A DNA stretch of 64,000 bases from Octopus sinensis (lineage: Eukaryota). Positions within the stretch are counted from its first letter, which is position 1; the number at the start of each line of letters is the position of its first letter. Of this stretch, positions 1 through 64,000 are shown piece after piece. The position numbers and the translations under genes are program-made. The notes beneath the pieces are model-generated. The model was not told the origin of the DNA. It ran no database searches and saw only the letters and a list, made by a program, of their open reading frames with translations. The DNA is taken from positions 310,001-374,000 of the forward strand of contig NW_021835988.1 of assembly GCF_006345805.1 (NCBI RefSeq), given 5' to 3'.

Positions 1-643
1 AGATAGTGAAGACATTATGAGGAGAAAGATGCTATCGACTGTTGCACTTAACAAACTGCGGACCACTTGGCTACGAAACCGCGAGGTTGGAACGGCCTTA
101 CGTGCCAAATTATACAATGCTTTTATTAAACCCATACTTTTGTACAACGGAGGAACATGGGGAATATCTGAGTCTGAATCAAAATCTCTTGATGCATTCC
201 ATAGAAGACAGTTAAGAATTCTTATTGGCATCAACTGGCCAAAGAAAATCAAGAACTCCACCCTATACAATATCTGCAACAGCAGACCCGTCAGTGTGGA
301 CATTACCGAAGCACGTTGGCGCCTATTGGGCCACATTCTAAGACTCGACCAGGATGTTTATGCTAACTGGGCAATGGAATCATATTACGCAAAGGACGAA
401 AGATCTGCGTCCCGAGGACGCCCACGAAATACATTACCTATTGTAATCTCAAAAGAACTACAACGCGTTAAAAGACAACTGAAAAATGGAGACGACCTAG
501 ATACTCTCAGGAGTATAGCATACAACCGCACATCATGGAAAATTATGACCGAAAAGATAGTCTCATATGTGGCACATGTGGGAACTTAATTAGTTTAAAT
601 TACATTATGTTCCTATGACAGTGCTAATAATAATAATAATAAA
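1..643 (+). mobile_element. RTE-clade LINE 3' end (RT C-terminus, ORF 17-589) with (TAA)n tail
   Basis: Typical RTE C-terminal motifs KLYNAFIKPILLYNGGTW, RWRLLGHILR and RGRPR; gctaataataataataataaa tail at about 623-643. Confidence 0.85.
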
Positions 644-644
644 A

Positions 645-1030
645 GTAAAATCCATATTTTACTAGAATAAACTATAAAAAATAACAATAAAATAGTAAAA
701 ATCGAGATAAACAAAAAATACTAAAAAGAAATAATATAATTGGAAAAATCCATATGAATGAAGATTAATTAATCAATAAAATGAATAGACTTGCAAAATA
801 AAATTTATCAGTGATATTTTACCAGTAGTCAATGAATTAATCTTCAAACAAATGAAAAAACAAAATATATAAAAATAAAATATGAAAGCAAAAGAAAAAA
901 ATAAAAATTAACAACCACAATCACAACACAAGAAAAAATGACGTATTTAGGACATGAGAATTTATTGTAATTAATTAGATAAATTTAGAACATTAAAAAA
1001 ATTAAATCAATAACATTTAATATTGTCAGT
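645..1030. repeat. Dispersed strand-biased AT-rich repeat, copy 1 of 6
   Basis: Shared core cttgcaaaata...gatattttaccagtagtcaat...aattaatcttcaaacaaat and end taacatttaat, also at about 6490, 20690, 37820, 45248 and 48138. Confidence 0.85.
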
Positions 1031-1044
1031 CTTTTTGCGTAAAC

Positions 1045-1345
1045 AAATCAACACATAATTACATGTCGACTCTGCCTCCCGCCCTAGCTCAGCCTCAGCA
1101 CATGCCGAAACGAAAAAAATCGCAAAGTACGCCTCATTATAGAACACCTGCCTTTTTGTCCCCCTCGCTTTTGAGACGAGTGGGATAATCAGCCCAAAAG
1201 CCCTGGAGTCACTTTCGGAAATTGGTTTAATGATCTCAAGGAAGAGTCACGAGAGACGTGAGTCTAGCTGGCTTTTTCAGCACATTTCCCTTGCGATATT
1301 CCGCGGAAACTGCCTGTCTATTTGCTCGTTCTCTCAATCCAAGAA
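1045..1345 (+). mobile_element. CRE-clade non-LTR retrotransposon, endonuclease 3' fragment
   Basis: Translates to FVPLAFETSGII...WLFQHISLAIFRGNC, matching the REL C-terminus of the longer CRE copies in the window. Confidence 0.75.
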
Positions 1346-1699
1346 TTAACGACTGTTTAAATAAACAGGAAATCGAGTTCTGGATTGCTGACGATGGCCT
1401 TCTATTTTGTTTTTTTTGTTTATCCAAAGGCAGCTGTTTAAAAAAATATTCAGTCGATTCTCTTCGTTCCTTAAAACATCAGAACAATGTGCGTATAAAT
1501 TTTCCATTGTGACCTGGTGCTCATGCCGCATATTATTAAAAATTATGTACACCGATTTCAAAACACAAAATATACATCTCTTCAACTTAGTTATTGAGCT
1601 ACTGTCTGACGCAACATAGGAAAGCTTCAGGGGGGGGCACTTTTTTAAAATAACATTTTAGCAAAATAAAATGAAAAATTAAAACAAAATTATGAACAT

Positions 1700-2010
1700 T
1701 TTGGGGCGTCGTACAATAATTTATTGTTACTTGACAATGTGGAATCCCATAAAACTGTTGAATGTTTAAATATAGAATTTTTATTTTTAGCAAAAAATAT
1801 ACGCTTTATTTACAACCTTTAGATATGAGAATAATCAAGGTTTTGTAAGATTATTATTCAAGTCTTTTGATATAATTTTTGAGTTTTCGAGATTTCGAAA
1901 ACGATTTTATACATTCTATTTCCAAATCAAACTTTCGTCGTGTCATGGTGCTAATTTCAAAGGGCTGAAAGAAGATAGATGTGGCATGTATTGTTAATTG
2001 TTGGAAAAGA
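1700..2010 (+). mobile_element. Degenerate pogo/Tigger DDE fragment
   Basis: LLLDNVESHK...LQPLDMRIIK read across frameshifts. Confidence 0.6.
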
Positions 2011-2235
2011 AACGACAGGAAACGTGATTCTTATGTAACAGAGTGTCTAATATATCATCATGTAAATCACCGATTTCAAAAGTAAAAATAGGAATTAACT
2101 TAAGAAGTAATTATACAATCTTTTCTGAGTATATAAAGGAGTCTACACAAAATACACAAATCCAAGTAAGTAGCTGGCATTTAGTAACTTTACTTGAACT
2201 CTAAAGATTAAATAAATATAAAAAAACACTTTATA

Positions 2236-4100
2236 CACCCCTCGACATTAAAATCCGAACACTTAATTTTTAGCAAATTTTTTATCATTTTTAATAAAAT
2301 AATTTATTTGAGCTTCTTTATTTGTATTATTTTAACTATTTATATATTTAAATATATATTCGAACATATAATTTTCAAAATTAAAGCAGAAACGTGTTTT
2401 CTAGTGACAAAGAATTCCGAACGGTATTTTTGTTCAACTTGCAGAATACAATTTTTATTAGACAGAAATTAATAATTTCAAAAAAGGACAAATTATATCT
2501 TTATATAATCAAAATTTCTCCTATAAAATGATTTCGGACATCGTAAATATACCGAAGACAACTGTTTGGGACTTTGTTAAAAAATATCTAAAAACCGGGA
2601 TTACGTGCAGAAAGGCTGGATCTGGAAGGCCACCCAAGTTCAGTCAAGATGAAATTAGGATTCTTTTATCATTATCAACTGACAAGACGAATGTATCAAT
2701 ACAGAAAAAAGGAAATAAGTTGAGATATGCGAAGATAATACCTAGTTTTAAGTTTGGTGGAGGGAAAGTTCTTGTTTGGGACTGTTTTTCGTATTTCGGA
2801 ATGGGGAAATTAGTTTTTATTGATGGAAAAATGAACTCTGGGGAATATATTAATATTCTGGCAAATAATCTTGAAGATTCTGCGAATAAAATGGGATTGA
2901 GCGACTATACAGCGATACAAATAAAAAACGGAACACTCATTTTCTCGATTTTTTTCTATTGAATGATTGATTTATTTTAACACAAATAGAATTTTTAGAA
3001 GACAAACATAACTTTAGCCTTTAAAAAATAAAAACAACTTATATTTCGGACCGTAATAAATCCAGTTTTGTCCAAACAAAATAAAAAGAGAACAAAATAA
3101 ATTCTCTATTTTTACAGAGTTTTTAAACCATTTTTTATTTTATTACACGTGCTGATTCTTGTTACATGGTTTACAACTTACATTACAAGAAAAAGCAGAA
3201 ATTATTACGTATTATAAAGTCGGAAAGTCATATCGGGAAATAAGAATTTGACCGGAAGATCTCTGAGTGCCATCTCGAGAGTCATTCGAAACTTCACCAT
3301 GAATGATTCCTTCCAGAGAAAAAAGGGCTCAGGACGAAGATTTAAACTTAACTCTGATGATCTCGGAATAATTCAACGTGAACAAAAAACTGACGTTGAT
3401 TTCAATTCCGTAAAATGTTTGGAAATTTTACGTTCTGAAACGGGAACTGCTGTCACATCACAGACAGTGAGGAACTATTTGAAAAGACTGAACATATCGA
3501 CGTTTCAGCCTACGAAAAGGTCATATCTGTCGAAAAAACACAAAAAGACTAGACTTTCTCAGTGCATTAAGTGGAACATGTTGCTGTATATTCCAACAAG
3601 ATAATGCGCCTTGCCACACATCTAAGGCAACTAAAGAATATATGTCGTCTCAAAATATTAATTTGCTCGACTGGCCACCTCAGTCACCTGACATGAACCC
3701 AATCGAACACATTTGGGCTCACATTAAAAACGTTCTTTCAAGTGATACTTCAGAAAGCAGAACAAGTACAAAAATTGATCTAAAGCAAAAAATATCGGAA
3801 ATTTGGGAAAATATCCCAATGGAATTCATCAGAAAACTTGTTAGCTCAATGTAAAATCGTAGTTTGGAAGTTTACAACAGAAAAGGAAGGCATTCAAGCT
3901 ACTAATTAAATTTTGTTCGGTTTTTTTGTCATGAAATTCTCGTTTTTTGCTTTATTCTTTAAAATTATATGTTTCAATATATATTTAAATATTAAAATAG
4001 TTAGAATAATACAAATAAAGAAGCTCAGATAAATTATTTTATTGAAAATGATTAAAAATTTGCTTAAAATTAAGTGTTCGAATTTTAATGTCGAGGGGTG
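2236..4100 (+). mobile_element. Tc1-like element with long (~190 bp) imperfect TIRs and two deleted transposase segments
   Basis: TA|CACCCCTCGACATTAAAA ... TTTTAATGTCGAGGGGTG|TA. Transposase pieces GSGRPPK and KFGGGKVLVWDCF (2528-2962), GSGRRFK (3248-3604), QQDNAPCH and WPPQSPDMNPIEHIW (3590-3854). Confidence 0.9.
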
Positions 4101-4224
4101 TATTTTTGAATACTATAATGTTCCTTTTTCATTTTAAAAAATAAACATACTCTTTGATTTAAAACATATTGTAGTAACTCAATGAAAAATTCAATAAGAA
4201 AAAAAACGCAAAAAAGGATAAATA

Positions 4225-5529
4225 CAGTAAAGTCTCTCGAATCCGCCGACTCTCGAATCCGCCATACCCTCGAATCCGCCAATTATAATTAATAAATTCT
4301 CTTATCCGCCATTTTTCCTAGAAAAAATTCTCAAATCCGCCAAATTCTCGAATCCGCCATATTTTTTATAATGAATCCGCCATGTGTCCTAATTTTAAAT
4401 AATTTTTTTAATTAAATTTACTGATATATAATCAATTTATTAACACGTTACATCTGTCTTTTTTGTTATATTAATGAAACGTAACTGTACAAGACTAAAA
4501 AAAATCAAAAAATTGAGATTTTGAAGTTTATTCAAACAAATAATGAATTATCTTCACTAAAATTTCTGAGATTTTTTCGAAAAAATACAACTTGCCTGTT
4601 TCTAATCAATATACAACTTGCCTGTTTCTAAGAATTTTTAATCAATTTCTATTAAAATGAAAAATGGAATTGCGAAAACAAGATAGAAAAAATTTTGCTG
4701 TTGTAGATCAATCTCCTGCACATAAGGTGAATTTCATGAAATTTACATTAGGTATTGATTGAATTAAAACAAATTGAGATGTTATTTCTACCACCTAATA
4801 CAACATCTTTTATACAGCCCATAGATCAGGGCATAATTAAATCGTATAAATGTAAATTCAATTCTCTAAAATTTTCCAATATAATTCAAAAAATTGAAGC
4901 TGGACAAACCCCTATGTTGCACACAAACAACTAAGCATAAAAGATTCAATATTATTTACATATTATGCTTGGAACAAAATAAAAAGTTCCTTAATTTTAA
5001 ATTGTTCCATTCATGCAAAATGGACTCAAAACAATGAAAATATTAATTATGAAAATCCCTTAATTGAAAATTATGAGAATATTCTGGAAAAAATGGATAT
5101 TATTGATCCGTTAGAAGAAAGTCTTTATATTGAGATTGAATATAATGAAAGTGAAGAACTTGAATTAAATAATTCAGAAAAAATAGAACAAGAAATTAGC
5201 GAAGAACCGTGTGAACAAAGTCAGAAAGTTGTTACCATTAACGAGGCTTTTATCGCTTTAAACAAATTAAAAGAGTTCTACAATCAAGAAGAATTCTTTA
5301 ATATAGAAAATCTTGAGTATATTGAAAACATTGGATCTTCAATGATCCAAACTCTAAAAAGAAACAAGTCGAAACTTACTGATTTTTTTGTTTTTAGTTA
5401 ATTATTTTGGCTTAATAATTTAAATTATTAATGGATTAAAAAATCGATAAGTCTCTCGAATCCGCCAAATTCTCGAATCCGCCAGATTTTGCCGATCCCC
5501 GAAATTGGCGGATTCGAGAGACTTTACTG
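4225..5529 (+). mobile_element. Internally deleted pogo/Tigger element with a 25-nt intron (4727-4751)
   Basis: Perfect 23-bp TIR CAGTAAAGTCTCTCGAATCCGCC with TA at 4223-4224 and 5530-5531; subterminal ctcgaatccgcc repeats; spliced DQSPAHK|VLIELKQIEMLFLPPNTTSFIQP. Confidence 0.9.
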
Positions 5530-5531
5530 TA

Positions 5532-6344
5532 TCTAGAAAACAGACAATATGGAGCCGGCTTAATAAATAAAAAGAACAACTGCTATTTGAATACCGTATT
5601 ACAAACTTTAATTTTCACTCCGCCATTTTATCAAATTTATGATTCGAGTCCAAATATTAATCTATGTTTATATTTTTCATTTAAAATTTGCAGGTCAAAA
5701 AAAATTAAAAAATGAACAATGTCTGGAATGCTCGATGAAATTACACATCGACAAGACAAAGTTAAATTGCTCCTTTTACCCAGATATAATTCTGCAATGT
5801 TTATTAAGTAACTTATTTTGTTTTAATTAATTACAGATCTCTCCAACACGATGAAAGACGATGAACAACAAGACCCGCATGAATGTTTAATATTCATTCT
5901 GGAAAAACTGAATAACAATATTAATTTTGAATATAATAATATGTATGTTAATAATAATTGTTATAGTTCTAATTCTCGGGAGACAAATATCATTTCCAAA
6001 ATTTTTGAAGGTATTCTTCAAAGTCAAGGTTGCTATTTTTATATTATTTCTTAGTTTTTTGTGCAAGTTGTGGACATTCTTCCAAACAATTTGGCCGTTT
6101 TTTGGATCTTTCTGTTTCAATAAAAGTATCATAAGAATTTAAGTTTTTATAGTATGCTTCGTCGCTCCTAAAGTCAATGTCTGCATATTTTGAAGCTGAA
6201 CATTTTAATGGAAGTAATAAATACTTCTGTGATAGGTTTTTATATTTAGATAACTTTATTCAATAGCTGTAATAATTATGTGAAGGGTACAAAGCTTTTA
6301 AGTATTAATAAGCTTCCGAAAATTTTGACTTTTCAAATCAAGAG
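5532..6344 (+). pseudogene. USP36/USP42-like ubiquitin-specific protease, disrupted at both ends
   Basis: Cys box GAGLINKKNNCYLNTVLQTLIFTPPF; QQDPHE motif; CASC...FLDLSV; YFCDSC...KLPKILTFQIKR. GT-AG introns 5648-5693, 5808-5836, 6029-6054, 6126-6152 and 6236-6266 join these in frame. No His box follows. Confidence 0.85.
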
Positions 6345-6489
6345 GTAAATAAAGACTACTTTTAAAAAAGACAACTTTTAAAAAGGTAAATAAAGACAAG
6401 AGGTAAATAAAGACTACGCTGGGGGATGCAAAGTTCGGCGTTAGTTAGTTGATTTCTTAATTATTGTTCGGTCAATAGTTATTGATTGT

Positions 6490-6820
6490 AAAAATAAACA
6501 ATAAAACACTGAAAAAAAGATCCAAATAAACAAAAAATATTAGAAAGAAATAAATTTACTATAAAAAACCATATGAATAGAGATTAATTAATTGATGAAA
6601 TGAATATAAATTCACTTGCAAAATAAACTTTATTCAGGATATTTTACCAGTAGTCAATTTAATTAATCTTCAAACAAATAAAAAACAAAAATATCATAAA
6701 AATAAGACATTAATACCAAGAAAGAGCGAAATAAAAATTAAAAACAAAAACCCACAACAAATTAAAAGAATATTACGTGTTAAACGTTAAATCGATAAAT
6801 TTATAACATTTAAAAAATAT
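6490..6820. repeat. Dispersed AT-rich repeat, copy 2
   Basis: ttcacttgcaaaataaactttattcaggatattttaccagtagtc core. Confidence 0.85.
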
Positions 6821-6825
6821 AATAA

Positions 6826-7546
6826 ATAGAATAGAATAGAATAGTGTTTATTGAGCGAAAAGAAAAAGAAAAACAAGGAAGAAATCATCGGCGGGGAGAT
6901 AAAAACAAGGCACCGAAGTGTCTCTTTCCATGCGTATCCCCAATACTAGTCATGTTTGACGACAATTCTCCAAGACCATCCGGATCGTGGGCACAGAGGA
7001 TTCTTGTGAGTCTTTTAACCTTCCGTCAAGTTGTACTCCGTAAGCCAATTTCATAGCGAAACGTCTTGTCTTTTCCAACTGTTCGATCAGGTAGTCACTC
7101 TCCTCCGTACCGTACCAGCCCTCGTAGCCATATGTGAGGACTGGCTGCACACACGTTTTGTATACGTAGATGTACGTTTCCGGATCCAGATGGAACCTGG
7201 TTAAGCTTTTGAGGATCCTCACACTCCTCTTTCTCTGATTTGCTATATGCTCTACGTACGAGCCACGACAGTTAATGGTTGCTCCCAGGTAAGAAAGATT
7301 TTTTCTTTTCGAGAGATCCATCACATAGCTACTCATCGCATATGCACAAGACTCCGCATAGCGACTCCCTCTCCGCAACCATGAAATGGTGCTCTTCTCC
7401 GGTGCTAGGGTCAAACCCTTCTCTATAGTCCACATCTTTAGCGTTGCAATGTATGATTTCAGTCGTCTCCAAGACTGCGATATCCTTTTTGAGGTATCCA
7501 TGACCAGGATATCGTCAATATAATAAATACCATTTAATATTGTCAT
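6826..7546 (-). mobile_element. L2/CR1-group LINE 3' end with (CTATT)n tail
   Basis: RT C-terminus (IYYIDD, YLGATI, YKTCVQPVLTYG) in ORF 6950-7546; ends aataaacactattctattctatt; near-identical copy at 51385-51985. Confidence 0.8.
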
Positions 7547-7624
7547 TTTGTTTGAATTCAGTCATGTTATTTTTCACAATTTTTTTAACATTAAATTATC
7601 TTTTGAATAATTATTTTTTAATTG

Positions 7625-7815
7625 ATGGACCAAAATTTCGTGGACGACCCCGAATAACACTCCTAGCCGTTCTGCAACAAGACCTACTCTGCGTGAGGAA
7701 AACCCTAAACAACTGTGAGGACCTGGAAAAACTCTACAGGCAGGCCCAAAACCGCGGAGGGTGGAAAACTATGGTTAAGAAGATTATATCGTGTTTGGCA
7801 TGTGTCGAAATATGA
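7625..7815 (+). mobile_element. RTE LINE 3' fragment
   Basis: RGRPRITLLAVLQQDL...AQNRGGWK, homologous to the end of ORF 17-589. Confidence 0.7.
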
Positions 7816-8229
7816 TTTATTCTGTTCAGATTTCTACGAGAAGTGCTATTATAATAATTTTTTTAATTTTTAAAAAAATGTATTATAAATGTTATCGACG
7901 CTATTTTAAATGCTGTTTTTTTAATGCCAATTTAAATTCCATTTAAAAAATTTATTTAATGTCACCCTTAAAAGACAAATAAAATGATAAGAAATTAATT
8001 CAAATAAAATAATTTAGCAGCTATATAGTATTTTCAGGTCAGGAAGATCTACTGCTGATGTGGCTTGGAAACATGAATGGTTTTGTGCAATACATCAAAA
8101 GAAAAGGGTGCTAGTGGCATCCAATGCATTTGACTCCATACACAGAAGGAGCCTTCGCAATATCTTAGAGAATTTGGTTGAGGGGACAATGCCAGAATGA
8201 TTTGTCTATTACTCGGAACTACTTAAAGA

Positions 8230-8524
8230 AATGCTTCAAGGACCTCATCATGTGAGTGGAGAACATACTTATTGTTCATTTTAAGCAAAATCCAAAAACT
8301 TTTTAATTTTTTTAGTCAGAAGGTTTTAAGGACCTCATCATTGAAGATATTCTTGATATGTCAGTTTATAGAGTAAAAATTTTTGGAGGACCTCATAATT
8401 TTAAATTTGTTCCCCATTATTGGCGAATTATAAAAAGAAAGAATTTAGACAATTTATCTGTATTTTGCTAATTTGAAGTTTGTGCGCACAGACAGACACA
8501 CGCCATACCATTTTATTATTAAGA
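8230..8524 (-). mobile_element. Truncated Helitron 5' end
   Basis: Reverse complement of the 10098 terminus (A|TCTTAATAATAAAATGGTATGGCGTGTGTCTGTCTG) plus degenerate copies of the 95-bp unit. Confidence 0.75.
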
Positions 8525-8739
8525 TGAATTGAAATTAATGCTATTATCATAGTCAAAGTACATTTAATTAATAAAAATTTAACATTATCGATCCGTAATT
8601 GAGATGTTATTAGTTTAAAAAAATCATAAACCCTTTAGAATAGCACGGGTTTCATCTCCAATTGCCGTTTCAGGTGTTTCCGTAGAATGATGAGCATTCC
8701 ACACATATGCGCAGAAGAGGAAAGCACGTCACGCCGAAA

Positions 8740-8909
8740 GAATACCTAATATGTTAGATTTTTTAGTAGAAAATTCATGGAGGACTCAAGACTTGTTCTC
8801 CATTATTTGCTTAATTATAAGGGAAAGGATTTTGACAATCTATTTGTATTTTTTTAATTTGAAGTTGGTGTAAAAACACAGAAAGATACACACCATTTTA
8901 TTATTAAGA
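8740..8909 (-). mobile_element. Second truncated Helitron 5' end
   Basis: caccattttattattaagat at 8891-8910, the same terminus, more diverged. Confidence 0.65.
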
Positions 8910-9266
8910 TCTTGTACATTTTCTCTTTGAATTGCTCTAAGAAAAATTTCTGCAAAGATCTTTCCTTGTCAAATATAACTTTAAATACGCTTTTTTACAG
9001 TCGATTTCGAGATGTAAAATAAAGTCTAGGACGACAAATCACTCCACCAATCACGCTCCTCAGATGAACATTTGTAAATTGGTCGACATGTAAAGGGAGT
9101 AAAACCACCTGTGCATTTTGTCCCTCGAGTGACCATATCCTCGCATACCCAAACTCATCAACTTCCACAATATCACCACAATACTATCAGAAGTGACCAA
9201 ATTACAACTCTCTTAATATTCAAAAATACTCCCCTTAAACTTCGAACTAGAATGGCCTCGGAACGT

Positions 9267-10056
9267 TCACAAAATACGAGAAGGGAAAAGCAAATCATAA
9301 GAAAACAACTGAGAATGAGATCCACACAGCACTAGAGGACTCGTCCTTGCCTCCAACTGATATTGCTGATTACGAGAACCGAAAAATCTCTTAAAAATAA
9401 AATGGACGCATTTCTTGTTTCCATTACATCTTAAGTCATATATTTGAACCGTCGAGTCACGTGAACTGACTGAGTGAAAAATATGTTCTCCCTTGTTTTT
9501 AAGGATTGGCTCGAACCTCAAAAGCGACTCCATTGGGTCCGTTTGTCGACTTGAAGTAGTTTTCAGAAAAATCGTAAAGTAAAAGGTAGTCAAAATGGGC
9601 TATTGCCAATTTATTATTGCAGGCCAACGAATAGCCGATGTTCATTATCTCGTGAATTTGAATTTTGGAAACGACAAGACATGACTTGTCCAAAACAACG
9701 ACGATCCACTCCACTGTGAGTAAAATGACCACAATGACAAGATCCTCCAAAGACTGACGGGGAGACAACAGGGGGCAGCCCGCAATAAAACAAACATCAC
9801 GGATATAGTTTCCGTAATAAGCAAAATCGATAGGAGGGAACGGATTCATGTAGAAACCACGGTCAACCTTGTAAAAATGGGCGTGACCAGAGACGTAGTG
9901 GAGCAGGATGTCTCCGTCTGGAGAGAGAAATGTAGGGCCCACCTTCCACTCTCGATCTATTTTCTTTTGTAATTTTAGGGGGACAAATTTGGGGCTTTTT
10001 GTTTTTCGAATGTTATAGCTGAATTGATAAAAACATTTTCCAAAGACATTTCGCAT
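9267..10056 (-). pseudogene. Possible WD40-repeat gene in two frames
   Basis: HSVSSRDSTVQIYDLR resembles a WD40 blade end (ORF 9267-9593); ORF 9499-10056 is beta-strand-like. No tiny introns recognised. Confidence 0.35.
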
Positions 10057-10118
10057 TCGGATTGGATAATATCATTTACAAATTTATTAATTTATTATCT
10101 TAATAATAAAATGGTATG

Positions 10119-10192
10119 GTGTGTGTCTGTCTGTCTGTCTGTCTGTCTGTGTGTCTGTCTGTGTGTCTGTCTGTCTGTCTGTCTGTGTGTGC
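10119..10192 (+). repeat. (GTCT/GTGT)n microsatellite inside the Helitron 5' end
   Basis: Directly visible run of gtctgtctgtgtgtct. Confidence 0.95.
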
Positions 10193-10216
10193 ACACCAAC
10201 TTCAAATTGGCAATAC

Positions 10217-11200
10217 GATGTCCTCGACTTACATGATGAGGTCCTTAAAACCTTCCCCCAAAAAAAATTAAAAAAAATTTTTCTGCGTTTTGGTCAAAAT
10301 GAACAACTACGATGTCCTCGACTTACATGATGAAGTCCTTAAAACCTTCCCCCCCAAAAAAATTAAAAAAAAAATTTTCTGCATTTTGGTTAAAATGAAC
10401 AACTACAATGTCCTCGACTTACATGATGAAGTCCTTAAAACCTTCCCCCCCAAAAAAATTAAAAAAAAAATTTTCTGCATTTTGGTTAAAATGAACCACT
10501 ACAATGTCCTCGACTTACATGATGAAGTCCTTAAAACCTTCCCCCCCCAAAAAAATTAAAAAAAAATTTTCTGCATTTTGGTTAAAATGAACAACTACAA
10601 TGTCCTCGACTTACATGATGAAGTCCTTAAAACCTTCCCCCCCAAAAAAATTAAAAAAAAATTTTCTGCATTTTGGTTAAAATGAACAACTACAATGTCC
10701 TCGACTTACATGATGAAGTCCTTAAAACCTTCCCCCCCAAAAAAATTAAAAAAAAATTTTCTGCATTTTGGTTAAAATGAACAACTACGATGTCCTCGAC
10801 TTACATGATGAAGTCCTTAAAACCTTCCCCCCCAAAAAAATTAAAAAAAAATTTTCTGCATTTTGGTTAAAATGAACAACTACAATGTCCTCGACTTACA
10901 TGATGAAGTCCTTAAAACCTTCCCCCCAAAAAAATTAAAAAAAAATTTTCTGCATTTTGGTTAAAATGAACAACTACAATGTCCTCGACTTACATGATGA
11001 AGTCCTTAAAACCTTCCCCCCCAAAAAAAATTAAAAAAATTTTCTGCATTTTGGTTAAAATGAACAACTACAATGTCCTCGACTTACATGATGAAGTCCT
11101 TAAAACCTTTCCCCCAAAAAATCAAAAAATTATTTTCTGCATTTTGATTAAAATGAACAACGCGAATGTCCTCGACATTCATGATGAGGTCCATTAAAAC
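10217..11200 (+). repeat. Tandem array of ~95-bp units, about 11 copies
   Basis: Unit aatgtcctcgacttacatgatgaagtccttaaaaccttccccccc(a)n...ggttaaaatgaacaactac, starting at about 10217, 10311, 10407 and so on to 11165. Confidence 0.95.
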
Positions 11201-11414
11201 CTTCAAGGCAAAAATCTCACGTATTAAGAATATCCTTGATGAAAACGACAGCGAGAATATTAACAATGATGAACTCCCAATTATTCGCGATAAAGAAATT
11301 CAATTCATCCTATGTTTTTCTCTTTAAAATTAAATGCATATATCATTATCGACCATGAATCAAAATTAAAGCTATTATCATATTTGACTTTGACAGAATG
11401 TGCAATCACAGATT

Positions 11415-11618
11415 GCACGACTTTGAATAGAGTGTGCAATTAACAGATTTTGAAAAACTACTTTGATAGTTGAAACCACATTAGCACAATCATTAACACA
11501 ATTTACCACCAATTGACGCACGACCTTGAATAGAGTGTGCAATTAACAGATTTTGAAATACACTTTGATAGTTGAAACCACATTAGCACAATTATTAACA
11601 CAATTTACCACCAATTGA
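11415..11618 (+). repeat. Tandem duplication of a 103-bp unit
   Basis: gcacgac...aattgac starts at 11415 and 11518. Confidence 0.9.
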
Positions 11619-14600
11619 CAGCGCAATCAGAAGAATTTGCGTAAAAATATTAACTATTTACTTGAGTTTTTCGTAAAGATAGAATTTATTTTCGGTATGC
11701 CTCTTTTCCTAAACTTTTTTATTATTCAAAAATAATTTTTTAAATAGATAACCGAAGGAGGAAAAACGAAGCTGAAGAAAAAACGGTCAGCTTAATAAGG
11801 TAATTAATTAAATCTTTTTTGTGTGTCGCTTTCTTGCCTGCCGCATTTCCGCCTGCCGCATCTCCCCCTGCCCCATTTCCGCCAGTAAAAAATAAAAAAA
11901 GAAAAAAAAGGAAATTACAAAGGAAAAATGAAAAAATTAAATATAAAAAAAATAAACCACAAAAAATGAAAAAAAAAGTTTGCAATGACAATAAACAAGG
12001 CCCAGGGACAGTCATTAAAGGTAGTTGGGTTATTTTTAGAGAGTGAGTGTTTTTCACATGGACAGCTGTATGTGGGATGTTCGAGGGTAGGCAGAAGAGA
12101 AAATTTATTCATATATGCCAAGGAAGGACGGACGACAAACATCGTTTATCAACAGGCGATAGAATAGGGTTACATTAAACCAGGTAGTTTTATACATCTA
12201 CATAAACTTATAGTTGTTTGATGAAACAGGCCCTCCGCAGGAGCTAGGTCGCGGTGAGCGAAGCGAGCTGCCGAGCTAGTTATTATATAAAACTACAGAA
12301 GGATAGTGTTTTTGGACAACAGATGAGAGCTTTTTGACTTTAAAATTTAGGACCTTCCATGGGTTCACATCTTCAGATTTAGCCTCAATCTTATAGTAGC
12401 AATTTGTATCAGGATTAAAAAAGTTTTACGGTTTTTTAAATAGAGTACTTCAATCAATGTCAAAATATGTGTCGGAAACTTTTCTGGTAGTGTTATACAG
12501 CAGTGCTCTGTACAAATGAAGAGGTTGTACGCCATCAAATAATTAGTAACCAACTCAGACATACTATGGACCAGACATAAATATTCCACCCCTGTCAATA
12601 AAATGTGAATTTATTTAATAACGTGCATTAAATTTTATTAGTTTTATTAATAAATTAGATATTTAAAAAAGGGACTTTCCCACGTTTACATTCTTCACAC
12701 ACTGAAGAATAATTTTGTTATACTCCTCATAAAATCGTGTATATCGACTTGATGAAAAATCAAGAGGATTGAAATCCCTCTGACTCCTTTCCGAAATTGG
12801 CCGTCCTGTCTCATCAGAATAGAACCTCACGCCCAAATCAAGCGAGTTTCTATTTATCCGTTCATGAATTGACATGAATAGTGGAATTTACACAATATAA
12901 TCCAAAAAAGAAATCTAAACTGTTTTAACCTTCTACCTCATATCGTTTGTTTGGAGGCATAACTTTGAGCAAATACTTCTGTTCAGACACCGTCAACCCC
13001 CCGCGAGCAATTCTATTCTCAAAAAGGACGCCGTGATTTAATTATGGTTGTACAATTCCGTCGTATATCAGTAGAAAAGCGAATAGTACAAATTCATTTT
13101 ACGCTCAATGTCGTACAGTCGGCACAACTAGATAAAATCTCGGCAGTAAGCGCTAGTTTGTGAATTTATGACTTCCTCATTCCATTTGTATCACTCGTTC
13201 GACCAAGGCCGCCAGGACTGTGAATTTCCTGAAACAGATTTCGCTCGAGTCCAATTTTTATAACCTGCCCATTTTGGATAGCAGACAACCTTCATGGCGT
13301 ATTTTTTTGTTCCAACTCGAGATTGACGAAAAGATTTTTTTATGACAAACATGGCAGTCTACACTCAACACAACCTCGGGCATTAATTCCCGTCAATCAC
13401 TGATTTCTTTGAAAAATTTTATGAAAGAAATCCTTTCGCGATTCGTTCGATCTTTGTCAAGTCTACCAGCTTGTAATGAGTCGTATTGTCATGTCTTCTG
13501 TGGATAACACCAAAGTGACCTCTCTCGAACGAGAAGATACGTTCTTACAAGTCTTCAGAGACACTTCTGACCAGGCAGTTGTCCTCGACTTCCGGAAATT
13601 CAACGTGATCGTTGCATTTTGTTCACTGAAAATCAAATTGAGTATTACTGATATCCAAAAAATTTGTTGGAGTTGAGCAATTCGTTTATTGGCCTGTCTT
13701 CGATGCTCTCGTTCTGAAATGAATATTTAATAAAAGACCGAAAAAGTTACATCCATATTGAAATACATTTATTTGAATTAATTTTCACAATTAATTTTTT
13801 TGAAACGTTTATTATCTCAATATTGTTATCCAAGGCCAACAACTCACGGAGGACCTTCTTCTGCTCTCCAATATTCACATAATTGTCGTACTCTTTTGCT
13901 GTCATGATCATCTCCTTTTTAACCAACTAAACATCTTTTGGGAATTCTACACTCTTCCAGATTTGGTCCTCACGGTTATTGTCACCAGTTTTTTCATCGA
14001 CTTCTTGTGAATATTTTTTTTAGCTTTCTTTCAGTTTATGTGATGCGTTTTTGCTTTCAATTTAAGATTTTTCATCTGAGGCAAGTAGATTTCGTTTTTT
14101 CATAATGTTCTCGATTGTTAATTTTCCTTCTTCTAGTGCCTTTGATTCCTCTTTGGTCAATGACAACTTTTTTTTGATAAGTCGACCACTTTTTTCCGAG
14201 TAGTTGCTGTGTTGAGGACCTTTTGATATAAAAATTGCTGTTTTATGACTTTCCTTTGATTTTACTGTTTTTTCTTGTTTTCAGTCGATTAACTTGCGTT
14301 TTGCTCAAAAATGTTTTTTCCTCATAATCTCCTCTAACGTGACCTTCCCTTCATCCAGTGCTTTAGCCTCTTGTTCAGTCAAAAAAATCTTTTTCTGAAC
14401 GATCTTTTCACTTTTTGTGCGGACTGTGGCAGTGACCGAATGCTGCATTTTATCCTAAACGTATTTAATCTGGATTGAATTTCTTTTAAAAAGGTTTAGC
14501 CTTCCAGGCTTTGAGTTTCGCATCTTTGCTAATTTCACCACGTTTTTTTAAAAACATCCTCGAGATTTAGAGTCTCACTTTAGATAGCTTCGTACTCCTC

Positions 14601-15087
14601 CTTGTTCAGATAATGTCTTTCTCAAACAAACGGCTACTTTTTGTTCTGATGAGGGTTTTTATAACCGTTGGTTCCTCCTCATATTAATTAATGATGTCCC
14701 TTTCATATTACTTGCCAGACAAATCAATTATTTTACGTTAATGTATTCCGTCAAGCATTTTTTTGTAATCTGACATATCCCGGGCCAAAGATACGTTGCT
14801 AAGATGATTGAATTATTTAATTCTTCAGAAACAACATACAGTCAACCCTTGTTAATCCGAACTTCAATAATCCGAATTTTTTTAATTGAAATTATAAATG
14901 TTCTAGCTTTTTCCTGCCAAATTTGATTCAATGCTCCGAAAATTCAATAATCCGCAATCCGAACGCTAGAATTAATAGAATTTCGGATTAATTGACCGAG
15001 AGGTTATACTAAATGTGGATGAAACAGGACCTTTTTTCAAGCATTTCCTACAATAACGATTTTATTAAGTAAAGAAAAGGCGTAAAA

Positions 15088-17210
15088 CAGGCCTGGCCAA
15101 CCCAAATCGCATCGCGGGCCACTTTGTCCAAATGAATCCTTTCCGCGGGCCGCATATACATGTACATACTAAGGATAGATATCAAAACAACACAGATAAG
15201 ATTTTATTTAGTAAAATAGCATTCAGTCCAATTATACGTATCAATGAGAAATCTGTTTTTCTTTATCTTCACTTAATTTTTTCAAATCAACTTCACAATT
15301 ACTAGTTGCACATCTTAATTGGTTTTCTAAGTTTTTATCTGTTAAAGAAGATCTATATCTACTTTTACTAAACTTTAATTTCGAAAAGAATGATTCACAT
15401 ACGTAAGTAGATCCAAAGGAGCTTACAACTCTTTGTGCAAAAATTCTTAAGTTGGGATATTTTTCTGCAGTCACATATTTGTTATAAAAGTCAATTTTGG
15501 ATATAGTAGGATAAACAAGTCTTAGTTCACTGTTGCACTGTAGGTCAATTATTTCCGTCTGCAACGTATTTGAAACAATAGAAACGTCAACATGAAATGG
15601 AGAAGAAAATGTTTCAAACATTTTCTCATATTTTTTTAGTTCCGAGAATCGACTGTCAAATGCTGCAGCAAGATTTTTTATTTCATCAGCGTACTTGAAG
15701 AAATTTTTACAATGGCTGATTTTAAATTGATTTAGCGTTGGAAAATGTTGATCATTTCCATTTCTTATTTGACATTCAAACAATGACAATTTCATTCGAA
15801 ATGCTTTGACTTGATGGCATGCATTAGTAATCAAATTATCCTGTCCTTGTAACTCCTTGTTTAATTGATTAATTTTTTCGGTTATATCTACCAAAAGCAC
15901 AGATCTAGCATCCATTCTTCATCATTTAATTCAGTTAATGTCATTTTCTTATGCATCATAAAACTTTTGATTTCTTCTCTCAAGTCGAAAAAACGTTTTA
16001 AACATTTTCCGCGACTCAGCCATCTGACATTGGAAAAATACACAAGATCACCATAGTGAGAATATAACTCGTTCAATAATTCTTTAAACTGGCGATGTTG
16101 AAGTGCATGAGAACGAATGAAGTTTATAGTTCTTACAACCACACTCATAACATGGTTCATAGACAACACTTGCGCGCACAAATTGTGTTGATGTATCAAG
16201 CAGTGTATTACAAATAAATCATTTTTTATGCTTCTTGACTCCATCTCATCCATTATTAGCTTTACAACTCCTTTATTTCTTCCAATCATAGCCGGCGCCC
16301 CATCTGTTGTCAATCCAGCAAGGGTCTCTAAATTCGCTCCATTGTCGGATAAACATTTCATAACAGCTTGGAAAATATCTTCGCCCTTTGTAGTATCTTT
16401 CAAACTGACAAGGTTAAGCATTTCTTGTTTCACTTGAAAAGATTCGGTAACTCCACGAATATATACTACAAGTTGAGACGTGTCTGATATATCCGTGCAT
16501 TCGTCAAAGGCCAAAGAATAACTTTTGAAATATTTTATTTGATCACGCAAAGTCACCACAATTTCATTTGAAATGTCATTAACCCTGCGACATATGGTTT
16601 GACGTGACAAGCTAATGTTTGAAAACTTTTTAGTTTTATCTGGCAAAATGTCTTTCACGACAGCATCCAAACACTCTTTTACGAATTCTCCATCCGAAAA
16701 TGATTTCATTCTCTTTGAAATTATCATTGCAACAGAGTAGCTTGCTTTAACAGTATCAGAAGAAGAGTGTATCGATGAATTTAATAGTCTTTGCTGATTT
16801 CTCAATTCAGATTTAAGCGAATCCAGTTTCCTTGTTTTCAATTCCTTACTAAATTTCGCGTATTCGGAATGCTTTGTTTCATAATGTCTTCTTACATTGT
16901 ACTCTTTCACCACCGATACTTTCTCCTTGCAAATTAAACATGTTGGCTTGGAATTATGCATTATAAAAAAGTAATCTTCTTCCCAATGATTGCTGAATTG
17001 CCTGTTTTCTTCAAAATTTTCCTTTTCTTCATATTGATAACAGCTACAAAAATAGATAAACTTTAAAATTTATTAAACTTATAAAATTTATCTTTATTTA
17101 TTAAACTTAAGAAAAATTTATCTTGAATGTATTTATAGGTTAACTACATACAAAATTTCTCTCGCGGGCCGCACCAAACTCCATCGCGGGCCTTGGGTTG
17201 GCCAGCCCTG
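15088..17210 (-). mobile_element. Full-length hAT transposon (SPIN/GTF2IRD2-like)
   Basis: TIRs CAGGCCTGGCCAACCCAA and CAGGGCTGGCCAACCCAA; 8-bp TSD GCGTAAAA at 15080-15087 and 17211-17218. Confidence 0.95.
15241..17032 (-). CDS. hAT transposase with two 1-bp frameshifts
   Basis: CLIC...RHYETKH; SLAFDECTD; TTDGAPAM; HCLIH; VRWLSRG; GSTYVCESFFS. ATG at 17032. Both shifts fall in T runs, near 17015 and 15893. Confidence 0.85.
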
Positions 17211-18199
17211 GCGTAAAACAATCTAAAGTTCGAATAACTGTTGCTTTATGTTTTAATGAACTGGATCAATTAAAATGACAACTTTTGTTATTGAGCACAG
17301 CAAGAAATCAAAAAATTTTATTTACTTCTTTATGAGGCGCCAGGTCACATTTTGAAGAACAATTTTTCAAACATTGAAGTTATAAACTTCCAAAGAACTC
17401 AACTGCTCATCTTCAATCAATGGATGCAGGAATAATAAAAAAATCTAAAACATCATTACAGAAAAAAATTAGTGGTTGATTATATGAACTCGCTTGATTG
17501 ATTATCATTGGGCTTTTTTGTTAATCTTAGACATGCAATATTGTTATTTCACAAAACTTGGTAAGTGTGAAACAAGAAACTATCAGTAATTGTGTCAAAA
17601 AATTGGAATTGACAGAGAGGAAGGATGTCTTTTGAAAGAAAACTACATGTTACTGTGGTTGTTCACAGATGCATGTCTAGGGGGACCCGGAGAAACAAAT
17701 TTGAATCGTTTTGTTGTCAGAGCTTTCCCGGATCCAATAACTGAATCAATATCATTTTGGAAAAACATGTAGGACAATACAAGTGACAATGTGATCAGGG
17801 AAGCGTGTTGCATTGCCTTGTCAGTTGAATACGGTGTAGTCAACAATACATCATTTAGAAATCTCATAGAGTCACCTCAGTCATTGAATATCAGAAAGAA
17901 TACAGACATTGATGAAATAATTAAGAAAATGATCAAGCTGCAAATGAAAAACGACGGGAGGCATTATAGCGAGAATGCAATATCCGAATTCAAATTGTCA
18001 TCAAATCAAGTTCTTGTTCGAATTGCTTTTCACAAGAAATCCCAAGGGAAAGTCGATTTGAATTTTTCGTACTAACGAGGGTCATTCATTAGTCGACGAT
18101 GCATTTCGTTTTTCTTTTGTTAATTTCTGATGCCGAAATTATATGAAATCAAGCATTTTCCACCTGAGAAACCACTTTTCCGTCCTCAAGATCCTTCAC

Positions 18200-18535
18200 A
18201 CGTTAAGATGTCCAATTTTTTCACCTCCCGAGTTCCAATAGAGCTTCAGGGAGAGTCGTTCGTATGGAGACTGCTTGTGGAAGGTGTCCACTGAGATGAA
18301 GTGCGCCCTCCAGAAGAAAGAGTGTGGTATGTTGGTTAGTCTTGACATTGAAAAGGCCTTCGACTGGGTGTGGCACGACGGCATCCGGAGCTCGCTCGCC
18401 ACATGGGGGTTTCTCCGTATCTAAGGCGCCTGGCTGTCAGGGTTCCTTGAATCTCGCGGACAGGTCGTGCGGCATCAGGGGGTCTTTTCTAAAATCACAA
18501 CAGTCCTTCGCGGGGTCCCTCAGGGAATGTGGTGA
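18200..18535 (+). mobile_element. LINE reverse transcriptase fragment
   Basis: LDIEKAFDWVWHDG...GVPQG. Confidence 0.8.
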
Positions 18536-18579
18536 GTCCCACGCTTTTTAATGTCCTTATGGCTTCTGCGCCCATGCCA

Positions 18580-19290
18580 GTCAATGCTCGTACTGAAAAC
18601 GATCATAAAAAAGCGAATGTGGAATAATGACATTCCAATTTTTAAAATTGGAGACAAAGTTATTAGAAGAGTACATGTAGACAACAATAAGAAAACACGT
18701 AAAGGCGCTTTAAATGAACATTTGAACGTTGAAATTTATCGTATTATTGAAATATTACCCAATGGAATGATTTCTATTGAAGGAAATGACAATAGTATTA
18801 TTCACAAAAACGGGAGAAATTTAGCCAAGCTGGAATAATACAGAAATCAATCCAGAGATCGAACTAAAATATTCAAAATGGATATTTAAAGTAACAGAAG
18901 ATCGTTGTGTAATAATAAAATCATCCGACAAAGGAGCGGAAAAAATGGTTAAGCAAAAAAAATAGGCTAACGATGTTGATATGAAGTTGGTATGAAAGTA
19001 GTACAAAAAGTCTTTATGGATTCCAATATATACACACTAAAAGAGAGAATCTGAACGAACACATCGACGTAAACATCTTGAAGTTGTGGAAGGAAGAGAA
19101 GCTGCCAATAAATTAGAAGAAATTTTTATGGATCACAGCCCTTGTAAATACGTGCAATCAGACAATGGTACGGAATTCGAGAATGACCATATAAGAAAAC
19201 TCCGTCAAGAGTACAAAATTGTTTAAATTCATGGACGACCCAACAATTCCCAGAGTCAGGGGATAGTTGAAAGATTTAATCAGATAATCA
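18580..19290 (+). mobile_element. Ginger-like integrase fragments
   Basis: FKIGDKVIRRVHVDNNKKTRK...LAKLE, homologous to 63720-63944; QSDNGTEF and SQGIVERFNQ at 19150-19285. Confidence 0.7.
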
Positions 19291-19995
19291 CATTGGTTTG
19301 TGTCTACGCATTGGGATCGAGATTTGGCAGTCACATCAGTGCAGATGCGGTAAAATCATTGACAGGAGAAGCCTACACCCCCTCTCTTGTCGCCTCAGTG
19401 CCGGTTGAATACCCAGGCATGCTGTCTTGAATAATATTGTTAAGCGCGCGCTCAACGCCGCTGAATTCCCTTCTGTCCCGGGGCCGGTTGGATTAGACCA
19501 GCGGTTCTCAAATGCAGCCCCCAGGATTTTTAAATTCAATTATTCATTCTTAAGGTTAATTCAGCGTGGAAATTAAGGATGCGCCTGCAAAGTTTCAACT
19601 AGAACTCATTAATTTACAACATGATATAGAACTGGCGGCATTGTTCAAAAATGCGTCCATTATTAATTTTTACGAATTAATTCCTCAAGACAAATTCAAA
19701 AAATATAACACACAATGCATATATGAATTTTCTTGATGAAAATGATATTGAAGATGCAAAATTGTTCAGGGAAAATGACTTAATTGTCAAATTTGCATAT
19801 TCATCGTACAAGAAGAGTGCTGGCAGAATTCCTCGCCACACTCACCTCAATGACGTCATCAAAAAGGCACTAGAGTCGGCAGGTTTCCCCTCCACTCTAG
19901 AGCCAGTCGGTCTCGGTCGGAGTGCAGGAAAGCGTCCTGGATGACTACCTTCCCTTCCAGGAAAGGCAAGTCCCTGATTTGGGATGCAACTTGTG
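19290..19995 (+). mobile_element. Two CRE endonuclease fragments separated by a hAT end (19500-19700)
   Basis: CRCGK...HPLSC and SAGRIPRH...GKRPG...WDATC; cagcggttctcaaatgc end shared with 50082. Confidence 0.65.
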
Positions 19996-20029
19996 TTGTT
20001 GTGCTTTTGGTTGTTGATTCTTATTTCAT

Positions 20030-20426
20030 TCTTTTTTATATTAATGTAAATCATGATCCGATTCTATATCAACCTGCATCAAAGGGAAAAAATATATCGT
20101 TGTGTTCAATAATATCCATAATGGGAATAGAACTTTCTAAAATAATTGATGGTGCAACACAATTATTTTTACTGAGTTGTACAAAAGGAATTTTCACTGA
20201 TGATTATGTGATAATTTTAGATAATGTTAAATTTCATCATTCTTCAAATGTTGTTAATTTTTTCGAAACACATAGTGTTGAGTATTTGTTTTTACCTCCT
20301 TATTCACCTGACTTAAATCCTATCGAAAATGTATTTGGGACAATAAAGGCGAATACGTCCAAGAGCTATGAATCAGAAGGCTTTAAAAGAAAACTTAAAA
20401 GATGTTATACAATCGCTTTCTTCTAA
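20030..20426 (+). mobile_element. IS630/Tc1-superfamily DDE fragment
   Basis: ILDNVKFH...FLPPYSPDLNPIENVF. Confidence 0.75.
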
Positions 20427-20519
20427 TTAAATGTCTACCGAGTACTACCGGTCATTTTGGAATAGAGTGAATGCGATTATTAACAGAATTAATTAACATT
20501 TGTTTTTTAAATAATTATT

Positions 20520-20650
20520 TATAATATACGATATACTTATGAAATAAGAGGATATTTATATGAAATTATACGATATATTTATGGAATAAGAGGATATATT
20601 TATGAAATTAGAAAATATATTAATGAAATTAGAGGATATATTAATGAAAT
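20520..20650 (+). repeat. Degenerate ~21-bp minisatellite
   Basis: About six units of gatatatttatgaaatta/ag. Confidence 0.75.
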
Positions 20651-20689
20651 ACCCTGTAAAGAAACAAAGACATATTTAATCTCTAAAAT

Positions 20690-21085
20690 AGTAAAGAAAA
20701 ATTAATAATTTCAGATGACAAAAAACTAAAAAGATCAAAATAAGCAATAAAATAGTGGAAAAAATAATTTACTTTAAAAAAATGCATTGAATGAAGATTA
20801 ATTAATCGATAAAATAAATACAAATTCACTTGCAAAATAAACTTCATCCATGATATTTTACCAGTAGTCAATTTAATTAATCTTCAAACAAATAAAAAAA
20901 TAGAATAAAAATAAAACATTTATAAACAAAAGAATGAAATAAGAATTAACAACCAAAACCACAAAACAAGAAAAGAAAATAACGTGCTTAACATGTTATA
21001 ATTTATTGTAATTAATTCGATAAATTTAAAACTTTAAAAAATTAAATAAATAACATTTAATATTGTGAGTCTGTTTGAATTCAGC
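20690..21085. repeat. Dispersed AT-rich repeat, copy 3
   Basis: Same core as copies 1 and 2. Confidence 0.85.
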
Positions 21086-21144
21086 TAGGAACAAAAATTC
21101 AGGTGGTTTACATTAATGAAGACGTACAGAGTACCAACATACTA

Positions 21145-22703
21145 CAGTATAACCTCCATTTGGGGCATCAATTTTGAAAAATTGCCCCAAAAATAGAGGT
21201 TTCCCCAAAAATGGAGGTCTGAAATTTTCTTTATTTTTATAAAAATTTTAATAGTTTTAGCATATTTTTCATTAATTTATAAATAAATAAAGTATTTTTA
21301 AGAACATTTAAACATGTTTTCCACTAATTTTATTGATAATTAGAGTATTTTTCAAGTAGAAAAAAATTTTTATTCTATTACACGAAAATAATCTGTTATT
21401 TTGTTTCCTGTTGCAGATTTCTTCATATGTATGCCCAATATTTTTCTAAAATTGTAATAGTCTTTTAACGCATCGGGAAACAAACGGTGAATATTCTCTT
21501 CAAGGTTATTCATTGCTGTTATCGTGTCCAAGTGTGAACAGTTGCATTCAGTTTGGTCATATATTGACTCATCATTATTTTCTTCTTCATTTTCAGCAAT
21601 TACGTCTGCAATTATCGTGTCCAAATTTTCTTTCTCACTGTTAACTAAAAAATTTGAACTAGGAATCTGTTGCCGACAGTTATTAATTGTTTCCCAACAA
21701 TTCGTTATTGTTTCAGGATTTAAATTTTGCCATGTTTTTCCAACAATTATTATGACATGACGAAGATTTATTTTTTTTAAATTAACAATTTGTAACTCAA
21801 CGTCCTCAAAATAAAGAGTAAAATCCAATAAAGCGTTAAGATAATTGGACTTGAAAGATTTAATAATACCCATGTCTAACGGTTGAATTAATGAGGTTGT
21901 ATTTTTTGGGAGAAAAAACAATTCAATGTTGGAAAGATGAATATATTTGTGACAGCTTGGGTTATCAAGTAACAAAACAATTTTTCTCTTTTGCGTAATC
22001 ATTTGTTCATTTGTAATGGTGAGCCATGTAATAAATATTTCTGATGTCATCCAACTGTTTTTAGATGATGAATATGAAACTCCATGTTCTTCAGGGTTAA
22101 AGTTTTTCATACAACGTGGGGATTTATATTTTCCTACTAACAATGGCTTGACCGGACACAGGAATAAATTCTTCCCTTGTCTTGGTGAAAGCCTCAAAAA
22201 CAATTTTATCCAATTTTTGGGATAAAGTATGAGGAGAGCGTTGAATATTTCTGGGAAAATCTGTTTGAACAGCCCCAGTATTAAAAAAATTGAGATAATT
22301 TTTTTTAATACGTGACACAGCGCCTAAAAACTTACATTAATAAAAAACCTTTACTAATTTTGTACTTATCTACAATATCTCGTTCAGTAAGATGTTTATT
22401 TTCACTTAATTCCTTGACAATTTTGATCTTTAACTCAAGACTAAGCTTACGAGCCATAACAACAAGAATACAAAAATTACACGAGGCTTCCAAATGAAAT
22501 TTTATATAATTAATTTTATTTTTAATAGCAAATATGTATATAAATTAAAAATCCTGTGCCCCACTTAGAGGTTCCGGTAATTTCTAAATTTGGAAATTAC
22601 CGCATAAAAATTATATCCTTTTCAAACTACCCCAAAAATAGAGGTTTCCCCAAAAATAGAGGTTCCCCAAGCCAGAGGTCTGCCCCAAATGGAGGTTATA
22701 CTG
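21145..22703 (-). mobile_element. pogo/Tigger element, internally deleted transposase with a 25-nt intron (22324-22348)
   Basis: TIR CAGTATAACCTCCATTTGGGGCA at both ends with TA flanks; ATG at 22457; spliced HTH YKISK|GAVSRIKK; DDE region LLLDNPSCH and IQPLDMGII. Confidence 0.9.
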
Positions 22704-23467
22704 TAATAAGTAACACATATCCTATTTATTGAAACTCTTTTTTGGACGACACAGATAATAAATACAATTTTAAAATCATTTAATTAATGACTTTAATTAA
22801 CTATGAATAAAGAAATCTAAATAATTTACAATTCAAAAAATATAAATTTTGTTAGCATTATATTTACTAGTACCGAATAGCAAAGAAAAAAAAATCTAAT
22901 CTTAATAAAGATGTCCATATTAGGTTTTATGAACCACCGGGCGAAGTAATTGTCGTCCAGGAAGGAGTTTTGGGTATCTAATATATTTTTCCAAAATAAA
23001 ACAAACAAATAAAATAAAATTTTCTATCTACTTTTGAAAAAATGACAGAATCTTTTACCATATGGAGTGAATCAAAAAAAATTGTTTAAGTTTGTAAAAC
23101 ACATAAGCGAAAATTATTTACAAGTCTTTTATCTATGAGAAGATGATTGTAATCAAAAAAGTTGCCAAAATTTGTCATTAACCACTCATATGTATTATTA
23201 AACTCATATGTATTACTAAATCAAACAGCAGATCATCAGTAATTGAATACTAAGAACAAGACCAGATACAAAAACTTCCCAGAAATACAGAATGCAACAA
23301 TATTCCAAAAATATGTCATTTAAGTAGAGTCAGAGAATATTTGAAAAGATAATTGCATCGTAACTGCACGAACTAAATGATTGGTTACTGTGAAGTTATA
23401 AAATAAGAGAAACTTACTAATCATACATTTTACGGAACCTGAGACGTCTTTAATGAATGCAAAAATA

Positions 23468-23720
23468 CTTTTTTTTTTTTTTTTTAACGCTAATTAAGTT
23501 AATTTATACAAACAAGACAAAATTACAGATAGCTAAGTTAGTTAAAGGCCTCACGAGACACCCGACCAGCCGCGCGAATGGCGAAGACGTTCCCTCGGAT
23601 CACAGCAATCGACAGACGTTCCAGGAGCCAAGAAAACTCTCTTGGATCGTGACTAGTCCTTGAAATCCGTCGACCGAGCGAGCGAAGGAAGCGGAGTGTC
23701 TTGGGACCGAAGATCCCGGA
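23468..23720 (-). mobile_element. CRE 3' end with poly(A)
   Basis: WLLERLSIAVIRGN; T run at about 23468-23485 on the plus strand. Confidence 0.8.
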
Positions 23721-24837
23721 GGACTTTAAGATTATCTTAATTGTAATAAAAAATATAAACCCGTTTTCAAATAGTTTAAATCTATATAGACGGTTGTTTA
23801 TTCTCAATATAAGATGAAAACATTTTTAATTTTTTAAGAAAATGTCTAATAAGAAAATTTGTGTGATCAAGATTTTTCATTAAGGAAATTAAACATTCTA
23901 AAAATACGATAAAAAGGAGAACTACTCAATATATACCATTTTCAGTTCAAGTTTGACAATTTTTATCGCTAAATTTCCATAAATATCAATGGTCTGACTG
24001 CTTTAATCTATCAAAGTCGATTATGATTAAATAAAAAATCATTATTTTGTTTGATAATTTTATTTTACTGTCTGACGTCAAATCCAATAGGATTCACATT
24101 ATAAACCACTTTGGATAGGTTGACCTTCCGAGGATGTAACAGGACAGTTTAGATTATATGATTATTGACAGTTATCTAGTTTTGATAAAGATTATCATTT
24201 TGTCGCCTATATAAAATAATTTTAATCTTTTTTTGAACAATTTGATATTTTTTGGATTTTCTACACGACCATATTTTTGCATATTTTCATACTTATTAAA
24301 ATTTTATGTCTGAAGAATGAGCCTTTTTTATTGTAATTAACCAAATTATTTTAGTTTTGGTAAATTGTCGACAGATATGTTTTGGATTTCAATACAAGAT
24401 TAAACGAACTTTCACTTATCTTGTCGACATTAAATGAAATAAGAGAAACAAATTTTTGTCTTGTAGTTAAAGTCTGAATATGTTTGTTGCAAATTTATCC
24501 CTGTCTGGAAATTTTGCGAACACAGAAACATGCACAAGTGTCTCATTAGTTATCATAATTATTTTTTGTATTTTTTAAGTTTCTTGAATATTTTAATTTA
24601 AAAACATTTCTAATTAATATAGTTTTGAGTACCGCGAGCACAAAAAGGCTGGCAAATGCGAATGTTTGAAGATAAATGGTTATTATACTGTCATAACCCT
24701 AAAGAAATAGTAATGACACTTTTTTATATTAAGATCAAATCGTGCTCCAATTACAGTAATTTTACATATTAAATCAAACTTATTATTATGTACACTGTGT
24801 ATTATTTTATCACGTTTTAACGAATAGTTATATTTAA

Positions 24838-25520
24838 TTAGCAGCAATGGCAATTCCCACGCAAGATGGCTATTGATATGCGCTGGAAAAGCCATGTCCG
24901 TTCCCGACGATCATTTCTACTTCTGCTTGCCAAATCCCCCAGTTTAATAAGGAATTTTTTAGTTCTGTAATCGAGTACTCTCGACGTCTCCAATACGATC
25001 GGGGCAAAGATATAACGGTGCAATAATGCACTATATTTCTTGACTTTTAATGTTTCCGCAAGGTTGGCTGCGGAGTCGGCTCTCCGGCTGACGTAAAGAT
25101 GTTTCCGGCGGAGAAGGTGTCCGTGCAAGTTGTGTATTGATGAGCGACTTGCCATCTTTGAAGTGGAAAGTCGTTAGGCCGTCAGGACGTTTACCATCCT
25201 CCCGAACCAGGCCGACAGGTTCCAACTGTGATGGGAATCCGGCAGTTTCAAAAGTCCGCTTGACTATGTCGTTCAGGGCAGCGTGTCGGGGAAAGCGTCC
25301 AGAGCTTCTCTGACACGATAATGGGTGCAATCCAAAGGGGTCAACGGTCGATCCACAGCGGCACCGGTGTTCTCGGCATACGTTTACCCCCAGGCGCAAT
25401 GAGACACCGATCCTTAGGAAATCGTCGTCCAATAAGGTTTGCGGTTCCCATAGGGATGGCGGTCAACCAAGTCCCCGAATATGGTTGCAAGGCAGCCAAT
25501 AAACAAGCCAAGCGATGTTG
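24838..25520 (-). mobile_element. CRE endonuclease domain, frameshifted
   Basis: HRCRCG...HPLSC, DGKRPDG, WLFQRISIAILRGN. Confidence 0.85.
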
Positions 25521-25609
25521 GTTAAGCATAGTTATATTTATCCTCTGAATCAATTTGAATTGTATTTTTAAATAATTACTTTTTATAAATTCTAATATGG
25601 AGCAATAAG

Positions 25610-25780
25610 TGGGAAATCGCTTTGCTTCCTGAAGAAGCTTGGACGCTTAGCCACATTAAAAAGCCACGACACACGTGAGACCCGGTGGCTTCTTCAGTTG
25701 ATCTCCGTTGCTATCGTGAGAGGCAACGCAACGTCAATAATGTTGGCGGGGTTCACTTCGGATGGATGGCTTTGTTAACT
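25610..25780 (+). mobile_element. CRE 3' fragment near-identical to 62090-62245
   Basis: gtgggaaatcgct...gttcacttcgga shared almost base for base. Confidence 0.85.
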
Positions 25781-25954
25781 TCTAGTAAATAACAATTACA
25801 TTTAAAGAAATTAATGCTCAATTAAATTGCAAATTATACTAACCAGCTACTCTTAGACAAATACTATGCTTAATAATGAAAACACTGCTACTTTTAAGAC
25901 AAATGAAACAACTTGTAAACTCGAAACAGCTCGTGGAAATTTTCATGGAAAAAA

Positions 25955-26643
25955 TCTATAAATCAACTAGAAATAAAACACAAAACAAAATTAGAATAAT
26001 AAAACGAGAATTATTACTTTTTTACTTTTTTTTAATTGTCAAAATTGTCTAATTGAAATTGTCTAATCGAGATTTGGATTTCAGACCACCGAGGCACACC
26101 CTTCCCCTTCGTCCACTTAGGAAGTTGGTAATCAATATTTTTAGCTTCAGAGGAAAGTTGGATTGGAATATCTTCCTTGAGAGGAGCTTCCTCGAGACGG
26201 AATCGAAGGCTTTATGGATGTCGACGGAGCAGAGCACGGTCTTTTGGTGCCTCGGTTTGCTGGCAAAACCGGTACAGATGAAGTTTGACAAGGATTGAAG
26301 GTACAAAGACGTGGACTTCGCCTTCTTACACCATGTTGAAAATGTCTTTGGGGTAAGAAAGCTTCTATTCTGCCAAGAACCAGTCTTTCCAGGATTTTCG
26401 ACATCGAGCATAACAGGGAAATCGGCCTGAAAGAAGCCGGGTCCCTTCTTGGTCTTAAAATTATAAAACGCTCTAAGAAGCGTTCTCAATAAAAATAGAT
26501 AGTGATGTTTTTTGTAAGAACAAATAAATACAAAAAAAAATTATATCAAAATTATTGCTGAATAAAACGTGCCTCAAATGCGTTTTTTCCAATCTAAGAC
26601 AATAAAGGAAACAAAGAACCTTCCCATTTTTAAACTTTTTTAA
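25955..26643. repeat. Rearranged duplicate of 32296-33380, including the last intron and exon of DDX55
   Basis: 25955-26050 matches 32296-32390; 26460-26570 matches 32537-32639; 26561-26643 matches 33298-33380. Confidence 0.8.
26049..26460 (-). mobile_element. LINE RT fragment
   Basis: SKILERLV; SVDIHKAFDSVSR. Confidence 0.75.
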
Positions 26644-26756
26644 GAAAGAATTTCAGAAAGCATTTTAAAAATTTTGAAGAGTTTAAGTCAAATTTTTTTG
26701 TCCGGATTAATTTTGTTTATTACGAAAAAAAGAATTCGGTCAAGTGTTCGAAAGCT

Positions 26757-27270
26757 TCATGGACGGGAAGCCGACACGATCGAGAAAGAATTAGAGCGTA
26801 CTATCGCAAGGGATATCCGCTCGAAAAACCATCTTGATTCGCGGGCGTCGCCTGTGATAACAGACATGGGGGAGCCAATCTCCTCAACAAAGCTGAGTGC
26901 CTTACTGCCTAAGGAACCGGAAGTCTCAACCGCGAATGGAAGGAATTGGAACTTCTCCGTAAGTGAGGAGTACTTCCGCATCTTTTTGCATTCCGCGGTT
27001 GTGACAATAGATCCAGGGGCGGATGCGGACATCAGCAGGTTCTGAGGCGAGAAAGAGTCCACACACGTGGTATCCCAGGTAAGAGGCTTCCCCCTGTTGA
27101 AGGGAAACTCAGTGATCCCGTCAGGCCTTTTTCCGTCCCCCCGATCGATCCCAGAGGGTTCAAGCAGGGAGGGGATTCCGGCCACTTCCAGGGCTCTTCT
27201 GATAAGGTCGTTAAGAGCCGCGTGACGCGGGATGCAGCCAGCACTGGGTCTACACGATAGAGCGTGTAAA
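26757..27270 (-). mobile_element. CRE endonuclease domain, same subfamily as 35356-36391
   Basis: Protein nearly identical ([14 protein letters not shown]...FERISLAIVRSN). Confidence 0.9.
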
Positions 27271-27649
27271 ATTAGATCTGACTGAATTTCATTAAATTAA
27301 TTTATATTACAAATAATATCGTTTTTTTCACACTTGAGAAAGAAAATGGTCATCCCATCAGAATGTTGCCTATCCACACGGTCGACCCGAACAGGTTGGA
27401 GTAGTGAACGAAATACTACCTCATAGCTCATTTCACGATGTCGTTGAACAATGCATGTCGTATAAACCTCCAAGCACCATGCATGAACGAGAGAAAATAA
27501 AGACCATATCAGTCGACTGTTCCGCTGTGAAAAAGAGGAAGATTCATTTAATTTTTCTTTTTTTGATGCGTAAAATTGTTATATAAAAAGTAAGTTAGGA
27601 ATGAACAAAAGGGAATCTCCGAGGGGCTAAAGCACGCGCCCTCCTGCGG

Positions 27650-27815
27650 TAAGTACCGCGTGCGTGTTTCCACGGAATATGGCGATGGATATCCTCTGCA
27701 ATAGCCACAAAACCTCGAGTGGCTCTTCCGTCCTATGGGCCAATTTTCTCACAATGTCGCTGATAAAGGCCGAGGTTAGAGGCCCGGCGATGCCCGATGT
27801 CTCGAGGGGCGTCCG
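27650..27815 (-). mobile_element. Degenerate CRE 3' fragment
   Basis: ETSGIAGPL and QRISIAIFRGN across a frameshift. Confidence 0.55.
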
Positions 27816-27959
27816 AGTTCTTGTTATTTTTTTATTTTAGCCGTTTCAGCTTTTTCCGCAGCAGACCCGGGGGATGTGGCAGATGACATGATAGGCGATG
27901 AAGAGAATGAATCGATAATAATTACGTTTGTGATTTTAATACTTTTTTTTTTAAAAATT

Positions 27960-28075
27960 TATCTTTCGAGATACAGACAAAGAGTGTAGGCTGACAAAGA
28001 AGAGTACACCTATGCTGCCAATCAATTTGCGGAGCTTGCACCTCGCGAATAGTCTCAGCTGTACAAAATCCTTGA
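27960..28075 (+). mobile_element. R2-group REL element 3' fragment
   Basis: gccaatcaatttgcggagct matches 46320-46345. Confidence 0.55.
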
Positions 28076-28192
28076 ATATATCTTTAAGTTCAAATCAGAT
28101 TTAGATATTAATAACACATATAATGAAATTTAGGCAATGTAAAACTCTGCCTTTTAAAAAATCTGCGAATTTAAAATAAGGGTTGCAAAAAA

Positions 28193-28264
28193 CTCCCCGA
28201 CCGGGAATCGAACCCGGGCCACCGCGATGACAACGCGGCATACTAACCATTATACTATCGGGGA
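28193..28264 (-). tRNA. trnD: tRNA-Asp (GTC)
   Basis: Acceptor TCCCCGA/TCGGGGA, anticodon arm CCGCG-TTGTCAT-CGCGG, T arm CCGGG-TTCGATT-CCCGG, downstream T run. Confidence 0.97.
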
Positions 28265-29189
28265 CATTAACATTGCTCGAGACTAGTAACAAAGGGCCCC
28301 TCGCGAGTAATGTTATCAGCTGTATAATTATATCAAGATCGTTTTAATAAAACTCGTAATTGATCTCGGTGTGGTAGTACGTAATCACATGCTAGCGTGT
28401 CTTTGCTGTAGTTAGACAGTCTTTACTTTAAACAAAATAAACTAGTACGGAAAGCATTCTATTTGAATATCTCATCATAAAATAGTAAAATAAAATTTTC
28501 TAAGACTTCTGATTTTTATAATTAATAAATTATAAAAGAAATAAATTGAAAGCAAAACCTCAACAAACGGTCTGAAAGAACAAACATCAAAAAATACTGC
28601 GTTTGGAAACAACTTTATTGTGTCTCCTGAGATAATCGCTGATTAAAATCTTTATCACACTGAGAAGCCAAATTTTCAACAATTTTTTTCTGGCAATTAC
28701 TATAGTGCGAACAAATTACTATCAAGTTAGTATCAAGTTACTAAACTTTGTTTCGTAAGCCATTATTTCTTTGATAGTTAACAACAACAAGCCCTGCCGC
28801 AAGATGAGAACGGAATGTTAACAGCCACATAAGATCAAAACAGAGAGAGAACATGTTATTAGGAAACTAATCCAAAGGAAGACGACCCGAACGAAGACAT
28901 GTGTCTCTGCTACATCTATTTTTTCTTTTCGAGTGTGGCTGAAGTAGACATTCGGTTCCGCAGTGGTATCACTGATGACGGCATCACTCGTCAATCCTAG
29001 TTAGTTTTATTTTATTGTTTTATTTATTTAACCTAAGAATTACCAACAGTTAATTAGGATAATATTAGGTGATTTCAACAATTCTCAAAATTTGAAAATA
29101 CCCTTGTGGTCCGAGTTATATGATTATTTGATATATTTTGATAGTTATATGATTATTATAAATAAAGTCAAGAAAAAAATTTTAATTTT

Positions 29190-29400
29190 ATTATAATAAA
29201 ATATTCGCACGTTATTGTTTATATTTTGTTTTGTTGTTGCTTATTGTTTTATTTTTTAATTTATTTTCTTGTATTAATGGTTAATTTTGTATTAAAATTG
29301 ATTAAATATATTGTTGGCTTACAGAATTTCTTATAATATTTGATATTTTGTAATTGTATTGGTCTTATTTTTGCAATAATTTAATCTTTTTTACATTTTA
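29190..29400. repeat. Strand-biased AT-rich repeat, inverted match to 59060-59300
   Basis: ttcttataatatttg and attgttggcttacagaattt are the reverse complement of ataaggaattctgtaagtcaacaatat. Confidence 0.7.
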
Positions 29401-29419
29401 ACTATTCAATACATATTTT

Positions 29420-30439
29420 TTTTTTTTAATCAATATTTTCATTATTAATAATGTCAGTTAATAAATTCAGAGAAGAGATTGATTTGAGAAATCAATTGAG
29501 GAAGCCCGCTGCCTGTATGGAAAGCGAGTTCCCTCGGAGTATGGCTATTCCGATCCTTTGTCTTAGCCATACTCCTTCACGAGGATCATTTTTCTTTGTG
29601 GCGAGCATTCTTCCGAGTTCGCGCAAGAACTCGGCAGTAGCTGGGCCAACAGCTCCTGATGACTCAGCCGCAACAGGGGTGAATCTGTAGCGGTCCCCGA
29701 GGAAGGAATATTTTTTGGTTTTAAGGTTTTCCGCGATTGAGGCAGCTGCTCCAGGTGTCTGAACCGATTTAAGGAGATTCGTGCTTGAGTAAGTATCGAC
29801 GCAAGTTGCGTCCCAGACCAAAGATCGTCCGGAGTTGAAAGGGAAAAGAGTCATCCCGTCAGGTCTCTTTCCATCACCTCGATCGAGACCCACTGGTTCA
29901 AGCTGTGCTGGGAAGCCTGCAGCCTTCAGAGCTCTGACGATCACGTCGTTCAGAGCGGCGTGACGTGGTCCTCTTCCGGCGGATCTCCTGCAGGATAGCG
30001 GGTGCAATCCCTTCGCATCGACCGTTTTCCCGCAGCGGCATCGGTGCTCCTGGCAAACGTCTAGTCCAAGTCTTTGTCCGATTCCAATCCTCAAAGAATC
30101 GTCGTCCAAAAAAGTCCCGAGATTTGGGCAAGGGATTGCACCAAGCCATGCTCCGCTCCCTCCACTTGAGGCTGACACCAGGCAAGCAAGGCGATGTTGA
30201 TTTGCTTCTTTTTTAAGCCCTTCTGAAATTTTGGAGCAGACAATGTTATCCCAGTTCCTTTGTTTCGTTGTGTCTTCGGGGATTTTGAGTCCTGACCCGT
30301 TCCAATCCCGGCAAGCTTCATCAAATGACTCATTCCAGCGAAGTCCAATAGTGTGACGAAGGACTTGCCGTGTCAAATGGTTGCAGCTTGAGAGAGACGA
30401 AAGATATGCCGGGTACGCGACCTCCAGCGCCGATCTTAG
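29420..30439 (-). mobile_element. 5'-truncated CRE insertion with poly(A) and 11-bp TSD
   Basis: Open ORF PAYLSS...CRCG...DGKRPDG...QRIGIAILRGN; ATACATATTTT at 29409-29419 and 30440-30450. Confidence 0.92.
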
Positions 30440-30599
30440 ATACATATTTTAACTTTTCTACAAAACCCTATTCTCGACGATTTCTATATTTTTTTTTATA
30501 TTTTACTGTATGAAATTGTATTCATCGATTGATTGTAAAGGGACCTGGCCGCACATCTGAATTTGCGGATGCTCAACGGTTCTCATCGTTTTTATTACC

Positions 30600-30895
30600 T
30601 CGGCCAGTGTGTTGGCACGCGACGGTACCAAAGCAATCTTCTTCATAATTATCCCCTTCTCCATTGCAGTGAGATAAGGGTGGAGCTGGAGAATTAGTTG
30701 GAGAATTGATATACGTCTCTTTGGGCCGGGATTAGATTCCACATCCCCACAGATAGTGAGAAGGGCAAAACGGGAAAGTGAGGTCGACAGAGAAGGCCGC
30801 CCCGGACTGACGATAGTTGCGGGGGGATGAGCGAATGATTCTTTTTTCATTAATCCAATAACTGGATTTTTGCGCCCCCACAAAAGGCGAATCAC
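30600..30895 (-). mobile_element. LINE 5' fragment with a 2A-like peptide
   Basis: RFALLTICGDVESNPGP (motif at 30722-30748) followed by KRRISILQL, resembling the start of an APE domain. Confidence 0.75.
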
Positions 30896-31074
30896 ACTCC
30901 ATGTAATAAAAAACCGGATTTTTGAATGCTTAATTTTCTTGATATTCTGTTTTTAATTTTAGATTTTTTTAAATTTATAATGATAATTTTCGTAACTTTT
31001 CTTTTTATAATTTTTCAATAATCTTTTTGTACAGCTAAACTGACTATATTAAATTTTTTCTGTGTAAAAAAACC

Positions 31075-31500
31075 GGATTATTATTATTTAAGCCAAACAA
31101 AATCACCGTCTTAACCAATTAACTAACACGTTCAGGTGATTCCGACACTTCTCAACAGTCGAGCCATCTTTTCACGATGTTCCGACCGTGACCACACACA
31201 CTTTCTGTATGTAGGGTGAATGGTTTGTGGTACATTTCCACGATCCCCCCATTTGCCTCTACGAGAGACTCCAGTGTTCTATGGATAATTTCCCTATCGG
31301 TATGGTCCTTCAGTAGGTTGATAGATCTTTCTTTAATTTTTTCGATTTTTGCCGCCAGGTTACAGCCCCAAGCAGCACATGCATAGCCTATTGTTGGCTC
31401 GATATACTGCTTGTAAAGGGTCTCTACCCCTGGCGGATAAGTTCTCCCACAGTTCCAAAGGAAGGCTTTTACAAAATTGATCTTCTTTATACAGGTCAAA
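31075..31500 (-). mobile_element. LINE RT C-terminus and 3' end with (TAA)n tail
   Basis: LYKQYIEPTIGYACAAW; 3' end shared, inverted, with 59475-59533. Confidence 0.65.
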
Positions 31501-31577
31501 TGATTAATAATTAATGTGTCCTCCGTGTGCCTTATAAAGCTCAATGCTTCTTCTTGGCATTATTTCAGTTAATTTTC

Positions 31578-31900
31578 TCACAGATTCCGTTGGTATTTAG
31601 TCCCAAATTTATGTGATATTATCGCATAAATCCTTTTTACTATGCAGACATGTTCAATTGGGTTCAAATCTGGTGATTGTGGTGCCCAATTAAATAATTC
31701 AATTTTTTTCTCATCCAAAAATTGTTTTGTTCTCCGTGAATTATGACAGGGGGCCAAATCTTGTTGGCAAATAAAACGATTTAGCCCAATTTTATCTGCC
31801 GATTTCCACAAATTATTTATTAAAATGTTGATATATACAGCAGAATTTATTTTTTCATTTACTATAACCAAATTCCCCTTTCCATGGAAGTAACATCTGG
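31578..31900 (-). mobile_element. Tc1 DDE fragment
   Basis: QQDLAPCH...WAPQSPDLNPIEHV. Confidence 0.8.
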
Positions 31901-31939
31901 AGGTAGACCAAATCCGAAAAGCTTTTGACGACTTTTATT

Positions 31940-32269
31940 TTAAAGACTCACAATTTTCATCGATGATATTAAGAAATTGATGTCTTGATAGTGAGAACGC
32001 ACTTTTAGTGTACAATTATGAAGTAAATGAGCGAAACAAGTAAGGTGAATCATATTCGGATAAAATATACGCATGCTAGTTGCGGCTGACATCATATACG
32101 GTACAGCATCAGTTAACAACAAAACAAAGTTTTTTCTCTCAACTTGGTAATTTCGTAAGCAATCATCAATTGTTTGACAAATTGAACTTGCATCACACGT
32201 CTCAATACAAATGCAGTCAATTAAATAAATATTGGTTGGGTTGTCAATCTTAGCAGCAATAAAATTCAC
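31940..32269 (-). mobile_element. hAT-superfamily (DUF659/CGGBP-like) transposase fragment
   Basis: LLLTDAVPYM...HLTCFAHLLHN; related to 57690-58395. Confidence 0.7.
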
Positions 32270-33294
32270 ATATTTTTTAAAGAATTTTGGGAAAGAATCT
32301 ATAAATCAACTAGAAATAAACACGAAACAAAATTAGAATAATAAAACGGTAATTAGTTACTTTTTATTGTTAAAATTGTTTAATTGGTGTTTTGATTTAC
32401 ATGATTGTATTTTAGATAAAATTTTGAACTTAGTTTATTTGATAATATCAATTTGTTTTTAAATCTTAGACTAATGATATTTGTAGCTTTTAATGAATTA
32501 ATTCTCATTTTTTAAATAACAAAAAAGGCTATAATAATTATAAAACGGTCTAAGAAGCGTTCTCAATAAAAATAGCCGGTAATGTCTTTTGTAAGAACAA
32601 ATAAATAAATTATATCAAAATTATTGCTGAATAAAACGTACTTTAACTTTCATTTTACTTTTCTAGGTGACAATGATACCGATTTTTTGATAAAGAACAA
32701 ATTATATGTAGAAATTACACTGGAAATCATCAACAATCAAATAGTCTTGTTTTTTTCTTTTGATAGTCTCGGATAACGGTTTAAGCAAGGAGATTTTTTA
32801 TATGGGATAGCGTCTGATCGAGCGTCCCCACAAATAAATAACGCCATACAATAAAAAATCATATAGATCTTCATGAACTCGACTGACGGGCACTAACTGA
32901 GTATAAAATCGTGTTTATTTCGGTGCAAGTACGTTCAAACAAACAAAATATTGCCATCGTCTTTAAAATAAGTTTAGAGAACTTCTTCAAGGTTTTTTGT
33001 AGGGATAAAAAAGCAATAGGAGCCAGCTGGAATGGAAGCCTGTAAGATTAAATCACATCGTATCGGAAAATCAAGACAAACACTATAACAAACTCCTTTC
33101 TTTGTCATGATCTAGAAATTAGTCTCAAATGAGAGTAATTATCGCCTCGAAAAGTAATTCTAAGCTGCTTATCTCTAAGAACAGTTTAATCTAGTCTACA
33201 AAAACTAAAAAAACTCTACACAAACTAAACCACCCAACAAACCTCTAAATAAAAATAACATTTTTAAACACAAAAATGTATATAAAAATCATTG

Positions 33295-35335
33295 TTAAAT
33301 AAAACGTGCCTCAAATGCGTTTTTTCCAATCTAAGACAATAAAGGAAACAAAGAACCTTCCCATTTTTAAACTTTTTTAAAAGATGGGCATCACTCTCAA
33401 TCTCCTCCAAATCCTCATGGTTCAATTCCATAAGTTTATAGTCATTACAAACTCTCTTTTTCTTGGCCTTCATCCTCTCCCTCTACCACTACACAACCTC
33501 AAATATAACTTTCTTAGCATATTTGGCATTCAGTCTTTTCTTCGACTCCTTCTTGGCAAAATTGTCCTCTGCCATCTTCTTCCTTCTCTCTTCTCGGACA
33601 CAGTCACTACAATCAACACAACCAGATTACCGATATGGCACTAAATCTACATCAACAGAGGATGGAACAAATAGGGTTGTGTCATTTTTACGGATTTCCA
33701 CCATTTTGGGAATTCTTAGCAACCCAAAGGACTCAGCTAAGAAGGAAACGGGGAGTTCTGAATAAATATATCACAACTTACTTGATAGGTTGAAAATGAC
33801 TTTAAGGGGATGTTTTAAGTAGGCTTTGATATATGATACAAATGCCAACACCCCTGATTCCATAAACTCTCTTTCAGTCTCAGATAAACTTCTTAATATA
33901 GCGGATATAGACACGTCTTCAAAATCTTCACAAAACTCTTCCAAGAATACCTACATTAAATGTACCACCAGAATAATTATAAAAACCTCCAAAATGTATT
34001 TTAATTAATTAATATTTAATTAATAATAAAACTAAACCTTTTGATTTAACTTTAAAAAATCTACATAAACATCCTCATGTTGATTAAGCAGTAGCAAGCT
34101 TCTACCTGTACGTCCCATGCGAGCAGTACGTCCACAACGATGTACAAATGAACTAATATGTACTAAAATATACAACCTCGCCATTTTAGGGGGATCAAAT
34201 TGAATTACCCACTCCACTTGGGGCACATCTATTCCACGTGATACTATATCAGTACACAACAAGACAGCACTAAAATAATTTAAATCCCACCAAATTTATT
34301 ATAATTTAAAATAATTAATTACCATTTTGATTCTCTAAATTTAGAATAAATAATATCTCTTTTGCCTTTTTGTTTTCTGTGAAGACAGAAAAGAGAAAGT
34401 TCTGGAAATTTTCTATGTGTTTATTATAAATAAAATACCTTTTAATTACGCTATAATAATAAGACGTGGAAGCACAAGTGCAGAAAAAAATAATAATTTT
34501 TTCTTCGTTATATTTAGTAGATATTTCTTCTTCTGACTTTAACGAGATTAGCCGAGGATTTCTCATCCCAAACTGCATCAGACTTGTAATCTCTGCATTC
34601 AAAGTTGCAGAAAAGATCCCAGTCCTCCTCTGCTTAGGCAAATATCGCAGAATAGTTTCAATACTAAGAAATATATCACCAAACTTACTTTCTACGGTAA
34701 CCATCAGCTAACAGCCTATCAGCCTCATCTATCACCAGAACTTCCTACAATGGGTAACCAATAAGCAATACAAGACGTTCTAAGGAGGATGCCAAGTCAA
34801 AGCCCTCATGTCTCTGCTTTAGAAAGGCCTCAGCTCTCCCAGGAGTACACACAGTGACATTCCCACTAATATATACCCCTATAAAACACCCATTTGTGAC
34901 AAAATTCTTGACTGAGTCTGCCACTGACTGTCCTCCCACAAGCTGACAGTGTGATAAGTGAGGGAAATAGGCAAGGAAGTGAAGAAGTACCTCATAGACT
35001 TGGACTGAGAGTTCACGTGTGGGCACAATTATCAAGGCAATGATCTTTAAATTAGTTTTTTGAGGGTTACGTCATATTTGTTGAAATTTTGGGTTATTTT
35101 TGATAGGCGTTGTACTATGGGGATAATGTAGGCCAAGGTTTTCCCACTGCCTGTTATAGCTTCTACAGCCACATCATAATTTTGGAGAAATATTGGAATT
35201 GTTTTTAACTATAGTTATATAATTGTTAATATATACTTGAATTGGTGTTAGTTTAGTGAATTTTAATTCTTTTATTGCTTCTTTTACTTTTTCGTTGAGA
35301 TTAATTTTATATTTTTGTAATTGATTTTCAATCAT
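33295..35335 (-). CDS. DDX55: ATP-dependent RNA helicase DDX55/SPB4 with 13 GT-AG introns
   Basis: Spliced product has the Q motif (LTPIQ), [49 protein letters not shown] and [12 protein letters not shown]. Introns: 35209-35236, 35045-35070, 34866-34889, 34745-34771, 34664-34688, 34413-34438, 34270-34322, 34153-34176, 33951-34037, 33758-33781, 33607-33630, 33483-33509, 33331-33356. Confidence 0.93.
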
Positions 35336-35355
35336 TTTTAAACCAACAAGAAATA

Positions 35356-36357
35356 CGCCACGGAGGCCTTGGAATTCGGTGTCCGAATGATGTTGCACTG
35401 CCTGCCTACCTGTCGTCACTTTCTTCATGCCAGAAACTCATGGGCACGGTTCTTCCAACCGATTTTGAACATTACGTGCCCTCTGAGTTATCATCGGCGG
35501 TCGTAAAGTGGCACTCGCTAGGACTGGAAATCCCAGAGGATCAGCATAAGCAATTTGTTTGGGACGAAGTCCGCCTACAATCCCGAATCCAATCTTTACG
35601 TACATCTTTCGACCAACACCGCTTGGCCTGCTTTGAGACGGCATGTCGCCCTCACAGCGGAGCCTGGCTAAATGCCACTCCACTGCCGAGCATTGGGAAC
35701 CTTCTGGACTGCGAGTCCGTACGCACTGGAATCTGTTTACGTCTCGGTCTTCGCCTATGCGAGCCACATGTCTGCCGCTGTGGCGCGAAAATCTGTCGCT
35801 TTGGATTGCACGCTCTATCGTGTAGACGCAGTGCTGGCCGCATCCCGCGTCACGCCGCTCTTAACGACCTTATCAGGAGAGCCCTGGAAGTCGCCGGAAT
35901 CCCCTCCCTGCTTGAACCCACTGGGATCGATCGGGGAGACGGAAAAAGGCCTGACGGGATAACTGTGTTTCCTTTCAACAGGGGGAAGCCTCTCACCTGG
36001 GATGCCACGTGTGTGGACTCTTTCTCGCCTCAGAACCTGCTGATGTCGGCCTCCGCTCCTGGATCTATTGTCACAACCGCGGAATGCAAAAAGATGCGGA
36101 AGTACTCCTCACTTACGGAGAAGTTCCAATTCCTTCCATTCGCGGTTGAGACTTCCGGTTCCTTGGGCAGTAAGGCAATCAGCTTCGTTCAGGAGATCGG
36201 ATCCCGCATGTCTGCCATCACAGGCGACGCCCGCGAATCGAGATGGTTTTTCGAGCGGATATCCCTTGCGATAGTACGCTCTAATTCTTTCTCGATCGCG
36301 TCGGCTTCCCGCACTTGAAGCTTTTAATTAATTAACTTGTAGTTATTGGTTGGTTTT

Positions 36358-36391
<34 letters not shown>
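35356..36391 (+). mobile_element. 5'-truncated CRE insertion with ~35-nt poly(A) and 11-bp TSD
   Basis: Open frame HGGLGIR...PAYLSS...DGKRPDG...ERISLAIVRSN; AACAAGAAATA at 35345-35355 and 36392-36402. Confidence 0.95.
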
Positions 36392-36394
<3 letters not shown>

Positions 36395-36544
36395 AAGAAA
36401 TAAACGTGATAAATAATTCAAATAACAATTTAATTATAATAGTGAAAAAAATATATCAATATATTTTATAAATATAAAATAATTAATAAATTAATTTTTT
36501 GAATAAGCGAATAATTTCCCGCTTTCCTTTCATCGTCTTCAGGA

Positions 36545-37438
36545 TTGTATCTTCTTGTCCATAAGATTCTTGAAAAATCGCCCGGATCTCGTTTGGACTC
36601 TGATATTAATTCTGCACTTTTGCTTTGGAAGGAAAAAGGGCTTGAGTTCCCTTCTGATAGGTCCCTCCAACGTGAATGGGATAAAATTCTTAGTAAGCAT
36701 CATGCGGACTCGTTGGAGGCTCTCCTGAACCAGCACAGACTGGCTTGTTACCGTGCCAGCCGCCAACCGCATTCTGGCTCTTGGCTTAACTGCCTTCCTT
36801 CGACCCATTTGGACACCTGTCTTGACTCCGACGCCCTCCGTTTTGGCATTTGCCTCCGCCTCGGACTTCCGATCTGTAGTCCCCACCCCTGCCGGTGCGG
36901 ATCTACTATGGACGTATACGGGCTCCATGCCCTCTCCTGCAAGAAAAGCGCGGGTCGTATTCCACGCCATTCGGCGATTAACAGAATCATTCTCGACTCA
37001 CTCGAAAAGGCCGGCTACCCTTCTGTCCTTGAGCCTAAGGGTCTCGACCGTAGTGACGGGAAAAGGCCGGACGGCTCTACGTTGTTCTCGTTTTATTCTG
37101 GGAGACCTTTGGTCTGGGATTCCACTTGTGTGGATACCTTCTCAAAGTCTTTCATCAACGAATCGGCCTCTCTTGCTGGGTCTCGTGCTAATAAGGCTGA
37201 GCTTTCGAAGTGCCGGAAATATCAGTCTTTGATGGATGACTTTTGGTTTTGGCCAATCGTTGTCGAGACTTCCGGCGTCTTTGGCTCCGGGACCCTCACT
37301 TCCCTAAAGAAACTGGGACATCTTTGTTCTTCGCGGTCCAAGGACCCTAGGGAATTTACTTTCCTCATTCAGAGGATCCTGCTGGCTGTCATGCGTGGCA
37401 ACAGCTGTTCCCTCCGTCTCGCTGGGAGAATTTATTAG
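36545..37438 (+). mobile_element. CRE endonuclease region, different subfamily, open ORF
   Basis: HPCRCG...HALSC, DGKRPDG, QRILLAVMRGN. Confidence 0.9.
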
Positions 37439-37473
37439 TTTGTTGACTTTACTTAGTATTAATTAAGTAATTT

Positions 37474-37738
37474 TGGAAACAAAATAACAGATTATTTTCG
37501 TGTAATAGAATAAAAATTTTTTTCTACTTGAAAAATACTCTAATTATCAATAAAATTAGTGGAAAACATGTTTAAATGTTCTTAAAAATACTTTATTTAT
37601 TTATAAATTAATGAAAAATATGCTAAAACTATTAAAATTTTTATAAAAATAAAGAAAATTTCAGACCTCCATTTTTGGGGAAACCTCTATTTTTGGGGCA
37701 ATTTTTCAAAATTGATGCCCCAAATGGAGGTTATACTG
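37474..37738 (+). mobile_element. Solo 3' end of the 21145-22703 pogo family
   Basis: Reverse complement of 21145-21410, ending ggaggttatactg|ta. Confidence 0.9.
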
Positions 37739-37819
37739 TACTTAAAAATGAAAATTGAATTTTACTTTAAAAAATTTGGATTTTTTTAATTTTCTTTAAT
37801 TTAAAAAAATTGGCGCCTG

Positions 37820-38200
37820 TTTGGGCTAGAAAAGAATCAAAATAATAGAAAAATCAAGATAAACAATAAAATAATAGAAAGATATAAATTAAAAAAGTCT
37901 TTATGAATGCATATTAATTAATTGATAAAATGAATACAAATTCACTTGCAAAATATACTTTATGCAAGATATTTTACCAGTAATCAATTTAATTAATAGT
38001 CAAACAAATAAAAAAACACAAAAATTATAAAATTAAAACATAAAAGCATGAAAAAATAAAATAAGAATTAACTGCATACATGCACAACAAAAGAAAATAA
38101 TATAACGTGCGTAATAATTTATTGTAGTTAATTCGATAAATTAAAAACATTTAAAAAATAAAATAAATAACATTTAATGTCATCAATCTTTATTAATTCA
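37820..38200. repeat. Dispersed AT-rich repeat, copy 4
   Basis: Closest to copies 5 and 6. Confidence 0.85.
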
Positions 38201-38884
38201 GCTCGTCAATTGTAAGGGAAAAAAGAAATTGTTCTACAAGGATTTTTTTCTGTAAAATAGGAAAAATGCCGGAATTTCCAAATCCCTAGATACAAAATTG
38301 TTGTAGTCAGCGAATATTAGTTCCACAAAATGACTATTTAAGATATGCAATTCTTTTCTAACGTCCTTTAACGTGGCTTTCAAATAGATTGCAAGGAGAA
38401 CTGCCGGAAGAGAGTCCTCTTAAGAAGTATTAATCCTGGTGGAAAATTTATCCGAATAGTGTCTCCTCATTTCCTTAGCGAGACTCGTATAAGCCAGCAG
38501 GAAAGGCACAATTCTCAAAGAGTCTTGTACTTCTGAAATATGGCCGTTAGCCAACGATAACTTTATACTACAGCGTTTGATCATATTTAATGGATAATAG
38601 TAAATTCTATTTAAAAATCACAATAGCACTTAAATAACAAAAAGGAGACGAGCGGCATAATTAGGGCCAAGTGGAAAAGGATTCTTCCGGTCATTGAAAA
38701 GCTGAAAGAAAACTAATGATAACAAAGAAACCAGCATCTTGAGAGGTAACTCGTTTGCTATTTGCAGTGCGGCCACTGGAGAATCCTAACTTCATAATAT
38801 GTATTGACTCCCAAATAATTAACTGTCAAAAAAACAAAAACGGGTTAAAAAGGTAAGAATTTTAAGCAGTTTCATGAATAAAAA

Positions 38885-38955
38885 TGCGCATGCAGGGAAT
38901 CGAACCCGGGTCGCTCGCATGGCAAGCGAACATGATACCCCTACACCACAGGCGC
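38885..38955 (-). tRNA. trnG: tRNA-Gly (GCC), possibly degenerate
   Basis: Anticodon arm TTCGC-TTGCCAT-GCGAG and TTCGATT loop; one C:T mismatch in the acceptor stem and one in the T stem; T run downstream. Confidence 0.8.
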
Positions 38956-38979
38956 TTTTATGATTTGTTTGGTATTTTA

Positions 38980-40573
38980 CGATCTGGATTATTCTAAAGT
39001 TTAGAAATGAAATATCATATTGTGATGGTGATTTCATCAAGCAATGCCTTGTAAAAACAGCGAATATTATTTGTCCAGACGACGCCCACTTGTTTAAAGA
39101 TATTTCATTAACAAGAAACACTGTTGCCGAACACATTAATAAAATGTCATTGAATTTGAAAAACCAATTAAAGTCTGATTTGTTAAAATTCGAATATTTT
39201 TCAATTGCAATCGATGAAACAGTCGACGTCGTTGGAATTGCACAATTAGCATTCTTTATAAGAGCGTGTGATTCAGATTTTAATATTTATGAAGAATTTA
39301 TCGAACTAGTACCAATGCACGATACTACTACAAGTAAAGATATCTTTATAAAACTACTACAAATTCTCTTTGAATATGGGTTTGATTTGAAGAAGCTTGT
39401 ATGTTTATGCACTGATGGTGCTCCGAATATGGTTTGACGACATGCTGGCGTTGCCGCTAAATTGCGAGCTGAAATAGAAAAGGTAAATCCCGGGTCATCA
39501 TTTGTTCATTTTTATTGTATTATTCATCAGCAATATTTGTGCTCAAAAATATTAAAAATGGAAAATACCATTAGTTTGGTCACGAAAACAGTAAACTATA
39601 TCAGAGGTCATCCCCTCAACCATCGGCAGTTTAGTAAACTGCTGACAGATATTAATAATCAGTTCAGCGACATTCCTTTTTATACTCCAGTCCGCTGGTT
39701 ATCACTTTACAAAGTTGTTAAAAGATTTTATTTGTTGAGATCGGAAATAATTTTATTTATGGAGATGAAAGGGCAAAACACAGACGGAATGAAAAGTCAA
39801 TCTTGGAACAAAGATTTGGCATTTGCAGTGGATATTACCACACATATGAACGACCTTAATTTAGAATTGCAGGCTAAAGACAAGGTCATAACTCAGTTGT
39901 CAGATCATATCAAGTGTTTTATTTCGAAAATAAAATTATGGAAGTTTCAGCTATTAAATGAAGATTTATCTCATTTTCCTACGTGCAAAGAGCTCAGGAG
40001 TACTGTTGATGCACATAATGTAATGAATTTTTCTCAGTATGAAAGACAACTAGAATCGTTGTTAAAGGAATTTCAAGAAAGATTTAATGATTTTTCGTCT
40101 TTTGAACAACAATTTTCATTATTCGCATCACCATTCTCTTTTAATGTTTCCAATGCAGATGAAAGTTTACAAATGGAACTATTGGAAATCCAATCAGATT
40201 CTATACTTAAAGCTAAATATTTGGAGGTTGGAATACCTGCTTTCTTTTCATATCTTCCTGGAAAGTTTAAAAACTTTAAAAAGTTTGCAACAAAAATCAT
40301 TGCTATGTTTGGTTTGACATATGTGTGTGAACAGCTTTTTTCATTTATGAAAATGACAAAAACTGCTCAAAGAACAAGACTAACTGATGAACATTTATCC
40401 TCTTTAATAAAAGTCGGAACTACACGAATAGCTCAGCCTGACATATCAAAAATTGTATCTAAAAAAGATGTGAATCCTCTGGAAGCAGCTCTTACCAAAA
40501 TTAGAATGCGGCCCTCGAAGCGAAATTGTTACAAAATGCGGCCCTCAAAGCGAAATGAGTTTGACACCCCCTG
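38980..40573 (+). mobile_element. 5'-truncated hAT transposon (GTF2IRD2-like)
   Basis: SIAIDET, CTDGAP, YCIIH, VRWLS, GLTYVCEQLFS; right end gagtttgacaccccctg at 40557-40573. Confidence 0.88.
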
Positions 40574-41699
40574 TTATACGGCATTCCGTTACACACCTAC
40601 ACACAAAATCGACATGGACTACAATCAGAAGGGACTCAAATAGAAATTACATAAAAATATAATATTTATAATTTTGAGACAGTAAAATTTTAATTAAAGA
40701 CTACATTAACAATTATTTCTTATGTGTATACATTTTTTTGGGACACGCTGTACAATCAAATAGACTTCATTCTTTGCAAAGATGCCCATAAACATTTGCT
40801 TGCTTGATGCGCTGTCATACGGGGGACTGGAGACAAAAGTCACAACAAGCTAATAATCACTACCGTCGGACTGTATAAGATATACAACCGACTATAAAAA
40901 CTTACCGATGACAACCAAGAAGTGACAACAAAAATGGCAAATATGTCTGATATATCCCTGAAGGAATAGACAGAGCATGCTGCATCAAATTTTAACATCG
41001 GCGGTAAAATAAAGTCCTCGTTGAGGTTCATTCTTTTCGAAGCTGTGGTGATCATAGGGTTATATATCATTTGGCCGTATGTCAGCAAGATACATGCATA
41101 ATAGAGTGGACAGTATATTGGTTTACCAAAGGATGTGGGGATTCAAAGAAAATGAAAACAACATGTGTTCATGGAACATATCACAAGATTCTGAAGGAGA
41201 CTGACCATGAATTTACAGTTTTCAACAACCTATTTATGCAAAACGGGTTTTTCTAAGCTGGATAATATGAAATGTAACAATCGTGAAAGTTTGAGAAACA
41301 TTAATTTTTTACTGTGTGCCGTAATACACCCGTTTAGTGTAAAGTGTGCGTAGCAGAAGGCAATGTTATGCAAAACTTGCCTCAATGCAGGGAACTTATT
41401 TCATGCGTTGAGCGAATACGCCATCTCGAATCGAGTGAGTACAATGAAATAAACCTTATTGTCCGAAGAGAACTCCGAGAAAATCACGTCCACGTTTTGG
41501 CGAGCAATAAGGAGAAATTATACTTAAAAAGATCAAATTTAAAGTCCTTCACAAGACTCTCTTTAGCGGCCTGGGTAACCCGCACATTGAACGTGGCTGA
41601 AATATAGAAATAAATCTCCCGATCAGAAGGATTGTTCTCATATTTGCAGGACAGAAACTTTTGTAGTAGTCAACGGAAACAATGTAAAAATAAGGCGTT

Positions 41700-41950
41700 G
41701 ACGAATTAGACACGAAGTGCGAAACCAACGAGTTCAATTGGTGTGAAAACTCGAAGGTTTGCATTAAGGTGGATAACCCAATACACACATCGATTGTGGT
41801 CCACAATAAGGTCACCGGGGAGATTGTTATCGTGGAGATGGGCATCACGTGCCTAGACCGTTTGCAAACAGTGGAAGTGGAGAAAAGGACCAAGTATGAC
41901 CTCCTTGTAAACAAACTAGGACTGATGCACCAGTGTCATCACACACGGGA
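41700..41950 (+). mobile_element. R2-group REL endonuclease fragment
   Basis: IVEMGIT...EKRTKYDLL. Confidence 0.7.
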
Positions 41951-42169
41951 TGACATGGAAGAAGAGGAAAGAAAAAAGGTGCGCGGGATGCCATCTTCTG
42001 TTCACTTCAAAAGCGTTGGATTTATAAATAAAATTTAAATTTTATTGACCTTAATTTACTGTTAATGGATTCACATAATCAAAATGCTTCTGAATATTCA
42101 ATCGAACCAGCGATGGTTCGCCGACAAATAATATCTAACTCGAATAGTTTACCGAAAGAAAGGGGAATC

Positions 42170-42680
42170 CTTAAAGTAGTTGATTTGATATTTATTTAGA
42201 TATATCTTGCCAACTGTAAAACATGGAAAATGTAAAACAATGGTTTGGGGATGTATCTCATACAACGGAGTGGGGAATTTAGTTTTTTTTGATGGTACGT
42301 TAAACAGTGGACGATATGTGAATTTGTTGACGAATAACCTGATAGAATCTGCAGCAAAAATGAATTTAACGGATTTCACATTCCAACAGGACAATGCTCC
42401 CTGCCACAAAGCAAAAATTGTGACGGAATATTTCAACGAAAATCAAATCAAAGTTCTTTCATGGCCGGCCCAGTCACCTGATCTCAATCCCATTGAGCAC
42501 GTCTGGGCATATATGAAAAGAAAAATAGATGAAAAAACCCCAACATGTCACAATGACCTAAAAGAGGAAATTATCCAAATTTGGAGATCAATCCCGATAG
42601 AGTTCATACAAAAACTAATTTTACCAATGAAGGATAGAAGCTACGCAGTGTATAATGCCAAAGGAGGCAATTCTAGATAC
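42170..42680 (+). mobile_element. Tc1 transposase C-terminal half
   Basis: PTVKHG...MVWGC, QQDNAPCH, WPAQSPDLNPIEHVW. Confidence 0.88.
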
Positions 42681-42868
42681 TTATTATTGATTATTTTTGT
42701 CTGTCCGGTTTCTTTTGTCGCACCTCTTAATTATTTATGCTTTAAATTTAATGTACAAATTACTGCTTCAAATCTTCTTTCCGATTCTGTTTTCACTTCA
42801 AATAAAACTGATTGTAAAATCACTAATAAGAATCTTGTTTTTTTCGTTATTTTGTCGTTCATTTCTTA

Positions 42869-44340
42869 ATGAAGAGTGAGCACTGTCTAAAGCAGATTCC
42901 AGCCTTCAAAGACGCCCTTATGATATCCTCTCGGCTCGGCCACATCGGGTTATCCTTGAATCCGTCAAAGTGTGAGCTGACTAATCTTTACGTGGCCTCT
43001 TTCGATGAAATCCACAGAAACTTTACCTCACTCATTCCTGAAATCAGAATAACCCAAAAGGAAGACCTCATTATTCTCGGCTCTCCTCTCCACGGTCAGG
43101 CAACGGAAAAAATTTTGATGGAAAAGACATCAAATATGGAACAAGCAGCGAGTCGGTTATCCCAGCTAGATGCACATGAAGCCTTGTTCCTCTTGAAGAA
43201 TTTTTTATCCATTCCAAAAATTCTGTATATCCTCCGTTCATCTCCATGTTTCCTTCATCCTAAACATCTTGGGTCAATAGACTCTATCATTCGTCGTCAT
43301 GCCGAACTTATTTGTAATGTGCAACTTGATGATCTCGCATGGAAACAAGCTTCCCTACCTATTCGTATGGGAGATATCGGTCTCCGTTCACCTACCGACT
43401 TGGCTCTTCCAGCCTATTTGGCCTCACGATCATTTTGTGGTCCCCTCATCGGCGTCATTCTCAAGTCTTTAAATGAATGTACCCCGTGTCGGTGGATGCA
43501 AAACGGCCTCGAGTCTTGGAGCAGTCATGGTCTGAGATTCCCCGAAGTGGAATCTTCACAGAGACATTGGGACGAAATCTGGTGCAGGGAGACTTACAGA
43601 GTTATCGAACTTTTTTTTTTTTTATCGAACTGTGCATGGACCAAGAACGGATCATATGTCTCAGATCGGGTGCACAACCCAATTCTGGCTCCTGGATAAG
43701 CGCTTGTCCTATTGCGTCTACCGGCTGTAAACTGGACGACGATACCATTAGGATCGGCCAATGTCTACGTCTCGGCTTACCGATGTGCACCCCACACCCC
43801 TGCAAATGTGGAAAGAGGATTGGTCCATTGGGAAGGCACCCACTTTCTTGCACTCGTAGCGCCGGTCGTTTTCCCCGACATTCCGCCGCCAATGACATCA
43901 TCAAAAGGGCCATGGACGCTGCCGGATTCCACTCTCAACTCGAACCAGCTGGTCTCGATAGAGGAGATGGCAAACGCCCAGACGGCGTAACCATCTACCC
44001 GTACACGAAAGGGAAAGCACTTGTTTGGGATTTTACCTGCCCTGACACGTTTGGACCTTCTTCATTCGGAAGTTGGGCATCCTTTCCTGGCTCTGCTGCA
44101 AAACGTTCTGAAGAGTTGAAGAAAAAAAAATACTCTTTCCTGGCAGACAGATATCTTTTCCAGCAGATCGCTGTGGAGACTTCCGGAGTCTTTGGATCAG
44201 AGAGTTTTTCGTTCATTCGAAGATTGGGTGGTCTAATCACCAAAAAAAACAGGTGATCCGCGGGAGACGTCGTGGCTCTTCCAGAGGATTTCGCGTGCAA
44301 TTGTCCGCGGAAATTCACACGCTATCCTGAGGTCATTCTA
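42869..44340 (+). mobile_element. CRE RT C-terminus plus endonuclease, interrupted by a poly(T) insert at 43612-43621
   Basis: [45 protein letters not shown]. Confidence 0.9.
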
Positions 44341-44499
44341 AAATAATTGATTAAAACAATTTTTGACAAAAAAAAATTTTATAATAAAAAAAAATGTACA
44401 AATTGAAAAAAATTTAAATTAAAAATGTAAAAAATTGTTTTTCGTGTAAATTAATGTACAAAGGGTGATTTATGTGAAAAAAGTTTTAAAATGACTTAA

Positions 44500-45010
44500 A
44501 ATAATGGAAATTTTGGCTTGTCCGGTTACTTTTGTCGTGCACTGTATATTTATCAGTTTCGGCATCCCGCAGTCGAAACACATCGGTGGTAGCTGCAATG
44601 AATAAATATGGGATGTTATTCCATAAAATTCATGATAAGGCAGTTAACGCAGAAGATTTCAAAACCGTTTTACTAGAAATAAAAACATTATGTTTATCGA
44701 AAGATATTACTAATCCTATTTTTATTATGGATAATGCGAGGATTCATCACTACCGTGGACTGGAAAATGATACTGAAGTATCAACTAATCAGGAAATTTT
44801 TGCTACTATACTGTCCATTTTTAAATCATATTGAAAATGTTTTTTCAGTATGGAAAAACTTGGTAGTCCGTCGTAAAGCCAAGAATGAAAAAGATCTTAG
44901 ATGCCTAATTACATCTAAATTCAACGAAATAACAAGTGAACATTGCGGATCCTTCTACAGAAAGATGTTAACGTATTTGAATAAATGCTCAAATTCTGAA
45001 GTAATTTAAG
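44500..45010 (+). mobile_element. IS630/Tc1-superfamily DDE fragment
   Basis: FIMDNARIHH; YCPFLNHIENVFSVWK. Confidence 0.75.
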
Positions 45011-45247
45011 AATAACGATAATTTACTCTTGATCTTTTTTTCTTTGAATTTCCATAATAAAAATAGGATTATTTGTCGGCAAACCATCACATCATTAGAT
45101 ATTATTTGTCGGCGAACCATCGCCGAGATTTATCACCAAATAAGTGTGTCTTCAACATCGCCAATGGCTGTCAGTACCTGGAAAAGAAAGAGGCGAGCTT
45201 GCCTACCAGCATCACTTTGCGAATAAAGAATGTAACGACTAGAAACA

Positions 45248-45750
45248 AAGTTTAATTAATTAAAAAAGACTAGAAAAAGATCAAATATTAGAAAAATCAG
45301 AATAGTAGAAAAGATCAGAATATTATAAAAAATCAGAATAAAGAATAAAATGTTAGAAAGAAATAAATTTAAAAAAGTCTATATAAATGCATATTAATTA
45401 ATTGATAAAATGAATACAAATTCACTTGCAAAATATACTTTATGCAAGATATTTTACCAGCAATCAATTTAATTAATAGTCAAACAAATAAAAAAACAAA
45501 AAATTATAAAATTAAAACATAAAAGCACGAAAAAATAAAATAAGAATTAACTGCATACACGCACAACAAAAGAAAATAATATAACGTGCGTAATAATTTA
45601 TCGTAGTTAATTCATAAATTAAAAACATTTAAAAATAAAATAAATAACATTTAATGTCAAATTCTGTTTTAATTCTGATCGGAACGTCGCATGGCTTAAA
45701 AAATAATAATAACCTACGACGTGGTGGCGTTTCACGATAAATGTGAAAAA
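45248..45750. repeat. Dispersed AT-rich repeat, copy 5
   Basis: Boundaries aagtttaattaattaaaaa and aaatgtgaaaaa shared with copy 6. Confidence 0.9.
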
Positions 45751-45779
45751 TCAGCTGTCAGAAAAAATTTACGGTTTCA

Positions 45780-46466
45780 CTCGAAATGAGATTGAAAATG
45801 TTTTTAAAAACTGTTTTTGTCAGGTATAATTTATCTTTATTTGTGTCGTATGTATGGATTAAACGAAGCAGGAAATTGAAAGGACATTTGGTTGTGGCAA
45901 TAATGTCGACCCAAAATGTCGAAATCAGAGTTGACACGTCAATTATGACTGAAACGAAAGTCCAATTCAATAAATCGGATATTTTCGTTTATGAAAATAG
46001 GAAAAAGGAAATTGATTTAATCGAAGTGAGAATTACCTCGCAAGACCGTTTAAAGCAAGTTGAAATGGAGAAATTTCACAAATATGACTTGTTTGCAAAC
46101 AAACTGTCGGTTTTCAATGAAGCAAAAGTGAAGATTATTTTAATTGTCTTAACATAAGACGGAGTTGTCTCAAAGTTCTTTAAAAGTCATGTGGACAAGT
46201 TATCCATTGAAGAAGAAACGAGGACATAAATCCAGTCGGTTGTGGTTAAGAGGACGCCAGAGAGTATGCTTATCGAGTACAGACATGGGATGAAGGTAGA
46301 CAGCGAGGAATACGCCTGTGCCGCCAATCAACTTGCGGAGCTGGCATGTCGTGAGGACACTCAGTTGAATAAAATCATTGACGCAGAAATAGAAAATGAA
46401 AGGAAGTTTACGGAAAACTCTTCTTCCAAGCGAAGAAAAGAAATCACTGAAGATTTGGATTTTTAA
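45780..46466 (+). mobile_element. R2-group REL element 3' region
   Basis: RVDT...FNKSDIFV...LIEVRIT...KYDLF; related copy at 49700-50080. Confidence 0.8.
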
Positions 46467-46922
46467 TTAGATAATTTAAAATAGAATTGACATCTTAGTA
46501 AATATATGTTTTCTAGTGAGGTATAATAATAAAAATAAGACGATTAGTCAAAGAGATTGATGACAACAAAAACTCATATTACGCCAATCATTGCGAGAGG
46601 CCTGCGTGATAGATACATAGCCGATCTCATTAACTTATGGAGATATTTGGAATTAAAAGATTGAAATTCCTGATTATTAGCATACGGTCAAACCTCTATT
46701 GGTCGCCATCTCTATTGCTCGCCACATTTTTTCCAAAAAATTGAGAATTTCTAAAGAAACCTCTATTGCTCGCCAAATTCTAAATCTCGCAACTATTTTT
46801 AATTATTAAAAAATTTTTTTTGGTTAAACTGACTTTAAACATTGTATTATCTTATTTTCTGTGTATCTTATTGTATTGTCTTATTTTCTGTGTATCCTAT
46901 TGTATTCTATTCTAATCTATTC

Positions 46923-47531
46923 ATGGAAAAAGTAGATAATCCCACATGCCTTTCTTGCAAGAAATCGAACAGAGGAAAACGTGGAATTAATTGCTCGACC
47001 TGTGAGAATTTTTTCCATCTCTCTTGTATTGGTCTCAAGGGGAAGCAGGCATCTGCCCTCCAGACGTGGAATTGCCCTTCGTGCGTAGTTCCTGGATGGT
47101 GTCCACCTCCCTTTGCCCTTCCCGTCTCTGATGCAGAGGATTTTCTGCGATATCTGTCCGCTTTGCGACGGTGCAGGTACATCCCCGTCAGGATTCCGAA
47201 GGCAGTCAGGTTACTTGCTGCAGAGAGTCTTGCCACCTTGATTGGAAATGCCACGAAGAAATACTCCGACGCCCTTTCGTGGGCAAAACTATTCCTCTTT
47301 CCCGTCTACGCTTTGGAACTGACGGAAGCCAGTTCGCGGAGACATCGTCCTTTGATACTGTCCAGCAGATATTGTCGTGGGACAAGCGCTGCCAGCTGGG
47401 CATATGAAGGAACGATGCAGGCGATATTTCCGAAGCGGAGATTCTGGCAGCGATCTCCCGAAATAAAAACACTGCAGCGGGTCTGGACCGGATCCCTATG
47501 GCTATCTTTAAGAAGGCCCCTCCGTTGTTGA
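46923..47531 (+). mobile_element. N-terminus of a CRE-like ORF with a PHD finger
   Basis: CLSC...CSTC...HLSC...WNCPSC (C4HC3) followed by RIPKAVR...WAKLFLFP, the pre-RT region typical of CRE-like ORFs. Confidence 0.7.
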
Positions 47532-47960
47532 TCACCGCCTTACAGGCCCTGTTTAGCGGGAGCTTGCGACTTGGGACGATCCCCTCTAGATGGAAAGTGG
47601 CCTAGGTAATCCTTATCGGAAAACCCAGGATGCCTCATGATGTCCCCGGGGGATACAGACCTATTTCCTTGCTTCCCGCTGTAATTATGACGATCTTACA
47701 CCAAATACATTTAATACTATATTCGATTATATTTTGAAACAATTTGAAGAGCGATTTAACGAATTTAAAAAAATTGAACTCTAACTTCAATTAACTGCAG
47801 CACCACATACTGTTTCGATTGAGAATGTGCCATTGGAATTTCAAATTGAATTATTGAAATTAAAAATGATTTAATTTTGATAAATAAATTTAATAAAAGC
47901 GAAGATTTGTTGAATGTATGGAAATCAGCGACAGATTATCCAAATTTACGTGAAATCGCA
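47530..47960 (+). mobile_element. LINE RT fragment followed by a hAT C-terminal fragment
   Basis: RWKVA...YRPISLLP, then FEERFNEF...ELLKL...YPNLREIA. Confidence 0.6.
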
Positions 47961-48137
47961 CCCCTGTCTTAGGGAAAACAGTTTCTCAATTCTATCCAGT
48001 CGATCATCAGACACACAAGAATAAATGTATTTTTTATTTTAGATACGTACAAACGGGCACTCTCTTCGAAAAGTGCTTGCACTGATCATCATGAACTGAA
48101 TAAAACTGCCTGTTGACAAATACCTGTCTGCCAGGAG

Positions 48138-48650
48138 AAGTTTAATTAATTAAAAATAATAGAAGATCAAAATATTAGAAAAAATCAGAATAGTAGAAAA
48201 GATCAGAATATTATAAAAAAATCAGAATAAAGAATAAAATGTTAGAAAAAATAAATTTAAAAAAGTCTGTATAAATGCATATTAATTAATTGATAAAATG
48301 AATACAAATTCACTCGCAAAATATACTTTATACAAGATATTTTACCAGTAATCAATTTAATTAATAGTCAAACAAATAAAAAAACGAAAATATTGTAAAA
48401 ATTAAACATAAAAGCAAGAAAGAATAAAATAAGAATTAACTACATACACGCACAACAAAAGAAAATAATATAACGTGCGTAGTAATTTATCGTAGTTAAT
48501 TCATAAGATAAAAACATTTAAAAATAAAATAAATAACATTTAATGTCTAAATCTGTTTTAATTCTGCTCGGAACGTAAATTCAAAACACTATAAGATATG
48601 TGGCGTGCCTCACCTACGACGTGGTGGCATTCCACAATAAATGTGAAAAA
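48138..48650. repeat. Dispersed AT-rich repeat, copy 6
   Basis: High similarity to copy 5, with the same two ends. Confidence 0.9.
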
Positions 48651-48659
48651 GAGCCGCAA

Positions 48660-49350
48660 ACTCCCTATCCCTTCTTCATGGAGACGTGGATGGTGTTGTG
48701 CATTTCTACTTATCTCTGGCGTTGTCAAACCAATTTCAGGAACAGCTCTGATTAATGTCCAAGTCAACTCGATGGAATTCGAACAAAGATTATGGAACTT
48801 GGACGATTTTTTCAGTCCAACTCAGTGTATATTGCTTTAATTCAGGAGTCAAAACTTACACACAAAGATTCAACCCCAACTTTCCCTGGATATTCCGTGT
48901 TCCGTAAACTTGGAAAAGCTAGAGGCCTCCTAACCTTTATCCGCAATCAGATTAATGGTATGGACCTATCAAACAAGATATCGGCCATTATGGACATGGA
49001 TTATCCTTTAGAACAAACCACAGTGAAAATAAGTTTGAGATCCTTCCGGATGACGATATATATACCTCCTGCGTCTTCATGTTATAGAGGATATCGTCCT
49101 AAACTTGCAGATTTTATAAGATTGGAAAAAATATTAATATGCGGGGATTTGAATGCAAAAAGCCTTTTATGGTATAAAAACCAACGATTGGACTAAAGAG
49201 GATCTATAATATTGGACAGATGGACAACTTATTAATTCTGAACGACCGGAACAAACATACAAGAACTCCTTCCAGAAATGGTGACTCCCGAACGTCACCT
49301 GATATAACTCTAGCTGCCCCATCCATTGCCCAAACAATCATGTGGGACGT
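48660..49350 (+). mobile_element. LINE APE domain preceded by a decayed 2A-like motif
   Basis: IALIQESKLT, YIPP, ICGDLNAKS, SPDITL; LLISGVVKPISGT at 48706-48744. Confidence 0.75.
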
Positions 49351-49699
49351 TATTTATGACAGCACATCTTCTTAACGATGGCAAGATCTACTGGAGGTCC
49401 CCTTGAAGAGGAGTATCTTGCCTATAAGAATTGTGTTAGAAAATTTGAAAAAACCTTACCCTTTGGACATTGATTAAGAATTCGAGATAAGGAAAAGATA
49501 AAAGGAGACGCACTGACACCGGGATCACTTAATTAGACGATTACTATTCCTCTTTTCTGTGTTCCAGGGGTTAAATAATAATATAAAAATGGGTTTCGTT
49601 GTACTTTCAAAAGCAAATCTTCAAAAAATTTAAAAAATCAAAGAGTTTAGGGATCTTAATGAAGTGATTGAAAAAGTGAAAAACAGATTGAAAATTCAC

Positions 49700-50080
49700 A
49701 CAAAAAATTTTGAATTCTCTGACGGAAAGGAATTTATTCGAAAAAACAATTGCTTACTCAGATTTTTTTGTATAGAAAAGGAAGAAGCAAAATCTACCTT
49801 TTTACACGAAATGAGATTGAAAATGTTATTAAAAACTGTGTTTTTTGTTGGGTATAATTCATTTTCTCTTGTGTCGTATGTATAGATTAAATGAAGCAGG
49901 AAATTGAAAGGACATTCGATTGTGTCAATATTGTTGACCCAAAATGTCGAAATCAGATTTGACACGTCAATTATGACTGAAACGAAAGTTCAATTCAATA
50001 AACCTGATATTTTCGTTTATGATAATAGGAAAAAAATTTGATTTAATCGAAATGAGAATTACCTCGAAAGATCGTTTAGA
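49700..50080 (+). mobile_element. R2-group REL fragment
   Basis: Near copy of 45780-46050 (FNKPDIFV). Confidence 0.8.
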
Positions 50081-50081
50081 G

Positions 50082-50440
50082 CAGCGTTTCTCAAATGCGG
50101 CCCCCAGGATTTTTTTGCGGCCCCTCTAGAGTAACTAACTTTTTTAATTTTTTAATAATGTTAAAATTTAATTATTTATCTTTAAGGTTAAACATATCCA
50201 TAATTGGTGATTTAATTAAGCAATTTGAAGCACGTTTTGGGTACATTTATATAAATTTAATTTTAGAATTTTAAAGAATTCCTTCCTTTAATGAAAATAT
50301 TTGCAACTCCATTCAGCGTGGAAATTAAGGATGCGCCTGCAAAATTCAACTAGAACTCATTAATTTACAACATGATAAAGAAATGGCGGCATTGTTCAAA
50401 AATGCGTCTATTATTAATTTTTACGAATTAATTCCTCAAG
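50082..50440 (+). mobile_element. hAT end and C-terminal fragment
   Basis: cagcgtttctcaaatgcggcccc end; 50313-50440 matches 19560-19690. Confidence 0.65.
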
Positions 50441-50444
50441 AAGC

Positions 50445-51106
50445 CTATCTCTGACACTCAGAGACTACGAAGTGCGATCCGTTGAAAACTTTTGGAAGGT
50501 GGAATACGTGCTGCTGTGAGGACTCTGGCGGACCAACACCGTATAATTGAGCCGTCTGAACAGTCCTATGCATCACTTGTTGAACGTCACCCAAGTCCCC
50601 CAGACGACCATCGGATTCCTCCTTGCCCAGGACAATTACCCAATCTACTTGTCTCCGAAGAAGACGTAAAAGATGGGATTCTCTCCTTTGTACCGAGCAG
50701 CAGTGGTGGACTAGATGGGCCCTGTCCGGGCCATCTCAAAGATCTTATTGGTCGCAACACGGGCAATTCTGGGGTCCGGCTCGTGCTGGCCATCACTAAA
50801 CTAATGAACAGGATGCTATCAGGGACACTGCCTGAAACAATTCGACATGTAATGTTTTCTGCCAAGCTAATCGCATTCGACAAGAAAGGAGGGGGAGTAC
50901 GCCCTATTGCTGTTGGACTGGTCTTTCGTCGTTTGGCCTCAAAGCCTGTTTGCAGAGCAATCCTGCCTACGTTGATAACACAAATACAACCAGCCCAAAT
51001 TGGGGTCGGTTCACCGGGGGGTTGTGAAGCGGCAATTGATGCTGTCCGAACATTCACTGAAAAGAACGAGGACACTCCTTTTTGTAATCTTTTTGTAATC
51101 TTTTAG
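50445..51106 (+). mobile_element. CRE RT N-terminal region
   Basis: SGGLDG...HLKDL, KKGGGVRPIAVGLVFRRLASK, QIGVG...GGCEA. Confidence 0.85.
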
Positions 51107-51384
51107 CGTGGGAGATAAAGTAAGAATTAAAAACATTAATAAATAGGTACGGGTTAAAAAGGACTTTGGAACAAATCCTTCATTGCGACTGGATAAGTTT
51201 GAGTCTCCGTATTCTTCCGCTGCAGAAATAATTAATATTTTATCGAATAATCGCGTTGAGGTAGTTTTAAATATTTTAATTTAATAGATAAAAAATTCGA
51301 AAAGAGAAATATCGACAGTACTAATGACCAGACTAAAAAAATAGTTACAGTAAAACCTTTCGAATCCGCCGAATTTTTTCAAGA

Positions 51385-51985
51385 ATAGAATAGAATAGTG
51401 TTTATTGACCGAAAAGAAAAAGAAAAAACAAGGAAGAAATCATCAACGGGGAGATAAAAACAAGGCACCGAAGTGTCTCTTTCCATGCGTATCCCCAATT
51501 TGTAGTCATAGTTGACAACGATTCTCCAAGACCATCCGGATCGTGGGCACAGAGAATTCTTGTGAGTCTTTTAACCTTCCGTCAAGTTGTACTCCGTAAG
51601 CCAATTTCATAGCGAAACGTCTTGTCTTTTCCAACTGTTCGATCAGGTAGTCACTCTCCTCCGTACCGTACCAGCCCTCGTAGCCATATGTGAGGACTGG
51701 CTGCACACACGTTTTGTATACGTAGATGTACGTTTCCGGATCCAGATGGAACCTGGTTAAGCTTTTGAGGATCCTCACACTCCTCTTTCTCTGATTTGCT
51801 ATATGCTCTACGTATGAGCCACGACAGTTGATGGTTGCTCCCAGGTAATAAAGATTTTTTGCTTTTCGAGAGATCCATCACATAACTACTCATCGCATAT
51901 GCACACGACTCCGCATAGCGACTCCCTCTCCGCAACCATGAAATGGTGCTCTTCTCCGGTGCTAGGGTCAAACCCTTCTCTATTT
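51385..51985 (-). mobile_element. L2/CR1-group LINE 3' end nested in the pogo left arm
   Basis: Near-identical to 6826-7430, with the same (CTATT)n tail. Confidence 0.88.
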
Positions 51986-52902
51986 CGTATGAGAAATTCC
52001 CGAATCCGCCAATTTCTCGAATCCGCCGCATTTTTAGAAATATATATTTTTTATTTTCTTAATTATTATTATTTTTTTTTAATTCAAAAACACTTTTACT
52101 CGAGACATTATCATTTAATTGTGTGGTTGTTCCTGTTAATTGTAATGAAACGTAATTGTACCAGATTGAAAAATTCCGAAAAACAACAAATTATTAAATT
52201 TATCGATCAAAATCCAGGGATTTCGCTTACAAGAGTGTCCGCTATCTTTTCCGAAAGATTCAGACGCGTTATTTCAAGACGATCCTTAAACGACCTTAGG
52301 AGCAGAAGGAATGTATCTGCCTTGCTTTTTTCAGAATTATCTCGGAATCCATATTTAAAGTTCAATGAAATTGATGAAGATACTATGTCATGGATTGAAA
52401 TGATGGAAACCAGAGGAGCAATTCTTAATGATTCGATTATTCTTACAAAGGCTGAAGACTTTGCGAAGAAACGTCTAATAACTGAGTTTAAAGCCAGTCG
52501 TGGATGGCTTAAAAAATTTAAAAGAAGACATGGGTTAAAATTGAAGAAACTTTATGGAGAATCTTCTACAGAGAATTTCTCAAATTCTGAAGTTAATGAT
52601 TTTCTCATTAATATAAGAGCAAAAATAAAATTATATGGTCGCGAAAATGTCTATAATGCAGATGAGACAAGATTATTTTATAAAGCTCTTCCATGTAAAA
52701 GCATTTGCAAGATCAAGAGATATGGGCATAAATTATTGAAGGATCGAATATCGATAATGTTCTGTTCAAATATGACTGGTACCGATAAACTAACACCATT
52801 CATAATTGGAAAATTCAAAAATCCTAGATGCTTTAAAAATTTTAGCTATCGAAGTTTTGTGACCTATCATAATTCAAAAAAAGCATGGATGGATTCTAAG
52901 TT

Positions 52903-53486
52903 TTTCCTTATTAAACTGGGAGATTTGGCAAGCAGAAGAAGAAATGATCATCGGGAACGGACATGGCTTTTTCAACGCATATCAATAGCCATCTTGCGTG
53001 GGAATTGCCATTCCATCTTATCCTCTGCTGCTAATTAAATACTAAATAACAGATTCAAATATGATAATTTCGTTTTTAAAAAAAATATATGTAAAAAAAA
53101 ATTTTAATAAAAAATTATAAATTTCTTTTAAGATGCCAATCTGTAGGAAAGACAGATTTTTGTTACGACGATTTATCAAATTGAAAAGCAAAAAGATATT
53201 AATAATATATTAATTAATTTCTTCAAAAAACAATTTTTTTGGGTTTTAGTGGTGCATGAATAGGCTTGAATGGCCACTTAATAGTCCAAGAAAGTTTGCC
53301 CTCAAATGCGAAAAAAGTTTTTTGATATACGAGTATTCCCCCGAGTACTGCCCCCTTATCAACGGAACATGTATAGTCCTCCCAATTAGTCGACAGTCGG
53401 TGACGAATTTGCCCATAAATATTCCCGTCTTGTACGTACATTCAAATACCAGGGAGGAACATTGGTAACACGTGACTATTTACAAA
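52903..53486 (+). mobile_element. Composite insert: CRE 3' end plus ~380 bp of unknown sequence, flanked by a 10-bp direct repeat
   Basis: ATTCTAAGTT at 52893-52902 and 53487-53496; removing the insert restores KAWMDSKLFNTF. Confidence 0.85.
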
Positions 53487-53929
53487 ATTCTAAGTTATTC
53501 AATACATTTTTGTTCGAATGGGATATCAGGTTGGCTGAAGAAAAAAACAAAATACTACTCGTAATTGACCAATGTCCATCTCACAAGATTTTTACAAATT
53601 TACAGCAAATTGAAATAATGTTTTTGCCGGCAAATGCTACGTGTTTATTACAGCCGATGGACCAAGGAGTCATTAAGACATTCAAGACGCTATTCAATAA
53701 ATTCAAATTTCTTGAAATTATTGAAAAAAATGAACTCGGAAAATCGTCATCTGAGGAATGTAAAGAAATAAACCTTAAGGATGCTTTTTTTTTAATTAGT
53801 CTATAAAAATATTCAAATTTGTCTCTCGAATCCGCCAAACTCTCGAATCCGCCGTAATTTCCCAGGTCCCAAATTTGGCGGATTCGAGAGGTTTTACTGT
53901 ACCAAAATTTTACTCTTTGTGGTTTCATT

Positions 53930-54363
53930 AATAAAATGAAATTAACTGCCCATAGGTATCGCGTGGCCCATGTGACAAAATAATCGCATATGTGGGAGAA
54001 GCATGAAGTCGAGTAACAACAACAACAATTGTCAATTGTTGGATGAAAATAAACGAACAGAGAACATGTTTTCCTGAAACTAATTCAAAAAAAGAATCTG
54101 AATTAATTGATAAGCATGTTTTAGCTTTAATGGATCTTGAAATAAACGGAATTGAGGATAATGATACTTTGTATAATGGAAATGATGAAATTGAAGGGTC
54201 CGACTTAAAAGATTCAATGAGAATAATCAATGATCTTGAAACTTCCTTATTCAACACTTGCCCTGAAGGACTCAAAGAATACTATGAATTCAAGATAAAA
54301 ATGTCGAAGATTCTAAGAAATAAATATAATACTGGATTCAAAATAACTGATTATTTTTCATAG
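53930..54363 (+). mobile_element. pogo transposase C-terminal fragment
   Basis: Ends KITDYFS, like KITDYFRVIE in the 21145 element. Confidence 0.6.
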
Positions 54364-54471
54364 AATAAATTAATTCCTCTTTTTTAATACGAAAAAACAT
54401 ATTTTATTATTAAAAATACAAATATTTGCGTTTGAAATATAAAAATTATATATACCTCTATCTTAGGGGCA

Positions 54472-55088
54472 ATGGGAGAAATCAATTAAAATGTTTCAGT
54501 CATTATTAATAATGTTTATTTAAAAATACATGATTCTTCAAACCAATAATTAATTATAGAAATTAAAGGATCAAGGAACCAATAAACATAGAAATAATGA
54601 AAAAAACCATAAATAACAAGTAAAAACTATTCATCGCAGAAAAATATAAAATAAATATTTTTTAGATATAGAAAATGTATAAAAATGGGAGAAATCAATT
54701 AAAATGCTTCAGTCATTATTAATAATGTTTATAGAATGATTAAAAATACATGATTCTTCAAACCAATAATTAATTATAAAATTAAAGGATCAAGGAACCA
54801 ATAAACATAGAAATAATGAAAAAAACCATAAATAACAAGTAAAAACTATTCATCGCAGAAAAATATAAAATAAATATTTTTTAGATATAGAAAATGTATA
54901 AAAATGGGAGAAATCAATTAAAATGCTTCAGTCATTATTAATAATGTTTATAGAATGATTAAAAATACATGATTCTTCAAACCAATAATTAATTATAAAA
55001 TTAAAGGATCAAGGAACCAATAAACATAGAAATAATGAAAAAAACCATAAATAACAAGTAAAAACAATTCATCACAGAAAAATATAAA
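54472..55088. repeat. Tandem repeat of ~219 bp, about 2.9 copies
   Basis: atgggagaaatcaattaaaatg at 54472, 54685 and 54904. Confidence 0.95.
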
Positions 55089-55989
55089 TACATCAACCAC
55101 AAAAAGTAATGACAAACTACACGTCATATAATACGTTATTTTAGGAATTAAATAAAATCTTGAAATTTTAAAAAAAATAAAATTATAATTTTAGTTATTT
55201 GCATTCAAATTACACTGTTTCAAATTATTTGTCATTGTCTCCTCATTATAATAAACTTTGAAAAAAAATCAGATAGATAGTGTGCTTCTATACTAAAAAC
55301 ATCAATTCTCATTCTGATTCACGAGGTTACTTGATTATCTTTTAGCAGTTGTACGAGGACAATGTTGCCAGATAAGCTATTTAAATTAAACGTGTTTATT
55401 TTATTTTTTGATTATTGATTTTTTTTCGAATTGGCTCTAAAATTTTTATTTACCAAAAATGGCCAAATTGCAAGGGTTCACTGTATCGATATTTTTCATC
55501 CCTATCAAAAAATCTATTTTTGTGTATAAAGAATCAACATTGATCCCAGACTTTATGAAGTTTATCTCTAATCCAGAATTTAAATATGAGGTACAGAAAA
55601 GTCTGCGAGCTAACTTGAGTTATCAAACATGCTCCAATTATTCTCATACGATATTTGACCGCACTATACAATGCAAACTAGAGACTTGGGTACGTACCGG
55701 ACTCTTGGAAAAAGTATGACGTATGATTCCAAAGCCTAGAAAAATTAAGGACCATGAAGAGAACTATCGGTCAATAAGCCTAATATGCTCCGTCTTTAAA
55801 ATTATAAAACGGATTGTCTTCACAAGGCTTTCGAACTTCGTAGAGGAATCAGGTACACTTGCAGCGGAGCAGTGGGGATTCCGACGAAAAAGATCCTACG
55901 GGAATTGTTCTATATGGCTACATACAAGTCCTCATCTATATGGCTTGGAAATGGAAATAACTCACCGCGCAATGAAGGATTGGCATGTT

Positions 55990-56834
55990 TTCTTCAGGAT
56001 CTGAATATTTTCTTTTTCAGCGAAGAACTGGTCTCAAGGTGCCCTCATTGTAAAGCGGCGAAGAAAACAGTGGATCATCTGGCCACTAGATGTGAACGTA
56101 TGCTGTATCTTGACTACACGAGACGTCATAATGAAGGTGTACGCTGTTTACATCTCCATTTTTGTCGTCTTTATGGATTGAAGAATCAGAAAAGGTTGAA
56201 GACACATTCAGTGCAGGAGGTTATATCGAATGAAAGAGTTGAGGTACGGGTGGACACTCGAATCGAGACTGATTCTACCGTTCGTTATAACAAACCTGAT
56301 TTATTGGTATATGATAAAAAAGAGAACGTAATTTGGATTGTGGAAGTGGGAGTTACTTCTCAAGATAATTTACAGCGAGTAGAACTTGAAAAGTTAAGAA
56401 AATATGATTTGCTCGCTAATGAATTATCCCTGATTCACAAGGCCAAAGTGAATATAATTCCTGTTGTCCTTGCATGGGATGGCATTGTGTCTAAATATTT
56501 TAAAAAATATTTGGACTCGATCAGAGTGAGGGAACATCTGATTGCTTATATGCAATCAATCGCGCTTAAGCGTACGATGGAGAGCACTGTGCTGGACTTT
56601 CGGAGTGGTCTTTCGCAAATGGATTATGAAGCCCGGGTTGAGGAGGTACTCTCAATATACGAGGAAGCTAACGGGATCGGTGACCAAGAGATCGCGGTGC
56701 GTCGACTCGTCGAGGATGCCTACCATGTTCCTTTTCTGGATGGTTCGAAACGAGTTAAAATTGACGAAAGTGTGAACCCTGGGATGATAGATCGGGAAGA
56801 TAGTGGAGCTCGTAGAGTGGACTCCGAAGGCTGA
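55990..56834 (+). mobile_element. R2-group (R4/NeSL-like) non-LTR 3' region: CCHC knuckle plus REL
   Basis: CPHC...DHLATRC...RRHN, YNKPDLLV...IVEVG...KYDLLA. An unrelated RT scrap (YRSISLI) lies at 55720-55900. Confidence 0.88.
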
Positions 56835-56962
56835 AAGGTCTTTTAAGTAATTATTTGTTAACATTTGTTTTGTTTCAATCGTGTCTATACATCAATATTA
56901 ACAATTAGTTAAATATTTTAGAGAAATATTCTACTTTTTAATTTATAAAAAAGCGTGGAACT

Positions 56963-57640
56963 ATGCGTATTGTGAAGCTCAGCAAAGAAATTCTTGAAAA
57001 AATCAAAAAAATCAGAGAAAACCAAGAAGAAAACACAATAGACGACAGTCCCAACAGAAAACAACGATTAAGACTAAAGCAGCTTGCGAAAAACATATGC
57101 TTTGAAAATGGAAATGTATTCTTTATTAAGAATTCAACCAAATTGTGATTTTTCGCAGAGGATGACATGACATTGAGTTGAAGCGTAAATGTATTGAGGT
57201 ATTGGATTAATTAACATAAGTCGAAATCTGCGGTAGAAATACCTAACCTATTCCAAAATATTTTTTATTACATCGGACCACCAATCATCCTCCAAACAGA
57301 CAATGAGAAAGAATTCTGTAATTCGTTAATTGACGAAGTCTGTGAAAAATATTCGATCAAGCATGTGCGTGGTAGGGCACGAGCGCCCTGGATACAAGGG
57401 CAAGTAGAGAGGTTGCCTGATGGTTTTAATTTTTTAAGGTTCAACCAAAGCATAAAACGTTGGATATCTTCACCAAGTGCCTCTCGTGGATATTTTGGGC
57501 GATATTGTACCATAATCAAAGACATTGTTTATGATTACAATAACACAATACACTCCACAACCGGAAAAGACCTGTTCTACTTGTTTATGGGTGCTCAAAA
57601 TCCAATAACGGAGTCGAAAATTGAACAATTATTATCGGGA
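56963..57640 (+). mobile_element. Ginger-like integrase fragments with a 27-nt intron (57412-57438)
   Basis: LQTDNEKEF, RGRARAPWIQGQVER|FNQSIK, YNNTIHSTT. Confidence 0.75.
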
Positions 57641-57689
57641 GATGTCGACAGTGAAATTGTAAATTTCACGTTGAATTTTAAAAAATTTA

Positions 57690-58395
57690 ATCTTTTTCAT
57701 GTTAATTGCGTCACCCATATTTTGCATAATTGTTCAATGGAGCTCAGAAAATCTTATCCAGAAGTTGATGATGTGATAGCTAGCGTGCAAGCTTCTGTCA
57801 GGAAGAACCACAAGCGAAAATTGTTGTTTTACGAAATTGGAATTCCTCCGAAAGTTGTGTTGACGAGATGGGGGCACCTGGTTAAAGGCTGCATCTTTTT
57901 ATTCAAGAAATTTAATCTCAGTGATTAACATTTTTGATTTGATTGAGGACGAAGGAATACTAATGACTGCCACCAAAAATGCATTGAAAATTGAAAAACT
58001 AGTAAAAAGCTTATGTGCAATTTCGCATAACTATTCACATATTCCAGGTTTTTCATATAGTAATTAATCTCATAGAGAAAATATTACAACTTGAAAGTAA
58101 CGAATGTACAATAGAATTTGCATATTCGACGTTAAGTACACTTGACTTCGGAAAGGATGAAGCAGGGATCAAAAAATATTTAGAGAAGAGAATTTTAGAG
58201 AGCGATATGACTAAAATTATTAATATGGATAATAAAAATAATTCTCCAGAAGATTATTCGTTACTTCAAAACTGTCAACCATCCTCGGCATCTATCGAAC
58301 GATGCTTTTCGCAATTTAGGAGTTTTATGAGGTCAAACAGAAACTTTGCTACACAAAATTTGGAAAATTATGTTATGTCCATTTTTAATAAATAG
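57690..58395 (+). mobile_element. hAT (CGGBP-like) transposase C-terminal part with a 28-nt intron (58048-58075)
   Basis: HVNCVTHILHN, LTRWG, spliced YSHIP|EKILQLES, SASIERCFS. Confidence 0.75.
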
Positions 58396-59059
58396 TCTTT
58401 AAAGTATTTTATTGTTTCTTATTTATACTTTACAGGTTTAATCTGAGAATAAATAAAGTTAAATTTTTTTAATTTTAAGGTTAAAAATTTTGGTTTATAG
58501 GTTAATAAAGTTAACTTTTTAAGGTTAAATTTTTCAATTTTTAAGGTATGAACTGGTTAAATTCGTATGTTTTTTTGAAGGCAAAGAATTAATATTAAAT
58601 GGTATTCACTGTAGATAAATAAATCTTTTAAGGCCTATCAAATATAAATATGAGAAATGTTTTGCTAGCAATTAAAGATGCTTGGATGAATGTTACTAAA
58701 GAAACTTACATATACAAGACATGAGTACAACCGATTCTCACTTACGAGTTTGAGGGCTGGTATGACACAGGTGAGAGGGTTTGTCTAATCAACAAACTCG
58801 AGAAAACGAGGCGCTACGCAATTAAGTTGCCTACGGTCTCGATCTCAACCTAGGTCGCGGGGGTAGTTTGCGACATATATACAATGCTCAGATATCGAGT
58901 TGTTATTTTTGCCCAAAAATACAACAAAATGGGAATAAATAATTGAGATTTTTGAAAATTATTATTACTAGTTGAGTTGTTGTGCGTTCAAAATGATGAA
59001 AATGAATTTAAGAAAGGGCCAGCCACCAATTAAAATCTTAATAAACATGAAAATACGAA

Positions 59060-59460
59060 AAAATAGGGTTTTGGAAAATATCCAAAAAGTATTAAATCGT
59101 TAGCATTAAAAAGATTAAATTATTGTCAAAATAAAACCAATTATATTACAGAATATCGAATACTATAAGGAATTCTGTAAGTCAACAATATATTTAATCG
59201 ATTTTAATACATACATTAACCATTAATATACAAGAATAAAAAGTGATAAATAAAAGTGATAAAGCACAACAACAAACAAATAAAATTATTAAGAGAACAA
59301 AATTTGTTGAATCCACAACAAAAGCATTGTAAGTTGCAACGTGGTTATCTAATTACATTAGGTTTACCAGATATTTTATTATGATATAATCAAAGTTAAT
59401 TAAATATATAAATAATAAGTTTGGGAAATTTGTAAAAGTGTCGAACCCTTATTTGAATTC
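59060..59460. repeat. Strand-biased AT-rich repeat related to 29190-29400
   Basis: Inverted match described under 29190-29400. Confidence 0.65.
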
Positions 59461-59929
59461 TTTCAATTTTTATCTGAACGTGTTAGTTAATGGTTAAGAC
59501 GGTGATTTCGTTTGGCTTAAATAATAATAATCTCATAAAAATTAACAATCCGTTTTTAAAAAATATTTTTAAAAAATAAGAAAAGAACAAGCATTGAGGT
59601 GACCAAAAAGGAGACAGAAGCAGAAAATTCTTACGTCAGCTTTAGTACTAAGGGAATCACGGAAAACGATTGATTATCTACAGAACTGGAGGGCGAGTGA
59701 CTGCGATCAGTAGACTCATCGATAACCATGCACGTGAGCTTTTTCGTAAAAGCGGGGACAGATTTTCATCAAGACCTATGACCATCTGGCTATTTCGACG
59801 AATTTTATTTAAGATTTTTTGAAGAAATTATAAGTCAATTTTTTTGCCGGCATCTTTATCTTGGAATTAATATGAACTAGATTTTTTTATAATTTCAACA
59901 ATAAAAAAATTTCCAAGATTGTACCAATT

Positions 59930-60250
59930 CTCGTGTCCAGTTTCCGGGAACCCAACTTGTTGTCTGGGATGGATTTTATTACCTGGAAGTCTGTCGAGAA
60001 ATTACTAAATGTTACCTTATCTGGAGACAAACTTACTCGTGCAATGTTGCCTCTACGATTTGGTGGTATTGAAATCTGCTCGTGTATTGACATCTTTCTT
60101 CCTTGGTACCTATCTTCGCTCTTGGCATTGAGAAATTTTGTCAATTCTGTTTTTTTCCCTTTCCTGAACATTTCGAACTGAGTGAATTTACTCCTGCCAT
60201 CGAAATTTGAACCGCATCTAGTCTTGCCATCCCCTAGCTGGATCATTTTC
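59930..60250 (+). mobile_element. CRE RT C-terminal fragment
   Basis: LPLRFGGIEI...LPWYLSS. Confidence 0.6.
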
Positions 60251-60532
60251 AAAATATTTGGATTCTATTCTGTGTAAAGAAATCGTGAAATCCCTGAAAA
60301 CAAGCACCGATTAAATTGAATTCGTCTCAAAGAACACAACCAAGCAACCTCCATTAATTTTATCTAAAATAATTACTTCTAAGAAATTAAATATTAATAT
60401 ACTAGAAAATATAAAAATACTAATCACAAATTAATTTAATTTTAAAAGAGATAAACGTTTAAAAAGCAACAAACATAGTCTTACGTAACACACTTTATTA
60501 ACAAAAAACCCGAGATAAAATAGTTAACTAAA

Positions 60533-60870
60533 CTAATCCGACGACCCGTCCGCATCTGAAGTCTGGAGACCAGCCTCTTCTGCTTCTGGTCGAAGGAATA
60601 GCTCTGTGAGAGCATTTTCCAGCCGACAATTCTGCCCATGTGGCATTAGGGGGCTGGATCTGCGTGCATTAACAGATGCACTCTCTAGAGTTCTCTTCAG
60701 GACAGTGGACTGCGTATAGACCTGAATGTACCTATCGACTCCCAACTGCCTGAGATAACCTTTGTGGTACTTAGATACAATTCCTTCCCATGTCATCACG
60801 CAAGGAATGACAAGGACCTTGCATCTGTGCATCAACCCAAGCTCGTTTGCAAGAAGGTCATATTATATAT
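60533..60870 (-). mobile_element. R2-group REL 3' end
   Basis: YDLLANELG...VIPCVMTWEGIV. Confidence 0.8.
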
Positions 60871-61009
60871 TCTATAAGAAGGTCTATATATTTATAAACG
60901 AGATTAAATATTATGAATTTAGCTATGGTAAGGAATATGAATGTAATCATATTGGATTTATATTCATAATTGCCCAAGAATAATCAAATATTGGTAATAA
61001 TTTAATCAC

Positions 61010-61620
61010 CAGCACCGCCGCGCTTGCCTTCTGTCGGCAGCATCCACGGCTAGTGGAGCTTGGCTTTGTGCATTCCCGAACGCCCCATCTGGCACTCTGC
61101 TTGACGATGAAACGGTAAGGATCGGAGTCTCTCTGCGACTCGGACTAAGGCAATGTGTCCCGCACACGTGCCGCTGTGGCTGCACTGTTGACCCTTTCGG
61201 TCTGCACCCTTTATCGTGCAGGAGGAGTGCCGGACGTTTCCCGAGGCACTCTGCTATGAATGACATCATTCGGAGGGGCCTCGACTCGGCGGGATTTCCT
61301 TCGGTTCTCGAACCACCGGGCCTTGATCGCGGCGACGGGAAACGTCCTGACGGGATGACCTTTTTTCCCTTTGAAGGCGGAAAAGGCCTCGTCTGGGACG
61401 CAACCTGCTGCGACACCTTTTCTGCTTCTCACTTAACTTCGTGTGCTCTGGAGGCCAAATCTGCAGCTAAGAAGGCTGAATATTTAAAGCTTTTAAAATA
61501 TTCTGCCCTCTCGGAGAAGTTTTCCGTTGTGCCGATCGCGGCGGAGACGTCGGGTGCTCTCGGTCCAAAAACAGAAAAGTTTCTTCGCAAGCTCGGAGCC
61601 AAAATCTCAATGCGCAGGTA
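61010..61620 (+). mobile_element. CRE endonuclease region
   Basis: [25 protein letters not shown]. Confidence 0.85.
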
Positions 61621-61669
61621 GACTTGTTGAATGATTAATTTTTGAATTTTAAAAATCATTGTTTTATTT

Positions 61670-62266
61670 GATTTATAGTTTACTAGTACTCACAAATGCC
61701 GGTGTGGGGCCATCGTCGATTGTTATGGACACCATGCTCTCTCTTGTCGAAGAAGTGCAGGACGATTTCCAAGACACAAGGCGATCAACGAAATTGTCAA
61801 GCGAGCCCTGGAGTCTGCAGGATACCCGGCCGTACTTGAACCGGTCGGGCTTGACCGAGGAGATGGGAAACGTCCTGATGGGATCACAATTTTCCCATTT
61901 GAAGAGGGGAAACCCCTAGTCTAGGACGCAACCTGTGTGGACACTCTCTGCCCGTCCAACATTGCCGGGAGCGCAGTGGACAGACTGTATGCCGCAAAAA
62001 AAACGATGAGGGCGAAGGAAAGAAATTATGAAGCGCTGCGAGATCGATTCGTGTTCTGTCCGATTGTGGTCGAGACAACTGGAGGAATAAGTGGGAAATC
62101 GCTTCGCTTCCTAAAGAAGCTTGGACGCTTAGCCACATTAAAAAGCCACGACACACGTGAGACCCGGTGGCTTCTCCAGTTGATCTCCGTTGCTATCGTG
62201 AGAGGCAACGCAACGTCAATTATGTTGGCGGGGTTCACTTCGGACCGGTTAAATTTTCTTAATTAA
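61670..62266 (+). mobile_element. Second tandem CRE endonuclease region
   Basis: CRCG...HALSC, DGKRPDG, QLISVAIVRGN. Confidence 0.85.
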
Positions 62267-62400
62267 TTCCATAAATTAACTTCTGTATCTGTAATAAAAA
62301 TGTTTATAGTAAAATTAATACTATTCTCGATTTTCATAGTATTTAATTAGCAGCAGAGGATAAGATGGAATGGCAATTTCTTGTGAGATACGTTATTATA

Positions 62401-64000
62401 TGTGACCGGTTGAATACGAGCCCAGGTTGAATACGAGCCGTTAAAAAAATCGTCAATATTTTTTTAATGAAAAAATTAATCAATTAATTAATTTATACCT
62501 TTATAATGATTTGTAATTTTAACAATTCTAAATTTTTCACAAATTTTTGTTTTCTTAACGGTTTACGTCAGATAGAATAGTAATAGATTTTTCCTCACGT
62601 TAGTTTTTTTTTGTTATGAAGGTTGTCCGTTTCAATCTGCTACAAAAGCAAGAAATTATAACCTATCTGAAATATCAAATTATACCATCCAATTTGCTAA
62701 AGGAGAAGCGAAATTTTATAAGAACTACATCCTTATTCAGATTAATAGACTCCTCGCCGGATCAATTATTTTTTATCAAAACAAGTGGAATTCTTTTGCA
62801 TGTGTTCGTTGTGGAAGAGGATGAACAGCAGAGGATATTTATTGAAAATGTTCACCTCAAAAATGGACATCCTGGTCGTGATAGACTTCTTTCTCTTTTA
62901 AAGAATTTAGTCTATGGATCTTGCAGAGATGAAGTTATGCTTGTTCTCAGGTCTTGTCCACAATGTCTTGCAAGACGACTTATGAACACTCGACCAAGTA
63001 TAACACCTATCAGAGCATATACAGTCAGAGAAAGGTAGTAGTTATCTACTCTAATATCAGATATATTTTTGATTTAGTTGATCTACGGCATTATTCAAAT
63101 GCCAATGACAATTTTTGCTGGCTTTTGGTTGGGTTGGATTCTTTTTCTAAATTTTGTTGGACAAGACCTCTAAAGACTAAATCGGCCATGGAGGTGTCAA
63201 GTGCAATAAAAAGTATAATTCTGATGTTTGGAAAACCAACCATTTTGCACACAGACAATGGCAAGGAATTCGTAAACGAAAAAATGTTCGATTTATGCTC
63301 AACATATCGTATAAAACACGTCAGAGGGCGTCCTAGGTGTACATGGGTGCAGGGACAAGTAGAGCGGCTGAATCAGACATTGAAGTTCATGATTTCTTCT
63401 ACGTGCTTTTCAAAGAATTTGAATTTCAGATGGATCGATATCATCGAAGAAATTACAAGTTCGTATAATTCTGTCCAGCATTCGACCACTTTGCACGCTC
63501 CATTCGAATTGATGTTTGGAGCTTCTGCCGATGACACCGTTAATAATCACTACTCAGAAAACGAAATGAATGAAATATTCCACCAAATTTATTCGGGGAA
63601 TAAAGAAACACAAAGTGAAGCAACTGAATATCTTGCATGGTTTTGGTCATCGAATGAAACCACGAGAACGAAAGCAATTTCGAATTCAGACCATGCCGAA
63701 AGAAAAATGTTAGGAAAAAGAACCTGGAAGAATGATATTTCCATTTTTAACATCGGCGATCGAGTTGTCAGGAGGGTGTATCTTGACAATAATAAAAAAA
63801 CACGGAAAAGTGCCTTAAATGAGCACATTGATACATTCACATATTATGTTAGAGGAGTATCTGCCACAGGAATTGTTGGTACTGTGAGCAGAAGATGGTA
63901 CTGTGATTCAAGAAAATAGCAGAGACTTAGCGAGGCTAGAATAGCTTAATCGAAATTTAAAGATTTTCTTACAAATTAATTTAAATAAGATTATTTAAGT
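62401..64000 (+). mobile_element. Ginger-like (KRBA2/SCAND3-type integrase) element, right end beyond the window
   Basis: Putative TGT-starting terminus with a repeated ggttgaatacgagcc at 62401-62440; integrase gene downstream; no RT or LTR visible. Confidence 0.7.
62616..63944 (+). CDS. Integrase (H2C2 zinc domain plus rve core) with a 26-nt intron (63035-63060) and one late frameshift
   Basis: HLKNGHPGRD...CPQC; spliced VRER|YIFDLVD; LDSFSK; HTDNGKEF; QGQVERLNQ. The shifted frame ends SRDLARLE*, matching LAKLE* at 18838. Confidence 0.85.

What the first reader, a model, noticed from the sequence alone, without database searches (positions are those of the whole stretch)
4727..63060. Tiny spliceosomal introns in five DNA transposases from three superfamilies, all at AG|GT sites
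Seen: 25-28 nt GT-AG inserts at 4727-4751 (pogo), 22324-22348 (pogo, minus), 57412-57438 and 63035-63060 (Ginger-like) and 58048-58075 (hAT). Removing each restores a homologous reading frame. All five follow an exonic AG, versus 4 of 13 DDX55 introns, and two have AGGT at both junctions. Related copies that cover the same site lack the intron in three cases. Inference: this genome gains host-sized introns in mobile genes, either by insertion at proto-splice sites with an AG(GT) duplication or by splicing-rescued repair inserts. It could also tie transposition to host splicing control.
Basis: partly seen in the sequence, partly recalled or inferred. Interest (0 to 1): 0.88.

Follow-up and report, generated by a model that had tools for sequence, protein, structure and literature searches.

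The report
Mini-introns inside DNA transposon genes
Five 25-28-base introns really do interrupt transposase genes in this tiny-intron (probably dicyemid) genome, but they look like ordinary inherited transposon introns of the host's usual size, and recent intron gain is not shown.

Summary
Removing each one makes the protein colinear with homologues. They match the host's own introns in size (mostly 24-31 nt in DDX55 and a USP gene) and in A+T content (0.76 vs 0.75). They are real spliceosomal-type introns, not chance indels.

The "this genome is gaining introns" reading is only partly supported. The pogo2 intron is present in a 97-99.5% identical copy. It also sits at the same codon and phase in a pogo family only 69% identical in DNA. 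The Ginger5 intron is present, and alignable, in a 66%-identical family. A Ginger lineage only 35% identical in protein has an intron at the identical codon and phase, there after CG rather than AG. These two introns are therefore old and inherited.

Two further candidate transposon introns follow AT or GC, which weakens the AG|GT rule (5/5 vs 6/18 host, one-sided p≈0.014). I found no introner-like repeats and no flank duplication. Four of the five copies are dead fragments. Introns in Ginger1 and CACTA transposases are already documented.

Side finding: several "Octopus sinensis" contigs appear to come from this same tiny-intron organism.

The parts
4225..5529 (+). pogo1: internally deleted pogo/Tigger-type element, TIR CAGTAAAGTCTCTCGAATCCGCC, TA duplications at 4223-4224 and 5530-5531
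   Evidence: ends read directly; Pfam DDE_1; shared terminal motifs with pogo3
4727..4751 (+). intron 1, 25 nt, AAG|GT...AG|GT, in the DDE domain between DQSPAHK and VLIELKQ; retention gives a stop after 12 codons
4916..4935 (+). candidate second pogo1 intron, 20 nt, TAT|GT...AG, which bridges the frameshift; unproven because the protein region is variable
21145..22703 (-). pogo2: pogo/Tigger-type element with 23-nt TIR CAGTATAACCTCCATTTGGGGCA and TA duplications (22705-22704, 21144-21143); 356-nt internal deletion at 22150/22149 relative to the full-length copy L004:2478-4394
22324..22348 (-). intron 2, 25 nt, phase 1, in the N-terminal helix-turn-helix (KYKISK|GAVSRIKK); also at L004:2839-2863 and at the same site in L005 (29 and 30 nt)
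57203..57680 (+). Ginger3: 5'- and 3'-truncated fragment of a Ginger/KRBA2-like integrase gene, abutting the hAT fragment
57412..57438 (+). intron 3, 27 nt, in frame and without a stop, GAG|GT...AG|GT, splitting the conserved QGQVER|FNQ motif; absent from every other Ginger copy examined
57689..58392 (+). hAT4: 5'-truncated fragment of a DUF659-type hAT-like transposase gene with a 1-nt frameshift near 57873
58048..58075 (+). intron 4, 28 nt, CAG|GT...AG|AG; removal gives a 163:163-residue colinear match to about 415 homologues
62401..64000 (+). Ginger5 element: 5' terminus TGTGACCGGTTG at 62401, coding sequence 62616-63919 (425 aa, intact after splicing); 3' end lies beyond the window
63035..63060 (+). 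intron 5, 26 nt, phase 2 in the Arg codon of VRER|YIFDL; homologous 25-nt intron at L002:2849-2873; 24-nt intron at the same codon and phase at L004:1291-1314
33331..35335 (-). host gene DDX55/Spb4 with 13 introns (24-28 nt, plus one of 53 and one of 87); 4 of 13 follow AG
5533..6345 (+). host ubiquitin-specific protease gene (partial) with 5 introns of 46, 29, 26, 27 and 31 nt; 2 of 5 follow AG
52286..54357 (+). pogo3: a third pogo family that lacks both pogo introns
46548..46724 (+). integrase fragment that covers the Ginger5 intron site without an intron
1370..1503 (+). N-terminal fragment of a DUF659 hAT-like gene, 89% identical in DNA to L007:11697-11824; it ends inside the counterpart of a candidate 23-nt intron (TGC|GTATAAAT...)

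Best explanation
The five inserts are ordinary U2-type spliceosomal introns that belong to the transposase genes of cut-and-paste DNA transposons: two pogo/Tigger families, two Ginger-like integrase families and a DUF659 hAT-like family. The host genome processes all its introns at about 24-31 nt and is most likely a dicyemid such as Dicyema japonicum.

Because these elements move as DNA, the intron travels with every copy. Full-length transposase can be made only after the host spliceosome removes it. Retention gives a premature stop in four of the five cases.

At least two of the introns (pogo2 and Ginger5) are old features of their element families. Whether each intron first arose inside this lineage, or is older and was lost from intron-less relatives, is unresolved.

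Shown: anatomy, exact colinearity with homologues, host-like size and composition, and conservation of position and phase among diverged copies. Inferred: that the introns are actually spliced, and the identity of the organism.
For: - GT-AG ends and lengths of 25-28 nt in all five.
- Gapless homologue alignments after removal.
- Host introns in DDX55 and the USP gene have the same size class and A+T content, 0.75 against 0.76.
- Ginger5 becomes an intact 425-aa H2C2 + rve protein only after splicing.
- pogo1 and pogo2 are bona fide elements with TIRs and TA duplications.
- L002 shows about 73-nt TIRs with a TGTCA terminus around a Ginger gene, and the window copy has the matching terminus at 62401.
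- The pogo2 intron is present in a 97-99.5% identical full-length copy (L004) and at the same codon and phase in a 69%-identical family (L005).
- The Ginger5 intron is present and alignable in L002 (66% nt identity). An intron sits at the identical codon and phase in the distant L004 integrase.
- Literature: introns under 30 nt occur in animals only in D. japonicum and myxobolids (PMC13644364). D. japonicum has 36.7% GC and 49% repeats (PMC6736024), against 34.9% GC in the window. Ginger1 transposase genes carry 1-4 introns (PMC2836005).
Against: - There is no RNA evidence; no spliced product was found in the protein collection.
- Four of the five copies are decayed, so current splicing has no functional consequence for them.
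- Intron 3 is in frame without a stop and could equally be read as a 9-residue insertion.
- The 5/5 exonic AG against 6/18 in host introns (one-sided Fisher p≈0.014) is not explained by 'ordinary intron' alone.
- Many homologues lack these introns, which fits gain as well as it fits loss.
Confidence: 0.75

Rival explanations
1. Recent, ongoing intron gain in mobile genes. Short GT...AG segments are inserted at AG|GT proto-splice sites, with AGGT duplication or as fillers of double-strand-break repair, and splicing rescues the gene.
For: - All five follow an exonic AG, against 6/18 host introns.
- Two have AGGT at both junctions.
- Introns 1 and 3 were found in no other copy.
- Homologues on DNA contigs lack the introns: Dictyocoela genome models, ENA assemblies, and the intact paralogue P0001.
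- The host 5' splice-site logo is reported to be reduced to 'GTa' with no exonic AG (PMC13644364).
Against: - Introns 2 and 5 are conserved in position and phase across families 66-69% identical in DNA or only 35% identical in protein, and intron 5 is alignable with its L002 counterpart.
- The homologous intron in L004 follows CG.
- At the pogo2 site the downstream GT or GC is just a synonymous Gly codon difference.
- Candidate extra transposon introns follow AT or GC. With them included, the AG excess is no longer significant (5/7 vs 7/19, p=0.13).
- There is no similarity between the introns, to their flanks, or elsewhere in the window.
Confidence: 0.15
2. Ancient transposon introns, older than the elements' residence in this genome. 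The site-A intron, for example, could be one of the conserved Ginger1/GIN1 positions. These introns were shrunk to host size and lost by reverse-transcriptase-mediated intron loss in the intron-less relatives.
For: - Identical codon and phase in Ginger lineages only 35% identical in protein.
- Three intron positions are conserved between Hydra Ginger1 elements and vertebrate GIN1/GIN2 (PMC2836005).
- Intron loss was inferred to dominate in CACTA transposases (PMC4158355).
- The genome is rich in LINE reverse transcriptase (PMC6736024; many RT fragments in the window).
- The homologue sample is biased towards uninterrupted ORFs, and some Logan contigs may be cDNA.
Against: - In a neighbour-joining tree, the smallest clade containing both site-A intron carriers holds 26 tips, and all but the three site-A carriers (23) read through site A without an intron. 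That implies many independent losses against two gains.
- I could not map site A or site B onto the published conserved positions.
Confidence: 0.3
3. The inserts are not introns at all. They are random small insertions in decaying transposon pseudogenes that happen to start with GT and end with AG.
For: - Four of the five copies are defective.
- ORF-bridging GT...AG segments are abundant by chance (487).
Against: - Exact colinearity with homologues, GT-AG ends and host-modal length in 5 of 5 cases.
- Ginger5 and L002-G are open across the junction only after removal.
- The same site is interrupted in independent diverged copies.
Confidence: 0.03

Closest known systems
Introns in Ginger1 transposase genes and their GIN1/GIN2 derivatives (Bao, Kapitonov and Jurka 2010, PMC2836005; 'multiexon DNA transposon', PMC12863088)
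   Same: Gypsy-integrase-like H2C2 + rve transposase in a TIR-bounded element with TGTNR termini. The coding sequence is interrupted by canonical GT-AG introns, and intron positions can be conserved between diverged families.
   Different: Here the introns are 24-27 nt instead of normal animal size. The one complete copy seen (L002) has an apparent 5-bp TGGCT duplication rather than the 4-bp CCGG/CCGT one. Correspondence of sites A and B to the published conserved positions could not be tested.
Intron presence/absence variation in CACTA transposases (Buchmann et al. 2014, PMC4158355)
   Same: Transposase genes of one superfamily differ in exon number. Boundaries cluster at conserved positions. 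Both loss and occasional gain are inferred.
   Different: That study covers plants, a different superfamily and normal-size introns, and it is based on a systematic phylogeny of 64 genes. Here there are only a handful of copies.
Ultra-short introns of Dicyema japonicum and myxobolid myxozoans (Lu et al. 2019, PMC6736024; Hadjez et al. 2026, PMC13644364)
   Same: Same size class (median in the 20s of nt), reduced splice-site motifs, A/T-rich. The host genes in the window behave the same way.
   Different: As far as I read them, those papers describe host genes and do not discuss transposase genes. The five transposon introns all have an exonic AG, which the published host logo lacks.
Splicing-dependent transposases: P element third intron, Drosophila pogo, Tc1/Tc3, Ac, Tol2 (from general knowledge, not checked here)
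   Same: The transposase is made only from spliced mRNA. For the P element, tissue-specific splicing controls transposition.
   Different: There is no evidence here for regulated splicing.
Introners: transposons that create introns in host genes (PMC12130899)
   Same: Both link transposons and introns. Short direct repeats at intron ends are a known signature of introner insertion.
   Different: An introner is a repeated element that becomes the intron. Here the introns are unique, unrelated 25-nt sequences inside transposon genes, and no repeated family was found in the window.

Membership tests
U2-type spliceosomal intron | GT at the 5' end and AG at the 3' end | tested here: met
   All five; also the related introns in L002, L004 and L005.
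U2-type spliceosomal intron | Removal yields an mRNA that encodes a protein colinear with homologues | tested here: met
U2-type spliceosomal intron | Length and composition within the host's intron distribution | tested here: met
   25-28 nt against host 24-31 nt (plus 46, 53 and 87); A+T 0.76 against 0.75.
U2-type spliceosomal intron | Actually removed from transcripts | not testable with these tools
   No transcript data were available. No spliced product appeared in the protein searches.
pogo/Tigger (Tc1-mariner superfamily) | DDE_1 catalytic domain with CENP-B-type helix-turn-helix domains | tested here: met
   Pfam DDE_1 for pogo1 (3e-10) and pogo2 (2e-31). HTH_Tnp_Tc5 is on record for the full-length L004 copy. 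The N-terminal HTH scores only weakly.
pogo/Tigger (Tc1-mariner superfamily) | Terminal inverted repeats flanked by a TA target-site duplication | tested here: met
   pogo2 and pogo1 ends read directly.
Ginger1 DNA transposon | H2C2 zinc finger plus rve integrase core, with no reverse transcriptase or LTR | tested here: met
   Pfam rve 2e-14; Integrase_H2C2 5e-5, just below the curated cut-off. The L002 element is only about 2.2 kb between its TIRs.
Ginger1 DNA transposon | TIRs of 40-270 bp with TGTNR termini | tested here: met
   L002 arms 2139-2211 and 4300-4372 with terminus TGTCA; window terminus TGTGA at 62401.
Ginger1 DNA transposon | 4-bp CCGG/CCGT target-site duplication | tested here: inconclusive
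   The single complete copy (L002) shows TGGCT on both sides, an apparent 5-bp duplication. CCGG lies inside the TIR.
hAT superfamily | RNase-H-like catalytic core plus C-terminal hAT dimerisation domain | tested here: inconclusive
   Full-length homologues hit Pfam DUF659, one above the curated cut-off. The window fragment gave no Pfam hit. A C-terminal ...SIERCFSQF... motif is visible by eye.
hAT superfamily | Short TIRs and an 8-bp target-site duplication | not tested
   The window copy is a truncated fragment.
Introner-like element family | Many near-identical intron copies in the genome | tested here: not met
   No second copy of any of the five (5 or fewer mismatches) in the window, and no similarity between them. 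Only 64 kb could be searched.

The most novel reading that the evidence does not exclude
Two Ginger lineages that are only 35% identical in protein, each with intron-less nearest relatives, acquired an intron independently at the very same nucleotide and phase within this one genome. Together with the excess of AG|GT, this would mean the tiny-intron genome creates introns at preferred sites in mobile genes. Transposon families would then be a datable record of de novo intron birth.
Probability: 0.12. Interest if true: 0.75.

Novelty: new member of a known kind. Interest (0 to 1): 0.38.

Why it matters
If only the ordinary reading holds, the value is practical.

- Transposase genes in dicyemid-type genomes cannot be annotated without allowing introns of about 25 nt. 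NCBI models of the related copies are visibly mis-spliced or truncated for this reason.
- Multi-copy transposon families with and without a given mini-intron would be a convenient system for dating intron gain and loss in a genome where a 25-nt insertion is enough to make an intron.
- The same-site intron in two distant Ginger lineages is the one observation that could bear on the open question of how new introns arise.

Tried and rejected
- **Ciliate origin.** The tiny introns first suggested Paramecium, but the standard genetic code fits, GC is 35%, and the transposon content is animal-like.
- **ORF-bridging scan.** A blind scan for GT...AG segments that bridge ORFs gave 487 candidates and is useless without homology.
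- **Duplication and introner tests.** Tandem duplication of flanks, similarity between introns and repeats elsewhere in the window were all negative.
- **Palindrome in intron 1.** The 14-nt perfect palindrome (7-bp stem) is not clearly unusual; host introns reach 5-6 bp.
- **Octopus-parasite horizontal transfer.** The best protein hits are labelled Octopus sinensis. I dropped this idea because those contigs share the window's repeats at 95-99.5% and carry tiny introns themselves, so they are most simply the same organism.
- **Word-based protein search for hAT4.** It found nothing. The exhaustive search was needed.
- **Mapping to conserved Ginger1/GIN1 introns.** The paper's supplement holds only partial protein alignments without exon boundaries.
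- **A eukaryotic multi-exon Ginger relative.** P0030 turned out to be an uninterrupted ORF.
- **Rfam and tRNA scans.** They added only two tRNA genes.

Full report
**What the window is.** The 64-kb window has 34.9% GC and reads in the standard genetic code. It is mostly transposon debris: LINE/RT fragments, three pogo families, Tc1-like, hAT-like and Ginger-like integrase genes, a roughly 350-nt repeat in six copies, and tandem arrays.

Two host genes are recognisable.
- A DEAD-box helicase on the minus strand (35335..~33300). Its spliced product is most similar to yeast Spb4, the DDX55 orthologue (E=5.5e-77).
- Part of a ubiquitin-specific protease gene (5533-6345).

Both are split by very short GT-AG introns. 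DDX55 has thirteen: 28, 26, 24, 27, 25, 26, 53, 24, 87, 24, 24, 27 and 26 nt. I re-drew the twelfth by eye from the sequence as a 27-nt intron; one search had used a 17-nt segment there. The protease gene has five: 46, 29, 26, 27 and 31 nt.

Among animals, introns under 30 nt are reported only for Dicyema japonicum and myxobolid myxozoans (PMC13644364). D. japonicum has 36.7% GC and 49% repeats (PMC6736024), whereas Henneguya has 29% GC and myxozoans have few transposons. I therefore infer a dicyemid origin. This is an inference, not a demonstration.

**The observation.** All five inserts are at the stated coordinates, start with GT, end with AG, and are 25, 25, 27, 28 and 26 nt long. All follow an exonic AG, and the first and third have AGGT at both junctions.

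Removing each insert gives exact colinearity with homologues.
- Ginger5 reads ...AYTVRER|YIFDLVDL... and Ginger3 reads ...QGQVER|FNQSIK..., both gapless against nine relatives.
- hAT4 aligns 163 residues to 163 residues across the junction with about 415 proteins of roughly 457 aa.
- pogo2 reads KYKISK|GAVSRIKK against KYKISKGSVFRIKK in relatives.
- pogo1 gives one continuous match to Pfam DDE_1, with the same H-to-FLP spacing as pogo3.

So is the statement that in-window relatives lack the intron in three cases.

Three qualifications apply. Insert 3 is in frame with no stop. The 'hAT' is a DUF659-type hAT-like family. Four of the five copies are defective.

**Is it more than chance?** GT...AG segments that merely join two open frames are abundant (487 in the window), so frame restoration alone proves nothing.

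The force of the evidence is that an insertion defined independently by homology begins with GT and ends with AG. I estimate this at about 0.003 per case from the base composition. It also has the host's modal intron length and A+T content (0.76 vs 0.75), and this holds in five of five cases. Ginger5 becomes an intact 425-aa H2C2 + rve protein only after removal.

**What the elements are.**
- pogo1 (4225-5529) and pogo2 (21145-22703, minus strand) have terminal inverted repeats and TA duplications.
- pogo2 is an internal-deletion derivative. A full-length copy, L004:2478-4394, is 97-99.5% identical and carries 356 nt more at the 22150/22149 breakpoint.
- Ginger5 starts with TGTGACCGGTTG at 62401. 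A related complete element in L002 has about 73-nt inverted repeats with the same TGTCA-type terminus, as described for Ginger1. Its flanking duplication looks like 5 bp rather than the published 4-bp CCGG.
- Ginger3 and hAT4 are abutting truncated fragments, and hAT4 has a frameshift.

**Related copies elsewhere.** The best protein hits are labelled Octopus sinensis. The contigs behind them come from assembly GCA_006345805.1: L004 (5.2 kb), L002 (247 kb), L005 (500 kb) and L001/L007 (1.29 Mb).

These contigs share the window's repeat families at 95-99.5% nucleotide identity and themselves contain mini-introns. They are most simply sequence from the same tiny-intron organism; D. japonicum lives in the kidney of O. 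sinensis (PMC6736024). I therefore do not invoke host-parasite transfer.

They are useful as extra copies.
- The pogo2 intron is present unchanged in L004 (2839-2863).
- A pogo family only 69% identical in DNA (L005, two tandem copies) has a 29- or 30-nt intron at the same codon and phase...KTTK|G..., with an unrelated sequence.
- The Ginger5 intron has an alignable 25-nt counterpart in L002 (2849-2873; the family is 66% identical in DNA).
- A decayed integrase in L004, only 35% identical in protein to Ginger5, has a 24-nt GT-AG intron at exactly the same Arg codon and phase (1291-1314). There it is preceded by CG.

NCBI's models miss these introns. P0195 uses an 88-nt intron from the same donor, and P0004 starts downstream of the intron.

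**Gain or loss?**

Copies without the introns exist.
- The intact paralogue P0001 (54% identical to Ginger5, a single exon, on L001).
- The window fragment at 46548.
- pogo3, which lacks both pogo introns.
- Dictyocoela genome models.
- Uninterrupted ORFs on ENA or Logan contigs: P0003, P0011, P0016, P0045 and P0196.

In a neighbour-joining tree of the integrase core, Ginger5 and L002-G are sisters (76% bootstrap), followed by P0001. L004-G sits in a different clade next to intron-less P0016. The smallest clade holding both site-A intron carriers has 26 tips, and all but the three site-A carriers (23) read through site A without an intron.

That favours two gains over many losses by parsimony. 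Three considerations weaken this argument.
- An independent hit on the same nucleotide is a priori unlikely.
- The homologue sample is biased towards uninterrupted ORFs, and Logan contigs may be cDNA.
- Ginger1 elements are known to carry ancient conserved introns (PMC2836005), which I could not map onto my alignment.

The origin therefore stays open. What is clear is that introns 2 and 5 are old and stably inherited. Introns 1, 3 and 4 were seen in one copy each, so their age is unknown.

**The AG|GT pattern.** Five of five transposon introns follow AG, against 6 of 18 host introns (one-sided Fisher p=0.014). The published host logo lacks an exonic AG (PMC13644364).

Several things weaken this.
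- The homologous L004 intron follows CG.
- The GT after the pogo2-site intron in L005 is only a synonymous Gly codon variant.
- Two further candidate transposon introns follow AT (window 4916-4935, 20 nt) and GC (L007:11817-11839, 23 nt; its start is also present at window ~1494-1503).
- With the extra cases added, the excess is not significant (5/7 vs 7/19, p=0.13).
- A reader working by eye may have been guided by AGGT.

The introns do not resemble each other or their flanks and do not recur in the window. There is no introner or duplication signature.

**Comparison with what is known.** Introns in DNA-transposon genes are well documented.
- Ginger1 has 1-4 introns, with conserved positions shared with GIN1/GIN2 (PMC2836005, PMC12863088).
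- CACTA transposases show loss and occasional gain (PMC4158355).
- From general knowledge: P element, pogo, Tc1, Ac and Tol2.

Mini-introns in dicyemids are also known (PMC6736024, PMC13644364). What is added here is that the transposons of such a genome carry introns of the host's miniature size, in three superfamilies, with presence/absence differences between families.

**Verdict.** It is best filed as a new member of a known kind. The same-site intron in two distant Ginger lineages and the AG excess keep a small chance of something more interesting alive. No RNA evidence was available.

Noticed in passing
L001/L007, L002, L004, L005 (GCA_006345805.1 contigs VCDQ01000492.1, VCDQ01001336.1, VCDQ01006390.1, VCDQ01002911.1): Contigs and RefSeq-style proteins labelled Octopus sinensis ('KRBA2-like', 'tigger 6-like') share the window's repeats at 95-99.5% nt identity. 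Their transposase genes carry 23-30-nt introns. They probably derive from the dicyemid parasite rather than the octopus. The gene models are mis-spliced or truncated at the mini-introns.
   Followed up: partly
L004:1291-1314 versus window 63035-63060: Two Ginger-like integrase genes only 35% identical in protein have a mini-intron at the identical Arg codon and phase, while each one's nearest relatives lack it. This is either parallel gain or an ancient intron with many losses.
   Followed up: partly
window 4916-4935; window ~1494-1503 and L007:11817-11839: Two further candidate transposon mini-introns: 20 nt in pogo1 and 23 nt in the N-terminal part of a DUF659 hAT-like gene. They are preceded by AT and GC rather than AG. 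The surrounding protein regions are variable, so the boundaries are unproven.
   Followed up: partly
window 10214-11204; 54471-55088; 11415-11619: Tandem arrays: 95 nt x 10.4 copies (95% matches, open in one frame), 219 nt x 2.8 copies, and 102 nt x 2.
   Followed up: no
window 673-1021, 6489-6828, 20715-21077, 37827-38191, 45306-45655, 48194-48544: A roughly 350-nt interspersed repeat in six copies, 74-93% identical. It is SINE- or MITE-like and was not classified.
   Followed up: no
window 6338-6420: The ubiquitin-specific protease gene stops being readable right after a donor site. The 21-nt string CAAGAGGTAAATAAAGACTAC occurs twice about 60 nt apart, and an interspersed repeat follows. The gene may be disrupted here.
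   Followed up: no
window 53803-54007: pogo3 is interrupted by a short element that carries the same CTCTCGAATCCGCC terminal motifs as pogo1 and pogo3, in both orientations. This looks like a nested MITE-like derivative.
   Followed up: no
window 34866-34889, 34153-34176 and other DDX55 introns: Several host introns have a length divisible by three and no in-frame stop (for example the two 24-nt introns at these coordinates). Their retention would not create a premature stop. Transposon intron 3 shares this property.
   Followed up: no
window 28193-28264(-), 38885-38955(-): tRNA-Asp(GTC) and tRNA-Gly(GCC) genes lie among the transposon debris.
   Followed up: no
P0002, P0010, P0018, P0199, P0200, P0202 (Dictyocoela muelleri): For both the Ginger and the pogo families, the closest hits not labelled Octopus sinensis are annotated in a microsporidian genome (about 48-51% identity). 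This could reflect horizontal transfer or host contamination in that assembly.
   Followed up: no

What the first reader, a model, noticed from the sequence alone, without database searches (positions are those of the whole stretch)
4727..4751. pogo intron absent from a sister element in the same window
Splicing aag|GTGAATTTCATGAAATTTACATTAG|gta gives DQSPAHK-VLIELKQIEMLFLP. This aligns without gaps to DQCPSHK-IFTNLQQIEIMFLP in the intron-less relative at about 53570. AGGT occurs at both junctions, like a 4-bp duplication.
Basis: seen in the sequence. Interest (0 to 1): 0.7.

Follow-up and report, generated by a model that had tools for sequence, protein, structure and literature searches.

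The report
Tiny 25-base intron in pogo transposon
A dead copy of a pogo "jumping gene" carries a 25-base insert that looks like one of the ultra-short introns typical of its host, most likely a dicyemid parasite of octopus; this is a small, unproven addition to known biology, because no second copy or RNA could be checked.

Summary
GTGAATTTCATGAAATTTACATTAG sits at 4727-4751, and it is unique in the window. Removing it joins DQSPAHK to VLIELKQIEMLFLPP in phase 0. The joined protein is gap-free against the closest intronless relatives.

The decisive context is the host. The neighbouring USP gene has five homology-verified GT-AG introns of 26-46 nt. A GH47 gene on a related contig has four of 25-26 nt. 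Among animals this intron regime is reported only in dicyemids and myxobolid myxozoans, so a 25-nt GT..TAG unit is a normal host intron. Only 0.35% of simulated random 25-nt insertions form such an exact unit.

The claim stays unproven:
- Element e1 (4225-5529) is a dead, internally deleted copy.
- The only two other reachable family copies both have deletions across the site.
- No transcripts were available.
- The "sister" at 53567 is a cousin: 54% amino-acid identity, with DNA similarity only at the element ends.
- The AGGT repeat at both junctions is suggestive at most.

Best reading: a fossil of a real ultra-short spliceosomal intron, gained in the e1 lineage (confidence 0.7). Main rival: a private insertion in this copy (0.24).

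It is a new member of known kinds, since intron-bearing pogo elements and dicyemid mini-introns are both described. In passing, contigs labelled Octopus sinensis look dicyemid.

The parts
4225..5529 (+). Element e1: an internally deleted, non-autonomous pogo copy, flanked by a TA duplication at 4223-4224 and 5530-5531
   Evidence: Perfect 23-nt terminal repeats. The C-terminal half of the Pfam DDE_1 domain matches at E = 2.9e-13. DNA identity to the copies in L001 and L002 is about 97-98%.
4225..4247 (+). 5' terminal inverted repeat, CAGTAAAGTCTCTCGAATCCGCC
   Evidence: It is followed by subterminal CTCGAATCCGCC repeats up to about 4365.
5507..5529 (-). 3' terminal inverted repeat, identical to the 5' repeat
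4474..4726 (+). Remnant of exon 1. The start ATG is at 4474. A frameshifting indel lies near 4497-4503. An internal deletion of roughly 640-690 nt has its junction, with filler and a duplicated ACAACTTGCCTGTTTC, at about 4604-4650. The exon ends ...VVDQSPAHK, with AAG at 4724-4726.
   Evidence: Alignment to the L001 and L002 copies; translations.
4727..4751 (+). Candidate ultra-short spliceosomal intron: GTG...TAG, 25 nt, phase 0, 24% G+C. It contains the 14-nt palindrome AATTTCATGAAATT.
4760..4762 (+). In-frame TGA reached if the 25 nt is retained (...AHK-VNFMKFTLGID*)
   Evidence: Translation of frame 1.
4752..5401 (+). Exon 2: VLIELKQIEMLFLPPNTTSFIQPIDQG... to ...KLTDFFVFS, with the stop TAA at 5399-5401. 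It carries a 1-nt deletion (GGG to GG) at about 4905-4907 relative to the L002 copy.
51348..53899 (+). It carries nested retroelement fragments.
53567..53629 (+). Intronless homologous site in e2 (DQCPSHK|IFTNLQQIEIMFLP; CAC AAG|ATT)
21904..21966 (-). Intronless homologous site in a third, more distant pogo, e3 (DNPSCHK|YIHLSNIELFFLP). Its ORF is 21370-22203.
5546..6345 (+). Host USP/UCH gene fragment next to e1. It has five GT-AG introns: 5648-5693 (46 nt), 5808-5836 (29), 6029-6054 (26), 6126-6152 (27) and 6236-6266 (31). It serves as the yardstick for host intron size.
   Evidence: The spliced product matches Pfam UCH at 2e-25 in one stretch. It also aligns contiguously to USP36 (PDB 8bs9), E = 1.6e-21.

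Best explanation
The 25 nt at 4727-4751 is a fossil of a genuine U2-type GT-AG intron in the transposase gene of one lineage of pogo DNA transposons, the 'e1 family'. This family has CAGTAAAG terminal repeats, a TA target duplication and a DD30D catalytic triad. It lives in an animal genome whose normal introns are about 25-30 nt, most likely a dicyemid.

In the autonomous parent element, the transposase of about 500 aa would be encoded in two exons. The host spliceosome would remove the 25 nt in phase 0. The intron sits between the second catalytic Asp (VVDQS) and the third (QPIDQG). Unspliced RNA would stop 11 codons beyond the donor site. It would give a protein with the DNA-binding domains but no complete active site.

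Closer and more distant relatives (e2, e3, P0017 and 11 others) are uninterrupted at this site. The intron would therefore be a gain in the e1 lineage, possibly by insertion at an AAG|GTA site.

What is shown: the sequence features, the colinearity with relatives, the host intron regime, and the death of this particular copy. What is inferred: that the parent element carried the 25 nt, that it was spliced, and any regulatory role for the unspliced product.
For: 1. Exact GT...TAG ends and phase 0. Removal gives a gap-free match to the closest relatives.
2. It is the only GT-AG choice that keeps the catalytic Asp and the family's spacing.
3. The host uses such introns. Five introns of 46, 29, 26, 27 and 31 nt in the adjacent USP gene are verified by contiguous alignment to Pfam UCH and to USP36. 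Four introns of 25, 25, 26 and 26 nt lie in a GH47 gene on contig L002, which also carries an e1-family copy. The spliced GH47 product matches Pfam Glyco_hydro_47 at 1e-101.
4. The literature agrees. Dicyema introns measure 26.2 +/- 1.9 nt (PMC2222250) with a median of 27 nt (PMC6543705). The splice signals in D. japonicum are reduced to 'GTa' and 'AG' (PMC13644364).
5. Only 0.35% of simulated random 25-nt insertions form an exact GT..AG unit.
6. Apart from this site, the family's reading frame is continuous when pieced together from e1, L001 and L002. The second frameshift in e1 is a 1-nt deletion absent from L002.
7. The 25-mer is not copied from elsewhere in the element.
8. There is precedent. 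Drosophila pogo has a 55-nt intron joining two ORFs (bioRxiv 10.1101/2023.05.27.542554, citing Tudor et al. 1992). Arabidopsis Lemi1 has a putative frameshift-bridging intron (PMC1636448). A pogo survey reports elements with 'one or two ORFs' (PMC7386202).
Against: - Only one copy carries the site, and that copy is dead. It has an N-terminal frameshift, an internal deletion of roughly 640-690 nt with filler DNA about 80-120 nt upstream of the 25 nt, and a 1-nt deletion.
- The two other reachable copies have deletions spanning the site. L002 lacks exactly 11 + 25 + 12 = 48 nt. That fits either history equally well.
- There is no RNA evidence.
- No protein in the 5.8-billion-sequence collection contains the spliced or the unspliced junction.
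- The third intron base is G, while the D. japonicum logo favours A. GTG does occur in 1 of the 9 verified host introns.
- The dicyemid identity of the host is inferred, not proven.
Confidence: 0.7

Rival explanations
1. The 25 nt is a private insertion. It would be filler DNA acquired by this one dead copy, for example during the same error-prone gap repair that made its internal deletion, and it happens to have GT and AG ends. It was never part of a working transposase gene. In a host whose splice signals are little more than GT and AG it might still be spliced.
For: - Copy e1 shows templated filler at its deletion junction 80-120 nt upstream.
- No second copy with the 25 nt was found.
- The segment has a 14-nt perfect palindrome. 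Arms this long appear in 1.5% of shuffles, which hints at a non-ordinary origin.
- The 4-nt direct repeat AGGT is the kind of microhomology or duplication seen at repair insertions.
Against: - Exact GT..AG ends arise in only 0.35-0.7% of simulated insertions.
- The length falls in the narrow host intron class.
- The 25-mer has no more similarity to the element than shuffled versions do.
- The other indels separating e1 from L002 are mostly 1 nt, plus one of 12 nt and one 17-nt repeat unit.
Confidence: 0.24
2. The 25 nt is an 8-codon in-frame expansion of a variable loop combined with a 1-nt frameshift, not an intron.
For: Distant homologues vary by up to 3 residues at this loop. The +25 shift and the later -1 deletion return e1 to its original frame.
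Against: - Read through, the frame hits TGA at 4760-4762.
- The conserved FLPPNTTS...QPIDQG motifs stay out of frame with the upstream part.
- The closest relatives have exactly the spliced length.
- The -1 deletion is absent from L002.
Confidence: 0.03
3. The 25 nt is an assembly or sequencing artefact, or the footprint of another transposon that inserted and excised.
For: The palindromic core. Homopolymer-type 1-nt indels elsewhere in e1 could be read errors.
Against: - A 25-nt non-repetitive insertion is not a typical read error.
- The palindrome is central rather than next to the AGGT repeats. That does not fit the layout of duplication, transposon-end remnants, duplication (read from the sequence).
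- RNA folding of the region is not unusual, z = 0.58.
Confidence: 0.03

Closest known systems
Drosophila melanogaster pogo
   Same: It is a pogo-superfamily DNA transposon. A single short intron must be spliced to fuse two reading frames into one transposase. Internally deleted copies predominate, and some of them have lost the intron (bioRxiv 10.1101/2023.05.27.542554, citing Tudor et al. 1992).
   Different: Its intron is 55 nt, matching fly minimal introns, and it is proven by transcripts. Here the segment is 25 nt, is unproven, and lies between the second and third catalytic Asp. Whether the position matches the fly intron was not tested.
Arabidopsis Lemi1 (pogo-like) putative intron
   Same: A frameshift in a pogo-like transposase ORF is proposed to be bridged by splicing. 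The proposal rests on splice-site consensus in a single or low-copy element (PMC1636448).
   Different: It is a plant element with a plant-type intron, at amino-acid position 385. Allelic variation at the acceptor site was available as a test there.
Ultra-short spliceosomal introns of dicyemids (Dicyema japonicum, Dicyema sp.)
   Same: Length of 25 nt against 26.2 +/- 1.9 nt (PMC2222250) and a median of 27 nt (PMC6543705). GT/AG are nearly the only signals (PMC13644364). The candidate has the same size and ends as nine verified introns in this window and in L002.
   Different: Those introns lie in host genes, mostly at evolutionarily conserved positions. This one lies in a mobile element, at a site where all relatives examined lack an intron, which implies a recent gain.
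P element third intron (IVS3) retention
   Same: An unspliced transposase mRNA gives a truncated, DNA-binding, catalytically dead protein. This is a functional analogy drawn from general knowledge, not tested here.
   Different: P is a different superfamily, and its regulated tissue-specific retention is demonstrated. For e1 this role is pure inference.
Pogo element on JGI metagenome contig Ga0307474_10030559 (L003, protein P0017)
   Same: Closest full-length relative found, at 51% amino-acid identity around the site. It has nearly the same terminal repeat (CAGTAAAGTCTGTCAAATTCGCC), similar subterminal repeats and a TA duplication.
   Different: It is uninterrupted at the homologous site (CAT AAA|ATC), and its host is different and unknown.

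Membership tests
pogo superfamily of IS630-Tc1-mariner DNA transposons | Short terminal inverted repeats (40 bp or less in most families) and a TA target-site duplication | tested here: met
   Perfect 23-nt terminal repeats at 4225-4247 and 5507-5529. TA lies on both sides, and joining the flanks restores a continuous host ORF. Criteria are taken from PMC7386202.
pogo superfamily of IS630-Tc1-mariner DNA transposons | Transposase with an HTH_Tnp_Tc5 DNA-binding domain and a DDE_1 catalytic domain | tested here: met
   Element e1 keeps only the C-terminal half of DDE_1 (E = 2.9e-13). Family copies P0016/L002 and P0007/L001 carry PF03221, and P0016 also carries PF03184.
pogo superfamily of IS630-Tc1-mariner DNA transposons | DDxD catalytic triad with 29-56 residues between the last two Asp | tested here: met
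   With the 25 nt removed, the Asp of VVDQS and the Asp of QPIDQG are separated by 30 residues (counted). This falls in the Tigger range DD29-36D (PMC7386202). Both Asp columns are conserved in at least 90% of the 14 aligned sequences. With the 25 nt kept, the third Asp is out of frame.
U2-type GT-AG spliceosomal intron of the ultra-short (dicyemid-type) class | GT at the 5' end and AG at the 3' end | tested here: met
   GTGAAT...ATTAG.
U2-type GT-AG spliceosomal intron of the ultra-short (dicyemid-type) class | Length within the host's intron size class | tested here: met
   25 nt, compared with 46, 29, 26, 27 and 31 nt in the USP gene and 25, 25, 26 and 26 nt in the GH47 gene.
U2-type GT-AG spliceosomal intron of the ultra-short (dicyemid-type) class | Removal restores an open frame that is colinear with homologues, while retention truncates the protein | tested here: met
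U2-type GT-AG spliceosomal intron of the ultra-short (dicyemid-type) class | Present in independent copies or orthologues of the same gene | tested here: inconclusive
   Only two other family copies were reachable, and both have deletions across the site. Public viral, metagenome and prokaryote collections gave no match.
U2-type GT-AG spliceosomal intron of the ultra-short (dicyemid-type) class | Spliced transcripts exist | not testable with these tools
   No RNA-seq access. No protein with the spliced junction exists in the protein collection.
Introner-like or transposon-generated introns | Many near-identical intron copies across genes, with target-site duplications supplying the splice sites | tested here: not met
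   The 25-mer is unique in the window at up to 3 mismatches, and no exact copy occurs in 35.6 kb of related loci. Only 64 kb + 35.6 kb of the genome could be searched, so the test is weak. The AGGT repeat is present but is compatible with chance.

The most novel reading that the evidence does not exclude
The 25 nt records a very recent de novo intron gain inside a mobile element. About 21 nt of filler DNA would have been inserted at an AAG|GTA site, duplicating AGGT. It would have been spliceable at once because the dicyemid spliceosome needs little more than GT, AG and a length of about 25 nt. Young transposon families in dicyemids would then be natural reporters of how introns are born in animals with minimal splice signals.
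Probability: 0.2. Interest if true: 0.6.

Novelty: new member of a known kind. Interest (0 to 1): 0.35.

Why it matters
If real, it shows that a DNA transposon resident in an ultra-short-intron animal carries a host-style 25-nt intron at a site where all its relatives have none. That would be a dated intron gain with clear polarity, in a lineage otherwise known for shrinking conserved introns. It would also make transposase production depend on splicing.

The value is modest. Intron-bearing pogo elements and dicyemid mini-introns are both already described, and the evidence rests on one dead copy.

The by-product may be more useful in practice. Contigs deposited and annotated as Octopus sinensis carry genes with 25-26-nt introns, so they probably derive from its dicyemid parasite.

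Tried and rejected
1. More family copies. The junction pattern and the terminal or subterminal repeat patterns gave no match in the viral, JGI metagenome and GTDB genome collections. Two protein searches found only two annotated family fragments, P0007 and P0016.
2. The third protein search, with the host USP protein, returned nothing at my threshold of 1e-15. The threshold was too strict and the search was wasted. The organism could therefore not be named from a host protein.
3. An exact look-up of a window ORF to find the source record found nothing on record.
4. A possible second mini-intron (20 nt, GTTGCAC...CTAAG near 4910-4930) was considered and rejected. The L002 copy shows that e1 simply lost one G at about 4906.
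5. A mini-intron between the two hAT ORFs at 15888-15915 was considered and rejected. It is a 1-nt frameshift.
6. A templated origin of the 25-mer from elsewhere in the element was rejected. Its best local alignment scores no better than shuffled versions.
7. A recent tandem duplication of the adjacent exon was rejected. By inspection of the sequence, neither neighbouring 25 nt resembles the segment.
8. A functional RNA hairpin was rejected, with folding z = 0.58.
9. A transposon excision footprint was rejected, because the palindrome is not next to the AGGT repeats.
10. Using the 48-nt deletion in L002 to decide whether the 25 nt is ancestral was rejected as uninformative. The positional coincidence is about equally likely under either history.

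Full report
**What is there.** The window is AT-rich (28-40% G+C) and is dominated by transposon remains: reverse-transcriptase, hAT, Tc1/mariner and pogo ORFs.

The finding lies in element e1, at 4225-5529. This element has perfect 23-nt terminal inverted repeats (CAGTAAAGTCTCTCGAATCCGCC), subterminal CTCGAATCCGCC repeats and a TA duplication. Its remaining coding sequence matches the C-terminal half of the Pfam DDE_1 domain, so it is a pogo-type DNA transposon.

The 25-mer GTGAATTTCATGAAATTTACATTAG sits exactly at 4727-4751 and is unique in the window. Removing it joins ...VVDQSPAHK to VLIELKQIEMLFLPPNTTSFIQPIDQG... in phase 0. AGGT flanks both junctions. The intronless counterpart DQCPSHKIFTNLQQIEIMFLP is at 53567-53629.

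**Is the colinearity real?** I aligned the spliced e1 fragment with 13 pogo/Tigger-type proteins. It shows no gap at the junction relative to its closest relatives: P0017 (51% identity), e2 (46%) and several others.

Four GT..AG pairs of 15-60 nt keep the frame open. Only 4727-4751 also keeps the second catalytic Asp and the family's spacing. With the 25 nt removed, the last two catalytic Asp are 30 residues apart. That lies inside the DD29-36D range reported for Tigger-type pogo elements (PMC7386202). With the 25 nt kept, translation stops at TGA 4760-4762.

**The host context changes the picture.** Right next to e1 is a ubiquitin-hydrolase (USP) gene fragment. Removing five GT-AG segments of 46, 29, 26, 27 and 31 nt gives a 213-aa product. 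That product matches Pfam UCH in a single stretch (E = 2e-25). It also aligns contiguously across every junction with human USP36 (PDB 8bs9; E = 1.6e-21). The genome in this window therefore really does splice introns of 26-31 nt.

Among animals, such introns are reported only in dicyemids and myxobolid myxozoans (PMC13644364). Dicyema introns measure 26.2 +/- 1.9 nt (PMC2222250), with a median of 27 nt (PMC6543705). In D. japonicum the splice signals are reduced to 'GTa' and 'AG' (PMC13644364). The D. japonicum genome is 36.7% G+C and 49% repeats, and it was sampled from Octopus sinensis (PMC6736024).

**Related copies.** Protein searches found only two annotated fragments of the e1 family. 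Both are named as Octopus sinensis proteins:
- P0007, 'jerky protein homolog-like'
- P0016, 'tigger transposable element-derived protein 4-like'

Both lie on contigs of assembly GCA_006345805.1. At DNA level these copies are 97-98% identical to e1. Several other repeats are also shared between those contigs and the window at 93-97%. They therefore come from the same kind of genome.

Contig L002 also carries a GH47 alpha-mannosidase gene. Its exons are joined by GT-AG introns of 25, 25, 26 and 26 nt, and one further junction stayed unresolved. The spliced product matches Pfam Glyco_hydro_47 at E = 1e-101.

The e1 family therefore lives in an ultra-short-intron animal. Given the octopus label and the known host-parasite pair, a dicyemid is the natural inference. 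This is inference, not proof.

**Why the intron claim is still unproven.** Element e1 is dead. It has an N-terminal frameshift. It has an internal deletion of roughly 640-690 nt, whose junction holds duplicated filler (ACAACTTGCCTGTTTC appears twice). It also has a 1-nt deletion (GGG to GG) near 4906, which explains its second frameshift.

The L001 copy has a large deletion covering the site. The L002 copy lacks exactly 48 nt: 11 nt of exon, the 25 nt, and 12 nt of exon. I considered whether this favours an ancestral 25 nt. The positional coincidence is about equally likely under either history, so it does not help.

No copies were found in the viral, metagenome or prokaryotic genome collections. 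No RNA data could be examined.

**Weighing chance.** I simulated random 25-nt insertions drawn from the window and placed in the family's coding sequence. They form an exactly removable GT..AG unit in 0.35% of cases. For tandem duplications the figure is 0.7%.

Several further points support the intron reading:
- The length matches the narrow host intron class.
- The 3' TAG matches the YAG ending of all nine verified host introns.
- A GTG start occurs in 1 of those 9.
- The family ORF, pieced together from the three copies, is otherwise continuous.
- The 25-mer shows no templated origin inside the element.

Two oddities remain:
- The segment has a 14-nt perfect palindrome, which 1.5% of shuffles match. 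No significant RNA structure goes with it.
- The AGGT repeat is expected by chance in only a few percent of introns, judged from nine host introns.

Both could hint at how the segment arose. Neither argues against splicing.

**Interpretation.** The most likely reading (0.7) is a fossil of a real phase-0, 25-nt spliceosomal intron that was present in the autonomous parent of the e1 family. The site is uninterrupted in all of the following, so the intron would be a gain in the e1 lineage:
- e2, at 54% amino-acid identity to the family
- e3
- the second pogo on L002
- P0017/L003, a full element with nearly the same terminal repeat
- all more distant homologues examined

The main rival (0.24) is a private filler insertion in this copy. 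In a host with such minimal splice signals, an insertion of that kind might be spliced anyway, so origin by insertion and function as an intron are not exclusive.

The idea that intron retention yields a truncated, DNA-binding regulator is only an analogy with the P element.

**Comparison with known systems.** Intron-bearing pogo elements are known:
- Drosophila pogo has a 55-nt intron that fuses two ORFs (bioRxiv 10.1101/2023.05.27.542554, citing Tudor et al. 1992).
- Arabidopsis Lemi1 has a putative frameshift-bridging intron (PMC1636448).
- A survey of the superfamily notes elements with one or two ORFs (PMC7386202).

Dicyemid mini-introns are also well described. This finding combines the two. 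It is a new member of known kinds, not a new kind.

It is partly supported. The intron reading is reasonable. However, 'sister element' overstates the relationship, and the AGGT 'duplication' is not evidence of a target-site duplication.

Noticed in passing
L001 (GCA_006345805.1 VCDQ01013315.1, 142950-163483); L002 (VCDQ01009169.1, 1-11146), GH47 gene at L002 4641-6076 (-): Contigs deposited and annotated as Octopus sinensis share transposon families with this window at 93-98% identity. One of them carries a GH47 gene with 25-26-nt GT-AG introns (Pfam Glyco_hydro_47, 1e-101). They look like dicyemid parasite DNA inside the host's reference assembly, with transposon fragments named as octopus proteins (P0007, P0016). 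The window itself is probably dicyemid too.
   Followed up: partly
window 4223-4224 / 5530-5531, USP gene 5546-6345: Element e1 is inserted at a TA inside the open reading frame of the USP gene. Joining the flanks gives a continuous ...NAKKDKYLENRQYGAGLINKKNNCYLN.... After ...TFQIKR at about 6345, the gene runs into three copies of AAGAGGTAAATAAAGAC and then a retroelement fragment (6828-7426). This USP copy therefore looks disrupted or truncated.
   Followed up: partly
window 4604-4650: The internal-deletion junction of e1 contains filler. ACAACTTGCCTGTTTC occurs twice, separated by AATCAATAT, which echoes the TTAATCAATTTC just downstream. This is the signature of abortive, template-switching gap repair after transposon excision.
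   Followed up: no
window 51348-54363: Element e2 is a composite.
- Retroelement fragments are nested at 51382-51983 (97% identical to 6828-7426).
- More retroelement sequence lies from about 52904 to 53480. Its first ~110 nt are 95% identical to 24846-24954.
- The apparent 3' terminal repeat (53877-53899) sits in the middle of the transposase reading frame.
- The frame resumes at about 53960-54363 (...AWSRVTTTTIVNCW...KITDYFS*).
- No terminal repeat was found after 54363.

The structure is unexplained.
   Followed up: partly
L003 264-2172 (JGI metagenome 3300031718, Ga0307474_10030559): This is a full pogo element with almost the same terminal repeat (CAGTAAAGTCTGTCAAATTCGCC), similar subterminal repeats and a TA duplication. 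It encodes the closest full-length relative, P0017. It sits in an unrelated metagenome contig (30% G+C) next to a ribosomal protein L13 gene. This terminal-repeat family is therefore not confined to the window's organism, and horizontal spread is possible.
   Followed up: partly
window 4730-4743: A perfect 14-nt palindrome, AATTTCATGAAATT, lies inside the 25-nt segment. It extends to an imperfect 20-nt palindrome starting at the GT. Arms this long occur in 1.5% of shuffles. No significant RNA fold goes with it. Its meaning is unknown.
   Followed up: yes
L002 about 5714-5736 (-): One exon junction of the GH47 gene (...YALTKDE to IYFHKLKDC...) could not be closed with a GT-AG intron of 14 nt or more. 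GTGAGTCCAG... starts there, but no suitable AG follows. It may be a non-canonical acceptor, a sequence error or a pseudogene lesion.
   Followed up: no
window 10214-11204; 54471-55088: Two satellite-like tandem arrays. One is 95 nt x 10.4 copies, also present at about 80% identity on L001 13361-14512. The other is 219 nt x 2.8 copies, just downstream of e2.
   Followed up: no
window 15241-16961 (-): A hAT transposase is split into two overlapping ORFs by a single-base frameshift in ...WMLDLCF|LVDITEKIN.... I checked it as a possible second transposon-borne mini-intron, and it is not one.
   Followed up: yes
window 28193-28264 (-), 38885-38955 (-): Two tRNA-like genes (Rfam RF00005, 64 and 47 bits) lie embedded among retroelement ORFs. 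I did not determine whether they are real tRNA genes or SINE heads.
   Followed up: no
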